Source of the DNA: Psammoneis japonica
Taxonomy: Eukaryota
Direction of reading: 5' to 3'
Assembly (NCBI GenBank): GCA_008632985.1
Contig: QPGO01000020.1
Coordinates: 434,001 to 498,000, forward strand
Length of the DNA: 64,000 nucleotides
Shown: positions 1 to 64,000 of the stretch, one piece after another
Layout of the letters: every line of letters starts with the position of its first letter
How positions within the stretch are numbered: position 1 is the first letter of the stretch
Notes under the pieces: generated by a model
Seen by the model: only the letters and a program-made list of their open reading frames with translations
Database searches by the model: none
Told to the model about the DNA's origin: nothing
Position numbers and translations under genes: made by a program

Positions 1-1929
1 GTCAGGAGATCATGGTTGAAGTGCTGACATGTTGTGTCCTCTTTTCCAGGTCTGCCAGGAGGAGAGCTGTGCAGTGACAGTGATGTGGAAAATGACCAAG
101 GCAAGTGTGAAAAGGTTGCTCATTGTTGTAGAATTTTTCACAATGCAAAGCATGCTGACAGGCATTGCTTGTTTCATTTGGCACAGGCATGGTGTCGTTT
201 GGCTCGGCAGAAGGATTGATCACTTTCTTGCACTTTTGAGCATGAGATCCTCACTTGTGAGATCACCAGAATTTCTTGGATGCAATGTGAGCTCTTTTGG
301 CTGGCTTTTTTGTCTCACACACAGCATGGACAATTGTCGCAGGCCTGGGCAGTGCAGTCAAAATTAAGGCCACCACTTCAATGCCGGAAGACTGGTCTCC
401 AGACACTGGATTTTATGGGGAGCAGCAGTCAAGGTAAATGTTGGTGAGAAGGGATGCAATGCAGGTCAGTTTGTTCATGCTCATCAGCTTCTTTGACTTC
501 TCTGCTGTGCCGGCGACTCTCCTCACAGTGCTTGGACCTTCAAAGCACACACTTTTTGGAGACTTCACAGTGGAAGGGGGTCCAACGGCTGCACTGCAGA
601 TTCTCTTGTTGGGCAGGTTGGTCACAGCAGACAATTCGCAAGACAGGAGACAACTCCCAGTTGCAGCTGGCCATTGAAATCACCAGCCCATGCCACTTTG
701 TGACACTGCTCTTTGACAAAGCCATTCTCATCATTGCAGTGATGATTTCCAGTGCTTGGAGCCCAGCAGAGAGAGCTGCCTGCACACTCACCAAGTCCTG
801 GATCAAACCCACCTTTCATGGTTAAATGGCACCAACTGCGCTTGTTGATTCTTGTCATTGCTCACATTCAATGTCCTTCCATGCAGCAGATGCTTCCTGG
901 ACCATTGCACAGTGTTCAATCTACATTGTCAACACACTGTGCATTGGTCCATGCATGCAAAACAATGAAAACGGGTGTCTGACAGAAGGGTTCCGGCCAG
1001 CTGTCATCATCCAATTGTTGCTGGCAGCATTTTCTGCAGTTTGACCCCAATCTCAGAGCATTGACCACTTGAAAATGCCTCTTTGCAGACAACGTGACAA
1101 TTTGAGCCATGCTCCAAATCGATTTTGTTGGAGCTGGTGTGTTCACAGGATCCAATCAACTGCCCAGGACAGTCTCCTCAAGTCACAGAGGGTGGTGTTC
1201 AAGCCATTGGTTGAAACTTTTGGATGGATTGACACAGACTTTGAGGCAATTTGATTGCCACAGATGATCATGGCAGGCAAGGATTGCCGTGCTTGCTTCT
1301 GTTTTTGGATTTAAACTTGCCAAAGGCATGGTCTTTGCATCTCATGAAGTGAGCAAGAATGGCACTGCTGCTTGGAAAGCCGTTGCCGGAAGACAGAGAC
1401 TGGGAAGATTGTTTCATCTTCTTCCCTCTGTCACCATTGCTGCAAATGAAGACAATGGCCAGAGTTCATCAGCCACACATTCTCAGTTCCCAGGGGCTCA
1501 CTCTGGTGTTGAGTTTGATGACATGTCTTGGTGTCTCCAATTGGAGAAACAGGCTTGCTGGGTGGATGGTGCACAACGCACAGGCCAGCACCACTTGAGA
1601 AAACAAAATGGAGCATGTGGTGGTGTCCCCATGTCCTCCCAGCAAATGTTTGCCAAATGCCAAGCCAGATCATCAACACCACCACAAATGCACATTGGTT
1701 TGAGTTGCTGCCTGCATGACATGCACCACCCCAGTTGCACTCAGTCTGCATTTGTTGATTGTTGAGTGGGTTTGCCCAATTATGAAGCATTTGCACTCTT
1801 GATTTGGGAAGCTGCAAGCCTTGTCTTGGGCAGCAGCAGCCCCTCATGTGATTCCTCCACAAACAAGAAAAGATGCCCAGCTGCACAAGGTGTGCAAGCA
1901 TCAGGCCCACAGATGTGGCAAAGGAGGTG

Positions 1930-3500
1930 TGCAGTTGTCTTGGGATGGCATTGGAGGACTCCAGTGGTGGGTTGCCAGGGACATGTCAACAACCATGGTT
2001 GGGGAGCAAAGGCCTTGTCTTGTGTCAATGCAGCACCTTGTCTCTCTGACATGGCTGGCTTTGGCCCAGCCAGCCAACCTGCAAGGACAAGAAAACCATC
2101 TGTGCAACAGTGCAAGTGCTCTGTTGTCTTGGGATGGCATTGGATGACTCCATTGGGTCCCAGAGGATGCAATGACAACAATGGCTGGGAAGCAAATGCC
2201 TTGTCTTGTGTCAACACAGCACCCTGTCTCTCTGACATGGCTGGCTTTGGCCCAGCCAGCCAACTTGCAAGGACAAGAAAACCATCTGTGCAACAGCGTG
2301 CAGGTGCTCTGTTGTCTTGGGTGGCTTTTGGTGACTCCATTGGATCCCAGAGGGCACAACAGCAACAACGGTTGGGAAGCAAAGGCCTTGTTTTGTGCAA
2401 ATGCAGCACCTTGTCTCTGTGACATGGCTGGGTTTGGCCGAGCCAAAAGAGCCAATTTGCAAGAAGGATGAGGGAACCATCTGTGTGACAGTGCAAGTGC
2501 TCAGTCATCTTGGGATGGCTTTTGGTGACTCTGTTGGATCCCAGAGCACACAACAACAACAGTGGTTGGGAAGCAAAGGCCTTGTCTTGTGTCAACGCAG
2601 CACCTTGTCTCTCTGACATGACTGGCTTTGGCCCAGGAGCCACCCCACACCCACAGAGACAAGAAAACCATCTGCACAACAGAGTGCAAGTGCTCAGCTG
2701 TCTTGGGATGGTGTTGGATGACTCCGTTGAGTTGCAGAGGATGCAATGGCCACAGTGGTTGGGAAGCAAAGGCCTTGTCTTGTGTCAGCACCCTGTCTCT
2801 TTGAACATGACTGGGTTTGGCCCCCCCAGCTGCTCCACCTGCAAGGACAAGAAAGCCATCTGTGTGGCAACGCAAGAGCTCTGCTGTCTTGGCATGGCCA
2901 TGGATGACTCCATTGGGCCCCAGAGATGCAACAAAAGCAATGGCTGGGAAGCAAAGGCCTTGTCTTGTGTCAATGCAGCCCTTTGTCTCTCCAACATGAC
3001 TGGGTTTGGCCCAACCACCCCACCCACAGAGACAAGAAAACCATCAGTTGTGCAACAGTGCAAGTGCTCAGTTGTCTTCGGATGGCTTTTGTTGTCTCCA
3101 TTGGATCCCAGAGGACACAACAACAACAGCGGTTGTGGGGCAAAGACCTTGTCTTGCATCAATGCAGCACCTTGTCTCTGTGACATGAGTGGGTTTGGCC
3201 CAGCCAAGAACTGATTTGCAAGAAAGACAAGGGAACCATCTGTGCGACAATGCAAGCACTCAGTTGTCTTGGGATGGGCACAATGCTCTCCATTGGGTCC
3301 CTGACAAGGAGGTGAGGACAACAACAGTTGGGAAGGAAAAGCCTGGTCTTGGGCCAAAGCAGCCCCTTTTCTTTTTGATGTGATTGGCTTGCTTTTGCCC
3401 AGCCACCCCGCCTGCAGAGACAAGAGAGCTTTCTGCACTGTGTGACAGGGCAAGTGCCCAGTTGTCTTTGGATGGCATTGGGTGCCTCCATTGTGTCCCA
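1930..3500. repeat. Tandem satellite A, ~185-195 bp unit, ~8-9 degenerate copies
   Basis: The core GCAAAGGCCTTGTCTTGTGTCAA..CAGCACC recurs at ~2006, 2192, 2379, 2573, 2766, 2951, 3140 and 3336. An isolated partial unit lies at ~5030-5110. Confidence 0.9.
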
Positions 3501-3739
3501 GGGGAGCCAACAACAGTCACTGAATGGAAATTCATGGTGTTCCCTGTCTCTTGTTTGGATGGAAAACCATGAGATGACAGAAGAGCATGACCCACCTTCT
3601 TTACAAGGTTGGTCTCCAAAGTTGTCATTTTGCTGGCACAAAGGGTGTGTTTCTGAGCTTTCTGGAGAGAGGCGATTGTCTTGTTGGCAGTGGCAAGTTT
3701 TGAACACACCAAATGGCAAAAAGGTGTTGATTGAAGTCC

Positions 3740-6700
3740 CGGAGCTGGGAGCATGCAGCACGATTGTGAAAATTTCAATCTCAACAAGAACACATCAATG
3801 TGACAAAATCAAACTTGTTGAATGCGTGTGTGACATTGATGGCTGAATGATTCATTGAGGTTGTTTCAAATCATTCAAACCATTGCATCATGACAAAAAC
3901 ATTGATTTTTAAAACAAAATTGTGTCTGAAAAAGAGATGCCAACGGGAATCAACTGACGGCCAGGCTTGCATTTTGGCTGAAAACACAAATTGTTGCTCC
4001 CTCACAAGACACAAAAAATGCAAACTCAAGCAGCATCCAACATCTGACAATGAGAGCATTGGGACAGGCAATGGCATTGCAGATGGGATGGAGCAAAATG
4101 CAGGACACAAGGTGAGAAAAACAAGTGGTGAGTGCACGGAGATCAGGTGTGCAATGCAAACAACTGACACTGGTGCACATCTTTGCACACAGACATGATC
4201 TGCACATGCAACCTGAGCTGCAGTGGAAGATGGGCAATGGGGAGGGCACAAAGGTGAGCAGAAGCAGCCCATGAGACAAGATCATGCTGAGAAACACAAG
4301 ACATGCCCATCACCTGATCATTGGCACAAAGTTTTCTCTTGTTGCAAGCAATGCTTTGGCCTGCCAAAAAGAGGGAATTCAAGACAGATCATTGCAGGAC
4401 AGCATTGTTGCCTGGTGCAAATGATTGCAGAGAGAATGAGAGTGGTTGCAAGGGAGGGCACAAGGACCAAAACATCACACTCCTCATGCAGGGACTGTGA
4501 AGGACAACAGGAACTGGTGGGATGCAGGAGAAAAACAAGAATGGGAAAGGGGAGCATTGTTCAGTGTGCAGTGTGGAAATGACAAACTGGAACATTTGCA
4601 AATCAGACAACAAGCAGCACACAGCCAGTGTGCAATCAGGTTAAAAAGACAATTGGATGTCGTCATTGTCAGAAATGAACAATGTCAGAAAGTTGTTGTG
4701 AACACATGATTGTCAAGATGGAAACAAATGCAAGTGACAAGTTTCATCAACTGTTGTTTGTGGGCAGATGTGTGAGAACAATGTCAAAACAAGTTGGTGT
4801 GAAAAATTGTCAAGAATGTGTGTGCAATGCAACTGATTTACATTGGCCATTTAATCCCAATTGGAAGCTTGAAATGACCACTAAATTCCCTTTGTCAATG
4901 GTCATTGAGGACTTGTCAAGAACTCACAATTCTGAACAAGAGAATGTGAACTCTGAACAAGAGCCACAATGTTTTCCAGACGGACATCACTGGCTTTGGC
5001 ACAGCCACCACACCCCTGCAGAGACCCCCAGTGAGCCATTTGTGTGACAGCACAAGTGCTCAGTTGTCTTGGATGGCTGCAGGAGACTCCATTGGGTGCC
5101 AGGGGATGCAACAACAATCACAGGAATTGTGTGCCAATGCATGAGAAATTTGAGATGTTCACGTGGAATGGTTGGAGAGTGGAGGTCATCAGCCATGGTG
5201 GGCAGTGGCTTCGCTGTTGATGGAAGCAGCAGCAGTGGCAACAGTTGCTGGGTTGTCAGCTGGTGCTGCTGCAGCTCTGGCCACAGGGCCTTGGTGTCTC
5301 TGGGGGCTCCTCCTGCTGCACTCTTGTGGCTGAGGTTGAGCTTGAGATCTGCCAACCCCACCTGCATCACCATGGCCAAGACGAGCACTGCGGCACCAGA
5401 ATGGTTGGCAGCACAAGGATGGCCACCACCGCCTCCACAGGGGCAGTTCACACATTTTTTAGCAGCATTGTTGCAACACACCAAAGAGAAAATGTGGTTG
5501 TGAGGGCATCAAGCAGACTGTGGAGATTGAATCCCGGAGCATTGAAAAAAGATGGTGTGCGGCAGCAAGACTGTGAAAATTTCCATCTTAACAAGAGCAC
5601 ATTGACATGACAAAAAATGAGAAATTGACACACTGCAGACACACATGAAAAATCTCAACAACTGGATGATTCAATCAAGTCATTTCAAATCATTCAAACC
5701 TTAAAAATCAAATGTGAGTGTGGAATTTTAAAACAAAATTGTTGTCACTTAAAAAGTGATGCTGACAGGAATCACACCAGGCAGACAGGCTCAACATTGC
5801 CACAAAAACACAAATCATCATTCCCTCACAAGACACAAAACACAGGACACAGGGCTCATCCAACATCATGACAATGACAGCAGCAAGGGAGGGCAACAAA
5901 GGAGCACAGAGGGGGGAAGGACAATGCGGGACACACGGTGAGAGAGAGAGAGGCAGGAACTGAGTCAACGAGTGCATGGAGCTCAGGCAACAATGCAAAC
6001 AACCAAAGCTTTGGTTGCTCTTTCCACTCAGACATGTTGGCATGCAAGGGGAGCCAGAAAGAAAGATGGCCTTGCAGGGGCCACACAAAGGCAGCAGAAA
6101 CAGTGTTTGCACCAAGCACATTCAAAACAAAAAACACACAATGCTCTCATCTGCTGTTGCACACTCTTTTCTTTTTTTTCTTTTCTTTGCAGACAACACT
6201 TTGGCAAACTAGCATGAAAAACAAAAGAGACAAGGTCGCACACAAAGGTGAGCAGAAACGCCATTTGTGCTGAGCCAAGTCCGTTCGAAACAAAACACAC
6301 ACAGCGCTCTGTTTTGTTGCAAGCTCTCTTTTCTCTTTTTTGCAGGCAACACTTTGGCAAACCACTGGCATGATGAACAAAAGTGACAAAGTCACAACAG
6401 TGTGGAACAAACAACATGGTTGTGATGAGCAAGAGCGGCTGCAAGGGATGATGCAATGAGTGAAATGTCACACCACCATGTGAAGAGGACAGAAAATGAC
6501 TGTGACACGGGAGCACTGGCAGGAGACAGGACAAAGCCAAGGAGGGAAGAGCAGGAAACAGGAAGCAAAAACATGTTCACTGCAGAAATGATGAAACACA
6601 GCAAGCACAAATCACATCACAAGAAGCACACAGCCATTGTGAGAGCATCTTGGTGAGACCATGAATGAATGTTGTCGTTGTCAGAAATGAGCAATGTCAG

Positions 6701-7010
6701 AAAGCAGTCACAACTGCACCCTTGTAAAGAACAAACAATTGCAAGTCACAAATTTCATCAATTGTCATTTCCTGCTTTGCCTCTTTGTTCAATGTGGGCA
6801 CAAACCGAGTGGTGCAAAAATCATTGTGGCTGCAATCTTGTCAAGATTGAGTGGACAATGAGACCTGCAGATCAAGCACATTTTCCTGCTTGGAATGTAA
6901 AAACAATTGTTAAATTTGCTTTGTTCACAATTGACAAGCACTTGTTAAGAACCCAGAGTTCTTGTTCAGCGCAAATGGGTTCTGAGCAAGAGCCACAACA
7001 TTTTCCAGGT
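3740..7010. repeat. Degenerate direct duplication (~3740-5000 vs ~5550-7010)
   Basis: Shared anchors in the same order: TTTCAAATCATTCAAACC (~3864/~5683), CCCTCACAAGACACAAAA (~3999/~5823), CACAAAGGTGAGCAGAA (~4247/~6241), CAAGAGCCACAA..TTTTCCAG (~4958/~6987). Confidence 0.75.
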
Positions 7011-7623
7011 GGGAGTGTGGGGGGAGCGAACAGCAGCACAACAAGAGAAACAGGAACAGGCTCCTCCTTTGTGGCCAGATCATGGCACTCTGTTGTTGTG
7101 AAACCCATCAAAGTGAAAGGAGACAGAGCAGAGCTGCTCACAGCTCAGAGGAAAGGAGAAAAGGAAGATCAGTGCAATGCCTGCCCGCCACACGGCAACA
7201 CCACCCCTTGGTGCTGCACCTGCCACTTGGCGGCTCGCGTCTTGAATAAAATAATGTCTCTCCAGCCATCCTTATGTAAATTGTGATCGTTTAACAACAG
7301 CCTAACATTTAACAAAATTTATTTAAGGGGTTTTCTTGCCTCAGACACAATGGTTGAGCACATGCTACAGCCCCCTTGCCCAGATACGAAGAGAGATCGA
7401 TAACATAGATTACAGTACCGGTACGTAGATGATGGTCGGTTCAGATGATGATGGATGGTTTAGATCTTCTCCGCTACCGCCACTCTATCTCTAGAGAGAG
7501 TGTCTCGCTATCTCTGTGCCTGGTTCTCCGAGCGATTTTTGTTCTTCTCTCTTCTGATTGTTCTATCATCAATCTTTTCATCTTTCACCTTTCTCAATTG
7601 CTGATGCAGTTCGATTCGAAAAC

Positions 7624-9888
7624 ATGAAACTGTGGAATGTGACTTCGATTTTAGCGCTTGGGGCACTCGTTCCTCTGCCACGTGCAGCCGGGCAAAAACC
7701 CAACATCGTTTTGATTGTTGCTGATGACCTCGACGCAGACGAAATTCGTGTAACTGCACAAGATACAAGCACCTGGCCAACGCACACTGGCGCTGAAAAG
7801 CTCGGACTCTGGACAAAACCGCACAACCCGAACATTCTCACCCCGCACATTGATGGATTGACAAGTGAAGGTATTCTGCTGACGAATTTTCACGTTAGTG
7901 CTACGCAATGCACCGCGAGCCGCTATGCATTCTTGACTGGACGACAGGCTGCCCGAGGCGAAGACCTTCTGAATTTATTTCCCACCGGATCACTCGTTGA
8001 ACTGGGTTGGAACCCAGGCTTGTTGCGGGAAGAAACCAACGTGGCCAAATCACTAAAGGCAGAGGGTTACCGGACCGGCATAATCGGTAAGTGGCACAAC
8101 ATCCCCAGGAAAGATAGATCCAAGCTACCCAGGTTTGTTCCTGCCGACCATAGGGCACATGCAACCTATGAACACACGGTGACTGTTCAAAAGAAACTCA
8201 AGACGCACTATGATGCACACGTTGCATACTTGAGTGACGGATACGGCTGGGATGTAATTGATAGAATGGAATGGGGTAATTCTATTCTGAATTTAAACTG
8301 GCAGTGTGAAGGCGCACTGGAGTTCATTGAAGAGAGTGCTGATCAACCCTTTTTCCTTTACGTTGGCCTTCCTGTTCCTCACGGTCAATACGCACATAGC
8401 TTCAACGATCTCACAAAGTTTGACGATCGAGTCACTTCTAAAGGGATCATCACCAACGTAGCCCAGGTGTTGCCTCCAGTATCCGACGTATATGCACGAA
8501 CGGATGCAGCCGGTGTTAGAAGAGACTATGCCATGGCAACTCGGATGGATGACTTTGTTGGTGCGATTCTTCAAAAGCTGGATGATTTGGGATTACGACA
8601 GAATACCCTCTTTATCTTCACTAGTGACCACGCAAGCCGTGGCAAAAATAGCTGCTATATTGGCGGTGCCAAAGTGCCGTTTCTGGCTCGGTGGCCACAG
8701 AAAATCCAGCCAAACACAAAGAGTAGGTCGCTCGTGGCCAGCGTTGATGTAGCCGCTACCCTTGTTGATGTTGCTGGCGGAAATGCACCCAAGGACATGC
8801 TTGTCGATGGACAAAGCTTCAAGCAAATGCTGCTTGGAAAACCCGAACCAGAAAACTGGCGAAACAGTCTCATTCTCGAAGCAGAGACCACCCGAGCTGT
8901 TGTTACTAAGAAATGGAGCTATATTGCTAATCGGGTGACACCCGAAATTGCTCAGAAAATGGCTAAACGACCGGGAGAAGTATTTTGGTCCGGAAAGGAC
9001 CATCACAACTATCAAACAGAGAACACATATCCTGGGTACTGGGATGCGGATCAACTGTATGATCTTGAAAAGGACCTTTATCAGCAGACTAACATCTTTG
9101 AAGATCCAAAGTACAAAGCAATTCTCAAGTCACTCAGAGGTGAACTGGACCTTTACATTGCGACGCTTCCGCACAGCTTTGGGGAGTTTGGAAAGGGGGT
9201 TTACGCAGATGCAGCCATCCAGCCAGAAACCCTGAAATCAGAAGGTTATGTCCAAGGAGAACTCAAATCCAATGCTTGCGGTTGGACTAAGCAATTCGGA
9301 CCACACAAACTTGAACCAGCAGCTGGAAGATTCTATCTGAGACTGCCGAAAAGGGCCAACGACGGGCTTCAAGCCATGTTGAATGCAAACCTCCCGCATG
9401 CAGACAGTTATCAAGTCGCTTTGAAGTTTACGTTTGGACGGAAACAGGGACTGCTAGTGCCAGGCATTATCGTTTCACAAATCAAAGAGACATTCAACGA
9501 TGGAACCGGTCGTCTGGGCGTCAGTTTGAGGCGAGCAGAAAGCGCGGATAAATATGAGTTGTGGCTTGCCGTGAACCCATCGTCATGGATGAAAGGACCT
9601 CCTTTCGTTCAGGATCTTTTGGGTTTTAGCGTTACTAAGTCTTCGAGCGAGAATTTGCAACTGGTGTATGAACTAGAGAGTGGATCAAACCGAAGTGATG
9701 ATTGGGTTTTGACCGGAACGTTGCGTAATCTTGATCGAGCCATAATTGTTTCAAAGCTCACCGGTCAACTGGACTCCTCGCAGGTGTTTATTACGGATGA
9801 GAACCCCGGATGCGTCGATCCAGCAAAATACCAGAATTCATCCCTGCTGGAGCGTCGTTGTGACATTAGGTTATTAAAGATAGATTGA
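7624..9888 (+). CDS. Secreted Cys-type (formylglycine-dependent, S1) sulfatase with a C-terminal extension, intronless
   Basis: ATG at 7624 followed by a signal peptide (MKLWNVTSILALGALVP). Motifs: KPNIVLIVADD, TPHIDGL..EG, active-site CTASRYAFLTGR, GYRTGIIGKWH, PFFLY..PH, NTLFIFTSDH, QLYDLEKD. Uninterrupted ORF. Confidence 0.92.
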   Translation: MKLWNVTSILALGALVPLPRAAGQKPNIVLIVADDLDADEIRVTAQDTSTWPTHTGAEKLGLWTKPHNPNILTPHIDGLTSEGILLTNFHVSATQCTASRYAFLTGRQAARGEDLLNLFPTGSLVELGWNPGLLREETNVAKSLKAEGYRTGIIGKWHNIPRKDRSKLPRFVPADHRAHATYEHTVTVQKKLKTHYDAHVAYLSDGYGWDVIDRMEWGNSILNLNWQCEGALEFIEESADQPFFLYVGLPVPHGQYAHSFNDLTKFDDRVTSKGIITNVAQVLPPVSDVYARTDAAGVRRDYAMATRMDDFVGAILQKLDDLGLRQNTLFIFTSDHASRGKNSCYIGGAKVPFLARWPQKIQPNTKSRSLVASVDVAATLVDVAGGNAPKDMLVDGQSFKQMLLGKPEPENWRNSLILEAETTRAVVTKKWSYIANRVTPEIAQKMAKRPGEVFWSGKDHHNYQTENTYPGYWDADQLYDLEKDLYQQTNIFEDPKYKAILKSLRGELDLYIATLPHSFGEFGKGVYADAAIQPETLKSEGYVQGELKSNACGWTKQFGPHKLEPAAGRFYLRLPKRANDGLQAMLNANLPHADSYQVALKFTFGRKQGLLVPGIIVSQIKETFNDGTGRLGVSLRRAESADKYELWLAVNPSSWMKGPPFVQDLLGFSVTKSSSENLQLVYELESGSNRSDDWVLTGTLRNLDRAIIVSKLTGQLDSSQVFITDENPGCVDPAKYQNSSLLERRCDIRLLKID

Positions 9889-10039
9889 ATAAGACTATAA
9901 TACCCAAAATAACCAGGCTCAGCGGTCTCTTTCGGCGACACGTCTCAAATCTGGATTGTATTGAGGATGTTGCGTGCCGGAGATGAGGAGGAGTGGAAGT
10001 GTGGTGTTCCCCTTTGTCAAAAGCGACAAGACTGGTTCA

Positions 10040-13000
10040 TGCTCTCTTTCCGCCTTTTTGCTTTTGATTTGCTCTTACTTCCGCCTTTGTCTTTTCCACT
10101 CTTCGAGCTGGGCCTTTCGAAAAAATGGTACCGGTAATACCTTCCCTTGGAATGACCCTTGGAGAAATCCTAGAACCTTTTTAGACTGACCCTTGGAGCG
10201 GTCTTGGAACCTCCTTTACCAATGTTGGATGCTGGGCGCGAAAAATAGTTGCACATACTTGCGGCTCCGTTATTATACATTTTCCAAAGCATTGAGACTC
10301 TGGGAGTCTCCAGTCTCCTACCGTAGCGAGTTCCAATGCGTATTCCATCTCCCGTCTCTATTCCAAGCCAAATTCTAGGTAAGCTCGCGATCTATCTTTT
10401 CCACCTTTGCTCTTGGATTGCTCTTATCGCCTCCTTTGCTACTGGATGATCCTTCCTCTTGACCTTTTTTGCCCTTGGATTTGCTCTTGTCGCCTCCCTT
10501 GCTTCCACACTTGGATTTGCTCCGCTCACCTCCCTTGCTGGTGCATGAATAGCAGCGTCCACCGGACTTCTCTGTGGGTGGTGTGGGGGGAGGGGTTAAA
10601 TCGCATCGAGTGGTTTAGGAGGAGTTTTAGGAGCTGATAGGGAGCGGAGTCTTAGGACTTGCCGTTTGAGAAAGAGTGATGGCGTAAGTTTTGTCTTCGC
10701 AGACGCCGCCTCTTCCTTGATGTATTCCACCAAATCTGTTATCGCACCTTTTCCTCGTAGTGACGGGCATGCACTCACCATCAGACAAGCAGATTTTGGA
10801 CGCTTCGTCGGCGTTGGTGTTGGGCTGAGTACATTCACATCAAGAGGTGGTATAGGAGCGGGAGTAACTGGGACTATCTTCACCTTGAAATGTACCGCCG
10901 AACCTATTCTCGCACCTTTTCCTCGTAGTGACCTGGATACATTCGCCTTCAGACAAGTAGCAGGCAGATTTTGCTGTGGTGGGCATTGGTGTGGGACTCC
11001 GTTGTAAATGTTGGAGTTCGCCAGGATTGGTACCGGGCGGCGTAGGAGTCGGCGTTGGATCAACATCAAGTGGCGTTGAAGTGGGAGTAGTTGCATAAGT
11101 GTTGCGCTCATATTTCCTACCTTTGCCTTGAGAGGTACCACCGCACGTGATCTCGCAGCCTTTTCCTCGTAGTGACCTGAATGCATTCGCCGCTCTCGAG
11201 GCGCAACAACCGTCCAGTTCTCTCGTTGGCATTGGTGTGTGACTTGGGGTAATAAGAGTCGGGCTTGGAGTTCCCATGGTCGGATTGGGCGTTGTAGCAG
11301 TCGGGCTTGGATTTTCAATAGTCGGATTGGGCGCTGCGACTTTTGGGCTAAAGGTTGAAACGGTCGGTCTAGGGGTGGCAACAGACGGACTCGGAGTTGT
11401 GCGGTCGTGTTAGGCTTGGAGATGAGATAGGACAGGTTAATAAATCACACTCAGTTTCCTCCACCCTGATAGAGACTACTCTCTGATACATAGGCCGCTT
11501 CGGTGGTAGACGCACAGGTTCCGTCTTCGTCCAGCAAACAACAAGCCCCACTAGGTGGAAGTGGACAGACAATATCCAACATCATCGCAAGAGGTTCCGC
11601 CCCCTTGAAATTCTCCGTCATCTCCTTCGTACCGAGTAGCACTCCTTCGCTCAAAACAGCTTCCATCTGGAAGGCAGCGTGCCCCAGGCTGTAGCCGACA
11701 TCTGGCCTTTTTACTCGTGGTCTCATCGCCGTTATACCTCAGTCAATACCGCATGTAGAAGTAGCTTCGTAAATCTGATCCCCACAACACGTAGCAACGA
11801 ATTGAGTTGAAAAAGAGTTGTGAGAATCGACGATCCATGACAGCCATGCACTACAAGAGCGAAATAACTTACGGACCCGTCTGGGAAACAGCTGGCACCG
11901 AACTGCATGTCTAGGGGAGTGGGGTGTTGTAGGAGACGTCGTCGGTCTTGATGACAGGAGATAAGGTTGCGAGACTTGTCGTCGGAGATGAGGTTATTAG
12001 GATTGGCGTTGGGTCGACTGGGCAGACAACGTTCTCATCACCGCAGCCGGTACCAGGACCTTGGAGGCACCACCAAAATCCTACAAAACAACTTTCCTTG
12101 TTTTCGGATTGCTCACGTTCGCCAGCCTCGTGAATGCAGCATGCACCAGGCTCTACATGGCAATTGGTACTTTCACAAGCGCTTCCATCTCCGTTGTACT
12201 CTCCATTGCTGAGGTTGCAATTTCCTTCATCAAATCCTTCAATGCAAACTGCGTCCGGTAAGCAGCATACCTGTGTGGACCTCTTGGTGCGTACGAGTAG
12301 GCGATAGCGTTGGAACCGCCTGCGGGGTAGGGGAAAGGGCTGGATCAACTTTAAGAAGCGTAGGTGATGAAGTAGAAGAATCCTGACAAGTCGCTCCCTC
12401 GTCGTCGCAGCTGATGCCATGACCTAGAAAGATGCCATTAAAATCTTACGTGCATCGCTTCTTGTTTCTCGTCTCTGCGCACGCGCCTGTATCGGTACAA
12501 CAAGCTCCACACTGTGCCCTGCTGTTCGCAGTGATGCAGGTGCTTCCGTTGCCATTATATTCTCCATTGCTAAGGTAGCTAGTTTCATCAACGTCGTCGG
12601 AGCAAGAACCGTAAGGGAAGCCGCCGCTACCCGTGACGTGGCGCTGGAGTTGATACATTCAATGGGGCAAACAATGGCATGAAAGTCATCATGAATCATT
12701 ATCACCGCCCGATCCTTGGAAGATACCACCGAAACCTCTCGCACACCGTCTACTATTCTTGGCCCGTTCACAAGAACCGCCACGTTTGTTTCACTGTTTG
12801 AATCAGCGCACACACTTCCGCTACCGTTGAATTCCCCGCCACTGAACTCGCAGGTGGCTTGGTCAACGTCATCAACGCAAGAACTATCAACCACACAGCA
12901 GCTAGGGCTACCTGTTTCGTCTTCCGAAGGAGTCGGACTGGTGGTAGGATCGACGAGGTCCAAGGGAGTCGGGCTGAGAGTATGATCTACGTCGAGCGCG

Positions 13001-13260
13001 GTTAGATCCAGCGAAACAGCATCGCAAGAAATCTGTCCGCAAGACGTTCCAAAATCCTTGTCACAAGCCTGAGGAAATCCTATCGCAGATTGCTGCACTC
13101 TTTGTAACCTTACAGTACCGTAGTCCCCAGGATCTACATCAGGAATGCAACAAGCTCCACTATCAAAATCAGGTGCTTGTGTAGGCTCCGGAGTAGGAGG
13201 GGGGTATGATCCGGTGTCGTGCTTCGTGTTCGTGGGACAGGTGTCATCAAAAGCATTCGG
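10040..13260 (-). pseudogene. Disrupted large extracellular protein: GACC-type Cys repeats, Thr/Pro linkers and a Lys/Gly/Ser-rich (KxxK) C-terminus
   Basis: Repeated modules across frames (SCCVVDSSC..CEFSGGEFNGSGSVC, GACCTDTGAC, VCCLPDAVC..GEYNGDGSAC, GACCIHE, GACCLLDEDGTC), PTPTP linkers, and SKGGDKSKSKGKKG / SKSGKDKGGSKSKSK at ~10050-10540. Many frameshifts and stops. Confidence 0.7.
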
Positions 13261-13826
13261 TGTTTCATAGTGGAATTATTTCTGATGAAGGCAATTCCAG
13301 AATGGAGCAGAAACTAAAATAACGCATCCATCCTAATCCAGGTCTTGATCGTGGACGGGAAGACACCAACATTCAATGGGCAAGCACGTTTCATTGATCG
13401 ACTTTCAACAACCCTAGATATCGAGACAATAGCGATATTATAATGTTCCACGTCACGTCGGCCTCAAAGTAACAATTGGAATACCACTCGACCCAGAGAA
13501 CTTCAAAGCAAAACCAAACCTTGCCCATCGCATGCGTGCTTCATAGACGAGACGGTGGAATTGATAGAGTTGATACTTATCAAGACGCGTCCACCCTGCA
13601 GAAATCGTTTGCATGTAATTTAGAGGGCGAAACGCATCTCTGGTTCAAAACAATTTTGATTACGCAAGCACGAGAGAAGGTGGACACGTCTATTTTCGCG
13701 GTGGAACAGACGAAACTGAGAAAAGGCGTCGGTGCAGCGTGCAGCAAAAGAACCTCAACATAAAGGCGATGATAGGTTTTGGCGAGCAATGTCAAAAGGG
13801 CCTGTTCACTAAGTAGTCTAGCGTCG

Positions 13827-14024
13827 TCAAAAACAATTGACTAACGACAAGCCGCTGTATGGCTGGATGAGTTCCGGCATGTAGTAACCGGTATCTTGTA
13901 TCCTGCTAGTGGCGGGGCCATCGGCAAAAGCATGATGGGAGAGGGCGAGAGTGTTGAGTGTGGCGGCCGCTGCGACCATGGCCATCCGCAATGCTCCAAT
14001 GCTGCCGCGTTGTGCGTTGCGCAT
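13827..14024 (-). CDS. Short ORF with a signal-peptide-like N-terminus, divergent from the FCP gene (possibly a first exon or fragment)
   Basis: ATG-initiated, hydrophobic MAMVAAAATLNTLALSHHAFA followed by DG. No family recognised. Confidence 0.25.
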   Translation of the reverse strand: MRNAQRGSIGALRMAMVAAAATLNTLALSHHAFADGPATSRIQDTGYYMPELIQPYSGLSLVNCF

Positions 14025-14333
14025 GATTTTTATTCGTTCTAAAAGCTGTATATCGAATCATTGAATTCAACGGAAAAAGTGATCGACAAACCAATTCTAA
14101 CCTTAATCCCTGAATATATTTAAAAAAAATCGACGAAAGAACTTCTGTCGATGACGTCAAACGATCTTGGAGTTCAACCCAGAAATTTGAAGTTGATACG
14201 ATTGAAGCAAGAATGAAGTGAAGATCTATCTCCGGGTTCACGACACGCAAGCTCGTTTGAAGCTGGTCATCAGTTCCACTTTTTGTTTACAGAACACAAT
14301 TCGGTCTCCGGTCAAGAAGAAGGAAAAGCAACC

Positions 14334-15134
14334 ATGAAATTCATCCTCGTCGCGTCTCTCGTTGCCGGCACTGCCGCATTCGCTCCCGCTGCACAGAAGC
14401 AGGGATCCACGGTCCTGAGTGCCACTGGAAAGGAAGCATTTGGTGATGCCCTCGGTGCGCAGATGCCGTTGGGATACTGGGATCCCATGGGTCTTTGTGC
14501 TGACGGTGATCAAGAAAACTTTGACCGTCTCCGGTGCGTTATAATAAGCCTTCGTCGCCTGTACCGCAATATTCCATATCCATCACTCTCTCACTCGATT
14601 GCCTCTCGTCTTTTATTTTAGATGGGTGGAACTCAAGCACGGACGTATTGCAATGCTCGCTGTTGTTGGATACCTCACGACTTTCGCTGGTGTCCGATTC
14701 CCGTAAGTAGTAATTCCAGGCGATGTACATTTCGTATTGAACTTTCACAAACGCATCTTACACGTAATCTTGCTCTTATCTGTCTTCACAGTGGAGCCGA
14801 GGACATCCCATCTGGTTTCGCCGCCTTGGACAACCTCCCCGGAATGGTCTGGGCGCAGATGATTGCCACTTGGGCCATGATGGAGGCTGCCAACCAGGAT
14901 CAGTCTATCTCCCCCTGGGGAACTGGCACTGGTGAGTCCACCGCCGAATTCAAGGGGGACTTCCGCAATGGCGCTCTCGACTTTGGATGGGACAAGCTTG
15001 ACGATGCGGCAAAGATGCGAAAGCGCGCCATTGAGCTCAACAACGGCCGTGCCGCACAAATGGGAATCCTTGGACTCATGGTCCACGAGAAGCTTGGAAA
15101 TATCTATGATATCCTTCCGTTGGCCCAGCACTAA
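14334..15134 (+). CDS. Lhcf: Fucoxanthin-chlorophyll a/c binding protein (Lhcf family), 3 exons: 14334-14533, 14622-14702, 14792-15134
   Basis: Bipartite leader MKFILVASLVAGTAAFAP. Motifs GYWDPMGL, DRLRWVELKHGRIAMLA (across intron 1), GDFRNG.LDFGWD, RAIELNNGRAAQMGILGLMVHE. GT-AG introns 14534-14621 and 14703-14791 restore the frame. Confidence 0.97.
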
Positions 15135-16439
15135 ATCATCCCGTATAGTGTAAAGCATTATAAGCTTTCATGCCAACAAACTCTTCTTGCTAGTAGTAGA
15201 AAAGCGTCTTGTCTTTCGGTGGTAAACGTGCAGGCAACAGCATCCAAGTGGCGCGTTGAAGAATCTGAATCTGTGGACCAAGTGAGCGGATCTGAAACCG
15301 CCCTACTTTTCTGCAACAAAGGCTGACTTGCAGGATGAGTTCAAGAAACTTTGAAAAAGAATCTAAAGTTGAATGATTGCCCACCTAAAGATAAAGAGAA
15401 GCTGAAAGACGAGATCGCCAAGATTAAAGAATCCATCCATCCATCCACTTGTCCTTTCCATCATTGGCACAGGCGCTTGCACAGCATCAGCAGCGAGCGC
15501 AGCACCAGTGCTCACATCATCAGCACAGGCGCTTGCACATCATCAGCAGTTGGCAGCGAGTTCAGCACAGGCTCAAGTTCAAGAAATGTGGTGACGTTGA
15601 TTGCCCATGGTTCGAGTGCTCACTGAGAAAGATCTCTTCCTGTTTGCAAGTGGCGCTGGCATGATTTGCTCCATCGCACAGACCTTTCTTCGTCTCAAGT
15701 TTGACAGACAGCTGCAAGTCAAGTGGGCGGAGTGGAAAGGGGGTGGCCCATCCACCCAAAACTCATCACCACCGACCACGTGGCACAGCTTCTGGCATTC
15801 TTCCAATGACAAAACACAATTTTTTTCTGATGGTGCCCCCAACCCATGACTCACATCATGCAAATCTCATGGTGTTGTGGTGAGAAAACACAGTGTGTCA
15901 TGCTGCAGTTGTGATGGTGCAGCAGCAAGATCACATTGGTGCGTGCATTTCTGGTGGCTTTGGCGATGTTCTTGCCTCTCCTTGTCCTGCTCACAGTGTC
16001 TTTTTTGTCTTGCTGTGCTCCAGAGCACATCAGTGGCCAGTTTCCACAAATTGACAATGTTGCAGATGGCGTGTGTGAGTGTCATTGCATGAATTTATTT
16101 GTGATGAATCATCGCCATTTGGCATGAATCACACCCATTCACCACAAGAAGGTGTGGTTAAAAACAAACAAATGTCCATGCAAACTAACAAATGTCTGGT
16201 GATGTCAACACACAGTCATTGATCCCAACAAGCAAGGTGCAACTCAACAAGTTTGCATCTCCAGACCAGTTGCTTGGCGGGATTGTGCTTTGCTTGTCAT
16301 CGCCGACCAGGTGATGACTGTGTGTGGCATTGGGTCTCATTTTCAATTTTTGCTGTCAAAATCAATCGGTTGACTTGCGTGTCAAAACAATCATTCTCCA
16401 TTGTCCCATCCGTTTGTTGCATGTTGCTGCTGCAATCAA

Positions 16440-17330
16440 TCATCAACAATTGTGAGTGCAAGCAATCACTGCCAAGTCAATCTCGACTGAACCACCGCCA
16501 AGTCCAGTTTGTAGATTTTGGCACAGATGACCTGTTGGTCATCTTCATCATCCAAGCCATCCTGTGCTTCTTTCACCACCTGTTGATCTCGCTCAGTTGT
16601 GATGGCTCTGCAGAGCTGTTCCCACCACCCAAGTCGTCTGCTTGCAACATCTTGCTTGATCTCCATGACCATTTCAACAAAGAACTTGTCAGCCTTTGGC
16701 AACCACCCTTTGCTCTTCCTTGGTGTCTTGCGCTTCCTCAGTCCCGCGCTTCCGTCTGTGTCTTTTGGCTTTGCTGCCGTGAAATGCTTGAGTGTCCTGA
16801 CAACCTTTCTCTTCTTGCTGGATGCGCCCGCATCATTTTGGATGTCAACGAGCTTTTTCGCAGCCTTGGTCAGAGCTGTGACTCATGCCGCAGTCTTTGG
16901 CTTGTCTCTGATCAACTTGACCATTGCGTCCCATCTCTCAACCAACTCCATGTTGCAATTGGACTTCAAAGTCCCATCCTTGTTTTGGCTCTTGCAGTTG
17001 GCACACCATGCATTGCAGTTGTTCTTGAGGAGCATGTGGGCAAACGCCTTGGCACATGCTGTGCCCGTTCTCTTGTTCTTGGTGGTGCACTCTTTCCAGT
17101 GTGTGTCTTCAACAATCGGGTGCAGCGTGCAGTCATGGAACACCACCTGCAAAGCCGGGTTTCCCAAGCAATCTTGGAATCTTTCTGCGGACGGCAAGAT
17201 GCAATTGTTGTCATTGCAGTGTGCACAAAGAGCTTCATTCATGGCAGGGAAAGCAAGTGACGACACTGTTGGCAACTGCAATGGCTGTTCTTGTTGCACC
17301 CTCCATTTGCACTCACTGTGGAGCTTGTCC
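16440..17330 (-). pseudogene. Decayed ORF of unknown (probably TE-associated) family
   Basis: Protein-like fragments AFAHMLLKNNCNAW..TLKSNCN and DKFFVEMVMEIKQDV..WWEQLC across frames. Cys occurs where Tyr would be plausible. Confidence 0.35.
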
Positions 17331-17899
17331 TGATGTGCCTGGTGAGCAATTCAAAACGTTTCATCTTAAATGTCTGAACATGTGTTTGCCATGATGTCCA
17401 ATGTCTCTTTACAGCCAACTCTCCAACAGCTGCTGACTGCAAGAGGCAATGGCTTCATGCTGTGACAACAGCAAAAGCAGTCTTGGACCAGAGTGCAAGT
17501 TGACAAGCAACCACATCATCAACTGTTGCCACTGCTCACCACCCCACAATGTGAAAACTCCACCGTAAAGTGACTGTGCATGCATTGTGCATTTGTTGGC
17601 GCTCTGCACCCATCTGTGGTTGTGGATTGCTGGGACAAGCAGGCGTGATGAAGCTTGCTGCAGGTTGCGACACCAGTTCTGTAATTTTTTAGGATTGAAC
17701 AGTGATTGGAGGTCTGTGGTGTTGGCAGATTCGGGTCTGGAGAAACAGGTGGTGGGAGAGTCGTGCAGAGTGTGCTTGGGGATGGAGAGAAAAAGGGTTT
17801 GCCGAGGGTGCAGACAGATGATTGAGAGGAGGAGTTGGTGATTGCAGGATGGCGAAGAAGAAAAACTTGACATGCAGAGAGGTGGCTGGAGAGGACAAA

Positions 17900-20660
17900 G
17901 CTGAAGTTGAGACTGAGGATTTGAGAGGCCCAGAGTTGGGGGGGTTGCAGTGTGATGGGAAGAGCCAAAGCAGTCTGGTGAAAGTTGTTTCCAGGCCTCA
18001 TTGGAGCAGGCAAGGAGGTTGGAGGGTGCAAGAAGTGAGTTGGTGAAGGCGGAGAAGGATGCTTGGGAATTAGACAGGGAGGATGGGCTTGACCAGGGCG
18101 GTTTGGGAGGAAGGGTTGGGATGGAGGAGGAGGCAGTGGTGGAGGTGCCAAAGAAGAAGACATGGAAATGGCACCCAATTCCTCCAAGGTGGTTGAAGGT
18201 GAAAGGGAGGGGGAAGAGTCCAGCTTGGTTGATGGCATCAATGATGTTGGAGCCATGAGCAGATGATGCAAAACTGCCAAGGAGCTTGTCCCGTGCACTG
18301 CTGAGGTGAGCCTTGCTTGACAGGTTTTCAGGGATGGGCAAACCAGGTGCAGGAGGTGGGGGAGCTGGTGGTGCGGTGATGTTGATGGCCAAGAATTGAT
18401 GGGTGGATGGGGCATTTGGTGGTGTGGAGCGGGGGTGAGTTGAGTGCCGATGTTGGCAGGGTGTTTGAGGGGGTGGTCATCTGAGATGCCGGCAGGGTTG
18501 AGGCATGCTTGTTGGCGAGAGAGGCACAGACCGCAGAGTGGCCCCATCATTTTGGTGACGGCGCAGACGGTGTCTCGGATGTGATTTGACAGATGGCCTT
18601 TGCACATTTTAGAGCAGGCAAAGGTGTGATTGCCACATGGGTCTGGGTGGACGTGGCCACATGGGCAGTCGTGTTGGAGGAGGTTAGAGGAGATGATTGG
18701 AAACAGAGCTTCCACAGGAGAAGAAGCATGAACAAGTGCAGTGGGAGCCGGTTGGAGGCATGAGCTTGGGAGAGAGAATGAAGGCACAGGCTTGCCAGTG
18801 GAGATGGCAAGGATGGAAGGGCTGGCTGCACAGAAGGACTGGCAAGGATCAGAGGGAGAGTGCTGTGCTTGTGATGACACAGATGAAAGCATTGTGAAAG
18901 ACCCCAGAGGTTTTGGTGTTTGACAGTGTGTGTCAGGGAGGTGAGGGAATGGGAGTCAAACTGAAGGAGGGTGGGAGCACAGTGGTGGAAGATGCAGCAG
19001 AGGGAAAGGGTGGAGTGTGGGTTGGACCATGAGCCAAGAGCAGTGGAGTGGCTTGAGGGAAGGTGGAAGATGGCACCGCTGCTGAGTGGGATGCTGTGTT
19101 TTGTGTGCCGCACAGATCTGATGAGGGAGGTCAAAAGAGCTGGGACGGCAATGGCAGAGATGTTGTGACAGCTGGTGCTGCCTGAGGAGACAGGTGAGCT
19201 GGTGATGAGTTTGGCAGCAGAAGGGAATGGATTGGTGTGTTTGGTTGGGTGGGCAAGAAAATGCAGGGAGTGGCCAATGATTTTGTCAGCAAAGGGAGAT
19301 GTCCATTGAAAGGGGAGTGGGAGGGCATTGGATTGCATCAGGTTGCAGCATGCATCAGCTGCCAGAAGGTGGGTGATGGAAGGGATGGAGCATTTGTGGA
19401 AGAGTGTGCTTTGTGTCTGTTTGTCGGTTGGGCGGGTGGCAAGGCGGCGAAGGTCAGTGGCAAAGGAGGTGACCTTGTCATGGAGAAAATTGAAGGCAAA
19501 GGTGGGTGAGCCGATGGGTTGGCCGAGAAAGCAGACGCCGGTGGTGATTTCAGGTTTGATGTGGGGGGTGTTGTCGCGGGGGTTGAGGAAGGCAAGGGCT
19601 TCAGAAAGAGCTGCAGCATTGGCGGGTGGGAGGCGGTTGTTGGGAGAAGTGCCGGTGATGGATGCAAGGATTTTTGTCTTGGAGGCATTGAGCTTGATGC
19701 CAAATTGGGGGCCGCAGGTGGAGAGTTGCTCAAGGAACCAAGGAAGCTGAGAAAAAGGAAAGGAAAATGTGGGTGTTGCAGACACATGAGGAAGTGGTAG
19801 ATTTGGAGCAAGGAGAAAGTCAGTGATGCAGCTCATCGTTGACAGGGTTGAACGCGTGGACCAGAACAAGGCAGGAAAAGACTGAGCTGAGGGGGCAGCC
19901 TTGAGCAAATCCTTTGGGTTGAGAAAAGGAGGACCATTGCAGGTGATGGTCATGACACCAGCAAGTGTTGGGATCTTGTCAGAGTGAGTCAAAGAAAGGC
20001 AGTGAAGTGTGGCATTCATTGGAGTTTGCAAGGGTGTCGCGGCAAGCATCACGGGAGCATTCATTGAAACAGTTGGATGGGTCAAGGAAGAGGAGAGCTT
20101 TTGTTGGTGCAGAGTCCGGTTGAAAGAAGCATTTGATGTTGGTGCAAGCAGCATTCACAAGGTGGTTAAGGCCACCTTTGATGCCAACTCCGAATTGGCC
20201 AGAGAGCAGGAGGTTGGAGGCAAAAGTGGTGGCAAGGAGGAACATGACAAGGGTGCCAATGATTCTTTGAAGGGCCATGCCAACACCAATTGGCCAGAGT
20301 TTAGAAAGGTTGGATGAATCCTTGTGCAGGGCAAGGAAGCAGTTGGGTGAAAAAGCAGGTTTGATGGATGTGGGGATGTGCAGGTTGGTTGGATTGGAGG
20401 ATGGAGGGAGGGACAACAGGAAATCTTGGAGTTCAGAGCTTGCAATGCTTGCAAATTTGGCTGATGTCTTTGGGGTTGTCGCAGCTTGCATCTGCACTGC
20501 ACAAAATGCAACAGTGAAATTCCGTTGGTTTCCTGCCACAATTTCCTCTGTTTTGAAATGCATGGAAGGGACATTTTGAAGATGTCTAACAGCTTGCAGG
20601 GCTTGGAATTGATCCAAAGCAGGATGGCATTGACTCATTGCTTGGCACACCATTTTCACA
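17900..20660 (-). mobile_element. Decayed non-LTR retrotransposon (CRE/RLE-type): RT, Zn-knuckle and restriction-like endonuclease
   Basis: RT motifs LHK..LWPIGVGMALQRI (~20290), QFGVGIKGG, LLFLDPSNCFN, MSCITD at the YxDD position (~19816-19836), GIKLNASKT, GVCFLGQPIGS. C-terminal CPCG..DPCGNHTFAC, HIRD and HPANI (RPADI-like). Frameshifts and stops. Confidence 0.82.
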
Positions 20661-23394
20661 TGGCAGCCAAGTCACGTTGGAAAAAGATAGAATGTTGAGT
20701 TTTGGTGACCCTCAAAACAGCCCTTCCATGACTTTGTGAAGCAATGACATGTCTTTGCTTGCCTGGTGGAGAATGTGCATGATGTCTCCATTTGTCCCAG
20801 CAACAATGCCTTGCAAATGCAAGGATGTGAGTGTTGCAGTCTGAGTCTGCACAACACAAACAAGCAGTTTGCAAAAGAAGAGTGCAAAACTTTTCCAGCA
20901 CACATGCATTGGATGCATGCATTGTTCAAGCAGAAGAAACAACACACACACAGTTGTGTGTTGTTGCAAATGTCAATCTTGTGTGACAATCGTGGATGCC
21001 TGTGAATGGCAGATTGATTGCACAGAACTGATCAGAAGTCTGAAATTTCAAATGCAATCAACAGATGATGTTGACACACAAGGCATCAATGTCAGTTGCA
21101 TCTGGACAATCTGTTGTCATGATCACATTCTCCAAAAGGCCTTTGCTCTGTGGGAGCAGCACAAACACTTTGGGCCATTGAGAACTTGTTCAGAGAAACC
21201 CAAACTCACAGAGCAAATTTCAGTCTCACAACTTCCACTTTTTGTGATTTGTTCCACTTTTGTTTGCACTTGTTCTTCAAGTGCAGTGTACATCACTGTC
21301 CTGTTCCCAGCATTTTTGGTTCTGCTTGACTTTTTCCAAAGAAGATGGCCACAGAATTTGTTGTCACATCTTTGTGGTGCAACACTCTGAAGCTTGCTTT
21401 CTGCAATTTCCATTTCAGCATCACTTCTTTCATCTCTTCAGCTTTGCCACCACCGCACATGCAGCAACAACACCTTTTCCAATGCTTCTTAAAATCATGT
21501 GGGTGGGAGACTCTCCATCCACAAAGCACCATGGATTTGTGGTCTCCAAAATGACATCCACAGGAAGGCAAGAAATGCAATCACAAAGCTCATGACAAAA
21601 AAAAAATGTGGCAACCTCTGATCCAGGCTTGGCTTGAAGCTCACAGCTCTGTGGCAGATGAGCTGCATGCTTCAAAGGAAAAAGGGACAACAAGGATTGT
21701 GAGATGAGAGATGAAATGTTGCACATGCATGCCAGTGTGCCTGCAGCCAATGAACTCAAACAAACAAAAGTCAGCTCAAGGACACTTGCACTCCAAATGT
21801 CTTTGGCAGGCACCAGGGCAAGGAGATCCAGGCCTGGAGTGTTTTCCCATTCTCCAGGGCAACAAAGCATGGTTGCCATCATGTGTGTAAACAAACCAGC
21901 AAGCACTTGAACAGACCAACTGCACCAGAAAGTTTTCAGGCTCACAATCCATGAGAGGCTCTTGCACATTGACTTGCCTGCACTGCCACAAGAAAAAAAA
22001 GAATGGCGCCATTGGAGTGGAGTCATGCCCAATTTTTGTGGCATGTCCATGGCTTGAATGTGAGCTGATTGTGGCTGCATTGGCTCCAGATGAGATGCTC
22101 TGACCATTGCAGGAACTGGACAAATGCTGCAAAACTCATTTTCTTCTTCTCTTCAGGCACCCTGTTCTTTGTTTTCAGTCTGTGTTCATTTTGACCTTCA
22201 TTGTCTGATTTTTGGTGCTTCAATTTGTTGGGATTGGTGATTGTGATGGCTCCAGGGTGCAGGTGGCTGAGGTGCAGTGCGCTGCTGCACACTTTTGGGA
22301 GAATTTTTGGAGCTTGGGCTTCAACAAGATGTCACAGTTTGAAGTTTTTTGTGTGCCCATTTTTGATGGCTGAGGACCAACAAGGCAAGCGTGCAGTGAC
22401 ATGAAGTTGTCAGCCCTGGCACCTGTGCAAAAGATTTGGGACTCACTGAGGTTGTGTTGTGCTTCACAACAGCAGAAAATTCCAGTCAATGCAATGACAG
22501 TGCACCTGACTGCACCCACTGGGCATTTGGTCTTTGTCCATGTGCAATCCATGCTGTGCATTGGGCAAAGCCAATTTAACAAAGAGTGGCGCCAAAATGA
22601 CACTTGACAAACAAAGCAAGGATGTCAACATGAAAAAGCCACAGACTGCCTTGCATTTTGTTGGACAAGCACTTTGTCATTCTGTTCAAGGTGGGCACAC
22701 TCCTAAAAACACATTGTGTTTCTCTCTGGATGGAGCATCAACATTGTTGCCCCTTGTGTCATTTTTTGCATGGTTGCTTTGTTTCACAGCATCCATGCTT
22801 GACCAAGACAGACAAAAAACTCAGGCACTCTTTTGTTTGTTTGGCAGGTGTCAGCATCAATGAACAAGCTGGTGGCTTCACCATCACAAAAACAAAAAAG
22901 CTCCATCTTGTGGCAGCCCAACACACTCTTGTTTTGTTCGGGGCAGGATCCTCCATGAGTTGACAAGCCTGGCATTCACATTGACACACCAAACAACATG
23001 CCAAGAGTGCCAACACAAATGCAACACAGAACCGTGTGTGCCACAATGAGCAACAAACCATTTGTGGCAAAGGCACCCATGTTGTCAGACAGATGAGATC
23101 ATTTGCAATGATTGTGGTGTCTCAGCAGTCTCACATCAACTTGACTCACTCACATGACAGCAAGCAACTTGCCATCAAAAAACAGTGCAGATGCCCAAAG
23201 AATTGCCAACGTTGTTGTTGGCATGATTTTGTGAATGCTTGCATTGATTCAAAAGAGAGTGCAGGGCATGCAGCAGTGCCATTGTGCTGTGATGAAGAAA
23301 TCAGACTGCACAACCCAATGGGGCACAGAGAGATGGTGCAGAGGACAGGAAAAGGAAGCCATCGTCAGCGCCGTTTGCCCTCGGGGTGTTTCCC

Positions 23395-23815
23395 AGCTCA
23401 AATGCCTCTGCACATGAGTGGTGAAGGCAATCTTGTCAAAGAAAACAAGTGAGAAAGTGAAACAAAAGCACTGCATGATTGGATTGCAACAGAGAGCGAA
23501 AACGGGCATCGAGCCGTGTGGTGTGTCAGCGCCAAAATCTGTTTTTTTTCCATCTTGCGGGGTTGTCAGCCGATTGCCTTCCAACAAGCAATGCATGTTC
23601 ATTCTACATGACAGCAAAGACCAGTGGACAGCGTTGGCGTTGTTAAAAGGATTGCATCTGGTCTAAAAAGCCGCTCCGATTCATTCTCATGGTGTGTGGT
23701 GTTTTGAGTTTCGAGGTGTGATACGCAAACGTGACTGATGAGTCCCGTATACGCTCATAAAATCGCGCGGTCTGAGCTCGTCTCGCGCGTCTCAGTCGTT
23801 ACCGTAAAGTGTACG
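23395..23815 (+). repeat. Dispersed repeat / putative element end, copy 1 (mostly hypermutated)
   Basis: Collinear with ~49555-49935 (e.g. CTCATGGTG.GTGG, ACGTGACTGA(A)TGAGTCCCG, CTCAGTC.TTACCG). Confidence 0.75.
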
Positions 23816-25499
23816 TAGGACTTAGTAATAATTTTGAAAGTACCAAGATCTCACGAATGTTCTACATACGAAGTGATAGTATCGATTATACAAAGATGCA
23901 CAAAAATGATAGTGTTTGAGAAAATTAGCAACGGTCACGACACAAACAAAATCTCTCGAAAGCTTGCTCTTCGTTCGCTCACAACTCGTTGTCTCGCACG
24001 ATGTGTTGTTGTTCGCCAAGCAACGATTGCCGCGATCGCCCAGGATGGCTCGCCCTTCTTGCGGATAATAGAGAGCTAGCTCTTGTTTGGTGTTCCACAA
24101 CTAGTCATGCTTGTTGACGTGTTGTCTCTAGGTGGCGTAGGTGTTGCCAGTTAAGTCCAGAGGTCGGGGCAAATCGAATGCGTCTCTCCGGCCTTGAGTC
24201 CATGTCACTCTCGTGTCTTTGAGCGCAGGAAGTTGCCTGTTCGCTTGACCCGTCAGGTCACGGCTGTTGAAATAGACAGCAGCGTTCGTCTGTGAAGCAG
24301 CAAAAGCTCGCCAAGCAGATCATGCCGTTGACGGAACGCGGGTTTGGGGTTCCGTCGTATCAGTGACATGATACGGTAAGTCTTCACTCGTAGGGAGTGT
24401 TGATTTAGAACGCGGTTGACTCGCAAGTTCTCTTGTTGTTGCCGTAGTACGTCCCCCCTTTTTCTTTTTTTTGGATGGTAATCCACCCGGAAAATAGGAG
24501 AAAGCTTGAGTGCCATCTCTTGGTGGTGCTCTTGAGGCAATATTACCCTACGCAACCGATTCAATTGCGACTTTTGAGAATGGTGTGCTTCAATTGCTTG
24601 AAACACCCCTTGAACCTTTACAATAGAAGTAGAAATACTAAAAGTATGATGTAGCAATCTTTCTTGCATGTAATTTATTCCGTACGTGTGTCAATGGACT
24701 ACGATGACAGTCGTAGCGCTTGAGATGTCGTTGCATATCTTGATTTCATCGTTTTTGTTTTTGTACCATGCTGCTCTCTTTTTTTAGATGGGTTCCTCGA
24801 TGGGGTATTTGTTACGGTATGCCCCAACACGATATGTGTACTGGACTGTTTCTGCCAGCGAGTTTTGCTGTGGTACTTCTCAAAACGCGGCAAGTTGCGA
24901 TACGATGAAGAACGGAGTCTATGTTGTGAACAATGATAAATCGAGTGATGCTGACATTATTTGTCATTGTAAGCTACAGTACTAATTGTTGTAGGTGTAG
25001 ACTACAATCCGGTGCCGACTACTCGCATGTTTCTGCTTGCTACGGCGGCAGCCTGCAATGTAGCAAGACCGGGAATGATGTGGAAGGAGTTACCAGACGA
25101 CATTCCTCGCCACGACTATTTCCCCCGATATGGTCCTCTGAGTATGCTCCTGTTAACGCGGAATTCGGTTCGAGCATAACGAACGAAGTTGATTTCCGCA
25201 CCTATGTTTTCTTTCTTGGACGTGCGTGACTAGTCGTCGGAATGCCAGGGCAAATCTACGGGGAAGCGAGCTGGAAGAAAGAAAAGGCCGCTCGTGTCGT
25301 CGGCTGGCAACAAAGAATACGGTAATAAGCCCCAGGTACGGTCTGCTTGGGCATAGCCCGAGAAAACAGCTAGTGAAAAGTAAAGAATACTGTAGGTAGC
25401 AGCCTATATGTCTTGTGGGAGCTCACACTACTTTGTCGATATGACAGTACTCTCTATAGTCAGCATTAGGCATGTCCTGCACCAACTTCTTGTGGAACG

Positions 25500-28400
25500 A
25501 TAATTAAGTTTCTTCTGAGTATCCCAGTGAGTGAGCGTGTCTGGGCTCTATTATCTCCTCGTCGATGCTTTCTATTTCTATTTTTCTGTCACCCAGCATC
25601 AAAACAAGACCCTTTAGCTGGGAAACATCCTGTCCGTAGCGCCTAAGTCTACCACAACCTTGACGGCGAGGAGTATTGTACAGGTCCACTGGGGCAAGCG
25701 CTCGCCGCCCCGCTCCCCCTTCAAAGACAGAATTGCATCAACCCCGGAATGGTTCTCTATTGCGTACGATAGGGTGGTAGTCAGAGAGCGTGTCCAACTC
25801 AATGCCTTCTCTCTTGCTTTTGCTGAAAGAGCGACCACATACATTTTGCAGCACCAATGCCATCAAAGAATTGCTCTGAGAACGACACGTGACACGGGAA
25901 AGATTCTATGACCACAGCAGTGGACATTCTTTGAGAGTTGAATCTCCAACTGACGCCTCGAGCGCTGTTCATTGTGATTACCCACGGTTTCCCCAAAAGT
26001 TGTTGCCACATGTTCGTGGAAGTATCAAAATAGTCTGCTAGAACGGATGTATTGACATGACACTCAAAGGTTACTCAAAGGTAACTTGGTGTGTGGATCT
26101 AGCCTATGAACAACGCCGCTCCTGACCTGAGCACCGGCCACAAAGTTCCTAGCTTTTGTTCTGAACAGGGCTTCATCCATACCTTGAAGATCATTGATGA
26201 AGGTTATCGTTGTTTCTGGCATGGTCAAACTTAGCGAAGCCGTAGTCTTTTGGGAACCGGGCGATGTCACCGAAGACAACACCGCCGCAGACTGCTGATT
26301 ATGCAATACCTTCCTGTCGCTCGAAGCTTCGATACCACCATTAGATTCAAGTTGTAGCGCCAGTCGTTCAATTCGTGATGCCTCTTGCTCGCTGATGTGG
26401 ACAACTTGCTCGTCTTCGGCTTCCGACCCGAGAGATTGTGAAAACCCGGAACAAATGGCTTTCGCGAGAGCTGGTTCTGCATTGAAAACACCATATTATA
26501 TATCGGCGACAAGGTGACGAGTTTGATGTCAACGTCAATAAAACTCCTTGCTCTTGACTTCGTCGAGACTACCAAATTCACCTTTGCGGGTTCCACAATT
26601 TGCAGCGGACTCTCTAGAAACCTTCCATGTGCACTGTATATCTCCATTCCTTCGCCATGCATTTCTACATCAGTGCTGAAAAGTCTGCCGCCTTCGATTT
26701 TAGACGCACGAGACATCTTGGCTTTCCATGCCCCCTGAAGGACGATCGCCTCCATTACCCGCCCCGTACAACCTGGAGTTGATAGAACCATAGATGCTCT
26801 TCTCACTGCATTGGACGAGTATCCAACATCAACCAGAACGACGCTGCAACTTCCGGTGGATATCGAAGTAGAAGTCGTTGAAACATCATCTTTGGATGGA
26901 CGAAGGACGTTTCCGCAGCCTCCCCATGCTCGTTGAAGTGAACCTCAATTTCTTTCTCGTCGTGCGAAGAGTTTTCTGACCCTGTGAGCTTGCCCTCTTC
27001 CGCAAGACTGCCACTGCTTGCAAGTGATACGAAGCCCAGCACGTCAGCCATTGCATCCGGAATGAACACAAGGCGTAGTGACCCAATGCGCAAAAAAGTT
27101 CGCTTGATTTGTTTCCTTTCTTCACAAATTCAAATCGAAATACATCATTTTCAACATCCTCTTCGCGATTGTCCACCCGGGATACAAGGGATCGGAAGTC
27201 CCTATCCACCGCCTTCAACCTTCGATCGTCGCAATCAAGGCATAGCAATTTCATGTCCACGAGCTTTGTTTCTTCGTCCGGTATCACAGAAAATGAAATG
27301 GACGTCTTCGCGGCAGCTCATCGCACAATGCGAGCGTCGATATCATCACCACAAAGCTCGAGCGACATGACGTCCACCAAGAAATATCTATTACAACAAC
27401 GCCAGCATGAGAAATGCCCTGCCTGAGATTTCCTTCGCGCAAGGTGCGACGCCTACTTCAGTTGATGAGCTAGACGCATCGCCAATTTCAATATAACGTT
27501 CCTCATTTTCATCGACGAGGCTTGTGCGGTCGCCACCACCACGCAGAAATGAATCACTTAGGCCAATGTTCAATTCAAGCGTATTCATCATCTGTTCACA
27601 CTGCGCCTTCGACATTAGAAATGAAGCTTGGGAAACAAACACATCGTCAGTTGTTGTGCTGTCCCTTCGCCAATTGGTGGAAGTTCCACGTCGATAGAAA
27701 TTGCGGTCGGCGTTTCTCCCTTCCAGCGTTATCTTGCAGCGACAGCTCTGAAAGCCAGAGACTTGCTGTTGAAAGAGCACCCGAACCAGGAGGAGAATGG
27801 TACCGTACGTTGAGGTCTCCAGCGTGGAGGGTAAGGTGTTCTGGAGAGTAAGCGGCTTGCGGTATAATAAGGTCGGCGCCGATGGCTCTTATGGCAGAAA
27901 TTATCTCCCCCCCCCCACTTACAGAACTAGCAATCTCAATCGCAGCATCTTTTACGGATGAAGCAGCTTCCGCAAAAAGCGCGCTCAAAATGACTTCCGT
28001 AATATATTCAACCAGCGTCAATACCTGCGAATGTATAGACGGGTGATAGGTTGATCTTCGCGCAAGCGTCGCAGGTATCGACACCCTCGTCCTGAAGTGA
28101 TAATGATAGGATTGCTTGACGCCCTATGCTGTATTGAACAGAGAGCAAACTACTCGTAGTTGACTGGTGCGGGGCGAGTCCAAGGAGAGTTTTGTACGAT
28201 TGCCGCGTTTTCCATTTAGCACTTCGAACATCCCCAAGCTCAAGCGAGGCCTTCGTATTGCTCTGCTCGTCGTTCTCTGAGGAATGAAAACTCACTTTTG
28301 TGTCAGACATTATATTGTCATCTCAAAAAGCGGTAGATCTTCTGTGGCAGAATTCAAGGATACTCGAAGTGCCTCAATGAGAGATTTCTCGTTGAGGCAA

Positions 28401-31030
28401 AGGTAATGGTGACTCAATCGCAGACAGCCGCGGCGACACCTCGGCGAGCGACAGGCGCTTCTGTGGCAGAGAGAATTTCGACCGTACCGCTCTCACTGCC
28501 TGGATTGCTTTTGGATTCCACTGAACATATAAACTCGAAAATGTAGCATCGACAAAATTAAGCGCCATGGTTTCATTCTCTTTCCGAAATTGTGTAATGT
28601 CAACAAATTCAGTACAGCCAGAGAAACTGTCATCAAAGGCACCAAGCTTCTCTAATTCCGCAAGAACATTGCACTCGTCGTTTTCCGCAAACGACGCTGC
28701 TGGTTTTGGGAGGTTTGAATGAGCCAACAGTCGCTGCTCCCATGGAAAGTCACTTGATAAACGGTCCAAAGTCCAAAACCATCCCGTTTTCAGGCGGCAA
28801 GAAGCACCTCGATCGCCCGTCGAAGACGCAGACGATGACACGGAAACCAGGTGCGCCTCTAAACCGCCCCCCGTCATAAGGGACGGCACATATTAATAGC
28901 AGGTGCAACACGATAGCGAAGTGCAGAACAATAAGGTCATAGAGACCACCTTCAAGTCCTGTGGTTTTCACTCATGGTTGTTGCTTTCGAAGTGTCTTGA
29001 AACCCAGCAGACGACCTCTTCAAGATAGAGCTCGTCACTGATGTTGATCTCGCATCCGTCATGTTCGACCTCATCGAGAATGGACATACCGCCCGCATCG
29101 ACGACAGTTTTAACACCTCTCTTTGCACTTATATCTTCTATAACATCTCGCCAAGTACTGAGCACAGGTACGGTCCTTTTGACCTGAGTTGGAGATATAC
29201 GAAGCGAATCCGTAGGTAGAACGCCACACGTACAGGTACGGGGCGCTCGTCATTGGGAGCTATTTCTAACCCCATTTTGAGATTGAGTGAGAGTGGCTCA
29301 ATTACAGCATCGGCCTGCTCTTCTTAAGGCAACTTAAGTTTTGTCATAGGGTCATCACAGTTCAACTGACCCGTTTTCCCTGTAACAAACATTAGATTAG
29401 ACACCACAAGTTCGCTATAATCCTTGAGAGGATCCGGTTTCGTAGTGCTTCGCTTCGCTTTACTTGAGAACCATTCCATAACACTTTGCGGCGGCTCAAT
29501 CTTGCCGTATTTTAAGCTGAAGTGCCCCAAATCGAAGACAAGCACATCGGTAGTCGGATCAACACAACTTTGTGGAAGGATGATGATGGGGGCGAAGACG
29601 TCGAAATCAACCATCCAGATAGTATTCTTCTTCGTTTTACTTTTCCAGGCATCTGCAAATGCAGTAGATAGCTGGTCCGACACTGCAGCACTTGCTGCCC
29701 TCGCGGCTGCGGCGGTTTCGTCAACAATGTCCACCGCCCCAGCCTCCATAGTATGCGACCCGGCGTCATAAAAGAGATCAACCGAACCACTCAAAGACTT
29801 TTCTAAGAGTGGGTTCTGCCGGAAGTGTTGCGACGCGGATACTGATACGGTTTTGGAAAGCGAGAAGAAGGCCTGTACATCCTTCAGAAATACCGATGAG
29901 GCCACCAACGAAAAAGCTGCCATGCGCAGAATCAATTGTTGAATGCACCAGTGGTTGAAGCCCCCTCCTTTTGTGACGAGTACCGCAAGCTACTTCGCAT
30001 GACAGTAGTAGGGAACAAGCTCAAGGTCTCATCCCACGTGTGATCAAGTCGATTTTTGAATGCACCCAGGGTAAACTTGATGTCGTCAAGCTTTAAATTT
30101 GTTGAGACTTCCGATTCAGAGGTTTGCTCGAGACTAAATGCTTCGAGCTCTTTCATTTCTTCTACTGTCAAGAATATTGGAGGATCTTCCTCGTCCGGTG
30201 ACACATCTTCGCCCTTTGAAGCCCCCCAAAACGACGGCAGATACGACTTTTTGGCGCCCTATTCTGAAACCTTTTTCGTCGACTCGTGTTTTTTCTTTTC
30301 TCGTTCGACTTGTGCATCAGTATAATGTTCCGCCGTGTCATTGCCTTCCAAAGAGACAACCCGAACTTGTTCTGTGGTTATCACGGTCTCCACTTCTTGT
30401 ATCGACAAAAGGCTTCAACCAAGGGCAAGTCTCATGATGAGCATGGCGCTTGTAATGCGACAGGGCCTCTATACTTGTTGCGTTTTTGAAAAGCTGTGTA
30501 AAACTCGACCCAAGAGCGCCTGCCAATGCACCGCACCGCATATCTCCACCATTCTTTGGCTGTTTCTTCGCTAACCCTATTTAAGGGACGATACTCTGGA
30601 AAAAGAGGTATGGCAAAGCTCTGAGAATGCCTTATGCCACCGCAATCTTGTTGCTCAACTCCAGCTGATTCCGCGACAGGAACATTGAGAGCTGTGAGAG
30701 CTCAGAAGACTGCAAATATCGGAAATCGATGCACTCGAGTTGATCGAATCAGAACCATCCGATTGTCGCCCTTCCGGGACAGACTTTGAGATTGAAAAAC
30801 TGTAGGTCTCATCATCAAGACATGCTCAAAGACATTGAATGCGCAGCACTTTGCAAAGGAACGACTTGACGACATTCTTGCTCGTTATCGTGCGGTCTAC
30901 AAAACTTCTGTTTCCATCCTTGTCGGTGGTAACGAGAGAAAGTGAAGACAAAACGACGCCAGCCGAGCATCCTGCACCTTTGACACATGCAGACTCTCCA
31001 AATAGCGATAGTGTACGGTAATAGTCCATG
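25500..31030 (-). pseudogene. VPS13: Internal fragment of a VPS13-family lipid transfer protein gene, heavily disrupted
   Basis: AKEWWRYAVRCIGRRSW (~30510-30560), VDFDVFAPIIILP..VLVFDLGHF (~29520-29620), YFDTSTNMWQQLLGKPW (~26000), YAIENHSG (~25750). No chorein N-terminus or C-terminal domains visible. Many stops and frameshifts. Confidence 0.8.
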
Positions 31031-31718
31031 TAAAAGGCGTCGAGTGAACGTAAGGAGGATAAAAAGGATCCGCAGAAGGATGTGTTGTCGACGATGTCAT
31101 TTTTGCTTGCAACTTCGTTGCGAAAGTTGCAGTGACGTTCTTATGCTCTTTTAGTTGCTGCTTTTCCGCTGACAACAGCAATATCACTCGCTTTACAGCA
31201 GATGAAACAAAGATGTGATTCAAACACAGTGCGATTGTCAAAAGATGGAACTCAAGTAAAGTATGTACAGCATGTTCAGGAGCGCGCTTTATGAGCAACG
31301 GGCTTGGATTCGACAGCGCGACGTAGAAATCTACGAAAGTTCTGTACTAGCGAAACCAAAATTGGCTTTTTTCTCGACGATTTTCATTCGATCGAGCGGA
31401 TTTTATTATATATATGCAATTAAATATATATTCATATACTTTAACGGTTAAGATCCTACCGTTAAGATTACTTATGAGAGTGAAACCATTGTCTTTTATC
31501 TGTTGGAAAAAGCTCGTAAAATTTTCAATCCGATCGAAGCTTTCGTCGATTGGAAACACGCGTAAAATGCATGAGTGGTGGTCTTCATTTTGTCAATGAC
31601 AAAATCAAAAAAATTCAAAACGGAAAAATCGAGCTCGTTGCGACCTCAGTCCCGCCTCACGCGCGAGGCAACCGTCGCTCGCAATGGTGATGGCAAACAA
31701 CAACCGTAGCCGTACTGT

Positions 31719-32330
31719 ATGGACGAATTCAAGAGACGCTTCAAAGAATACACTCCTGAACAACATCGAGCAGTGGCTGACAGGTATCTGGCCACAGCCG
31801 ACAAACATCGAGCCGCTGTTGGACAAGCAAAAACCTCTGCTGATCTGAAAAGAGCTCAGAGCAAAACTAATTATCACAACCGCCTTTCACGGATGCACAA
31901 GGAAGAAGCCAAGAGGAAGGCAACCCTGCAGCGACGACGGACTTTGCGTCACGTGAAGAGCGAACAAGAAGCCGCTATGCCCACGAACAATCCCACTTCA
32001 GCTTCTAAAGCCAATGTCAATGCGAGTGGCGGGGATGCCTTCAGCACTCCTTTTGTTGCCCGTAGCCGCAGCACAAACAATGATATACCGAGCACCGGAG
32101 CATCGCCCGCAGGAGTGCGAATGTCTTCTACGCCCATAAATGCTGCCGGAGTGGAACTTCTAATGAAGTCTCCTGTTGGCCAGAAATCCATGGCGCGTGG
32201 TTGCACTGATCCGAGATTGCAGTTCCAAGCCATGTTGCTCGAAAACTTGAATAAGCACGGGGCTCTCTTGGACAAAAAGGCCGAGAAACAGGCGGAACAG
32301 GAAGAGACTGCCAATCTCAGAAGCGTACGG
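31719..32330 (+). CDS. Orphan ORF (basic/coiled-coil), runs directly into the GH53 fragment
   Basis: ATG-initiated ORF of >200 codons with normal composition. From ~32330 the sequence reads as GH53 in another frame. Confidence 0.45.
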
Positions 32331-33422
32331 GATTCTCGATGCCGGTGGGAACTTCACCGACGGAGCCGGAGAGCCGGTCCACCCTTTAAAAATCATCCAA
32401 ACGAACGGATATGAGTGGGTGCGATTGCGCATCATGGTGGACCCCAATGGAGAATACGGACTCTTCCAAGATTTGAGTTATGTGTTGCGGATGGCACGTG
32501 ACGCGAAGAAGATATACGGCCTCAAGTCTCAAGTTCTTACTGGACTTTCACTACTCTCACTGGTGGGTCGATGGGAAGAATCAGTGGTCTCCCGATCGAT
32601 GGAGGACGGCCTACCACGGTAACGAAACCATCTCCATGGACGACCTCGTTCCAAAGGTGTACCAGTACACCCGCCGCGTTCTGGACGTTCTGGACCAAGA
32701 GAAGGCGCTGCCAGATGCGGTACAGATTGGAAATGAGATATCGCCGGGCATGTTGTCGCTGGAACAGCGCAGACCCTCCTGTTGAGTGGAAGAATCTTGT
32801 TCGGCTGCTCAAAGCCGGCACGCAGGCCGTGCAGCATGTCAGCCGCAAGCCACGGATCGTTATTCATCTAGATACAGGTGGCGATGCTGCTTTCACCGCC
32901 AAGTGGATGAAAACGTTCTTCAAGCTCGGGGGAAGCTGTGATGTTATCGGGCTCTCGTGGTACCCCATGTGGCATGGCACTGTAAAACATTTAATTGACA
33001 ATGTCAATTCACTTAGCAAACGCTTCCCAAGACAAGATGTGTGGCTCGTTGAAACGGCGTACTACCACGAAGGGTACTGCCCGGAGGATGACAAGGACTA
33101 CTTTAACGATGACAAGTACCACTTGAACTGCACGGAAAAGTTCCCCTTTCCCATGACTGAAATGGGTCAATCCGAGTTCTTGTCAAACCTCCGCGACGAG
33201 CTCCTGCGACGTACGCGTTGTCGTGCCATCTTTTACTGGGGCAGTCACTGGACGCAGCCAGACCTTTGGTTCCGTGGTGCCGACGACTGGGCTGAGGCAG
33301 AGCGCCGTTCCCTCTTTGACAATGGGCGTGCCCTGGCTGGCCTATCGACTCTTCCCGGCCATTGGCTGGGCAACATGTACACGCGGTGGCTAGACCCGTA
33401 CCTCCGGATTTTGGACAATTGA
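32330..33422 (+). pseudogene. GH53 endo-beta-1,4-galactanase, N-terminally truncated and frameshifted
   Basis: NGYEWVRLRIMVDP, FLLDFHYSHWW.D...Q..P..W, VYQYT, VQIGNEI..GML (acid/base), IVIHL, DVIGLSWYPMWHG, VWLVETAY (nucleophile). Frame changes at ~32385, ~32521-32534 and ~32757. No introns seen. Confidence 0.88.
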
Positions 33423-34028
33423 TAAACCTCAAAGAGTTGATACTTGGAGGTTGTCGGACTGGTGACGCTGTTCTGTTTTGCATTCGTGACCAGCACGTGT
33501 AGTGTATGATTTCACCCAAACGGGTGACAATCATTGAAGTATTTATATTCACAGATTAGGTATGCACCGGTAGGCTGAAATGCTTACCCTGTTTTGCATT
33601 TACGAGTATATATAACAAAAATTAAGCTACGGTCAAAACCGTCATTTGACAGCTTAGAGTCTGGTGCGACTCCATCGAGACACTACTGTGGTTTCACTTT
33701 ATAGCTTGAAGCTTTCGTGGATTTGGACTATCATATGTGATCTATCTACACAGTTCTGACACAATCAACGATATTGGAATACGTAAGACAATGCAGGCCG
33801 GCGCACATTTCCGTAGATACTGAAGACAAGCTGCCTTTCTTCTCTTTTACTTATAGTTCCAGTAGCTTGCCTAGTTTATTTTGTTCCGCGGTCAGCTGAT
33901 GTTTTGCATTTGGAGAAGAATCCGGATTCTTCTACAATCATCAGGTCCTTGTAAGACCCCAAAAAGCCAACCACAAAATTATCATCTTCATGTTTGAGTT
34001 CCCTTGCATACAAAACAGAAGCAACCAA

Positions 34029-35923
34029 TTACATTTCTCCCGAGATTGCCAACCAAACTCCAATTGCACCCAATATGAACCCACCAATCATAAGCACGAA
34101 CACGAGGTTTAGCTCGACAAGTTCCGACCTTGTCGGTGGCGAATCACGGCCATAGATGGCTGCCCGATACATATAGGCGGGAAAACAAACACAACAAACG
34201 GGACAAGTGTACCCCCTCCAACGGCATTGACAATCCCCAAGTCTGTGAAAAGCATGGCCAACACCGTCAAGATTGAAAGAAGAAAGACAGAGATAATGTT
34301 GATATTTGTCGACGTTTGCTTTGCCATGGGTACGTCCAACACATCGAGAATGCCGTCGCGGAATCCCATAAAGGTCAATGGGTACGTGAATATCAGTGAA
34401 AACGCAACGGCTACTCGGCAAAAGGTGGCAAGGTGGTCGTGCGTGGAGAGGTTGTTGAGAATGTATCCGTCGCAGTGCGACCCAAACGTCAAAAATCCAA
34501 ATGCAGTAATCAGGATGAAATTGAGCGAGGATAGGCCAAAGGCGTAACTCACAACCGAACCAAACCGTCTAATGGTGGCATTCTTTAGCCTAAAACAACA
34601 AACCGGGAGATACAGAAGGATTGGAAAGGCGTTGGTGGACATGCGATGAGACAGGCCTTCGTGTACATGCGTAGACGTTTGTTTCGTACTGTGTGACTTA
34701 CTCGGTATAAAACCTTGGGGCATTATAATGAGCTACAAATGCCTCGAATACCATGCACAAAAACACAAGGACGCGTGCACTCAAGGCGCCGCTCGCACCG
34801 GTATCACCAAACCTCGGTTTCATTTCATCACGAAGGCCCTGAAGTTTGAATGTAATTTACAGCAGATACCGAATTGTAAAGGAGTTTCAAAGATGACTGT
34901 GCAGGCACCGATTGCAGTCTCTTCTTACTGTACCTGTACGAACTTTCCATTTGTTGTAGTATCATAACTGCCGTCAAAGTAACGAACTCCCATGGCAGCT
35001 GCTGTCAAAAACATGCTTACCATTCCTGCGAGACTGAATGGCGGATAGCACCTTGAGATTCTTTAGTAGACAAAGAGGCAAAAGCGCCACAACCGTGACG
35101 AAAAACAGTGACTCGGCTCGAGTCACATGGACAAGCCCAATTGTATGGAAAAGCGATTTGAAGGTATCTGCGAGAATCATGCTCTGTGTGATAAAAGGCA
35201 AGCCATAGGGTTGAGTGAAGAGTAGCCGCCGCTTTCGAACACCTAGAACCATTTTGAAGTAGCTTACATATGCTAGATTACCCAAGGCTGGCTTGAGCAT
35301 GTTGACTGTAGCAACAATCGTTCCCCTGTTTCACCCATTGTCTCTTCCCATGCTTCACGGTAAGTGGCTGTGTAAGTTATTCGGCACGTTTTCCCCTAAG
35401 CAAAAAGCGCCGTGTTAGGAATGCACCGAAAAGACTCAAAAGATGCATGGAAAAACAACATACCAAGATGAGAAAGAAATATGCAAAAATTGCTCCATCA
35501 AGATGATGTGAACTGACGCCGGAATGATTGCTGATGGTGCGTCGGCAAATGCCGCCCTGTCCGAAAGAGTGTATCGCAAAACACAAGTCAGAGCAACGAT
35601 TCAAGTCGCCTACAATATCATAGTCTTTACACTTACACGCCGCTGGGGAGAGCTAGCACTCCGGATCCTACTAGATTCTTGACAAGGTTGAAAACCTGTT
35701 CACCAACTGTCGCCGTACCTCCAAAGTCACGCACGCTGCAGCTTCTTCCCGAGAAAGTAAGCGACTGATTGACCAGATTACGGATGGATTCTCCAAGACG
35801 CGAAGACCCCCGTCTTCGACGCTGCCCTCTTGAGCTCGTTGAGGTTTGGTAGGTGTTGTAGTAATGCAATGCAGGACGACCCGTGTCGGGGTCAGTCACA
35901 AGAGGCGTCGCTTCGTTTGACAT
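34029..35923 (-). CDS. Amino acid transporter (AAAP/SLC38, Aa_trans), multi-exon, with apparent frameshifts
   Basis: VFNLVKNLVGSGVLALPSGV, YREAWEETMG, SMILADTF, LLPLCLLKNL, FGFLTFG....GYILNN, FTYPL.F.G.RDG, DLGIVNAVGG. GT-AG introns, plus single-base indels in G/C runs. Confidence 0.85.
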
Positions 35924-36461
35924 GATTCTTGTTTGTCGCTCTTAAACGCTTTCCTTTCTCTTACTCGCTGTCGCAACCTTTTTCCCGACAATGATCAATA
36001 TCCAACGCGAGACTTACCATGGGAAAAAGACATCATACCCGTATGTGTTCGCTTTTTAGAACAGCTCCCAATTCTCGGTATCCTCGGCTTTGCACTTCCT
36101 GTACATCGCAATTTATTTCCATTTCCAACCCCCCTGACGCCTGCTGACGCTTGACGACTGTTTGGGCAGGCAAGCAGACGTCGGAGGGAGTTTCAACAAT
36201 TTCAAAATTCCAATACATGTATACATGAGCGGTAATGAACATGAACAACGGAACGGAATGGAAACCCGGATGTAATGACTTCCCGCGCCAACCTTCGACC
36301 CTGTTCTTGTCGGCACTAAATTTGCTCTGACAGCGAAGGACCAAGCTTCTTCGAACGACACTATGGACAACGGTCGAATCAAAAAGGAATGCTTGTTCTT
36401 CTCACAAAAAATCTTTCACTATTCTAAACTTTTCTATCAAGACCTACTTCACTAAACAAAA

Positions 36462-36856
36462 ATGTCGTTCACAGCCCTCCAAGGAGCAACTCTCATTGCC
36501 GCCCATGCCACCATGACACGGGTCTTGCTCAGTTTCACACTACGCACCTATCAGTTTTTGGAATGGGATCCGAACGCAAGAGTCGCATCAGTTCCAACTA
36601 TAACATTCAGCAGTTTCAAAAGGCGGTCAACAACGAATCCGAATACGCAGGACTCTTGACGGCGATTCTCCTCTTTCTTTCCCTTCAAGACGACCAAGCC
36701 TCAAAAGGAGCCACCCTTGCGGTTGTGGGTCAGATTGGATATGTGTGGAGTCGCACGGCGTTTGGATACCCTACATGGCCAACGATCGCCTTGGCGATAA
36801 TCCGCTATGGTGGACTTGCGCTTCTTGTCAATGACCTTTGGAATGCAGCGTTCTAG
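36462..36856 (+). CDS. MAPEG-like small membrane protein (one frameshift at ~36570-36590)
   Basis: Hydrophobic helices, FQKAVNNESEYAGLLTAILLFL (MAPEG N..EY pattern), GQIGYVW. Two overlapping ORFs join into ~130 aa. Confidence 0.6.
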
Positions 36857-37098
36857 ACGAGGAGTGCCCATACGTACTGGACTTAAAAATCAAGCTAGAA
36901 TAACCAATCAGGTACTGTAGCCCGCCTTTTATACATGGTTAATGCCTCTTCATTTTCTATTTACTGGTCCAATTGTTGTCATCGTTCTTAGCTTTAGCAA
37001 TGCTTCGTTTTGCTGTCCTCCTATTCTTGAAGAAATTCTTCACAAAATGTCCTCAGACACATGAAGCTTGCGGATGGGGTGTCAAGCACTGCGAAGAA

Positions 37099-37769
37099 CT
37101 AGTAGCAGCATTCGTTTTCAATCGCATCTCTCATGTCGCGTGGATGGAACCAAAGGTTTAATCCATACTTTTTTCCCCGTGTGACTGCCATGGCTTCATG
37201 GAATGTCAAGCCATGCACTTTCTCAAAGTCGTTGTCCAACACATTTTGCCACAAGACGGCTCTTCCCTTCTTCGGCGAGACGCGCTTTTCAATCTCAGTG
37301 AAACGAAGATCGCCACCTTCGTCGACATCACTCAGAAATACGTAAAGAGTCAATATTCGATTTCCACATCGTTCTGGTCCTTGTGTCGAAATGACATCGT
37401 GGTGCTCTTCATAGTGCCCACCCTCATTGTACATTAAAATCTCCATAAATTCCGTGTTTTCGATCTTCATGCCCGTCGTATTGAGCATTCGCTTCATGAC
37501 TTGCTCCCCGATAGGCTCATCTTCACATCCATCCGCACACCATGCATCCAAACTGGTTCGTCCTTGCCCCACCTTGTCGCCAAAGGCTCCGTCAACGTCA
37601 ATCTCTTCCGAGATTTCGCTCGTTTGTTCAAAGCCAATCTCTGCGCCCTTCTGAATCAACCAATCGCACTGGGCGTCATGGGCTCGGCAACAACCTCGAC
37701 CTGCGCCATGGTAAAGCCAGACAGATGCCAGAGCCCTGCCAACGCGACAAGCAGATGCGATACCATCAT
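37099..37769 (-). CDS. Prolyl 4-hydroxylase-like 2OG-Fe(II) oxygenase (signal peptide in a shifted frame)
   Basis: RTS..AWC, ILMYNEGGHYEEHHD, GNRILTLYVFLSDVDEGG, PKKGRAVLWQNV, TFHEAMAV..GKKYGLNLWFH. The leader MMVSHLLVALAGLW starts at 37769 in a different frame. Confidence 0.85.
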
Positions 37770-38334
37770 GATGAATCCCCTTCTTATTTCCGATTGATAC
37801 TCTGTACAACAGACTCTTTGCAACGCACAGGTATGCTTTTTTGCAATGCGAATGGTATGCCTCCTCTGCAACACACAACACTCTGTGCTACTATGTCCAC
37901 AAAATCGGGAATACGCAAAAATGAATCTTGCCAAAAGCCAAAAGTGTCATTGCGATCTTTGACTCCTTCGATTCCACCACGCCAGCACAGATGCTCATCT
38001 GCCGAAAAAGAGAGAAATTCTGTAGAAAACGCACAAATCGATGCTTTTTCGTATTTTTGACGCCGTCCAGACGTCGCACAATCGCGAAGTGCGTGGAATA
38101 GAAAGACGCACAACATCAACCCGCAAGCACAAAACTACCGAGGCAAGCATCTGTCAGAACATCTCCATGCAACATGTAATCCTCTTTGTACATTTTTCTG
38201 AATGTAGGCTGAAGCCTCATGTAAACGATTTGGGCAACGGCGCCATTGTCGGAAGGTTGCTTGTTTCGTCGCACGTCGTGTCACAAAGCGACAAGGCAGG
38301 AGGAAGGTCGTTTTTTTCGAAGATGACATCATTT

Positions 38335-38790
38335 TCTAAAAATGCGTAGAATGAATACCAGCGATAACGGGGGCACTGATAAATTTCCACAAACACCGGT
38401 CATTTTTGAAAAATGCGTAGAATCAATACCAGTGACAACGGGGGCATTCCATCACTTTTTGTCAAAATACGTAGAAATCATATGAGATTCCACGGGGGCA
38501 CGATTTTTAGTTTTTTTGGAACTTAAAGTATAGGTTTTATGCCCCGAGAATTCCACGAAAAATTTGTACCTGGGGCATAGTATGTAGAATCATACCAGAA
38601 GTTTACGGGGGCAGAATTCCGCGACAATGTTTTCGAAAAGTTACGATGCCCCCGTGCCCCTGTGTTTTTCAGTAGTAATTTTCAGTATGTAAACAAACTA
38701 CCAAACTCGGTGTACAAAAGACAAAATGATCATTTTGGATTTTCAAATTACTGTGGTATGACATGCGTAGAATCCTGCGTAGTAGGACCA
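38335..38790. repeat. Array of (T)GCGTAGAAT..ACGGGGGCA motifs with an inverted copy
   Basis: Units at ~38340, 38411, 38465 and 38581. Inverted TGCCCCCGTGCCCC at ~38647. A further TGCGTAGAAT at ~38764. Confidence 0.7.
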
Positions 38791-38921
38791 CTCAAATCAC
38801 ATCGCAAGGCCCAACGAACGAACAGCGAACACGAACACGGCCCATTTGCTCACAGCTCACAACACACGACACAAGCACGACACACAAGACAAACAACATC
38901 CTGCAGCGCGACCAGCGACAC

Positions 38922-40255
38922 ATGGCGTCCGAAAACAACGACAGCAGCGTAGGTCGCAGCCCCACAGACTCAGAGTTTTGGTCTACTCCCAATGGTAAGT
39001 GACGAGGTGTGGTGTTGTCACAGAATCGCTTCTCTCTACCCTCGTTCTAAACTATTTCGACTGTTGCATCATCTCAACAGGGCAAGCTACTTTGGCTTTA
39101 GTGCAAGGGCTTTCTTCTCCATATGCGGTTTTGCAGGTACAGGCAAGGGATTCTGTTGAAGAAGAACAGGAGGAGGAGGAGGAAGGTGATATCCAGGAGT
39201 ATTTGAAGGCGACACCCACTGTGGCGAATCGAAACCTCCTGCTGTTGGATGAAGTACAACAAAAGGAGATTGTCCAGAAGGGCGTCAAGACGGTGGAAGA
39301 CCAGCTCTTCGAGGAAGTGGAAACCAATCCTAACTACGGCGTCATGGATTTGCTGAATGCGTCTGCCAATAATCCACGTATCAGCTTGCTCGCGACATCA
39401 CCCGAGTCGCACTACTGGAACAACGAATCAAACACGGAGGATCTCATGAAATCGTTGAAGAAAACGATTGCACAGAACGAATACGACGTCAAGCGAAATG
39501 CAGCGAGTGCTGCACAAGCCCAAGTAGACCTTGGAGCTGCAATCCGTGATCGTGATGCCAAGAAAGCTGCGTACGACGCCGCCTGCAGCTTTGTTGAAAC
39601 TATTGAAGCTCGACAAGCTGGATACATGGACGCAGCGGAGACAACCAAGGAGTTGAAGCGCAAGCACGAGGTCGACTTGAAGGTCGTAACTTTGCTCAAC
39701 GGAGCCATAGTCCATGTCAAGAGCCTTTATGCTGATCCCAGTCTTTACGATCAGTTGCCTTATGGCAGGACTGCTACAATGGCAGATCGCGATGCACTTG
39801 GGCGGGAAATATTCAAGTTGGACCCGAATTCGTTGCCTAGAAGCCAAAGGAAGCATATGCTCATTGCACGTCCTCTTAAGCTCTATGGATTTGAGTTGAG
39901 CCCTGCTGGCCATGCCTATGGTTCAGCCTTGAAAGTGGGCAAATCGACGAAGTCATCCGAGTACACGGTACAAACTCGTGGGGTGTTCGGGTGGCCTGCC
40001 GCCGCAGCCTCATCTGGAAAGAGACTATTACCGTCATCTGGTCTCGTTGCCACACCCCAGAAGAAGAAGCCCGCCATTATTAGCCAGAAGAGTATGACTG
40101 CATTGCAGACATTCTTCAGTTCTCCTCAAGGCAAGGAGATCCAGCATGTGGCCTTAGCCGTTTGCGCCGCTGCCAACACGAGTGAGGACCGCCAGCCACC
40201 TGCCGAGGACGACCGCAAGCCGCCTGCCAAGCAGGACGAATGTGCCTTTGTTTAG
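38922..40255 (+). CDS. Orphan coiled-coil protein, 2 exons (38922-38994, 39081-40255)
   Basis: ATG at 38922. GTAAGT..CAACAG intron 38995-39080 restores the frame. Long intact exon with a Glu tract, a coiled-coil and a C-terminal DRKPPA repeat. Confidence 0.75.
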
Positions 40256-41595
40256 ATTCATCCATAGCATCTTTGCTTCATCTCGCCCGTGCACTTTGGC
40301 AGTGTACATCAGCGAGCAGTCCTAGCTCTATGCACTTTGGCAGCGTATATGAGCACACAGATAGTAATCCTCTAATGTAGACCTTTCTTTCAGTCATGAC
40401 GAGCAAAACGTGTGCAAAGTGAATTTATCACCAATACCATAACTAATCTCATCAGCCGTAGACAGTCATGAGCTCATCACATCGCTGCTGAATATCCAAG
40501 GAATTACACACTCACCACACACCAGTAATTTTCCGAACGTCCTTGAGCTTTGCGGCTTCCTCCAGGGCTCGATCCCACATGCTAGCCTCGCAAAACTTTC
40601 TTCGACCGAAATCACGTGGTCGATAAAACGCGTAGTGTAAGACACGTCTTGAAAAGCAGCAAAGGGCTTCCCTCACCATTTTTGCTTGTGAAATGCTATT
40701 ACAGGTTGGAGGTGACGGCATCTAAATTCTGACAGGAATACAGGTACAAAATACCCTGAAGTGCATAGAGTACCGCTGGCAACCCTACCACCCCACTAGA
40801 GACAAAGAGAATTACCAATGTCGTTGCTGCTCCAACGCAACTGCTACTTTTTGGTGTGTTGTTAAAATTTCAACATGGCACTTATGGTAGATTCGACGAC
40901 TTCTTCCACGAACGTCACCCTTGATTTGTTAATTTTCGGATGCACATTCTTCTGGGAAATGTGTGGTTGCGTGCTGTATTGTAGTGCGAGCGGCAACATG
41001 TACACAACCGCCATGGGCGTTATCGTGGCTGACTTGAGAGCCAAAGTACAAAGACGGCAGTCCCCGCACCGACAAGAGCCGTGGGTGCTACTGCAAAACA
41101 CGTAATGATTGTTGGAAAAAATGAGGAGACTTGTAGTATTGCCGGTCTTGCTTGCTTGTGCTGTGAAAGGCCTTGTTCATCGTTGTTGTTGCCATCATCC
41201 AGGCCTGAAAGTGCACACAATTCTCATCCGCCAAGCGCACCAATGCCAAGATGGCTCTTGCATGTGGAAACATAGTTGTCGGTGTTGTAGTACTGTACGG
41301 TCGTAGTTTGTGGAAAGGATGATAATAATGCATGCACAGCGAGAAATGAACAGGTCGTTGGTCGTTGTTATCCCCGTTTTTGTACATTGAGCCCTCATCT
41401 GCAAGTTCAGTTCAATCTGCAAAAAAGCAAAACAATGTACAGGAAGGTCCATGCACAGCGCTTCACAGTCAGTCTCTCCATCCTGTAACGCGTTCCGTTG
41501 TTGTTAGCTGACAGAAACAACAAGCCTCCCTGCATTCGACACGGCGGCGTTCAGAAAGACGGGCCTCTGACATACAAGTTTTTCTCTGCCATATA

Positions 41596-42123
41596 CTATA
41601 TTGGTTCCCTTGTCATAATTACGGCAGGAAACATCAAATCTGGTCCCATCGGCACATTATACTTTTCTTTTACCTCAAATCCGAGCGAAGTATAAAAGGT
41701 TTGTCCATTGAGGCTGGACCAGCACTCAAACTTGTAAACGCCGTCTTTCTTGGCGTCGTTGCAACAATTTTCAAAAATCAATCGCCCCACGCCTCGTCTT
41801 GTGTAATTGGGATGAACTCCAAAATGACGAATGTGCCCAAGCCCAGATTCCATCTTGTTTGTCAGTGGATGCTCGTGCGTCCATCCCCCGCATCCAACAA
41901 TGTTATCATCGTCCGTTGTTGCGACATAAAAAGTGTTGGTATCCAGTAGCTTTGGCTGTGCCTTTGTCATGGATGGCAAGGCTATTTGGAGAACCTTTTC
42001 ATCATAGTGGCCAGCCATGAACTTTGGGTAACACGCTTCGAGCACTTTGTTGATTCCGGCCGTGTCTTGAGACGTTGCTGGTCTCACTGAGAATGCTGCT
42101 GCTGCTGCCATAGGAGGGACCAT
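41596..42123 (-). CDS. GNAT-family N-acetyltransferase
   Basis: VRPAT..D, FYVA..IVGCGGW, GHIRHFGVHPNYTRRGVGRLI (acetyl-CoA motif A), SSLNG..FYTSLGF. Intact single-exon ORF. Confidence 0.93.
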   Translation of the reverse strand: MVPPMAAAAAFSVRPATSQDTAGINKVLEACYPKFMAGHYDEKVLQIALPSMTKAQPKLLDTNTFYVATTDDDNIVGCGGWTHEHPLTNKMESGLGHIRHFGVHPNYTRRGVGRLIFENCCNDAKKDGVYKFECWSSLNGQTFYTSLGFEVKEKYNVPMGPDLMFPAVIMTREPI

Positions 42124-42439
42124 TTTAAATTTTTATTTGAAAGATACTCTTTCGTTTTGTCTTTTTTTTGCCAGACGTGAGCCTTCTTCTTCAACCTTGC
42201 TTGCACACCTCGTTCAGTGTGATCATCGAGCGAGAGCGAAGAAGTCAAAAATTCTATTGACGCATGGACAGACCGTGTTGGAGGGAGTTTCTGAATTTTC
42301 GAAATCTTTAGTACGAATGCCTCTGTAGATTGTACGCGCGAGGTGTTTTTCATTGTGTTCGCCGTGCATCGAAACGCGTCTTTGATCGCTCTCGCAAATC
42401 GCAGAAACAGCGTTACTCTCAGCTACGGCATCGTCTGAG

Positions 42440-45400
42440 CCCCAAAATAAAATACATCACAACAAACCAACAAGTGCACTGACATGATGTGCCTGGTCCC
42501 TTCTGTGGACTCGACTGACTGCTGTTGCAGTGACGAGCCTCGAGAGTCCACAAATGCGGTCACACCTGGCACATTGTTGACACACGAAAAAGGGCTCCAG
42601 TCCGATGAATTGATCACCCGTTGTTGCACGATTTGCCACATTGTAGACGAATCCAGTGTTGATGTTGAATTCTTTGTCAGTGGCTTCTTCCCCAACAAGG
42701 GACCAAGGATTGCTGCAATTCAAAAAAATTGTGAGGGATCAAAAGATGGAAGCGCTCACGCAATTGGGACCTGGACCTGACTTGTCACCTTTGGCGCGGG
42801 CTGCTTTAAAGGTGTTTTCAGTGCTTCTGAGCTGGGCACAATGAGGAGAAGTGGAGACTCCACAAGAAAGCAGAGGTTCAAATGTGTGCACACACCTTTC
42901 CAAGGAATGACCATGAGCAACTGCAGCACACTTTGGCCACAGCCGGGCTGCAAAGAATGAACTCCATGCCGCAAAATTATGTTGCAGTGATGCCTCATGT
43001 GGATCAAGCAGAAATGAGCAACATGCCAGCTTGAGCATTGCATCAAAGAACAGAAGGATTGGCGCTCCCCACCTCTGTTGTTGATTTTTCCTCTTGGTTG
43101 TTGCAGGGCTGACCCAGGAAGAAGAGTCACCAGAATGGGTTGTGGCCACTGTCTGTTTGGCTCACATTGATCCTTCAAATTTGCACCACCAGTGTCTTCT
43201 GTTTTCAAAGAGGTGTTCAGGTCCTTGGCAAAAAGATGTGGACACAGAGATTGCAGCTGTGGTGCATCAGCTGGAAACTTGTCTGCAAAATTTGTCAAAG
43301 GATGAGCCACAGACTCAGTGTGCAGTCATGCACCCCACTGTGACAGATTTGGGCTTCACAGTCTCATGGCAGGAGGGTGCAATTGCTGGCTGCCATGCTG
43401 TCAAGTGTTGCATCATTGTGCACCCTGGGTGATGCCCGCAACCCACACATTCACAGGTGGCAGTTTCAAATTGATGCTTTTCAAACAAACCTCATTTCAC
43501 GCAGCAAAAATTTTTTGCACCTGTCTTGCAGCAACCCACTTTTGGTGAGGGTTGAAATGGAGGGCAAACCTCAAGCTTCAAAAAATCACAATGCAGAAAT
43601 GCACAGAATCAGTGCCACAAGTTTTCCATCACAGGAAAATCAGCTCTGCTGTGCTGAACTGCCAAGCCCTCACAATCCTCATGCTCTTTGCAGAGTTCCC
43701 CCCCCCCCTTGGTGCCATTGCAGCCATGCTTTTTGTGCCATCAACTCAACACATGCGCTCTTGCTCATGTGACCAACCCACCACCCAGCTTTGTTCAATG
43801 CATGATCTGAAGATGTTGTTGCGCATGATTGACGTTCATTGTCAAGGGTGTCTGTAAGAGCATCTAACAATGAGCACTTTTGTGGCAGGCGTGTTTGTCA
43901 GCCAATGTGCACATGCTTCAAACAACCTGCTTCTTGTTCCCATCACATTGTTCTTGACCAATGGTGACAGCGAGGGTTGAGTGTGGTGCATGTGACTGTG
44001 CAGCATGATTGCAAATGTGCTGTGTGTGCAACACACACAGGTTGGCAATGACTGATCACATGATTGCATGAGCTGCTGTGTGCAACATTCTCACTCAGCA
44101 ACCTCACAAATCGCCCACACATCTGCCTTCTCCAAGATGACATCAGCATGGAAACTGCACCCCAAATCCATTGGCAGTGCTCTGTGTTTGCACATGCATG
44201 ATGCAAAACATGTCAGAATGGCAAGTGCTGTGGTCGTCAATGAGTGTCAAACTCAAGCTGATTCTGGGGGCATCTCACTCATCAAGCATGAGCACATTTT
44301 GTGCTTGCAGATGTTTGCTGGTCATCCCTGACTCTCAGTTGGATGAAAACAGATGTTGCACATCTTTTGTGGACAAAGCCATTGGCACTGTCTTTGTCTC
44401 TGCATGCAGTGACAGCTCTGACAAAGTGAGCAAATTGTCCCATGGTGGCTGCACATGCTGGAGTGAGGCTGAAAGAAAAGCTGTGACAATGAGCTGCCGT
44501 TTTTCAAGAAGTGAGATCCCTGCAAGCCTCCTTGTGTGCAGAGCTGTGTCTCCAATGCACCATGCACATGGCCTCAACATCATTTTGTGCAAAGTTGTTT
44601 TTTCATGAATGTCGCGCAATCACATGGCAAACTCTTCAATTTTTGAAAACATGGAAAAGCCACATGAGCTGGTTTCTTGCCTGGCACATGGGTCCACTGT
44701 GTTTGATTGGTGCTGTCTCAATGCCAAAGATTTCCTCACAAGCATTGCACCACATTTGCTGCAAACCCACTTTTTCTTGCAGGTTGCTTGAAGCAGCTCC
44801 CCGCCCACCTCTGAAGAGAGCAGCACACTGAAATGAGCTGTTGCAGCAAGAAAATCACACTCTCTAGTCAGAGCTGTCTCCAGCTGCCATGTGCACTTCA
44901 TCTCCCATTTCAGCTTGAACAGCAGCACTGCTTTTCTCTCACACAGAGCCTGGCTGCACTTCCAAGAGAAACCTTGCTGGAGGTGGCTGGAGGAGCGCAT
45001 CATCACCAAACCATGAAAGAATGGCAAGAACTGCTGAAAACCCTTCTTGCTCTGTTTGGCAATTGCCTCTGACTGGTGTTCACAAATGAGCTCAAACAAT
45101 TTGAGCACCAATTCAGCTGCTGCCTGGAATGCTGACAAAAAAGCCAATCTGGTCACTTGTGCTGGAACCTTGGAGAGGAGTTGCTGTGTGGCACCACCCA
45201 AATTGCTGCCACAGTGTGGCCACATTTTGCCATCGTTTTTCCTGGGTGACACATTTCACCTGGCAGCATCCATGGTCACCACATTTTGCACATCAGGCCA
45301 CATTTGGAAACGTGTGTGAAATTGCACAATGGCAGTTCCTGTCATGCAGCAACTGTGTGGACCACACCAGATCTTGATCTTGTTGAAGTTGAACTTCGGA

Positions 45401-47990
45401 TGCATGATGTCATCATCTGCTTTGTGCCTTGTGAGTGGTGACACAGATCTGGTCAAATCCATGTGATCTCAGGGCATTTTTTGTTGCCCAACAAATGCCC
45501 CAATGCACAAGTTTCCTGATTTGCATTTGCTGCAGAAATCAAGCAGCATGGTGGCAAAACCAATGCAACATCAAACCAACAACATCAGCTGACACAACAC
45601 ACCAAGACACCATGAGTGTGAAGACCAGGAAGATGGTCTGGCAAAAGTCACAGACAAGGTGTCATCAGCAGACAAGCACTTCCGCTGCAACTGACATGCT
45701 GCCAGATGTCTCCAGTGTGTGGGTGGATGAGTGCCTCTCCAAGGAGGGGTGGATTGGTGGTGTGGCTGGCACAACTCTCATTGAATGCCACAAAAGTCAT
45801 TGCTGATTTGACAAAGGTGAAGGGCATGCACATGTTGCTGTGCAAGGCCAAGACACATGCCATGTTCTTTGATGGGGTGGCGAACATTCAGAAGGCCACA
45901 AGAATTGTCGAGGTGGAGTTTCCCTGGGTTTCCTGTCCACATGGTGCCAAGCATTGCATGGCACTTTTCTTTTAAGATGTGGCTTGGCTGAAACCCATTG
46001 ATGCAAGTGAAACAGTCTTTTCTTCATCCACCGTGTCTTTCCCAGTTGTTCTTTGCACTGCTGATGCTCACACCAAGGTGCAAGAGACAAAGTTCTGCTG
46101 AGCAACAAGGTGACATGCAAGAGTGTGCTTGTTTTGCAAAGCCACACAAAAGAGCACAGCAGCAAAGCAAGGGCAGATTGAAAGCCAACAATTGTGTGAA
46201 AACATGGAAAAGCACCAACATGAGTTAATTTCTTGTCTTGCACATGTGCATCAGCAGCGCTGAAAATCTTTGACAGAGCAGCTGCACTGACACATCATTC
46301 ATTGCAAACCCACCCTGTCAGCACAAGTTGAAACAACTCTCTGCCCACCTCCAAAAACCAGCGGTGCACCATGCAAAGCTGTTGCAGCAAGAAAGTGTCC
46401 TCTCCAGCCAGAGTGCTCCTTCTCAGCTGCCATTCAGGGGCTCCATCCCCTGTTTGCTTGAAAGCAAACCATGCTGCTTTGCATTTTCCATCTTTAAATG
46501 ATGGTCTTCCTCTTTCAATCATTGAGTCTTGCTTCTGATCTGAAAGGATCTTGGAGGTGGAGCACTGTCAAACCAAGAAAGAATGGCATGACAAGAACGC
46601 CCATCATGCAAAGACCCTTGCTCTGCTTGGCAGTTGCTTCCAACCACCAGCACCAGCTCTGGGGCAGCTTGAAGCAACAAAGAGGAAGGGGCTGCAGAGA
46701 AGCACTGCACACAATGAGAGGTGCTGGATGGTGGTGGAACATCTGGTGTGAGCCAAAGCTCAGCAAAAAATTGCCAAGTGACTGCATTGTTGAGCAGCTG
46801 ATGCACTGTTGCAGAGCAAAACCTGTGTGCCCGAATGAGCTGCAATTGAAACTTTTCTCTTGCATCTTTTTTGAAGCATCCCTTGCAAACATGATTTTGG
46901 GTTGTGTGTTTGGGCTGATTGTTTTGAGTGGCAGCTGCCACAGCACATGATGTGGACCTGGCATTGTTGGAGGCCATTTGTGGCATGAACTTGCTGACTT
47001 GACATGCTTGTGCTGCCAACAATGAAGGTTTCACCACTTTGAAGGATGTCAGAAGTTTGTGAATCTGGTGCTGACATTGCCAAGAGATGGCAAAGTGGTG
47101 CCTGTCAGCTCGTGCAAGCAGTGCAAAAGGGAGGGCAAATCTTGGCACTGCCTGGAGCAGCTCTGGTGGGGGCCAGCAGCCACAGCCCATGCCGGTTAAA
47201 ATCAAAAGGGGCATCTTGGAGGCTTTGGCTGGTGGCTTGAATGTTTTGCATCCTTGGTGACTGTGGTGCACATGAAAGTGCATTCCTGCACTTGTTGTTG
47301 CAGAAAGTGGGGGAAATGGAGGCACCATTTGCAGTGTGTTGTGTGAACCCAGGCTGGTGCAATGGTGTTCACAAACAATGGGGAGTGTGGCATGGTGTCA
47401 GTTGCCACTTGCCAGCATGGCGGCATTTGATGGGGGTGCTTGTCAGGAGTGCTGCATGCTGAAGAAGGGTTTTTGGCTGGTGCTCCAGGTTTTATGCCAC
47501 AGACTCATGGCTGAGAATGAAGCTGGCTGACACAACACAGCGCAGCATCTGAAATGTCAAAAGATGTGTCATGCCTCCTGGAGTTTCACAGTCAATTGTT
47601 CTTCAGTGACTTGGAGAATGCTCACAATTTTTCTGTCATGGAAACAGCAGAAAGCTTTGCTGTTCTTTGCTGCAGCAGTTTCTGTCATAGACAGGGCAAG
47701 TCCAACCCAATTTGTTTGGAAGAAGACATGGAACTCCAGGCTGCTCTGTTCTGCAATTCACTGGCACTTGAGCATCAGCCCTGGACTTGGTTGGTGGTGC
47801 TACAGCACTGTCCCAAATGACTCTGACAGAGTGTCCATCATCATTTGAGGATGATGTCAATGTGCTTGTGACTGAGCTGCCCCAGCGAAGCATTTGCCAA
47901 CAAGGTTCTGAGAGCAAGCTGTGCTGTGTGGGCAGCATGCACACCAAGCTTGTCACAGGATGAGCTCCTTGAATGGGCTGGCCACCATGT
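42440..47990. other. CpG- and TpA-depleted block 3, mosaic of decayed coding/TE fragments
   Basis: Same signature as the other blocks. Sharp return to normal composition at ~48000. Confidence 0.9.
45780..45990 (+). mobile_element. Small fragment of a hAT-like (DUF659-type) transposase
   Basis: MFFDGVANIQKATRIVEVEFPWVSCPHGAKHCMALFF resembles the D.ASN..KA..FP...C..H...L.F catalytic segment. Confidence 0.6.
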
Positions 47991-48006
47991 TGGAGCAAAG
48001 CGAAAG

Positions 48007-48968
48007 ATGAGTAACGTCGAATGCGACGACAATGAAAATCAAGATCCGAACTCGGCTTCTCCTTTCTTGGGATCTCATTCACAAGTCGCCTCTCCCCATG
48101 TGTTGGGAAACCCAAGTGCAAAGCGTCGACGATGCGTTAAGGCTTTGAGGCCCATGCTGGTGGACTCTCCGCCGAAATCCGAAATGGAGCCTACTGTGAA
48201 GAAGGAGCTTTTCCCAGGATCAAACAATTCTTTCACTGTCACGTCATCAGGATTTACAGCACCTTCACCTCCCACTGGAACCCCTTCTGCATCGACTTCG
48301 TTTGGAGCTGCTACCTTTGCTTTTCCTTCTTCTACTACAAATTCTACTGGAGGAGCTACGACTGTTCCTGGAGCTCCTGCTTTCCATGTAGACCTAACGA
48401 ATCGCGGCACCCCGAACAGCAAACGGATTCGCAAGCCAAAAGCATCTGCTTCACCAGGAGCATTTCCATTCAGCATGCATCAAATCCATGCTCCTCTCAC
48501 CATGTCAGCACCTCAAGTCCCTGGCCACCAAGTTCCTGCCGCCCAAGTTGCTGGCGGCGGCCAGTCTAATGTGTACGATAACGGCAACGTATATTTGCTC
48601 AAGTTCCCGCTGGAGGACCGACAGATCAAGTCAGGAAACCAAGTGTTGAAGAAGTGCGTATGCGGGATTCGCAAACCTTTGAAACCCAGTATTCTGACCT
48701 CGTTCAAAATGCACCAAAGTCGGTAGAAGCGGACATTATTGTGAAGGAGATTGATGAATGTAAACGAGAGCTTGTAGCACTCGTAAACCGAAGCGACTCG
48801 CTCAGCAAAGATGAATTTCAAGAGTTGTACGGTATTCTTCAGTCGAATCGGATGGACGCAATCAACTTCGATTCCTTCGTTGGCACTGTGGAGGACATGA
48901 CAAACCTCAAGATGATCCGCAAGATTCTAAACCACTATGGCGATTATGTAGAGGACCACTACTGGTAA
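48007..48968 (+). CDS. Orphan Ser/Thr/Pro-rich protein with a helical C-terminus (one frameshift at ~48660-48700)
   Basis: ATG at 48007 right at the block boundary, putative NLS (KRRR). Continues in the overlapping ORF 48654-48968. Confidence 0.5.
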
Positions 48969-49195
48969 GGAGAGGCAACCAAATCTTTCATCAATGGGAA
49001 TTTTCGGTACACCTGCCATGGGAAGTATAAAACTTCTTAGTCGGCACGCCTGCCCTGAGAAGTTTGAAACTTCTTAGTAGGCACGCATAAAGCACACGCG
49101 GTGCTTCCAACCGCTACTTATGAATGTAAACTAAAAATGTTGTTAGTCTAGATTGCGTTTGAAGAATTCTGGTTCTACGGTACATTTCGTCTTAA
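48905..49195 (+). repeat. ~290-bp direct repeat, copy A (copy B at ~51465-51750; partial copies to ~52070)
   Basis: Near-identical sequence from GATGATCCGCAAGATTCTAA to GAAGAATTCTGGTTCTAC in both copies. Confidence 0.92.
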
Positions 49196-49554
49196 AAGCG
49201 TCCTTCGCGCTGCTCGGGGGAGCCATCCCGATTTTTACCGTGAGAAGTCGAGACGACAGATTGGACATTGACGGCTAAAAACGCAGTGTAGAACCGTAAT
49301 AAAGCGATAAGTACCTAAAGCTTTCAATAATGAGTAAGAAAAATGCAAAATAGCAAGAAAGTGTCGTTAGTTGCTTGCGTTCGAGGTGAATATCATCATT
49401 TTTCGCGGCAGCAAGTTGTGAGCTCCACAAATCATACACTTACCGTTGTCTACCATCAAATAACGCACACCATAATCCATATCGGCCGCAGACAAATGGT
49501 TCAAATGTCGACATGAAACTAAGAGCCGGTGTTCCTCGTTAGGGCTTTTAACAT

Positions 49555-49935
49555 GGTCGAAATCCTCCCTATATAAGTGTATGAAACGAGCGTATCAAAT
49601 AAAAAGAACGAGTCAGTGACACGAAAGCGCAATACGATTGTATCGCGACAGCACACGAAAAAGAGCAGCGGATGGTGATGCAATTACAAAATCCATTTTT
49701 TGACCTTTCGATTGAGCAATTACCTTCAAACAATCGATGAAAATAGTTTCTATATGATGGTAGAAACTATTCTAAAGCCCTGCTGTTGTTGAAAAGGTTT
49801 GGCAATAGCATGAAATGCCGTTCCGATTCTCATGGTGAGTGGCGTTCGGAGGGTGTGCGCATACGTGACTGAATGAGTCCCGCCTAACTTCATGCAGCCG
49901 CGCGATCGCTCCCGCTCGCCTCAGTCCTTACCGGC
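49555..49935 (+). repeat. Dispersed repeat / putative element end, copy 2 (retains CpG and TpA)
   Basis: Collinear homologue of ~23395-23815. Confidence 0.75.
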
Positions 49936-49974
49936 GTAGTTGCAGTGACACATCGCGATCGCTCTGCATCGACA

Positions 49975-51348
49975 ATGACAACAACAACAATGGATGAAGT
50001 GCTACCCCTGATAATTCAATTTTCGTGGGTAGCTTCAATATGAACAACGAGGACTTATCATACAACGATGCTGCAAGTTGGTTGCAAGAGGCGAAACATG
50101 CCGATCTAGTCGTGCTCCCCATGCAGGAATGCGGTTCATGCCGCTTGGACGGCTCCATGCCGTTGCCAGAGAATCAACAACAGCAAGAAAGTTGGTGTCG
50201 AAAACCTCAGCTTGATCGAAGCGATACTGTTCTCCACAGCATACAAGATGCATTGAATGACGGCTACAATATTGTTGCTGACGTTGCCATGGGCGAAAGC
50301 GCGACTGGGAGAAAAATTGCTATTGACGGGGAGCCCGATACGGAGTGGTATGGATATATACGAATGATTGTTCTGGCAAGGACAGGTATGTGAGAAGACC
50401 GTTACTTTCGATTCCGGACGTGGTCTTCATCTCATATTTCGATAACTTCTTGTTCACAAATCCTTCTTTCTTTCATGAAGAACTCGCAGACAAACTATCT
50501 CCGCAATGCAGGACGCTGGTCTGTCCTGTGGGGTCCAAGTCGTCGGTTGATTCTCTTACATCTCAATCACCGGATTATCCTGTTGATGCGAGTCCTGATA
50601 AGGGTGCCGTTTGCGTAGCTTTAGGAAGCGACTTGTTGCTTGTGAATGTTCACCTCGCTGGTACAAACCAGTATAATGTGAACGAGGAGCACTTTGATGA
50701 AATCAGAAAGCACCAGTTAACGCTGATTCATGAAATGTGTCAACCTTACGGGCATTGTATTGTTGCTGGGGACTTTAATTTTCGATGCGAAATCCATCCG
50801 AATGAAAAGAGTCGCGGCGGACTAGACTTTCAGGCTGTCCACGACATTGTCAAGTCAGCTGATTGTGAGGCTATTGGCAACTTGTATCGTAAACATGATC
50901 GACTTATTCAGCTCATCAATAGCAATGGCGATACTGTGATCCCGTTACTTTTGAAGGACACAAGTGATTCCTTTTGTTACGGATTCAAGGATAATGAGTA
51001 CGTCATGCCTACTTTCACTTTTACACGGGATCTTAAGCGAGAAGAGAAGAGCGGCAAGAATTGCCGATCCTACTCAGATAAGCGTACGCCATCGTGGACA
51101 GATCGGGGTAGGTGGGCTCAGTTTCAAAGTTCCCCTTGTTGGTTTTCCGTGTCCGTAAGGTCTCACCAACCAGTCGCTCTCTTTCTTGTGCACGCCCTCA
51201 AACAGTTCTGTTCTCGAACTCGTTGCGGGACAAGCAGGGATTTTATATCATATCCGTCAAAACTCACCCCGACATTGTAGTAAGCGACCATATTCCGGTA
51301 CATTGTCTATTCTCTCGCTCGAGAAGCACTTCAAATCAGCTGGACTGA
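49975..51348 (+). CDS. Inositol polyphosphate 5-phosphatase-like (EEP fold), 3 exons
   Basis: IFVGSFNMN, LVVLPMQE, DKGAV, VNVHL, GDFNFR, PTFTF, KRTPSWTDRVLF (across intron 51108-51205), SDHIPV. Intron 1 runs from 50386 to ~50480/50489. The N-terminus needs a 1-nt indel in the C-run at ~50005. Confidence 0.85.
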
Positions 51349-51464
51349 AATCGGAGGAGTGACATTTCTAGTCGGATGTGGCACGCTTCGGACAAACAAA
51401 AATACTCCAAGACTCCATCGGTCAATTTGTTGCTGCTCCAATCCTGCCGATCGAACCTATTGCG

Positions 51465-52070
51465 CCTCGAGATGATCCGCAAGATTCTAAAGCACTATGG
51501 TGATCATGTAGAGGACCACTGCTGGTAAGGAGAGGCAACCAAATCTTTCGTCAATGTGAATTTTTGGTGCGCCTGCCATGAGAAGTATAAAACTTCTTAG
51601 TCGGCACGCCTGCCCTGAGAAGTTTGAAACTTCTTACTCTAGGCACGCAGAAAGCACACGCGGTGCTTCCAACCGCCACTTATGAATGTAAACTAAAAAT
51701 ATTGTGGTCTAGATTGCGTTTTGAAGAATTCTGGTTCTACGATACATTTCTTCTTTTCGGCAAGCCCTCTTGCGGATATCATTGCTACGTTTGCCTTGAG
51801 AAGTTTAAAATTTCGTAGTCGGCACGCAGAAAGCACACGCGGTGCGTTCTTCTCGCTTCGCGGGTGCCAAAAAAGTTCGGTGAGTCCTCTCTAGCGATGT
51901 CATTGCTACGGCTGCCTCCAGAAGTTTGAAACTTCTTAGTCGGCAAACAGATAAAGTACACACGGTACTTAAACCCGCCACCTACGAATATAAATGAGAA
52001 ATATTGCAGTCTAGATTGTGTTTGAAGAAGTCTAGTCCTAAGGCATGTCTCTTCTTAAAAGCGTCCTTCG
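51465..52070 (+). repeat. Direct repeat copy B plus internal partial re-duplications
   Basis: GAGAAGTTTGAAACTTCTTAGTCGGCA and AAAGCACACGCGGTGC are repeated several times. Confidence 0.85.
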
Positions 52071-52412
52071 AGCCGCGAGCGGGGGGCTTTAGTTGTTATG
52101 GGATAGCTGTCAAAAGTTCGCCGAGTCCTCTCACGTATAGTATTTAATCTCACGCGACCAGTGGCCTTGACCTACGTGTAGCTCTCCAAGCTTTGACGGC
52201 TTCACGGAAGATACAGCCCAACTTTCTTGTCGGGAAGGGATAGCAGAGGTGATGACTAAGGGTCACGTGCTGGCGTTCCCTTTCTGCGTGTAATACTCTC
52301 TACTTATGTGATCTAAGACAAGTATCATGCCGGCAACAGGGCTGGATTAACGCTAGACTCGTTTCCCTTCGCTGGTTGTCCTCTCGGAAGACGGCGCGGG
52401 TGATACTCATTT

Positions 52413-54617
52413 TCAGGAAATCCGACTGACTTTCTTCCAGCAAATTCCTTGTCCCTCTTCCTTTGAGCGCAGCATTGAACGATAGATGTCCATCCAAAAC
52501 TCTTTAACTTCTGCGCTCTCAAAAGATACTCTCCCCCTGTATTCCGCATACCGATTGCGTGCGCCCACGGGCATCATTACGCAAGAGTCAAGATGCTCTA
52601 GGCAAAGAACGCATGCGTCTCTCAACACCGCATTTCGATCTTCTGGAAAGCAGAAAGACCCACTAGCACCAAAGTGGTCGTATTTACTGCAAAAAAGGCA
52701 CCTCAATCCAACTTGGCCCACAAAATGAGGAGATACTGGAGAAAACCGAGGTTCAGTCGATAATACTCCTTGCATATGAAGCCCTCTTGCCTGTTGGAGT
52801 TCGAACTCGTCCACCTCAAATAGCTCGATCGCGTAATCTAACAGATCAACAAGTTGTCGAATGGTATAACCAAGCGAGGAACAAGTGTTGGCATCTACTC
52901 TTCCTACTAACTCGCCGTCGTCTTTTCTGCGCCACATCGAGGGGCACAATGCATGTTGCTCATTGCGAGGAACGTACTCAACATGCGAGTAGACGCCATG
53001 GCGGTGAAGATTCCGCCAAGACCTGGTGCCACCGCGACAACAGGATCTACAGCACTTTGAGCCATTGCACTGCTTTGCAAGATAACTTCTCTCCTTGGCA
53101 TCACGTAAAGTAACCGGGACCCACGACATTTGATGAGAACGGTGCGCCATTTCAGTGTTAAGACCTTTCCGAGAAACCGCTTTTTCGACAACCAAGCACG
53201 CACTGCCTACCGCGGGTGACTTTGGGCTCTTCTCAAGCATCAAAGCACGCATGAGCTCAAGTCCATTATCAAATCCGTATGTCAGATCGTAATTGAGTCC
53301 TTTTACCAAACACATGGACACAGTCTCGCTTACACTCTCTTCAAGATCGCGTAAACGATTCATTTCATAGGTCAAGATACACAATCCGCCAACGTCGCGA
53401 AACATGAACCGCGAAGAAAGAGCTCGTTGAAGACATGGTATAATGGAATACAGTTTCGAGATCGACGCGCGAAGCACGCCAAATGACACGTTGTCTTTGA
53501 TGCCCGTTCTAGATTGACGTTGAATCTTTTCATGCTGATAAAGAAAAGCGACGATTTCGTTGTAATCCAGCGATTCGGTTTCCCTGGTGATATCATCCCC
53601 CGCGGAAGCACCAGCCTTTAGCCTCCCGTCGTTGCATACGCCAATCGCCAACCTAATGTTTCTCTTGACAGCTGCCATATGTTCTTCGTTTTTGTCTGTC
53701 ATGTATGACATGAAGATGGACCTCGAAATCGCGATCGCAATCCAAGGGTGGTTCCCAACAATTGGGCACCAAGCAGCATTCCCCAAGGCGATTACTGCGT
53801 GTCTGATAATTATCGAACGTGCTCCGCATGCTTCGTTTCGTTGTCCCTTCTCTTCGGGAGTCTCGTAGCTCTTCGCGTCCTTGACAACTCCTCGTCGTGG
53901 TCGTTTCTTGAGAGCAGTCCCATTCTTTGACTTTGAATGAGCTCCATTTTGTTGAGATGCTGTCGACGTCTCTGCTTGTTCCATTTGTCCCAATCTGTCA
54001 GCTATCCATATCAAGGTTTGAGCGTACACGCACCACATTCCTGCCACGCACGTCCTTGCCGAATCGAGAGATTCCAACATTTGCTCGTATCCCTCGTTGC
54101 ATGGTTGGATACTTTGAATGAGTTCGGCTAGCTTGGTAATTTCAGAATACCCCGACAGCAATGAGTCGATGCAGACTTTAACAGCCGAGCGATACATACC
54201 GGCATTCACCTTTGCTCGTGCAAGACACTGATCCACACTAAAGCTATGAATTGACGTGCTCGGCAGTACTAGGTCGGGGGGTGTCAAGGTCGGTTCCAGT
54301 CTTGGAGACACATTTGCATTTCTGCATATTTGAATCTTTGGCCGTGGTGGGTTGTTACTGTGTTGTACATTGGCTTGGTTGACATGAACGCAGTCACCAC
54401 CGTCACAAGCATCACCAATCCGTTTTCTTTTTCTTTCTCTGCGTTGCGTTGGATCCATGCTTGAAATGCGGCTCCTACTACGAGATCTCCTATCTCTCCG
54501 CTGCTTGCGTGCCAGAGCTTTGTTGTTGAAATCTAGCTTTGAAATTCTCATTCGACGAAGGCATGTCAATCCAGTCGCATATGGCATAGTTTCGATGCAA
54601 TCATCATTGTCAGTCAT
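52413..54617 (-). CDS. Large uncharacterised nuclear-type protein with a C-terminal Cys/His domain
   Basis: Intact ORF, first ATG at 54617. Basic NLS-like stretches, and C-terminal GQVGLRCLFC..FP..HLDSC..MP (a Cys/His domain I associate with diatom proteins). Confidence 0.75.
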   Translation of the reverse strand: MTDNDDCIETMPYATGLTCLRRMRISKLDFNNKALARKQRRDRRSRSRSRISSMDPTQRRERKRKRIGDACDGGDCVHVNQANVQHSNNPPRPKIQICRNANVSPRLEPTLTPPDLVLPSTSIHSFSVDQCLARAKVNAGMYRSAVKVCIDSLLSGYSEITKLAELIQSIQPCNEGYEQMLESLDSARTCVAGMWCVYAQTLIWIADRLGQMEQAETSTASQQNGAHSKSKNGTALKKRPRRGVVKDAKSYETPEEKGQRNEACGARSIIIRHAVIALGNAAWCPIVGNHPWIAIAISRSIFMSYMTDKNEEHMAAVKRNIRLAIGVCNDGRLKAGASAGDDITRETESLDYNEIVAFLYQHEKIQRQSRTGIKDNVSFGVLRASISKLYSIIPCLQRALSSRFMFRDVGGLCILTYEMNRLRDLEESVSETVSMCLVKGLNYDLTYGFDNGLELMRALMLEKSPKSPAVGSACLVVEKAVSRKGLNTEMAHRSHQMSWVPVTLRDAKERSYLAKQCNGSKCCRSCCRGGTRSWRNLHRHGVYSHVEYVPRNEQHALCPSMWRRKDDGELVGRVDANTCSSLGYTIRQLVDLLDYAIELFEVDEFELQQARGLHMQGVLSTEPRFSPVSPHFVGQVGLRCLFCSKYDHFGASGSFCFPEDRNAVLRDACVLCLEHLDSCVMMPVGARNRYAEYRGRVSFESAEVKEFWMDIYRSMLRSKEEGQGICWKKVSRIS

Positions 54618-55084
54618 TGATTCGTCCTTGTCGTTACCACAGGAGAATATCGTAGGAGGCACTTTTCTTGCGCGTTGAGTTGGTGAGTAGCAATGACAGT
54701 TGATCAATAATAAGGTTTCCGGAGTCAGTTCGCGGCTCAACTCGAGGAATGAGGATTGCCCCGCGTTCTTTTTATTGTTTCAGAAAATAGAAATAAGGAA
54801 GGTACTAAGCTTGAAGCTGTAAGATGATAACTCCATGGAATTGTCTTTCGACTTGTTGTCTCGGTTTACTGTTATTTGTCGCTTGTTAGCGATTTGAGAA
54901 GATAACCAGAAGATGACACGAGATAGACAAGATCAGCGATCATAAAGCGCGACGCCATCAGATCTTTTGTGCGCTTTCGAAAAAAGCTTGAAGGCGGTGC
55001 GCGCAGATCGTCTTCGACTGGATTCGCAGTGCCGCGTAATTATCACAGCGTTGTGGAGGACGGTTGCGACTGCGACTTGTGGTC

Positions 55085-55290
55085 CAGGGTGTGTTAGTGT
55101 GCAAAAAGTCACATTCATTTGAACAGACTTTTTACTGACTTTGACTACAGTCACAGTCAAAGTCACTTAGTCAAGAGCACCCGATCAAAAGTCAACAGTC
55201 AAAGTCAGGCAGTCAGCTGAGGATGACCACAAGTCAACCAAAAGTCAAAGTCAGTCATGTCTCATGGTGTTCAGTCAGCAAACTCACTGA
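55085..55290. repeat. Cluster of AGTCA/TGACT pentamers after CAGGGTGT, probable transposon subterminal repeats
   Basis: More than ten AGTC(A) copies in ~200 bp at the exact block edge. Confidence 0.6.
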
Positions 55291-55689
55291 CATGCTTTTC
55301 AGCACCATCTAAAACTTGTTTCTGCTTTTCACAAGAATGAATCTGAGCAATTTGCTGCATCCCAAAACTTCCACACATGCTGTCCAGCAATTGTGCTGGC
55401 CTTTGCCCACCAGGATTTTGTTGCCTCAAGGTCAAACTCAAAACAACCTTGCCAATCAGGCTCTTTCTTTGTCGAAGATCTGGCACATTTGCAGACAATG
55501 GCACCCTCATTTTGTTTATTTTGTTTTGAAAATCTTGTTCACAATTGACTCGCTTGTTTCAAAGCTGGCTCACTCGGCGGCTCTCTCAGCCACATCTCTC
55601 AAAGAATTGTCGGGGTTTCACCATGTTGGCACTGCAGCTCCCAACCATTTTTCTCAAAGCGCTGCCTGGGACCAACAGAAGATGTTCAA

Positions 55690-58530
55690 TGATGTTTGAC
55701 AGTTGATCTTGTCAGGGTGGTGGGTGCATGGCATTGCTTCACTTCAGAAATTTGAGCTCAAGTCTCACACCCTGACAATTGCGCAAAGTGAGATGCAGCC
55801 AGAGAGTTGCACAATGGTTGCTTTGCAACTCCCAGCCATGGCTCTTAAAGTGTCACCTGGGGTCCACAAAAGCCTTTCAATGGTGTTTGACAACAGTTGT
55901 CAGGTGGGTTCATGCACTCATGGTGTTGCTTGGCTTCAGAAATTGGGCTCAAGTCTCACCTTGACAATTGTGAAAAGCGAGGTGGAGCAACAGTTGCGCC
56001 ATGGTGGCTTTGCGGTGGCCTTGCAACTCCCAACCATGACCATTGAAGTTTCCCCTTGGGTCCCCCAAAGACATTTGGCAGCATTTGACAACAGTTGTGG
56101 GGTGGCCAGAGGTGCGCTCACAGCATTGTTTCGCTTCAGAAAGATTGGGGTTCAAGTCTCACCCTGGCAGGTGTGAAGTGACCAGAGCCAGAGCTGTGCC
56201 ACAGTGGCTTTGCTGCAACTCCCCACTGTTGCTTTTAAAGTGTCACCCAGGGCCCACTGAAGACATTCAAATGGTGTTTGACAACAGTTGTTGGGTGGGT
56301 GACTGCACAAATGGTGTGCTGCTTCATTTTGTGGGGAATCAAGTCTCATCCTGACACTTTGTAAAGTGACGTGGGCCAGAGCTGAGCCAGGGTGGCTTTG
56401 CAACTCCTGGCCGTGGCTGTTGAAGTGTCACCTGGGATCCAGGGAAGACGTTCAATGGTGTTTGACAACAGTTGTTTGGTGGACAGGCACGTTCATGATG
56501 TTGTTTCACTTCAGAAGTTGGGGCTCAAAAGTCTCACCCAGACATTGTGAAGTGACATGGGCCAGAGCTGAGCCAGGGTGACTTTGCAAATCCAGGTGAT
56601 GGCTGTCAAAGTGTCCCCTGGGGTCTGCTGAAGACATTCAATGGTGTTTGACAACAGTTGTTTGGTGGGTTGGTGCTTTCATGATGTTGTTCCACTTTTG
56701 AATTTGGGGTTCAAGTCTCTCACCCTGACATTTTGTGAAGTGACATGGGCCACAGCTGAGCCAGGGTGGCTTTGCAACTCCCTGTCATGGCTCTTGAAGG
56801 GTCCCCTGGAGTCCAAGAAAGACATTCAATGGTGTTGGACAGCAGTTGTTTGGTGGGTGGGTGCACACATGGTGCAGTTTCACCTCAGAAGTTGTCAATC
56901 AAGTCTCACCATGACATTTTGTCAAGTGACATGGGCCAGAGCTGAACCAGGGTGGCTTTGCAACTCCAAGTCATGGCTGTCAAAGTGTCACCTGGAGTCC
57001 ACTGAAGACATTCAATGGTGCTTGACAACAGTTGTTGTGTGGGTGGGTGCACACATGGTGCAGTTTCACTTCAGAAGTTGGGAACTCAGCCTCACCAAGG
57101 GGGAAGTCATGTGAAGTGACATGGGATGCAGCTGAGCCAACGTTGCTTTGACACTCCCTGCCATGGCTCTTGAAGCATCACCTGGGGTCCGCTGAAGACA
57201 TTCGATGGTGTTTGACAACAGTTGTTGGGTGGGTGGGTGCACACATGGTGCAGTTTCACTTCAGAAATTGGGGCTCAAGTCTCTCCCTGACATTGTGAAG
57301 TGACACAGAGCCAGAGTTGCACCACAGCGGCTTTGAAGCTCCCAACCATGGCTCTCAAAGTGTTGCCTGGAGTCCACTGAAGACCTTCAATGGTCTTTGA
57401 CAACAGTTGTTGGGTGGGTGGGTGCACACATGGCGCTGCTTCACTTCAGAAGTTGGGGGAATCAAGTCTGACCATGACATTTTGTGAAGTGACAGATGCT
57501 GCAGCTGAGGCAGGTTGGTTTTGAAACTCCCTGTTGTGGTGCTTGCAGTGTTGCCTGGGGTCCATGGAAGACATTCAATGGTGTTTGACAACAGTTGTTT
57601 GGTGGGTTGGCACATTCATGATGTTTTTCCACTTTTGAATTTGGGGCTCAAGTCTCACCCTGACATTTGTGCAGTGACATGGGCCACAGCTGAGCCAGGG
57701 TGGCTTTGAAACTCCCCACCATGGCTCTTCAAGTGTCACCTGAGGTCCACTGCAGACATTGAATGGTGTTTGACAACAGTTGTTGGGTGGGTGGGTGCAC
57801 TCATGGAACTGTTTCACTTCAGAAGTTGGAAATCAAGTCTGACCATGACATTTTGTGAAGTGACATGGGCTGCAGCTGAGGCAGGTTGGCTTTGAAACTC
57901 CCTGCCATGGCACTTGCAGTGTCACCTGGGGTCCACTGAAGACCTTCAGCAGTGTTTGACAACAGTTGTTTGATGGGTTGGCAGATTCATGATGTTGCCC
58001 CACTTTTGAATTTGGGGTTCAAGTCTCACCACCCTGGCAGTCATGTGAAGTGACATGGGCTGCAGCTGAGCCAGGGTGGCTTTGCAACTTCTGACCATGG
58101 CTGTGGCTCTTAAAGGAATGCTGGGTGTCCACCAAAGACATTTGTTGATGTTTGAACAACAGTTGTTGGCTGGCGGTTGCACAAATGGTGTGCCCTTTTG
58201 CATTGCAGTTTGGGGCTGGGTGGCACCAAGCAACACTCAGCCAGAGTTGTGCCCCAGTGGTTTTCCTGTGGTTTTCAACTTGAAGCGGTGCCAGAACAGC
58301 CCAGCAACTCTCATCCATGACTCTCAAACAAAAAACTGTGATGTCAACAATCTTCAATCAACACAGGTGTGTCACAAAGATTTTGGGTTTCAAGAAGTGC
58401 CACCCTGACAATTGTGCGAAGTGAGATGAAGGCACAGCTGAGACTGGGTGACCTTGCAACTCCCAATTGTGGCTCTTGAAGGATTGACTGTTGTCCACCA
58501 AAGACAGTCAATGACATTTGACAGCCATGA
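55690..58530. repeat. Tandem satellite B, ~185-197 bp unit, ~14 copies
   Basis: TTTGACAACAGTTG-like core at ~55887, 56084, 56277, 56461, 56647, 56835, 57021, 57211, 57396, 57584, 57769, 57955 and 58151. Confidence 0.93.
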
Positions 58531-58689
58531 CTCTAAAACAAAAAAACTGTGATGTCAACAACAATCTGCATTCAAGAAAGGTGTGTCACAAAAATTGTGA
58601 CATCAATCTTGCATTTTGCACACAGACGCGCTTCATCAGATTTGGACAACATTTGCAATGCAGCCAAGGAACAAATGATTTCTAATGTC

Positions 58690-61000
58690 AATCAATCAAA
58701 ACCAATGAAAACACTGAATTAAACCAATGCAGCCACTGCATCACCATCAAGAATCTCTCACGCAAGGTCTCACTGGCATGTTCGTCATCTGGAAGAATGG
58801 TTTTGGCACTTTTCAAGAGAGCTTCTTTGTCTGTCTTAGGAGCAAAAATTGTGGCATTGTCCATGTGCCACTTGCGGTTCTTGGCATTCAGGATGCACAG
58901 CTTGAATGTTTCATTGCCCATTTGATTGCAGCAAGGGTGGTTCACAAAGGTGCCCCAGCTGAACACTCGCTCCTGACGGGCAGCATTTGAGTCTGGCTTT
59001 GCAAGAATTCTGGCAGCAACCAAAGCAATTTTGGGGAATCGACATGAGTTCTGAACCCACCATTCACCCACTTTGAAAAGTTTTGTGAGCTTCAATGCAT
59101 GCAAGTGAGGATCTTGGCCTTGTCTCACTTTTAAACTAGACACGTCAACACCCTGAGCTTTGAGAACTGCCAGCCAATCCTCTTTGATCCGCCAGAACTG
59201 GTTGAACTCTTCCTTGGCAAGTTTCTTGGGGGTGTCCTGTGCACCATTGTCTGCAGAATCAGCTGGCTCTGACTCAGCCATGAGAGAAGTGAGAAATGCC
59301 AGCTCATTGTTGTCATCATCATCCTCACACACAACAGGAGGATCAGTGCTGTCAGATGAAGATTCAGGTGCAGGGTCGGGGTCGGAGTTGTCTTCATTGC
59401 CACAGATGCTGTTGGGGGGAGGGTGCATGGCTTCCACCTTGTTTTGCAACAGCTCCCCAGCCCGGCCCATCAAGGTGCGTGCCTTGTCTGAGTCAATCAT
59501 TTCCATGCCCTTTGATCTGCATGTCGCCACAACAGGGCGACACTCAATGGCCAGCAACTGATCATCCATTGGCTTGGCAAAGCACAGATCCATTTCTGAG
59601 AGAATCCTCTGGTGCAGTTTCTGTCCAAAAGCAGAGAGAGGGCAGTGCACCTTGGGAAGATCACTGTGGGAGATGTTGGCACTTGGCCAGAACTTGTTGC
59701 CTCCACTGAGGTCAACAATCTTCAGCTTGGATGCATCGGCAATGCAAGCCCTTGCAGTCATGCAGTCCATGAGTGACACTGCAATGGCGGCAAGTTTGTC
59801 AGCTTGAACTGACATGGAATGATCATGAAGAGGGTGCAACAAAGCAGCTTTCTCTGCAATGCAGAGCCAGTCCTCCTCCTTCTCAAGAACCTTGCTGTTT
59901 GCAGCAGGTCTGTCACCCACCAACAAAGTGCAAAGTTTGATCTCGTGATGCCACACAAGCAGCTGCTGACTGAGCAGCCACACACCTGCCATGCGAGTGT
60001 TGCCAAGGCAAAGACACAGCAGCAGGATCCTTGCAGCTGCGGCAGCCATGCTCAACTGTGACGTCCACAAACTTGCGGTGGCACACTTTGTTCCTCTTGC
60101 CAAACATCCAATCAACTGGCTTCTTGGCTGAATTTAGAATCCGCATTGACTCATCAAATGAGTCAACCACCACACAGCTCTGTGTCCTCTTGGCAATGCC
60201 GGCAGAATGCTTGATGACAAGTTCAATGACATGCATCTGCAACAAATGGGACAGCAGCAAACAAGCCAGAGTTGGAACACCATTGAAACAAGCAGCACAC
60301 ATTGATGGGCCGTGCAACTGGCATGTGCCTTTAATGTCTTCATCATCTGAGGCGGCGACAATGAGGCTGCCAAGAGAAACAGCAGAGTTTGTTGTGTTGT
60401 TGACCAAATGGCACACAAGTCATCCTCTGCATTTTTGGGCTGGCCTCTGTGAGAAGACATTTCTTTTGTGTCACTCACTTGATGCTGTTGCTGTGCTTGC
60501 AGAGGCAGCAAAATGATGCTCTTCATGCAGACAACAGGGCAGGAGAGTCAATTGCACCAAAATTGTCATGAGCAATGGTCTTGGCAACCACAGACATCTT
60601 CTCTGTTGCCAGGCTCTTGGTGTGAAAGTAAAATGTGATGAAGATGGTTTGCCAAGATGGGCTTTCAAGTGAAAGACAGGAATTCCCATGGCAGGTGCCG
60701 CAAATTCTGTGTCAGGTGCTTTTTGCAGTTTGCCATCCAAGCCAAGCTCACTCAAAGACTTCATTGAGCCAGAGAGACTGCACACAGAAAAGAAACTGAC
60801 CTGCATTTTGCAGCCAACAATGAGTGCAGCTCATGCATCAAGGTTGCTGAATGCTGCAATCAGAGTTGTGCATTGTCTTGGGTGGGCTTTTAGATGGGCA
60901 GAGTTGTGGACAAATTTTGGTGACAACTGGGGGCCCTTGCTCAAACCCGGAGAGAAAGAAGAGGACATGACAAAAAAGGCAATTGAAGCTCATGGAGAGC
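58690..61000 (-). mobile_element. Decayed hAT-superfamily transposase
   Basis: hAT C-terminal dimerisation domain GEWWVQN..RFPKIALVAARILAKPDSNA..ERVFS. Upstream QMHVIELVIKH (CxxH-region-like). Stops and frameshifts. The 5' limit is approximate. Confidence 0.82.
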
Positions 61001-61519
61001 ACACTGGAAAGTCAGTGCAGCAACTCTAGAAGATGCCATCTCAGCTCTGGAAGCTGCCTTGAGATCCCGTGATTTTTGCACTCATGAGGGTGACAACAGG
61101 GTTGCACTGGACAAGGTGTTGTGGTCGCCATTGCAAACTGAGAATCTTGCAGGAACACTGCCACAGATCAAGATTGATTTCTTTGCTGAAAATGGTGCAA
61201 GTTTTCTTTGTTGCAGCTCCAGTGATGTTGACATGCTCTGACAATTGTGGTGTTTTCTCTGCTTCTTTAAGTTGGTTGCACCTGTCAGTCTAAATCCAGG
61301 CTGCTGGGGTTTGGTGACAATGAGATCCTGGTCTCTCACAGCGGAGGCTGCATCCACATGAGCAGCAAAAACACCAAAATGTGAACTTGGAAGCTGCCCA
61401 TTGCCCAGATGACAGGATCTCTGTCCAAAAAGGTCATGTTTGAAAAATTGCATCCAAGGCTGCTGAAGGGACAATGGCGCTGTCATCCCTCCAGAGGAAA
61501 TCCTGAGAGACCACACAGC

Positions 61520-62720
61520 CTCTGGTGAAAAAGGCAAAAAAAGAAGGTGCCCAAGAAGAAAGCACCAGCATCAACACTGGCAGGAGCACCAAAAAGAGTG
61601 GGGCAGCCACCAAAGAATCCACTCTTGCCTTCACCATGAGGAAGTCAAAAGAACAAAGCTTGGCAGACCATGGAGGAATCCAATGGTTGGTGCAGAGTCA
61701 GATGAGACATTGGCATTGCCCTGCGAGAAAAGCCGACAAAAAGGAGGCGATCCGTCAGACTGGGTTGAAAACCAAGGGTGCTGCAGGCCACCAACAAAGG
61801 GGATGGGATTGCAGGTGAGGAGTTGTCCACCATGAGAAGGGGCAGACCCAGGAGGAAAGCATGAGCAAAGAGAGCTGCAGAGATTGTGCCTGCCGACTCT
61901 GGAGACATCTCTCGAAAATTGGAGCGGCAAAAAAAATCAAGGTGGTGGACCCCCCAGGAAACCTGCAGAAATGGTTCCCACCCACTGAGTCAAAGAAAAT
62001 TTCTGGATGTCAAAACCTGCCACTGATCTGGAGATTGAAGTGTCAATGAAAGATGACGAGGACAAGGCATTGAATCCTCTAACATCAAAAGAGGCACCAG
62101 CAGAAGATGGGTGCGGAGCTCCGCCTGAAATGAGATCCGCAGAAATGCAAGGCAACCTGCAAAATTGGAACCCAGACATGCAGCTCAAAATGAATGAAAA
62201 AGTGATGGGAGGTGACGCATTCAAGGAATTGGATTCCAAGACAGAAGCAACACTTGAGGTTGAAAAAGAGCCGGTGGCCAAGTCATCTGAGGAGAAAGGG
62301 CCAGGCGCCGAGGGTGCGATGTGGAGTCTCAATGCGGAGCCAGCAGTGACCCAACCCATGGAGAAGGAGACCACCGAGATGAATGAAAATGTTGATGAAG
62401 AAGATTCCCCGGAAGTTGTTGGGAAGTGGACAGGCAGAACACCACTTGCCCCACGACCATGTGTGGCTGGTGTGGCCGCCTCCAGACTGCTTGGGAGATT
62501 TTGACCCTAAATGTTGCGCAAGGATGACGGGTGACAGTGAGCTGTTCCCCACAGTGCTTGGCATGGCACCCCCAGCACTGTCGAGTGCACACGGAAGAAG
62601 TGAATGTGTCGTTGTGCCAGCCTGTGAGGCCGCTCCTCAACTCATGGGGACAGAGAATGACACCCAGCTGACATTTTCGATCAAGAGTTCATTTCCTTGT
62701 TACGCTGAGTGGTGTTCATT
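61520..62720 (+). pseudogene. Decayed Lys/Glu-rich ORF divergent from the hAT relic
   Basis: Consecutive protein-like ORF pieces (61525-61818, 62007-62504, 62383-62724). No family recognised. Confidence 0.3.
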
Positions 62721-63040
62721 GTAGAGAAGAGCTCAAAAGTAGATACTATCCATTATGAATAAATCCAACATTAGTCTCGGCCTCTGATTCTTTCTCCTGC
62801 TAGGGAGCCCACGAGGAACCGAATGCAAACGTGCCAGCCTCCCGTCAAAACTTGAAAAGCGTGACTGACTGTCGGCTTTTCTACAGGCTTCTCCAGTACA
62901 GTTTCTACGCATTCACGAATGGTGTCAGCCTCAGCAACGAGCGACCGTCTCACTCACCACAAACCACACAAAAATCCAACACTGTTGAATTGAAACACCC
63001 TGTACCAATCTCTATCTGTCTTGATACTATTACCCCCATT

Positions 63041-64000
63041 ATGATTGCATACATTGCACTAATCATACTCTTTATGAATCTCCTGCTACGTGTATATCAC
63101 GGTAAGCAGAACCACGGCCGAATCGTCAGCGGTTTCCTTTGGAATTCGTGCGTTACTGTAAACAAGATTCGATGCACGATTCACGCTGTCGTGTCCTTTG
63201 TCCTTGCGGTCTGTAAAGTTCTCCTCGCTTTATATGCTGTGACATTCATATACTTGGTGTTGAAGTCAATTGGCAGTTATGTCTATTACTTGTACCGCCG
63301 AATTATGGACATTGACGACCTGACGACTCTTCTTTATGATCGAGCGTGCGATGCTGTTGCGGCTATTCTTGCGGTTGCAGTGGTTGTATGGACCATGTAT
63401 TATGCCGTATATGTTCCATTGCGATTTTTATCCCCATGGCTGCTGCTCTTGAAGCGTAAGCTATTTTGTCGCGGTCGGATCAGATGGAGACCGGACCGAA
63501 TGCTTGTTCAAGGCATTGACGTTGGTGACTCTCCTCCAGTCCCAACCGGCGTGGTTGCTCCACGAGGACTTCGGATCCCTCGATACACTCGTGTAATACC
63601 CGTATTGGATGAACAGCGATTGGCTGCAGCTCTGCGTGAGTTTGAATGGAAGCAGGACCAATGCATTCGTGAATGTCAATCGCACCCAAGATATGATCAC
63701 TGGCGTGGATGGGAACGGACTCCAGCGGCCATTGAACCAGCTGATGCCATGGGCAACAATCCTACTGCGGTGGAGGATGTAGCTCCTGAAGCTGATGATA
63801 CTGTTGATCCTTGGGATGCCTTGAACGAGCCTGCTGTGGATGTTGACGATGCTCCAGTCGATGTGGAGGTGGGCGTTCCTGTTGCCGTAGTAAAGGAACC
63901 TGTGGCTGAAGCATTAGACGATTCTGCAGTAGCTGTTGACGACGCCAAGCGCAAAGTATGTGGTCGCGGTCGGATCAGATGGAGACCGGACCGAATGCTT
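63041..64000 (+). CDS. Partial ORF (runs off the window): hydrophobic N-terminal helices followed by an internal 165-aa repeat
   Basis: Open from ATG 63041 to the window end. GTCGCGGTCGGATCAGATGGAGACCGGACCGAATGCTT (RGRIRWRPDRML) occurs at 63468 and 63963, a 495-bp in-frame period. Confidence 0.6.
   Translation, partial: MIAYIALIILFMNLLLRVYHGKQNHGRIVSGFLWNSCVTVNKIRCTIHAVVSFVLAVCKVLLALYAVTFIYLVLKSIGSYVYYLYRRIMDIDDLTTLLYDRACDAVAAILAVAVVVWTMYYAVYVPLRFLSPWLLLLKRKLFCRGRIRWRPDRMLVQGIDVGDSPPVPTGVVAPRGLRIPRYTRVIPVLDEQRLAAALREFEWKQDQCIRECQSHPRYDHWRGWERTPAAIEPADAMGNNPTAVEDVAPEADDTVDPWDALNEPAVDVDDAPVDVEVGVPVAVVKEPVAEALDDSAVAVDDAKRKVCGRGRIRWRPDRML

Follow-up and report, generated by a model that had tools for sequence, protein, structure and literature searches.

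Four blocks within a 64-kb window of the genome of the diatom Psammoneis japonica (the window being the whole stretch of DNA analysed) are almost devoid of TA, strongly depleted in CG and saturated in TG and CA. They probably consist of old multi-copy repeat DNA in which two context-specific transition processes have come near to completion in place. The blocks, taken with the limits given by an earlier sequence-only reading, total 28,683 bases (~28.7 kb), and dinucleotide counts confirmed the composition which that reading had described: CG and TA have observed/expected ratios (o/e) of 0.19 (n=317) and 0.05 (n=90), and TG and CA of 1.76 (n=3307) and 1.89 (n=3194). In the remaining 35.3 kb the ratios are 1.00 for CG (n=2025), 0.61 for TA (n=1467), 1.18 for TG (n=2541) and 1.13 for CA (n=2533), so that the genes between the blocks are normal in TA and CG, as had been stated. 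AA, TT and AT do remain common, with o/e of 1.19, 1.25 and 0.83 in the blocks and 1.16, 1.13 and 0.93 in the rest; the 12 dinucleotides other than CG, TA, TG and CA differ between blocks and rest by at most 0.16, and no depletion of A in AA, CA or GA contexts was found in the blocks by dinucleotide o/e. The pattern is present in every 1-kb window within the blocks, and G+C is ~0.48-0.49 inside and outside alike.

Taking the non-block DNA of the same window as baseline, the blocks have a surplus of 2380 TG+CA and deficits of 1373 CG and 1063 TA. CG loss alone explains just 58% of the TG/CA surplus, and CG and TA loss together explain 98%. Within the scope of a footprint in one 64-kb window, this supports the proposal of the earlier reading that repeats undergo, in addition to CpG decay, a TpA-specific A:T>G:C process.

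Table 1. Blocks, repeats and coding relics in the window (block rows give counts of TA and CG with o/e in brackets, and o/e of TG and CA).
Feature	Position	Strand	Description
Repeat block 1	1..7230	.	TA 24 (0.05), CG 59 (0.14), TG 1.82, CA 1.88
Satellite A	1914..3516	.	Block 1; period ~186-189 bp, ~8 monomers, 74-77% alike
Repeat block 2	15400..23690	.	TA 26 (0.05), CG 125 (0.26)
Two long overlapping ORFs	17522..20154	minus	Block 2; 478 and 535 aa
Repeat block 3	42440..47990	.	TA 15 (0.04), CG 46 (0.14), TG 1.95, CA 1.89
Short local repeat family	48905-49193, 51465-51755, 51908-52076		Outside blocks; normal composition
Repeat block 4	55090..62700	.	TA 25 (0.05), CG 87 (0.19)
Satellite B	55615..58190	.	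Block 4; period ~186 bp, 374-bp higher-order unit, ~13 monomers
hAT transposase relic	58751..60404	minus	Block 4; ~residues 267-770 of an 813-aa homologue (tblastn)

The blocks have sharp limits. Maximum-likelihood change points lie at most 430 bp from all seven inner edges of the earlier reading, and the switch in composition spans one 100-bp bin. Block 1, which extends beyond the window start, has its right change points at 7245 (TA) and 7185 (CG); those of block 4 are at 55170 (TA) and 55075 (CG) on the left and at 62700 (TA) and 62270 (CG) on the right. Block 2 contains 3-22 CG but a steady 1-4 TA per kb, and its left half is less CpG-depleted. The repeat status of the blocks is given by the summed k-mer depth of contigs from the high-depth sequencing run X1, which is 228-3351 in the blocks versus 59-168 in genes; for block 1 it is 444-3351 in bins lying wholly inside and 534 in the edge bin, with ~60 in the adjoining gene.

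All transposon relics and satellites had been placed within the blocks by the sequence-only reading. This holds for the two satellites, the hAT relic and a reverse-transcriptase-like lead, but not for the short local repeat family. An ORF with an endonuclease/exonuclease/phosphatase domain also lies outside the blocks, in DNA of normal composition. The two long ORFs of block 2, in a region with a GC skew of +0.49, had no Pfam match and no homologue by word-based search; their nearest protein-atlas clusters are diatom hypothetical proteins, 10% of them with RVT_1 (score 0.96), and they are possibly what is left of a reverse-transcriptase-type element, which we take as a lead only. A block 3 ORF (44623-45255, minus strand) has a weak Pfam match to a BED finger (E 0.048). 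Among block ORFs of at least 90 aa, no further family was found at or above the Pfam curated cut-off in the 112 of 132 scanned, the scan having omitted satellite ORFs and ORFs scanned before. The window has a single 2OG oxygenase gene (37102-37887), which belongs to the 2OG-FeII_Oxy_3 and not to the Tet_JBP type. By a light-harvesting gene, the organism groups with Thalassiosira-like diatoms.

The satellites carry both products at the same sites. Among the eight monomers of satellite A, 20 sites have both TG and CA, while seven control double-transition pairs gave 0-7 mixed sites each; residual CG is found at five of the 20. In satellite B, TG and CA are both present at 25 sites (controls 0-12) and six sites keep residual CG. 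In its monomer alignment, column 142 contains TA in three monomers, TG in six, CA in three and TC in one, and column 62 contains TA in one, TG in nine and CA in one. The commonest adjacent double difference between monomers is CA<>TG in the two satellites (26 and 41).

The hAT transposase relic contains an uninterrupted frame of 481 codons (58691-60133) and matches the Pfam hAT dimerisation domain (E 1e-7); 105 homologues reach E<=1e-3, with 1.3e-44 for the best. None of the 481 residues of the relic is Tyr, against 1.2-4.0% in 25 homologues; the source family is thus not TpA-free, which answers a question raised by the earlier reading. Where Tyr is best conserved, in two columns that have it in 15 of 19 and 23 of 24 homologues, the relic has Cys, encoded by TGC both times. 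Over 229 aligned cells at positions of homologue Tyr, the relic has Cys in 38, His in 20 and Tyr in none, whereas in five control homologues 15-36% of such cells hold Tyr, and Cys is absent from their six commonest residues. Conserved Arg columns have become H, H, C and Q (codons CAT, CAC, TGC and CAA). The ORF retains 4 TA and 21 CG in 1443 bp, 93% of the TA expected there being gone. With the 27.9 stops found per 1000 codons of block sequence, a 481-codon frame has, by an arithmetic estimate, a chance of ~1e-6 per start. TpA loss would thus have been fast relative to background mutation, as the frame is still open and the relic recognisable at E 1e-44.

Repeat copies in the short reads show TA or CG at positions where the window has TG or CA. 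Among the best 40 of 2191 variant places there are 18 single in-block transitions, at which paralogous contigs give TA five times and CG five times, and remove TA once and CG twice. The direction of change, TA>TG/CA, is shown by the Tyr>Cys replacements in the hAT relic, the satellite sites with TA, TG and CA, and the TA-keeping paralogous contigs. Sites that keep TA directly are few: two in the satellites, two well-conserved Tyr columns and five paralogue sites among the best-supported variants.

Survival of TA depends on the neighbouring base. TTAA accounts for 31 of the 90 surviving TA in the blocks versus 54 of 1467 outside (Fisher p 3e-19). A four-parameter per-strand model, with k = 0.20 (A), 1.22 (G), 2.18 (C) and 3.00 (T), describes the ten symmetric NTAN classes (X2 1.29, 6 df, p 0.97) and is favoured over uniform loss (likelihood-ratio chi2 159); its ancestral context frequencies come from genes and intergenic DNA of the window and may differ from those of the ancestral repeats. 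Under a composition-only baseline the class order is much alike and its extremes identical. TAA is the best survivor, followed by TAG, in all four blocks. On either strand, then, how fast the A mutates depends on the base 3' of it, in the order T-A-T > T-A-C > T-A-G >> T-A-A. Counts of the products NTGN and NCAN fit with an RMSE of 50 (r 0.86) when the mutated pair adjoins the deciding flank, against 88 (r 0.42) for the distal flank and 94 for CG alone. Strand-coordinated clusters, which processive ssDNA deaminases often leave, were not seen in a runs test (z -0.75 to +1.6), TG and CA being randomly interleaved. Regarding CG, survival is 0.10 in TCGA and 0.48 in GCGC, GC-rich flanks decaying more slowly; the least surviving contexts are TCGA and ACGA/TCGT.

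In the explanation that we favour, the substrate would be the repeat DNA of the diatom (satellites, hAT relic and putative reverse-transcriptase-like relic). One process would turn CG into TG/CA, as expected from 5-methylcytosine deamination in CG-methylated diatom transposons. A separate A:T>G:C change would turn TA into TG/CA, each strand on its own, at a contiguous 5'-T-A-N-3' target with the middle A changed (or, read otherwise, 5'-N'-T-A-3' with the middle T changed). With rates falling as N = T > C > G >> A, RTAY sites would vanish and TTAA would be nearly immune. We infer that an enzyme drives the TpA process and that repeats or heterochromatin are the target; the leading candidate is a putative DNA-acting TadA/ADAT-like adenine deaminase, which the signal for CpG methylation may also guide. 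The footprint of the TpA process matches the de novo TpA>TpG/CpA hypermutation of integrated NCLDV/virophage DNA in mutation-accumulation lines of Bigelowiella natans (Mettrop et al., 10.64898/2026.01.13.699255, 2026 bioRxiv preprint).

A single system of dual specificity, for instance a deaminase or complex editing both C and A, could instead have removed CG and TA, and CG loss would then not be ordinary 5-methylcytosine decay. TA-poor and CG-poor domains share edges within 60-430 bp and have identical products, a 5' T makes CG most mutable and is also obligatory before the edited A, and there is a precedent in the ADAT2 of trypanosomes and amphioxus, which according to Mettrop et al. (10.64898/2026.01.13.699255) deaminates both A and C in DNA. 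We consider this unlikely, however, as the TA-poor zone extends 245-430 bp past the CG-poor zone at four of the seven edges. Over 25 1-kb windows the segments contain 3-22 CG and 0-6 TA per kb, the two being weakly correlated (rho 0.38, p 0.054). TA removal is also fuller than that of CG (0.05 vs 0.19), and the flank effect is ~5-fold in CG survival versus ~15-fold between fitted TA rates. TC outside CG has no deficit of its own, the 233 missing TC matching TCG>TTG by estimate; transposon CpG methylation, as reported for Thalassiosira, already explains CG loss, and the B. natans spectrum, as far as given in the preprint, is A:T>G:C only. About equally improbable is that TpA in heterochromatin is subject to a lesion or to biased repair, linked to chromatin and needing no adenine deaminase of its own; for example, a TET/JBP-type enzyme would convert T to 5hmU/5fU that mispairs with G, or N6-methyladenine would be deaminated. 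TpA is a site of T-hydroxylase action (base J, dinoflagellate 5hmU), and 5-formyluracil favours T>C; editing of A and editing of T are the same event in our data (5'-T-A-Y equals 5'-R-T-A), and a chromatin-bound activity would fit the restriction to repeat domains. Yet no feature of the window speaks for base modification; the 15-fold dependence on a single neighbour, combined with strand independence, points to direct enzymatic recognition of a one-strand trinucleotide, and the window's sole 2OG oxygenase gene is not of the type that such a lesion would involve.

The remaining explanations have far lower probability. If modified C in CG and modified T in TA were mis-read strand by strand, exactly TG/CA would result while the real DNA still held CG and TA. 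Such an artefact is very doubtful: run X1 (~60x in genes) reproduces the block sequence, not the TA and CG whose presence in accurate short reads the earlier reading had named as a refutation, with contigs that cross block edges and have 1-2 differences over 3.3-3.6 kb, an agreement that is not independent if X1 is the assembly's own data, as it may be. A 57x contig covers 12926-16185 with 2 letters differing from the window, 381 contigs are at least 99% alike, and the run holds 80% of the 31-mers sampled from 3000-12999, 42% of which is block. Repeat copies also vary at these sites among TA, CG, TG and CA like real paralogues, and the survivors, with TTAA spared, obey a graded trinucleotide rule. 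That the repeats had little TA and CG from the outset, or were shaped by selection, with no mutation in place, has in its favour that TpA is under-represented everywhere, at 0.61 even outside the blocks; this is scarcely credible given the Tyr content of the hAT family and the Cys at a Tyr conserved in 23 of 24 homologues, the resolution of one site to TG or CA in monomers of one satellite, the like depletion of unrelated repeat types (two satellites, hAT, reverse-transcriptase-like) and a mass balance exact to 2%. The least credible is that ADAR-type A-to-I hyperediting of RNA was fixed in the genome through reverse transcription. ADARs do prefer a 5' U (a review table; Discussion of 10.64898/2026.01.13.699255), but their optimum in that table is UAG, while in the blocks TAC and TAT are lost more fully than TAG; the affected DNA includes satellites and the transposon hAT, a DNA element, none of which passes through RNA, AA is not depleted, and both strands are equally affected and interleaved.

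Among known systems, fungal RIP resembles the diatom blocks in being a repeat-restricted, dinucleotide-specific transition hypermutation with sharp compositional domains that wrecks transposon coding capacity. RIP, however, changes C:G>T:A mostly at CpA, raising TpA and lowering G+C, whereas the diatom blocks have lost TpA and gained CpA and TpG at constant G+C. Deamination of 5-methylcytosine, known in vertebrates, plants and diatoms, covers the CG>TG/CA half of the pattern, but cannot remove TpA. TadA/ADAT enzymes resemble the diatom process in targeting an A after T (U33-A34 of the anticodon loop), and early TadA-derived base editors prefer YAC, to which the diatom preference for a pyrimidine after A is similar; natural TadA/ADAT act on tRNA, whereas the diatom target is DNA, with TAT at least as good as TAC. 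A review table lists the TadA/ADAT2 motif as 5'-ACG and the substrate as "RNA, DNA?". In Thalassiosira rotula, CpG methylation is reported at 84% in transposons versus 24.9% in genes. The TCG-targeted hypermutation of basidiomycete transposons (Horns et al. 2012, PMC3318451) likewise favours a 5' T for C>T at CG in repeats, but as described there has no A:T>G:C component.

The closest system is that of B. natans, although the earlier reading knew of no described pathway; the TpA-specific footprint has so far been reported only in this one unrelated alga, and we found no literature report of TpA>TpG/CpA hypermutation in diatoms. In two viral inserts, 230 of 231 de novo mutations were A>G or T>C, all 230 on TpA; 124 clusters in the genome combine low TpA with high CpA+TpG, and CDS poor in TpA are enriched in RT and DDE domains (10.64898/2026.01.13.699255). 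As in the TpA process of the diatom, only A:T>G:C at TpA occurs, on both strands, and solely in foreign or selfish DNA, within domain-like limits. Over the long term transposon-like sequences lose TpA and gain CpA+TpG, again as in the diatom, and ADAT2 is a candidate enzyme put forward for both. B. natans belongs to the Rhizaria and shows live events, whereas the diatom (Stramenopiles) is known here from the footprint alone. The diatom targets are satellites and transposon relics and are saturated (o/e 0.05), compared with a Rho of 0.45 for the NCLDV insert, and CpG is lost simultaneously, of which the available preprint text makes no mention. The T-A-N rule and the sparing of TTAA, absent from the main text of that preprint, set the diatom blocks apart, and the T-A-N context rule is the new element.

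Dinucleotide observed/expected ratios (o/e) were computed over the whole window, and the four TpA- and CpG-depleted blocks (blocks 1 to 4: 1-7230, 15400-23690, 42440-47990 and 55090-62700; 28,683 bases in total) were compared with the other 35.3 kb. The blocks retain 317 CG (o/e 0.19) and 90 TA (o/e 0.05), and contain 3307 TG (o/e 1.76) and 3194 CA (o/e 1.89), both near twofold. Outside the blocks, the o/e values are 1.00 for CG, 0.61 for TA, 1.18 for TG and 1.13 for CA. Depletion affects TA and CG alone, and enrichment TG and CA alone; none of the other twelve dinucleotides shifts by more than 0.16 o/e between blocks and outside, AA is unchanged, and the G+C content is ~0.49 within the blocks against ~0.48 outside. 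This signature is present in all 1-kb windows within the blocks. At each inner edge (seven in total), composition returns to normal within one 100-bp bin, and the estimated change points fall no more than 430 bp from the first-pass block coordinates. The sequence-only reading had described blocks without TpA and CpG and rich in TG/CA, with AA, AT and TT still common and TA and CG normal in the adjacent genes, and each of these points is borne out.

The depletion alters the coding properties of the blocks. In six frames, 105 TAA and 41 TAG were counted in the blocks against 624 and 634 outside, TGA being nearly the sole remaining stop, and Tyr codons are nearly gone (34 against 1675 outside). 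A total of 132 stop-to-stop ORFs of at least 90 aa were found in the blocks. Gene finders are likely to call long false ORFs in such DNA, because TAA and TAG stops and Tyr codons are nearly erased. Homology-based transposon detection also fails there: in 112 of the 132 ORFs, no further Pfam family reached the curated cut-off.

The depletion is confined to multi-copy blocks with satellites and a hAT transposase relic, and the neighbouring host genes are unaffected. The two satellites are mutually unrelated and share the same period, with monomers 74-77% alike. The hAT relic, in block 4, has a dimerisation domain (Pfam, E 1e-7) and 105 homologues at E<=1e-3 in a full HMMER search, the top one at 1.3e-44. 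In block 2, long minus-strand ORFs have diatom clusters as protein-atlas neighbours, 10% of which include RVT_1; these ORFs gave no Pfam match and no homologue by word-based search, so that a putative RT-like relic is proposed here as a lead only. The same ORFs are high in Pro, Ser, Thr and His. Within the RT-like region (17400-20000), the GC skew is extreme, reaching +0.49 at 18-20 kb, and the plus strand has about two TG for every CA. This bias may stem from the composition of the element itself or from strand-biased editing. Of 19 pattern matches in a metagenome scan with the hAT relic protein, none was confirmed, and a similar scan with a 22-base word of satellite B had no matches.

Coordinates of repeats, block margins and neighbouring genes in the window
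Feature	Position	Strand	Details
Satellite A (block 1)	1914-3516		Period ~186 bp; Tandem Repeats Finder and self-BLAST
Satellite B (block 4)	55615-58190		Period ~186 bp; Tandem Repeats Finder and self-BLAST
hAT transposase relic (block 4)	58751-60404	minus	tblastn; residues ~267-770 of an 813-aa protein
Third copy of local repeat family	51908-52076		In DNA of normal composition
TA-free margin, CG near normal	23360-23605		
TA-free margin, CG near normal	42455-42800		
TA-free margin, CG near normal	48000-48310		
TA-free margin, CG near normal	62270-62700		
Fucoxanthin chlorophyll a/c protein gene	14217-15131		Closest solved relatives are diatom FCPs
2OG-Fe(II) oxygenase gene	37102-37887	minus	2OG-FeII_Oxy_3, E 3e-16; not of the Tet_JBP type

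A mass balance was drawn up with the non-block DNA of the window as baseline. The blocks have an excess of 2380 TG+CA and deficits of 1373 CG and 1063 TA; CG alone accounts for 58% of the surplus, and CG together with TA for 98%. The hAT relic gives the direction of the change. Tyr is absent from its 481-codon frame but makes up 1.2-4.0% of residues in 25 homologues, and at the 229 alignment cells where homologues have Tyr the relic has Cys in 38, His in 20 and Tyr in none; five control homologues have Tyr or Phe at the same cells. The two columns in which Tyr is most conserved (15 of 19 and 23 of 24 homologues) are TGC in the relic, and former TAY codons now read TGY or CAY. Conserved Arg columns have become CAT, CAC, TGC and CAA. 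The possibility that the source elements were already TpA-free can be set aside for the hAT family, because conserved Tyr of the homologues reads Cys or His in the relic. The frame retains 4 TA and 21 CG in 1443 bp, with 93% of the expected TA lost. At the stop rate of the blocks (27.9 per 1000 codons), the chance of a 481-codon open frame is ~1e-6 per start by our own arithmetic. The persistence of this frame and of homology at E 1e-44 suggests that loss of TA and CG far outran indels and other substitutions.

The satellites record the same change within arrays. The CA/TG exchange is the most frequent adjacent double difference between neighbouring monomers, with 26 cases in satellite A and 41 in satellite B (next class, 8 and 15). 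Sites with both TG and CA number 20 and 25, respectively, and seven control double-transition pairs give 0-12. Among the mixed sites, CG is retained in some copies at ~11 and TA at two (for example, TA 3, TG 6 and CA 3), and satellite B has sites at which TA, TG and CA are all represented among the copies. The mixed sites imply that satellite copies resolved one ancestral CG or TA independently, and therefore that the change occurred in place, after amplification. Outside the blocks, two copies of a local repeat (48905-49193 and 51465-51755) are 92% alike and differ by 13 transitions, six at TA and five at CG, and one site across the three copies of this family reads TA, TG and CA. In this small sample, the pair may represent the block spectrum at an early stage, on a young element. 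The family flanks an ORF at 50327-51277 with an endonuclease/exonuclease/phosphatase domain (E 9e-7). Strand-coordinated editing clusters were sought by a runs test on the order of TG and CA, and none was detected in the four blocks (z -0.75 to +1.6).

The main new result of the analysis is a trinucleotide rule for the loss of TA. TTAA makes up 31 of the 90 surviving TA in the blocks, against 54 of 1467 TA outside (Fisher p 3e-19), and is distributed across all four blocks. Relative to outside, survival is 0.71 for TTAA, 0.23 for CTAA/TTAG, 0.08 for CTAG and for GTAA/TTAC, 0.04 for CTAC/GTAG and for ATAA/TTAT, and 0.005-0.014 for ATAG/CTAT, GTAC and ATAC/GTAT; for ATAT, none of ~86 expected remains. 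By trinucleotide, survival is 0.080 for TAG, 0.034 for TAC and 0.015 for TAT, and in all four blocks TAA ranks first and TAG second. We modelled A as lost independently on each strand, at a rate dependent on the 3' neighbour only. The fitted per-strand loss parameters (k) are 3.00 for T, 2.18 for C, 1.22 for G and 0.20 for A, to be read as steady-state figures if part of the surviving TA arose newly. The model fits the ten symmetric NTAN classes (X2 1.29, 6 df, p 0.97); compared with uniform loss, it is favoured with a likelihood-ratio chi2 of 159. The chief caveat of the rule is that ancestral context frequencies were borrowed from non-repeat DNA of the window; with a composition-only baseline, the NTAN classes rank in nearly the same order and the extremes are identical. 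New mutations of block TG/CA would be expected to give a TTAA share of ~7% against the 34% observed, so TTAA is refractory even if some surviving TA is new.

Survival counts alone cannot tell whether the adjacent or the distal neighbour decides, but counts of the products (NTGN and NCAN) can. The adjacent neighbour predicts the products with an RMSE of 50 (r 0.86), against 88 (r 0.42) for the distal one, 62 for an equal split of the two and 94 for CG sources only. Because the adjacent-neighbour model predicts the products best, the recognition unit is taken as 5'-T-A-Y-3' with the middle A changed, an event equivalent to 5'-R-T-A-3' with the middle T changed. An earlier 16-point flank regression was weakly informative (R2 0.63 with TA sources and 0.45 without), and the per-strand model was used instead.

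CG is less depleted than TA, and its loss follows a different pattern. Survival ranges from 0.48 at GCGC down to 0.10 at TCGA and ACGA/TCGT, a flank spread of ~5-fold in survival and ~3-fold in implied rates. Among 25 1-kb windows, CG varies from 3 to 22 per kb and TA from 0 to 6, and the residual densities are weakly correlated (rho 0.38, p 0.054). At four of the seven edges, the TA-poor zone is the wider of the two, by 245-430 bp, and one of these four margins falls partly on an ORF, in which TA is low regardless; the TA process seems to reach slightly past the loss of CG. As CG varies while TA is flat and the edges differ, the two depletions behave as separable processes in a shared domain. 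Residual CG in the satellites is matched by TG or CA in other copies. In Thalassiosira rotula, 84% of transposon CpG is reported as methylated, against 24.9% in genes, and by analogy deamination of 5-methylcytosine would be an economical account of the CG half.

Three sequencing runs (X1, X2 and X3) were compared with the window. In X1, a public run from one sample, the k-mer depth is ~60 over the genes of the window and the summed depth of contigs over the blocks is 228-3351; hence the blocks are multi-copy. X2 has a depth of only 0-8 over the blocks, and X3 gave no contigs matching the window. A total of 1550 transitions and 614 transversions separate X1 contigs from the window. Among the 40 best-supported of 2191 variant places, three are adjacent TG/CA pairs and 18 are single transitions within blocks; in these 18, the other copy reads TA in five and CG in five, and lacks a TA of the window in one and a CG of the window in two.

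A base-calling artefact behind the depletion, a possibility raised by the sequence-only reading, is unlikely. Over 3.3-3.6 kb, contigs of X1 show 1-2 letter differences from the window, and they span block edges at 6927-10500 and 12926-16185; the block sequence is thus present in high-depth data. Of the sampled 31-mers from 3000-12999, an interval that is 42% block, 80% are present in X1. The recovery of block sequence in X1 weighs against an artefact, with the reservation that its platform is not on record and that it may be the assembly's own data. Fungal RIP is a different process, changing C>T at CpA (or other CpN), raising TpA and lowering G+C, whereas the blocks have TpA at 0.05 o/e, CpA at 1.89 and a G+C content almost equal to that outside; RIP, which makes TpA, runs the opposite way, as in the mirror image drawn by the sequence-only reading. 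ADAR-type editing acts on double-stranded RNA and would miss the satellites and the DNA transposon, both of which are affected here; it also prefers UAG and edits AA as well, yet TAG is a poorer target than TAT and TAC in the blocks, where AA is unchanged.

Before 2026, to our knowledge, no eukaryote was known to direct A:T>G:C hypermutation at selfish DNA. In mutation-accumulation lines of the chlorarachniophyte Bigelowiella natans, 231 of 302 nuclear mutations lay within two viral inserts, at ~1000x the background rate, and 230 of the 231 were A>G or T>C, all 230 at TpA (bioRxiv 10.64898/2026.01.13.699255). The same preprint describes 124 genomic clusters in which TpA is scarce and CpA+TpG abundant, TpA-poor CDS enriched in RT and DDE domains, and an ADAT2 homologue as the proposed enzyme; its main text mentions neither CpG, nor diatoms, nor a flanking-base preference (10.64898/2026.01.13.699255). 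The blocks share with the B. natans process both the change at TpA to TpG/CpA and the restriction to foreign or selfish DNA, host genes being spared. In B. natans, de novo events were measured, whereas the process in the window is known from its footprint in the sequence alone. A second, TpA-specific A:T>G:C process on repeats, as the sequence-only reading proposed, stands, with mass balance, hAT Tyr codons, satellites and paralogues in agreement; that reading knew of no described pathway, but the pattern matches the TpA hypermutation just described in the chlorarachniophyte. The phenomenon is thus not categorically new. The literature searched gave no account of TpA-specific hypermutation in diatoms or of diatom repeats depleted in TpA, and the phenomenon appears unreported for this group. 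In a mutation-accumulation study of Phaeodactylum, the reported bias is GC>AT and the mutagenic contexts are CG, CC and TG. What is new from the window is the trinucleotide fingerprint, the immunity of TTAA, the saturated satellites and DNA transposon, and the co-location with CpG decay.

TadA/ADAT-like enzymes, which have a CDA fold (HxE...PCxxC), target an A after T/U and before C, and early base editors had a "YAC" preference. The fitted k values show a T-A-Y preference. This resembles the U-A-C context of TadA-type enzymes more than the context favoured by ADAR; in a review table, the motif is 5'-ACG for these enzymes, with "RNA, DNA?" as substrate, and UAG for ADAR. We consider it probable that two in-place processes acted on the blocks and that one of them is a TpA editor like that of B. 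natans. A wider proposal, which we regard as rather doubtful, is that diatoms and chlorarachniophytes share an old, SAR-wide, deaminase-based genome defence comparable to RIP. A nuclear DNA adenine deaminase derived from TadA/ADAT would be recruited to viral inserts and to repeats that are CG-methylated or heterochromatic, and would edit single-strand 5'-T-A-Y-3' motifs for as long as the element is alive, TTAA being intrinsically immune. CpG methylation, with the CG decay that follows from it, and TpA editing would then depend on one and the same targeting signal.

That a diatom bears the saturated footprint suggests a wide distribution of the process across the SAR supergroup, and not a peculiarity of a single alga. 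Diatoms include laboratory model species with genetic tools, and the process could be studied in them if those species also bear the footprint. Any candidate enzyme should reproduce the per-strand order T-A-T > T-A-C > T-A-G >> T-A-A, with TTAA spared. For base editing, a naturally occurring enzyme able to edit A in DNA at a defined context would also be of interest.

Regarding the genes between the blocks, the nearest database relatives of the fucoxanthin chlorophyll a/c protein exon have 82-88% identity and include Thalassiosira transcriptome and genome proteins. By this gene, the window belongs to a Thalassiosira-like diatom and not to Bigelowiella. The gene has two GT..AG introns of ~88-89 bases (14532-14621 and 14702-14792), which are skipped by X2 contigs. 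The depth of X2 over this gene reaches 21,135, which is RNA-like, though the run is listed as "DNA?". The 2OG-Fe(II) oxygenase gene is without any link to repeat mutation. The top homologues of a 776-aa sulfatase (7558-9888) have 51-59% identity and are all bacterial, its relatives including marine Verrucomicrobiota, Pontiella and Lentisphaera, and a GH53 galactanase domain lies at 32571-33422. The sulfatase and the galactanase look bacterial-type and are possible horizontal transfers.

Follow-up and report, generated by a model that had tools for sequence, protein, structure and literature searches.

Context-dependent loss of TpA in old high-copy repeats of a 64-kb genomic window, with TTAA as the main surviving site

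The machinery of RIP in fungi consists of RID/DIM-2 cytosine methyltransferase-like proteins and acts premeiotically, and we know of no adenine activity in it. The first report of TpA-specific hypermutation of foreign DNA dates from 2026, concerns a single alga and identifies no enzyme: integrated viral or foreign DNA of Bigelowiella natans undergoes TpA-specific hypermutation (Mettrop et al., bioRxiv 10.64898/2026.01.13.699255). As described in the main text of that preprint, the changes in mutation-accumulation lines are A>G/T>C at TpA only, the rate is approximately 1000-fold above background in some lines only, and an ADAT2-like adenine deaminase was proposed as a candidate. The same text reports 124 clusters of 1-kb windows that are poor in TpA and rich in CpA and TpG, an enrichment of transposon domains (DDE endonuclease and reverse transcriptase) among the TpA-poor genes, and a large NCLDV target region, which is described as transcriptionally silent. 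The words TTAA, CpG, flanking, context and trinucleotide do not occur in this main text, and Table S2 of the preprint could hold such data.

In the part of PMC10661471 cited here, TadA/ADAT2 is listed with 5'-ACG, at position 34 of tRNA, as its site and with "DNA?" as a possible substrate. According to the same part, TadA/ADAT2-ADAT3 and ADAR convert A to inosine, which is read as G, their natural substrates being RNA loops or dsRNA, and the ADAR motif in its dsRNA substrate consists of a 5' neighbour in the order U>A>C>G and a preferred 3' G. In diatoms, according to the part of PMC5124317 cited here, methylation is found mostly at CpG, in repeat islands that reach 30 kb and are separated by unmethylated DNA rich in genes.

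A stretch of 64 kb of genomic DNA, referred to here as the window, was divided using a two-state segmentation, in which the end of the first block was set at 7185. The segmentation gave the following four blocks, where o/e is the ratio of observed to expected counts.

1..7185, depleted block 1: 24 TpA (o/e 0.05), 57 CpG (o/e 0.14), 12 TTAA
15692..23496, depleted block 2: 22 TpA (o/e 0.04), 102 CpG (o/e 0.22), 5 TTAA
42649..48000, depleted block 3: 12 TpA (o/e 0.03), 37 CpG (o/e 0.12), 5 TTAA
55183..62305, depleted block 4: 20 TpA (o/e 0.04), 71 CpG (o/e 0.17), 7 TTAA

These four high-copy repeat blocks, which amount to 27.5 kb of depleted DNA with 78 TpA, are low in both TpA (o/e 0.03–0.05) and CpG (o/e 0.12–0.22), and the TA o/e of the gene-bearing DNA of the window is 0.59–0.62. 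The CpG depletion is absent from the finding of the initial annotation of this DNA. The majority of the block edges are sharp, within 50–100 bp, and the left edge of block 2 is gradual, at about 15300–15700.

The mass balance between the blocks and normal DNA is −37.7 TA, −47.0 CG and +81.9 CA/TG per kb; the loss of TpA and CpG is accounted for by the matching gain of TpG and CpA. Relative to normal DNA, the retention of TA is 0.07 and the CA/TG ratio is 1.56, and in block 1 the o/e of TpG and CpA is 1.8–1.9. Every dinucleotide besides these shifts by 14% or less; AA/TT, AT and AC/GT are unaltered, with ratios of 0.86–1.04 (AA/TT, 1.04), and the G+C content is equal, 0.48–0.49 in the blocks versus 0.47–0.50 outside. 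The products are symmetric between the strands across the blocks (3190 TG versus 3062 CA). The retention of CpG depends on its flanks and is highest in a G+C-rich context, 0.39 for GCGC versus 0.06 for TCGA. The general GC-biased drift, which had been set against an enzyme in the initial annotation, is excluded because only TA and CG fall while G+C is equal; the enzyme itself is treated below as a proposal.

The word depth of run X1 is 195–2700 over all block bins (237–2689 in the 11 bins that cover 1–7337) versus about 60 over unique genes, and the block depth is 3- to 45-fold the unique depth. The X1 contig at 6927–10500 crosses the edge of block 1 with 1 difference, and that at 12926–16185 crosses the edge of block 2. 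The following features were recognised in the blocks.

1932..3515, tandem array in block 1, period 186 bp, about 8 copies
55734..58102, tandem array in block 4, period 186 bp (374-bp higher order), 14 copies aligned
58688..60133, reverse strand, hAT-family transposase relic, C-terminal half (Pfam Dimer_Tnp_hAT, E=1.1e-7, 32 bits, cut-off 21.4)
44620–45255, reverse strand, weak zf-BED hint in block 3 (E=0.048, below the Pfam threshold)

The hAT relic matches 105 representatives at E<=0.001, the best at 1.3e-44, and its frame is open only through the loss of TAA and TAG stops. Its 481 residues include no Tyr, and both conserved Tyr columns are now Cys (TGC). Among its eight conserved Arg columns, four are kept, one is Val, and three, with CGN as the original codon, are now His (CAC), Cys (TGC) and Gln (CAA). 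A transposon-like unit in normal DNA, at 48904–51755, is unmutated. Five paralogous segment pairs of the window, with approximately 1390 aligned columns, differ by 175 transitions and 120 transversions and include 34 adjacent CA<->TG doublets, and the X1 contigs carry the same doublets at 2992/3, 3639/40, 16441/2, 16690/1 and 19326/7. Such doublets between copies indicate that the same ancestral TA or CG changed on one strand in some copies and on the other strand in others. In the array of block 1, all 13 columns classed as mixed YR steps mix TG and CA, and three also keep CG. The differences between copies, together with the Tyr-to-Cys changes in the hAT relic, show that mutation occurred after insertion.

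A sequencing or assembly artefact, in which modified bases are consistently miscalled as TG or CA, might be considered, since TpA and CpG are both classic targets of base modification. A deterministic miscall cannot yield CA versus TG at the same site of paralogous copies. The X1 k-mer contigs match the blocks and their edges with 0–3 differences per listed piece; as X1 may be the assembly's own data, this match does not count as independent support. The pattern of record sizes (657,387 records, 140.7 Mb) suggests short reads. We give such an artefact almost no credence.

The hand count of TpA in the initial annotation (24, of which 12 were in TTAA, 9 in half-contexts, and 3 in neither) was reproduced exactly at 1–7185. 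The half-contexts are GTAA (3), TTAT (2), TTAC (2), CTAA (1) and TTAG (1), the remaining sites are GTAG, CTAC and CTAG, one each, and the TA of the TTAA sites lie at the following positions.

365, 823, 1312, 3910, 4642, 4852: block 1 TTAA sites 1 to 6
5589, 5702, 5729, 5750, 6911, 6946: block 1 TTAA sites 7 to 12

As had also been stated, the other blocks keep TTAA (5 of 22, 5 of 12 and 7 of 20 TpA). TTAA makes up 29 of the 78 surviving TpA of the four blocks versus 56 of 1479 in the gene-bearing DNA (odds ratio 15, Fisher P=5e-19), where it is the rarest class relative to expectation (56 versus 132). The number of TTAA expected from junctions of T-runs and A-runs was determined using a first-order Markov model and 1000 dinucleotide-preserving shuffles. 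In block 1, 12 TTAA were observed versus 2.4 expected (P=9e-7), and none of the shuffles attained 12, the maximum being 8; over all blocks the values are 29 and 7.7 (P=1e-10), and none of 1000 shuffles attained 29. Block 2 by itself is marginal (5 versus 2.2, P=0.06). After five non-independent sites were dropped, namely two shared paralog sites and three tandem-array copies, TTAA still accounts for 26 of 73 TpA (P=2.5e-9).

The same excess could be read as compositional heritage from such junctions, or as regeneration of TTAA from TTGA and TCAA, without any protection. The blocks are rich in TTGA and TCAA, which total 423, and some TTAA must arise anew from these by ordinary transitions (C>T and G>A). 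However, the ratio of TTAA to TTGA+TCAA is 0.069 as against 0.000–0.026 for the same ratio in the nine other NTAN classes, and the junction model falls short as given above. In the array of block 4, one TTAA column keeps TA in 3 of 13 copies (3 TA, 6 TG and 4 CA), whereas only one of the other 27 listed mixed array columns keeps TA, in a single copy. A reading without protection is largely refuted and very improbable. Because six copies of the array site have become TG and four CA, TTAA is slowed, not immune.

The retention of NTAN was compared inside and outside the blocks of the window. Uniform depletion is rejected (LRT chi2=149.9, df 3, P=3e-32); the retention ranges from 0.69 for TTAA to zero for ATAT (0 of about 80 expected) and ATAC/GTAT (0 of about 174 expected). 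An additive half-site model, where the hazards of the two strands are independent, fits the 10 NTAN classes (deviance 2.58, df 6, P=0.86), in agreement with the earlier suggestion of a process that acts per strand and spares the palindrome TTAA on both. The fitted hazards by the 5' flank of TA are A 3.1, G 2.3, C 1.3 and T 0.2; they assume that the ancestral composition of the repeats equals that of the gene-bearing DNA of the window, and they are effective values, as back-mutation of the plentiful TG and CA may have produced part of the 78 survivors. An equilibrium model of the depleted blocks only, which does without the assumed ancestral composition, gives the same rank order with a poorer fit (deviance 8.9, df 6, P=0.18).

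The rule obtained is that T-A-N becomes T-G-N at a rate decided by N, the base 3' of the mutated A, in the order T>C>G>>A. The effect is assigned to this base because of the asymmetries between the products: over six asymmetric classes, the asymmetry correlates with that of the +1 model (r=0.93), and for ATAA, GTAA and CTAC, where the largest asymmetry is predicted, the predicted sign is found in 12 of 12 block-by-class comparisons with the tandem arrays excluded. For CTAA, ATAC and ATAG, the sign is mixed among the blocks. Single cases agree with the rule (TTAG in other copies versus TTGG here; GTAG versus GCAG), as does the t-TAC Tyr codon of the hAT relic, which is now t-TGC. A counter-example is a GTAA column of a tandem array, with 9 GTGA, 1 GCAA and 1 GTAA, where the array copies are not independent. 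In all four blocks, T-A-A is best retained and T-A-T stands at 0.6–2.5% of its normal density; T-A-T has the lowest retention in three of the blocks, and in block 3 only T-A-C lies below it. An A directly 3' of the mutated A (+1) protects strongly, and an A at +2 protects further (LRT chi2=46.1, df 3, P=5e-10), as the earlier idea of a disfavoured adjacent T/A run implies. Among hexamers, YYTARR is retained at 0.46, and RRTAYY, RRTAYR and RRTARY are gone from the blocks, versus 547 in normal DNA, or about 411 expected after scaling to the block length. The loss of TpA is thus context dependent, independent between strands, directed to TpG/CpA and restricted to repeats.

The lesion could lie on thymine instead, where the T of 5'-R-T-A-3' is modified (e.g., to 5-hydroxymethyluracil by a TET/JBP-type dioxygenase) or mispairs with G, leading to T>C. 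In the sequence, A>G on one strand is indistinguishable from T>C on the other, and the rule can be put just as compactly as N1-T-A, with A>G>C>T as the order of N1. Hydroxymethyluracil preferentially replaces T at TpA in dinoflagellates. The 2OG-Fe(II) oxygenase ORF of the window, at 37099–37887, matches 2OG-FeII_Oxy_3, which we take to be prolyl-hydroxylase-like and not TET/JBP, and the sole experimental precedent, in B. natans, was read by its authors as deamination of A, also without proof. A lesion on thymine is considered rather unlikely.

The flank rule can also be explained without a dedicated enzyme, as TpA decay by spontaneous damage or biased replication or repair in compact, methylated, late-replicating repeat chromatin, where base stacking by a 3' purine shields A and an A between pyrimidines is exposed. 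As stacking or flipping predicts, both strands spare 3'-purine contexts (TAAA and TAGA), with YYTARR and RRTAYY at the two extremes (0.46 versus 0), and the number of transversions between the paralogs indicates old copies, for which a moderate rate over a long time is enough. However, the gene-bearing DNA behaves in the opposite way, with TTAA as its rarest class, the block edges are sharp, the TA-specific hazard is roughly estimated to be tens of times that of other transitions in the same copies, and the process in B. natans, as described in the preprint, points to a regulated activity by being on in some lines only. Decay without an enzyme is therefore judged unlikely.

ADAR-like hyperediting of repeat dsRNA, followed by fixation in DNA via reverse transcription, was rejected as highly improbable. 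To our knowledge, ADARs are restricted to animals, and their 5' U preference is less strict than the 5' T requirement in the blocks, which is obligatory since AA/TT is undepleted. The targets include the hAT DNA transposon and satellites, which have no RNA intermediate, the copies differ at the same sites, as mutation of DNA in place predicts, and the +1 G of the ADAR hot spot is here the second most protected context (hazard 1.3 versus 3.1 for T). What such editing does predict is A>G in both strands of the dsRNA, favoured by a 5' U (5'-UAG for ADAR1 and ADAR2, in the cited part of PMC10661471).

Our preferred explanation, which we regard as probable, is that two region-restricted transition processes act in old repeats, including the context-ruled loss of TpA by a putative adenine deaminase. 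The blocks would be islands of old high-copy repeats (the hAT transposon relic, 186-bp satellites and unclassified repeats), where both processes would act separately after insertion and share TpG/CpA as their end product. The first would convert CpG to TpG/CpA with a mild effect of A/T versus G/C neighbours, most simply by deamination of 5-methylcytosine in methylated repeats. The second would convert TpA to TpG/CpA by striking the A of 5'-T-A-N-3' on each strand independently, at rates by 3' neighbour T>C>G>>A of roughly 37:13:5:1 (equilibrium fit), an A at +2 giving roughly one further e-fold of protection. TTAA would be the main survivor because T-A-A is read, and escapes, on both strands, and R-T-A-Y sites such as ATAT and ATAC would be eliminated. 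We infer a chemical lesion, an enzyme and a targeting signal; that the agent is an adenine deaminase of nuclear DNA, which would turn A into inosine (read as G) like the enzyme proposed for B. natans, presumably directed to silent or methylated repeat chromatin, has nearly an even chance. No gene for a CDA-fold deaminase (HxE, PCxxC) was found among the recognised ORFs of the 64-kb window. The more specific reading, an "anti-RIP" defence in at least one further, unrelated lineage of algae (an ochrophyte), where an enzyme marked as TadA/ADAT2-derived by its anticodon-loop-like motif, with T-A-A refractory, would deaminate adenine in 5'-T-A-Y of DNA at CpG-methylated repeats, is tentative and rather doubtful.

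The quantitative signature added here, namely the T-A-N ranking T>C>G>>A, the protection by A at +2, the independence of the strands and the resistant palindrome TTAA, can serve as a read-out in biochemical assays of candidate deaminases and is directly checkable against the published de novo mutations. With the share of TTAA among the remaining TpA, such regions may be detected more sharply in other genomes. If the host is an ochrophyte, the process is older, or was reinvented more often, than one lineage suggests, and it occurs side by side with CpG decay within these islands. The adenine editors now in use are TadA variants that were evolved in the laboratory. A natural genomic-DNA adenine deaminase, if true, would be of interest to base-editing research, and a natural DNA adenine editor with "anti-RIP" function would not be peculiar to one chlorarachniophyte.

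In comparison with known systems, the decay of CpG in methylated repeats resembles the present blocks in the low CpG o/e with a gain of TpG/CpA. However, it covers only the CpG half, and our literature searches found no report that ties methylation-driven CpG decay to the loss of TpA. In tRNA, U33 precedes A34, and by analogy the strict 5' T and 3' pyrimidine preference may resemble the U33-A34-C35 of TadA/ADAT2 more closely than the UAG hot spot of ADAR. The T-A-C-like site of TadA/ADAT2 is close to the T-A-Y optimum here, and the order T-A-T > T-A-C > T-A-G >> T-A-A is compatible with, not identical to, that site, whereas the 5'-UAG hot spot of ADAR has at +1 a G, which is protective here (PMC10661471, in part). 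The islands measure from a few kb up to tens of kb and have gene-rich DNA between them, which is also like the pattern described in the cited part of PMC5124317.

RIP in Neurospora and other fungi, as described in the cited part of PMC2621366 and in the Discussion of the B. natans preprint, is likewise restricted to repeats, consists of transitions only in a dinucleotide context, strikes both strands, ends sharply where the repeat ends and destroys the genes of transposons. It targets duplicated sequence and mutates the copies independently, as the CA<->TG doublets and mixed array columns show for the present blocks. However, RIP changes C>T at CpA and enriches TpA (PMC2621366), the opposite of the present case, and fungal RIP was rejected as the process here since TpA is lost and CpA/TpG gained.

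In B. natans, the rate was measured directly, whereas only the end-state footprint is seen here; this footprint is far more complete, with TpA o/e of 0.03–0.05 versus a Rho of 0.45 in the NCLDV region. Relative to the main text of the preprint, the +1/+2 rule and the co-depletion of CpG are new. B. natans is a chlorarachniophyte, whereas the host here appears to be of a different lineage, an ochrophyte: among named organisms, diatoms and a raphidophyte have the proteins closest to its light-harvesting protein, at 82% identity, and no match exceeds 87%. As far as the main text describes them, the two cases share the transitions from TpA to TpG/CpA, to which a separate loss of CpG is added here, and the confinement to repeated or mobile DNA with the host genes spared.

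All statistics given here refer to this window only, where 27,465 bp of depleted DNA are compared with 36,535 bp of normal DNA. The depleted blocks, which are repeat-rich stretches poor in TpA and CpG, were defined by the per-kb dinucleotide ratios and a two-state segmentation on the TA + CG density; the gene-bearing remainder (7186–15691, 23497–42648, 48001–55182 and 62306–64000) is called normal DNA.

Depleted blocks obtained by the segmentation
1–7185: depleted block 1, 24 TpA
15692–23496: depleted block 2, 22 TpA
42649–48000: depleted block 3, 12 TpA
55183–62305: depleted block 4, 20 TpA

In the blocks, the observed/expected ratio (o/e) is 0.03–0.05 for TpA, 0.12–0.22 for CpG and 1.65–1.98 for TpG and CpA, while the 36,535 bp of normal DNA show 0.59–0.62 for TpA and 0.84–1.08 for CpG, and the G+C fraction is equal (0.48–0.49 in the blocks vs 0.47–0.50). 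When the strands are collapsed, the balance per kb in the blocks is −37.7 TA, −47.0 CG and +81.9 CA/TG, and the remaining dinucleotides stay at 0.86–1.14 times the normal level. The loss of TA and CG is thus matched by the gain of CA/TG, which indicates that both self-complementary pyrimidine-purine steps were converted to TG/CA by transitions. The block edges are sharp within 50–100 bp at 7185, 23496, 48000 and 55183, and gradual at 15692 and 62305. Inside block 2, the stretch 18001–20000 stands out by an extreme excess of G over C (skew +0.49 to +0.50) and by a CpG o/e of 0.27–0.37, which is less depleted than TpA (0.02–0.06); its minus strand carries long frames free of stops that match no family. 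In normal DNA, the stretch 37001–38000 over a 2OG-Fe(II) oxygenase gene has a TpA o/e of 0.35 at a normal CpG (1.00), and this TA-poor stretch without CpG loss is probably a coding-sequence effect.

Normal DNA carries intron-bearing eukaryotic genes; it holds a VPS13-like gene, whose exon protein matches are all at 42% identity or less, an amino-acid transporter, a GNAT gene, the 2OG oxygenase and the following features.

Selected genes in normal DNA
7558–9888, + strand: bacterial-type, intron-less sulfatase ORF, 55–59% identity to Verrucomicrobia-type bacterial sulfatases
14217–15134, + strand: LHC (LHCX-like) gene with two GT..AG introns of 88–89 nt
32251–33422, + strand: GH53 galactanase

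The LHC introns appear as spliced joints at very high depth in X2, one of two sequencing runs compared with the window, and because of these GT..AG joints X2 looks like RNA. In the 20 kb compared, X2 covers parts of 9.3–15.3 kb, with hardly any cover inside blocks 1 and 2, where the uncovered part is no sign of silence. The closest named relatives of the LHC protein belong to Thalassiosira species and Heterosigma, at 82% identity, no match of any kind exceeds 87%, and this similarity points to an ochrophyte alga, not to Bigelowiella natans. The sulfatase, whose relatives found are all of bacterial type, and the GH53 galactanase look like bacterial genes gained by the alga.

The blocks are repeats that were truly mutated after insertion. 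The k-mer contigs of X1, the second run, match the sequence and span block edges, in the pieces 6927–10500 (1 difference) and 12926–16185 (2 differences), where the support for base calls is not independent, as X1 may be the assembly's own data. The X1 word depth is ~195–2700 in all block bins (237–2689 in block 1) vs ~60 over the genes. Variants among the X1 copies, tallied at 156 places, are mostly transitions (A>G at 38, C>T at 42, G>A at 28 and T>C at 22 places, with 26 transversions) and include adjacent CA<->TG doublets. Five paralogous pairs in the window show 34 such doublets, with 175 transitions and 120 transversions in total, and in the two tandem arrays of 186-bp period, TG and CA are mixed in 24 of the 28 listed mixed columns. 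Each doublet is explained by one ancestral TA or CG that was resolved on opposite strands in separate copies, and a base-calling artefact is unable to yield this pattern. A self-comparison in purine/pyrimidine coding, which is insensitive to transitions, gave 44 matches (43 direct and 1 inverted), only two of which, both short (34 and 37 letters), link normal DNA with a depleted block, and no unmutated ancestral repeat copy was found in the window by this comparison. The two satellites, at 1932–3515 and 55734–58102, have the 186-bp period in common and no detectable mutual similarity; the latter also has a higher-order unit of 374 bp.

A Pfam search with 20 long ORFs from the depleted blocks gave a match above the threshold only for hAT, namely a transposase relic in block 4 (Dimer_Tnp_hAT, E = 1.1e-7), while the zf-BED and SBF matches stayed below it. 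The relic matches 105 representative proteins at E <= 0.001, the best at 1.3e-44. It contains no Tyr in 481 residues, whereas Tyr makes up 2.4% of the 19 relatives aligned with it. The two conserved Tyr columns now hold Cys (TGC), and of the eight conserved Arg columns four are kept and three have become CAC, TGC or CAA. A mobile-element-like sequence is also found in normal DNA at 48904–51755, where direct repeats of ~290 bp (48904–49193 and 51464–51755, 97% alike in purine/pyrimidine coding) bracket an endonuclease/exonuclease/phosphatase-domain ORF (50327–51280, + strand); this element shows no TA/CG depletion and may be young or exempt.

The initial annotation had noticed that the surviving TpA of block 1 stand mostly in TTAA or its half-contexts, and the census of 1–7185 gave the same counts: 24 TpA, made up of 12 TTAA, 9 half-contexts (TTAT 2, GTAA 3, TTAC 2, CTAA 1 and TTAG 1) and 3 others (GTAG, CTAC and CTAG). 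As also claimed, TTAA is kept in the other blocks, with 5 of 22, 5 of 12 and 7 of 20 TpA in blocks 2, 3 and 4. Over the four blocks, TTAA accounts for 29 of 78 TpA (37%) vs 56 of 1479 (3.8%) in normal DNA, an odds ratio of 15 (Fisher P = 5e-19). The excess could have come from the frequency of poly-T/poly-A junctions; it survives this test, since a first-order Markov model predicts 7.7 TTAA against the 29 observed (P = 1e-10). A proxy that uses the bases flanking every T-purine and pyrimidine-A step predicts 8.5 (P = 1e-9), and none of 1000 dinucleotide-preserving shuffles reached 29, the maximum being 16. After five non-independent sites were dropped, TTAA still made up 26 of 73 TpA (P = 2.5e-9). 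Block 1 alone is significant (12 vs 2.4 expected, P = 9e-7, 0 of 1000 shuffles), and in block 2 by itself the excess is borderline (5 vs 2.2, P = 0.06). Among the TpA contexts of normal DNA, TTAA falls furthest below its Markov expectation (56 vs 132), the reverse of the blocks, and the excess is therefore specific to the blocks and not a property of the genome at large. TTAA is slowed, not immune: one TTAA column in a tandem array has 3 copies with TA, 6 with TG and 4 with CA, and TTAA is paired with TCAA in two paralog pairs. An origin of TTAA in transposon target-site duplications, which predicts younger insertions with normal TA/CG beside TTAA, was dropped; no normal-density patch inside the blocks was found in the 1-kb profile or the two-state segmentation.

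The retention of each NTAN class, that is, its density in the blocks relative to that in normal DNA, is given below.

Retention of NTAN classes in the depleted blocks
TTAA: 0.69
CTAA/TTAG: 0.20
CTAG: 0.09
GTAA/TTAC: 0.08
ATAA/TTAT: 0.04
CTAC/GTAG: 0.03
ATAG/CTAT: 0.016
GTAC: 0.012
ATAC/GTAT: 0 (~174 expected)
ATAT: 0 (~80 expected)

A uniform depletion of NTAN is ruled out within the window (chi2 = 149.9, df 3, P = 3e-32). The proposal that the process acts per strand agrees with a four-parameter model of independent half-site hazards, which fits every one of the ten classes (deviance 2.58, df 6, P = 0.86). For the base 5' of TA, the hazard is 3.1 with A, 2.3 with G, 1.3 with C and 0.2 with T; read on the other strand, these values belong to T, C, G and A as the base that follows TA on its 3' side. 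T-A-A is kept best in all four blocks (0.15–0.26 of the normal density), and T-A-T is kept at 0.006–0.025, the lowest value except in block 3, where T-A-C is lower still. An equilibrium alternative, in which TA counts are compared with the TG + CA supply in the same context and no ancestral composition has to be assumed, gave the same order, with relative rates of 37:13:4.6:1 (deviance 8.9, df 6, P = 0.18). At the second base 3' of the mutated A (+2), A is protective and lowers the hazard by roughly one unit irrespective of the +1 base (TAAA, TAGA), and the +2 effect is significant (LRT chi2 = 46.1, df 3, P = 5e-10); an excess of TACA may be partly secondary to CpG decay. In the wider context, YYTARR is retained at 0.46, and RRTAYY, RRTAYR and RRTARY together are absent from the blocks, with 547 occurrences in normal DNA and ~411 expected at the block length.

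A half-site hazard can belong either to position −2, on the 5' side of the mutated A, or to position +1, directly 3' of it, and the product forms, TG vs CA, allow a choice between the two. Over the six asymmetric classes, the excess of TG over CA correlates with the +1 model at r = +0.93 and with the −2 model at −0.93. For GTAA-derived products, GTGA is in excess by 132 and GCAA by 231 (predicted 113 and 228), and for ATAA, ATGA by 79 and ACAA by 247 (predicted 130 and 255). With the tandem arrays excluded, the sign agrees with the prediction in all 12 block-by-class comparisons for the three classes expected to be most asymmetric, and the asymmetries of CTAA, ATAC and ATAG have mixed signs. 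Single cases also agree with +1, namely TTAG in other copies vs TTGG here, GTAG vs GCAG, and the Tyr change t-TAC to t-TGC. A contrary case is a tandem-array column in which GTAA became 9 GTGA and 1 GCAA, with 1 GTAA left; the arrays were set aside as a decisive test of direction because their copies are non-independent. The rule is hence quite likely a change of 5'-T-A-N to T-G-N whose rate falls in the order T>C>G>>A for N; TTAA reads T-A-A on either strand.

The survival of CpG is mildly context-dependent, GCGC being kept best (0.39) and TCGA worst (0.06), and its flank hazards (T 1.34, A 1.10, C 0.57 and G 0.58) follow a different rule from that of TpA. In 16–20 kb, the CpG loss is milder than that of TpA (o/e 0.27–0.43 vs 0.02–0.08), and we therefore read the pattern as two processes directed at the same chromatin. 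The simplest explanation for the CpG half would be deamination of 5-methylcytosine; diatom methylation is described as chiefly CpG and as lying in islands of repeats, as long as 30 kb, with gene-rich unmethylated stretches between them (PMC5124317).

These results support the reading of the initial annotation, a per-strand process that suggests an enzyme, and sharpen it to a per-strand T-A-N rule, where all figures come from a single window with 27.5 kb of depleted DNA and 78 TpA left in it. We can only infer from these patterns which enzyme acts, whether A or T carries the lesion and what signal directs the process to its targets. This kind of process is already known from one very recent preprint, which is the closest known case and the only report of the phenomenon in diatoms or other algae found in the literature searched. 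According to its text, two integrated viral regions in mutation-accumulation lines of B. natans mutate ~1000-fold faster, A>G or T>C, always at TpA, accounts for 230 of their 231 single-nucleotide changes, the genome has 124 clusters poor in TpA and rich in CpA + TpG, TpA-poor genes are enriched in transposon domains, and an ADAT2-like deaminase is proposed (bioRxiv 10.64898/2026.01.13.699255). The words TTAA, CpG, flanking, context and trinucleotide do not occur in the main text of that preprint (bioRxiv 10.64898/2026.01.13.699255). New here are the flanking signature, the link between TpA loss and the decay of CpG within the same islands and, in all probability, the occurrence in another algal lineage.

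Fungal RIP is like the present process in logic, but its chemistry is reversed (CpA to TpA). Among adenosine deaminases, the TadA/ADAT2 entry of one compilation gives 5'-ACG at tRNA position 34, with "DNA?" as a possible substrate, and its Table 1 gives 5'-UAG as the motif favoured by ADARs (PMC10661471). The present pattern differs from that of ADAR, since here G at +1 protects, AA stays intact, and satellites and a DNA transposon are among the targets. In tRNA, U33 is conserved before position 34. With U33, the TadA/ADAT2 site is T-A-C-like and is nearer than that of ADAR to the T-A-Y optimum found here.

Follow-up and report, generated by a model that had tools for sequence, protein, structure and literature searches.

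Blocks depleted of TA and CG in a 64-kb window of Psammoneis japonica DNA suggest region-targeted hypermutation to TG and CA

The DNA analysed here is a single 64-kb window of the Psammoneis japonica assembly (GCA_008632985.1 QPGO01000020.1:434001-498000), and ~45% of it lies in four blocks in which the dinucleotides TA and CG are nearly gone and TG and CA are in excess (Table 1). A mutated repeat copy, paired with a relative in DNA of normal composition, was the subject of the original prediction for this region; the pair turns out to mark one edge of this window-wide pattern. The explanation that we favour, and consider on balance probable, is a region-targeted hypermutation of deamination type, with A>G at TpA and C>T at CpG, that would follow a logic like that of RIP with a different chemistry. 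This reading is drawn from sequence comparison, and several alternatives are weighed against it below.

Extent, composition and edges of the blocks

The blocks were first seen in per-kilobase dinucleotide ratios, and their limits were placed at change points in TA. For counting, we used block cores (1-6900, 16400-23200, 43000-47900 and 55300-61600; 24,903 bases) and compared them with 33,404 bases of outside DNA. The cores contain 70 TA, 229 CG, 2926 TG and 2780 CA, compared with 1379, 1908, 2405 and 2421 outside, and ~1,030 TA would be expected in them from the outside density. Expressed as observed/expected ratios (o/e), the blocks have TA at 0.04, CG at 0.16, TG at 1.76 and CA at 1.93. Blocks and outside DNA agree in their share of pyrimidine-purine (YR) steps (0.241 and 0.243, respectively) and in G+C (0.486 and 0.480), and the o/e of AA is unchanged (1.19 vs 1.16). 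A simulation in which all TA and CG of the outside DNA were converted at random to TG or CA closely reproduced the 16-dinucleotide profile of the blocks, giving CA 1.92 where the blocks have 1.93, TG 1.99 vs 1.76, and a YR share of 0.243 vs 0.241. The 4,959 bases of outside DNA that fall in no ORF of at least 80 aa have TA at 0.78 and CG at 0.96, and the block state is thus regional and not the neutral equilibrium of the genome.

All four blocks are equally saturated, and intermediate states occur in the window only at the edges. The seven edges are all sharp, with the change points of TA and CG 61-587 bases apart, and at five of the seven the CG domain is nested within the TA domain; edges that coincide in this way are what one regional determinant combined with a faster TA reaction would give. 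No gene lies inside a block: the genes sit between them, in four gene-bearing stretches separated by the four blocks, and conversion reaches to ~300-400 bases from genes on both sides and stops within a few hundred bases of coding regions. An ORF of 284 aa without a family match (47872-48723, + strand) spans the right edge of block 3. Within block 2, the segment 18000-20000 has a G+C skew of +0.49 to +0.50 and minus-strand ORFs of 355-535 aa, also without family matches.

Table 1 Features of the 64-kb window, in order of position (coordinates count from the first letter of the window)
Feature	Position	Strand	Remarks
Block 1	1-7247		Truncated at the start of the window; TA and CG nearly gone; contains the 186-bp array 1914-3402
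186-bp tandem array, 8 units	1914-3402		14 of 33 YR columns split between TG and CA, 4 of these keeping CG in some units
FCP-type light-harvesting gene	14217-15131	+	TA-free state starts ~300 bases past the stop codon
Block 2	15434-23605		TA/CG-free; between the 3' end of the FCP gene and the repeat 23277-23804
Repeat copy across the right edge of block 2	23277-23804	+	Left ~330-430 bases mutated, right ~100-200 not
Block 3	42455-48138		TA/CG-free; weak zf-BED match only
Young repeat outside the blocks	48905-49193	+	92% identical to 51465-51755
Relative of the ~500-base repeat, in DNA of normal composition	49441-49933	+	Lies 1.3 kb to the right of block 3
Young repeat outside the blocks, second copy	51465-51755	+	Pairs with 48905-49193
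Block 4	55172-62701		TA/CG-free; tandem array 55768-58193 and hAT remnant
186-bp tandem array, 12 units	55768-58193		9 of 30 YR columns split between TG and CA; 2 also with CG, 2 also with TA
Decayed hAT transposase	58751-60416	-	Residues ~267-770 of an 813-aa relative

A repeat that crosses a block edge

The repeat at the right edge of block 2 has its relative in a kilobase with TA at an o/e of 0.77 and CG at 1.34. The original prediction had described the two copies as collinear, and the homology is real and longer than it had noted: a transition-tolerant local alignment pairs 23277-23804 with 49441-49933, against 23395-23815 and 49555-49935 as first delimited. All seven pairs of strings that it had quoted as examples are present where it placed them. 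With strict local scoring the pair reaches 74, compared with 19.9 ± 2.3 (maximum 34) in 300 dinucleotide-preserving shuffles, which corresponds to z = 24. Raw blastn recovers the distal part only (23573-23804 vs 49719-49933, 67.5% over 234 columns, E 1.4e-11); strict scoring of the proximal part by itself gives 32, with shuffles at 18.5 ± 2.1, and setting transitions to 0 gives 118, with 200 shuffles at 25.8 ± 3.4 (z = 27). When YR steps were collapsed to one symbol pair in both copies, blastn aligned 371 columns at 71.7% identity (E 3.5e-38). The same collapsed comparison of the window with itself yielded no second strong pair of a block copy and an outside copy, the remaining matches having E-values of 1e-6 or worse.

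Rfam and tRNA scans of the whole window gave no match, and the repeat is therefore not a known RNA gene. Beside the outside copy lies an ORF (50327-51280) with a weak endonuclease/exonuclease/phosphatase (EEP) domain, a counterpart of which is absent next to the block copy. When metagenomes were scanned with a conserved 19-base motif from the repeat, eight loci came up that we rejected as chance matches, given that the motif alone matches and that G+C is 0.61-0.68 in seven of the eight.

The prediction that the differences are directional, with both TA and CG giving TG or CA in the block copy, was borne out. Positions up to 23700 were taken as the in-block part of the pair and 23701-23804 as the distal part. 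Within the in-block part, the 23 TAs of the outside copy appear as TG in 6 cases, CA in 7, TA in 1 and something else in 9, and its 20 CGs as CA in 10, TG in 4, CG in 4 and something else in 2; TG of the outside copy is kept as TG at 16 of 25 sites and CA as CA at 13 of 28. Broken down by dinucleotide context, the 43 TA and CG sites of the outside copy comprise 26 with one transition, 10 with another change and 7 unchanged, compared with single transitions at 63 of the 337 sites with one of the other 14 dinucleotides (Fisher p = 3e-8, in an alignment that does not favour transitions). The distal part, predicted to be unmutated beyond 23700, retains 9 of 10 CGs and 2 of 3 TAs. The mutated domain does end inside the repeat, as had been proposed, although its edge lies at 23605 for TA and at 23363 for CG, to the left of the limit beyond 23700 that had been claimed. 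Transversions are numerous: the block part has 61 in 398 aligned columns, the distal part 8 in 89. Since the copies are this old, the outside copy is best regarded as a relative of the ‘before’ state and not as that state itself.

Tandem arrays and a decayed transposase within the blocks

The blocks consist of satellite arrays and decayed transposon remains. The two 186-bp tandem arrays do not align with one another (scores of 20 and 22, vs a shuffle maximum of 23). In both, units differ mostly by having TG in one and CA in the other at the same column, with 117 such unit-pair differences in the array 1914-3402 and 158 in the array 55768-58193, compared with 30 and 25, respectively, for the next commonest adjacent double transition. 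Because TG and CA meet only through TA or CG, the ancestor of each array carried TA or CG at such columns, which was then resolved separately in each unit after the array had formed. Transversions between units amount to ~8%.

The hAT transposase remnant is evident from a Pfam match to Dimer_Tnp_hAT (E 1.1e-7), from phmmer (best E 1.3e-44), from tblastn and from a profile search (E 2.7e-71); a word-based protein search gave no match for this ORF, and a full HMMER scan gave 105 relatives. The longest ORF (58688-60133) has no tyrosine in 481 residues, whereas 13 relatives have 1.2-3.3% Tyr. The six tyrosines of the best relative align to His in three cases, Cys in one, Trp in one and a gap in one, and among seven relatives, whose 58 Tyr cells are not independent of each other, the aligned residues include His 8 times, Cys 7 times, Trp 5 times and Tyr never. 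At the codon level, His results from TAY>CAY and Cys from TAY>TGY. Searching with a profile of 35 relatives revealed remains at 58796-60407 and nowhere else.

We also scanned with Pfam 117 of the 186 block ORFs of at least 75 aa, covering blocks 2 and 3 in full and blocks 1 and 4 through a hand-picked selection; in this set, no domain except that of hAT dimerisation passed the curated score. Most of the scanned ORFs had no family match, and block 3 contains a weak match to zf-BED (E 0.048; 44623-45255, - strand). Long ORFs are expected by chance in the blocks, because in TA-free DNA the only stop codon is TGA.

The repeat pair, the tandem units, the loss of Tyr from the hAT frame and the simulation agree with each other, and together they support the original interpretation that DNA with a TA/CG-bearing ancestor was mutated, as opposed to a composition that was intrinsic from the start.

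Host and genes of the window

The window is nuclear DNA of a chlorophyll-c alga and is most like that of a diatom, or a close relative of the diatoms. We place the host in or near this group because the best solved relatives of its FCP-type light-harvesting gene are diatom FCPs and the nearest named relative of its 2OG oxygenase is a diatom protein (47% identity). Besides these two, the genes outside the blocks encode a bacterial-type sulfatase, a GH53 glycosidase, an amino-acid transporter and a GNAT acetyltransferase. A run of the same sample (X2) contains spliced contigs of the FCP gene with GT..AG joints, skipping 88 and 89 bases (14532-14621 and 14702-14792); its contigs provide little or no cover over block 2, contig cover being no measure of expression.

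The sulfatase gene (7558-9885, + strand) is a single exon of 776 aa with Sulfatase and SGSH_C domains. It lies 300 bases from block 1 and shares its contig with the FCP gene. The encoded protein matches proteins from marine Verrucomicrobiota, Kiritimatiellota (Pontiella) and Lentisphaerota at 51-59% identity over ~65% of its length, and a similarity search with it returned bacterial look-alikes only. From these relationships it looks like a bacterial gene that was taken up by the alga.

Copy number and agreement with reads

Contigs of a public DNA run, which may be the assembly's own source, match block 2 with 0-3 differing letters per piece of 387-3264 bases. At an identity of at least 80%, 1,896 related contigs can be placed on block 2, and transitions occur at 855 of the 1,140 places where they differ; judging from these contigs and from summed contig depth, most of block 2 is multi-copy. 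The stretch 21893-23854 has single-copy contig depth and is fully converted. Directly to the right of the repeat, at ~23.9-24.6 kb, summed depth is 2,000-7,600, vs ~60-140 for single pieces, and TA and CG are normal. Copy number alone thus does not decide what is targeted. The target may be a chromatin domain, irrespective of copy number, or the family at 23.9-24.6 kb may be too young to have been converted. At 24273, 24440 and 24441, most related copies of this multi-copy family (~23900-24600) have a letter other than that of the window.

Sequence context, strand choice and signs of activity

The TAs that are left in the blocks have a distinctive context. TTAA accounts for 25 of the 70, vs 50 of 1379 outside (Fisher p = 1e-16), and ATAT, ATAC, GTAT and GTAC together for only 1 of the 70, vs 31% outside. 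That TTAA was spared and RTAY removed suggests a sequence-specific agent or protein. The 229 leftover CGs of the blocks are enriched for sites flanked by G or C (GCGG 29, GCGC 24 and CCGG 16), and TCGA and ACGA are depleted. Both strands are hit alike, with 2926 TG vs 2780 CA in the block cores, and the choice between TG and CA showed no strand runs within the blocks (absolute autocorrelation at most 0.075).

Some weak signs suggest that the process is possibly still active today. Of the 40 best-supported among 1,175 differences between the window and the run, five fall within block 2 and appear in every read at their position, and four of these five set TG or CA against CG or TA. Outside the blocks, 11 of the 16 substitutions in the young repeat pair are YR-step transitions (p = 0.0025 vs a generous null), and a third, partial copy of this ~290-base repeat, at 51880-52090, contributes one column in which TA, TG and CA all occur. 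The young repeat has an internal 37-base tandem (49004-49086), and its copies bracket both the outside copy of the ~500-base repeat and the EEP-domain ORF.

Origin of the blocks

Across each block, the self-complementary YR dinucleotides TA and CG have been driven by single transitions to TG or CA, with the two strands equally likely to be affected at each site. Under region-targeted hypermutation, DNA bases would be deaminated, giving C>T at CpG, where the cytosine is probably methylated, and A>G at TpA. The responsible agent would be sequence-selective, converting RTAY almost fully and largely sparing TTAA, and would be guided either by silent chromatin rich in repeats or by the repeats themselves. 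The effect is that transposon genes are destroyed, with Tyr and many Arg codons lost, and that every TA-bearing signal (TATA, AATAAA, TAA and TAG) is removed from the blocks with G+C unchanged.

Some observations count against a targeted process of this kind. The absence of strand-run clustering is unlike single rounds of RIP or of APOBEC/ADAR editing, and the many transversions, ~8% between array units and 15% in the repeat pair, show that the blocks are old, so that a slow accumulation is compatible with them. Within the 64-kb window we found no candidate gene for a RID-type methyltransferase or a deaminase, and we know of no eukaryotic enzyme that deaminates adenine in double-stranded DNA. 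A more specific proposal is an undescribed genome defence of the diatom lineage, which would edit double-stranded DNA in place by sequence-specific deamination of A in RTAY and of C in CG, with TTAA spared; we put this forward tentatively, as a possibility that falls short of being probable. A literature search, with most subscription journals outside its reach, returned no description of a joint conversion of TA and CG to TG and CA in repeats, and the signature, as seen in one 64-kb window, thus seems undescribed.

The alternative that survives best is a slow and passive decay in two parts within long-methylated heterochromatin, in which CpG would be lost through deamination of 5-methylcytosine and TpA through context-biased errors of replication or repair. 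We consider it rather unlikely, yet it accounts for a good deal of what is seen. Heavily methylated genomes reach a CG o/e of about 0.16, which is the level of the blocks; the blocks are old, given the transversions between array units and in the repeat pair; strand choice looks random site by site; and the loss of CG is less complete than that of TA, with edges up to 587 bases apart, as two separate processes might give. The depletion of TA is harder to reconcile with passive decay, however. By our estimate, an o/e of 0.04 requires a rate of TA>TG/CA several tens of times that of the reverse transition, which exceeds the classical CpG effect, and we know of no spontaneous chemistry for so strong a bias. 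All four blocks are moreover equally saturated, with intermediates in the window only at the edges; the sparing of TTAA next to the wiping out of RTAY looks like enzyme specificity; and at each of the seven edges the limits of TA and CG are 61-587 bases apart.

It is very unlikely that the composition is intrinsic or selected, with the blocks originating from a TA- and CG-avoiding source or with selection having removed both. A precedent for such a composition exists, as CpG and UpA are reported to be jointly suppressed in RNA viruses and in cytoplasmic RNA (PMC3829696, PMC3985648). In the blocks, however, the repeat pair, the split columns of the arrays and the Tyr>His/Cys replacements of the hAT frame all show ancestors that carried TA or CG, and the losses in the pair are mostly single transitions (26 of 43) and not any change that would remove TA or CG. 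Four unrelated contents (two different satellites, the hAT remnant and unclassified repeats) also share one state.

Editing at the RNA level followed by copy-back can be set aside as extremely improbable: hyper-edited transcripts of mobile elements (ADAR-type A>I, APOBEC-type C>U) that were reverse-transcribed and inserted would leave a dominance of transitions among mobile-element remains, both of which are seen, but the blocks hold satellites and a hAT DNA transposon and not retroelements alone, the array units were converted after the arrays had formed, an edge lies within a repeat, conversion extends to ~300-400 bases from genes on both sides, the two strands are hit equally and without runs, and AA is unchanged (1.19 vs 1.16) even though ADAR also edits A that follows A. 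An artefact of sequencing or assembly, in which modified bases of silent DNA are misread, has an equally slight chance of being correct; heavy modification is common in DNA like that of the blocks, and the sole run that contains the window may be the source of its assembly, but misreads at symmetric sites would conflict between strands whereas the k-mer contigs agree to within 0-3 differences per 387-3264 bases, the hAT frame is open for 481 codons with coherent homology, and related copies vary in their choice of TG or CA as independent mutation predicts.

Implications

If a directed process did shape these blocks, mutational silencing of transposons would not be limited to fungi, and genomic adenine, besides cytosine, could be its target. 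If the process were in addition a defence that edits double-stranded DNA, it would be the first natural case of hypermutation of genomic DNA by adenine deamination and the first RIP-like process outside fungi, and it might give a function to the RID-related DNMT4 of diatoms or to an unknown deaminase. An activity that produces A>G at TpA on duplex DNA would be of interest to base-editing research.

There are also practical consequences for the analysis of such genomes. Converted repeats are missed by ordinary similarity searches, as illustrated by the hAT ORF, which needed a full HMMER scan, and by the repeat pair, for which the blastn E-value went from 1e-11 to 3e-38 after YR steps had been collapsed. 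Repeat annotation, gene prediction and composition-based binning will all be misled in such genomes, and spurious long ORFs abound. A TA o/e below 0.1 together with a CG o/e below 0.2 and TG and CA near 2 provides a search image that can be applied to any genome.

Comparison with known systems

In RIP, a process of ascomycete fungi, C:G>T:A transitions fall preferentially on CpA and convert it to TpA, so that TA goes up and G+C goes down; it saturates repeat domains, in some cases reaching into the flanks, and it is set off by sequence duplication above thresholds of length and identity, needs a RID-type methyltransferase and takes place before meiosis. The blocks resemble its products in that dinucleotide-bound transitions saturate a repeat domain and ruin transposon genes, and in that gene islands alternate with mutated blocks; RIP is likewise described as producing transitions only, bound to a dinucleotide context (PMC2621366). 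The differences are considerable, however. The blocks lose TA (o/e 0.04) and gain CA (1.93) with G+C nearly level (0.486 vs 0.480), half of the events in them are A>G, strand runs are absent, the neighbouring multi-copy stretch at 23.9-24.6 kb is untouched, and the host is an alga and not a fungus.

Among reported findings, DNMT4 alone connects diatoms with the machinery of RIP; it may form one family with fungal RID and is reported, with its function unknown, from 31 of 60 diatom species (PMC9998398). We regard it as a lead and not as evidence; nothing in the window connects it with the blocks, and a cytosine methyltransferase would not explain the A>G changes in the blocks.

Methylation-driven decay of CpG, as in vertebrates and plants and in the TCG/CpG hypermutation of basidiomycete repeats, is similar in that CG is converted to TG or CA on both strands, as in the blocks with their CG o/e of 0.16. 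Decay of this kind leaves TA untouched, whereas the blocks lose TA even more strongly than CG (0.04 vs 0.16) and do so within shared edges. Hypermutation by ADAR or APOBEC enzymes has in common with the blocks that deamination-type transitions disable mobile elements. These enzymes act on RNA or single-stranded cDNA, leave clustered and strand-asymmetric changes and require copy-back; in the blocks, by contrast, satellites and a DNA transposon have been hit in place and symmetrically.
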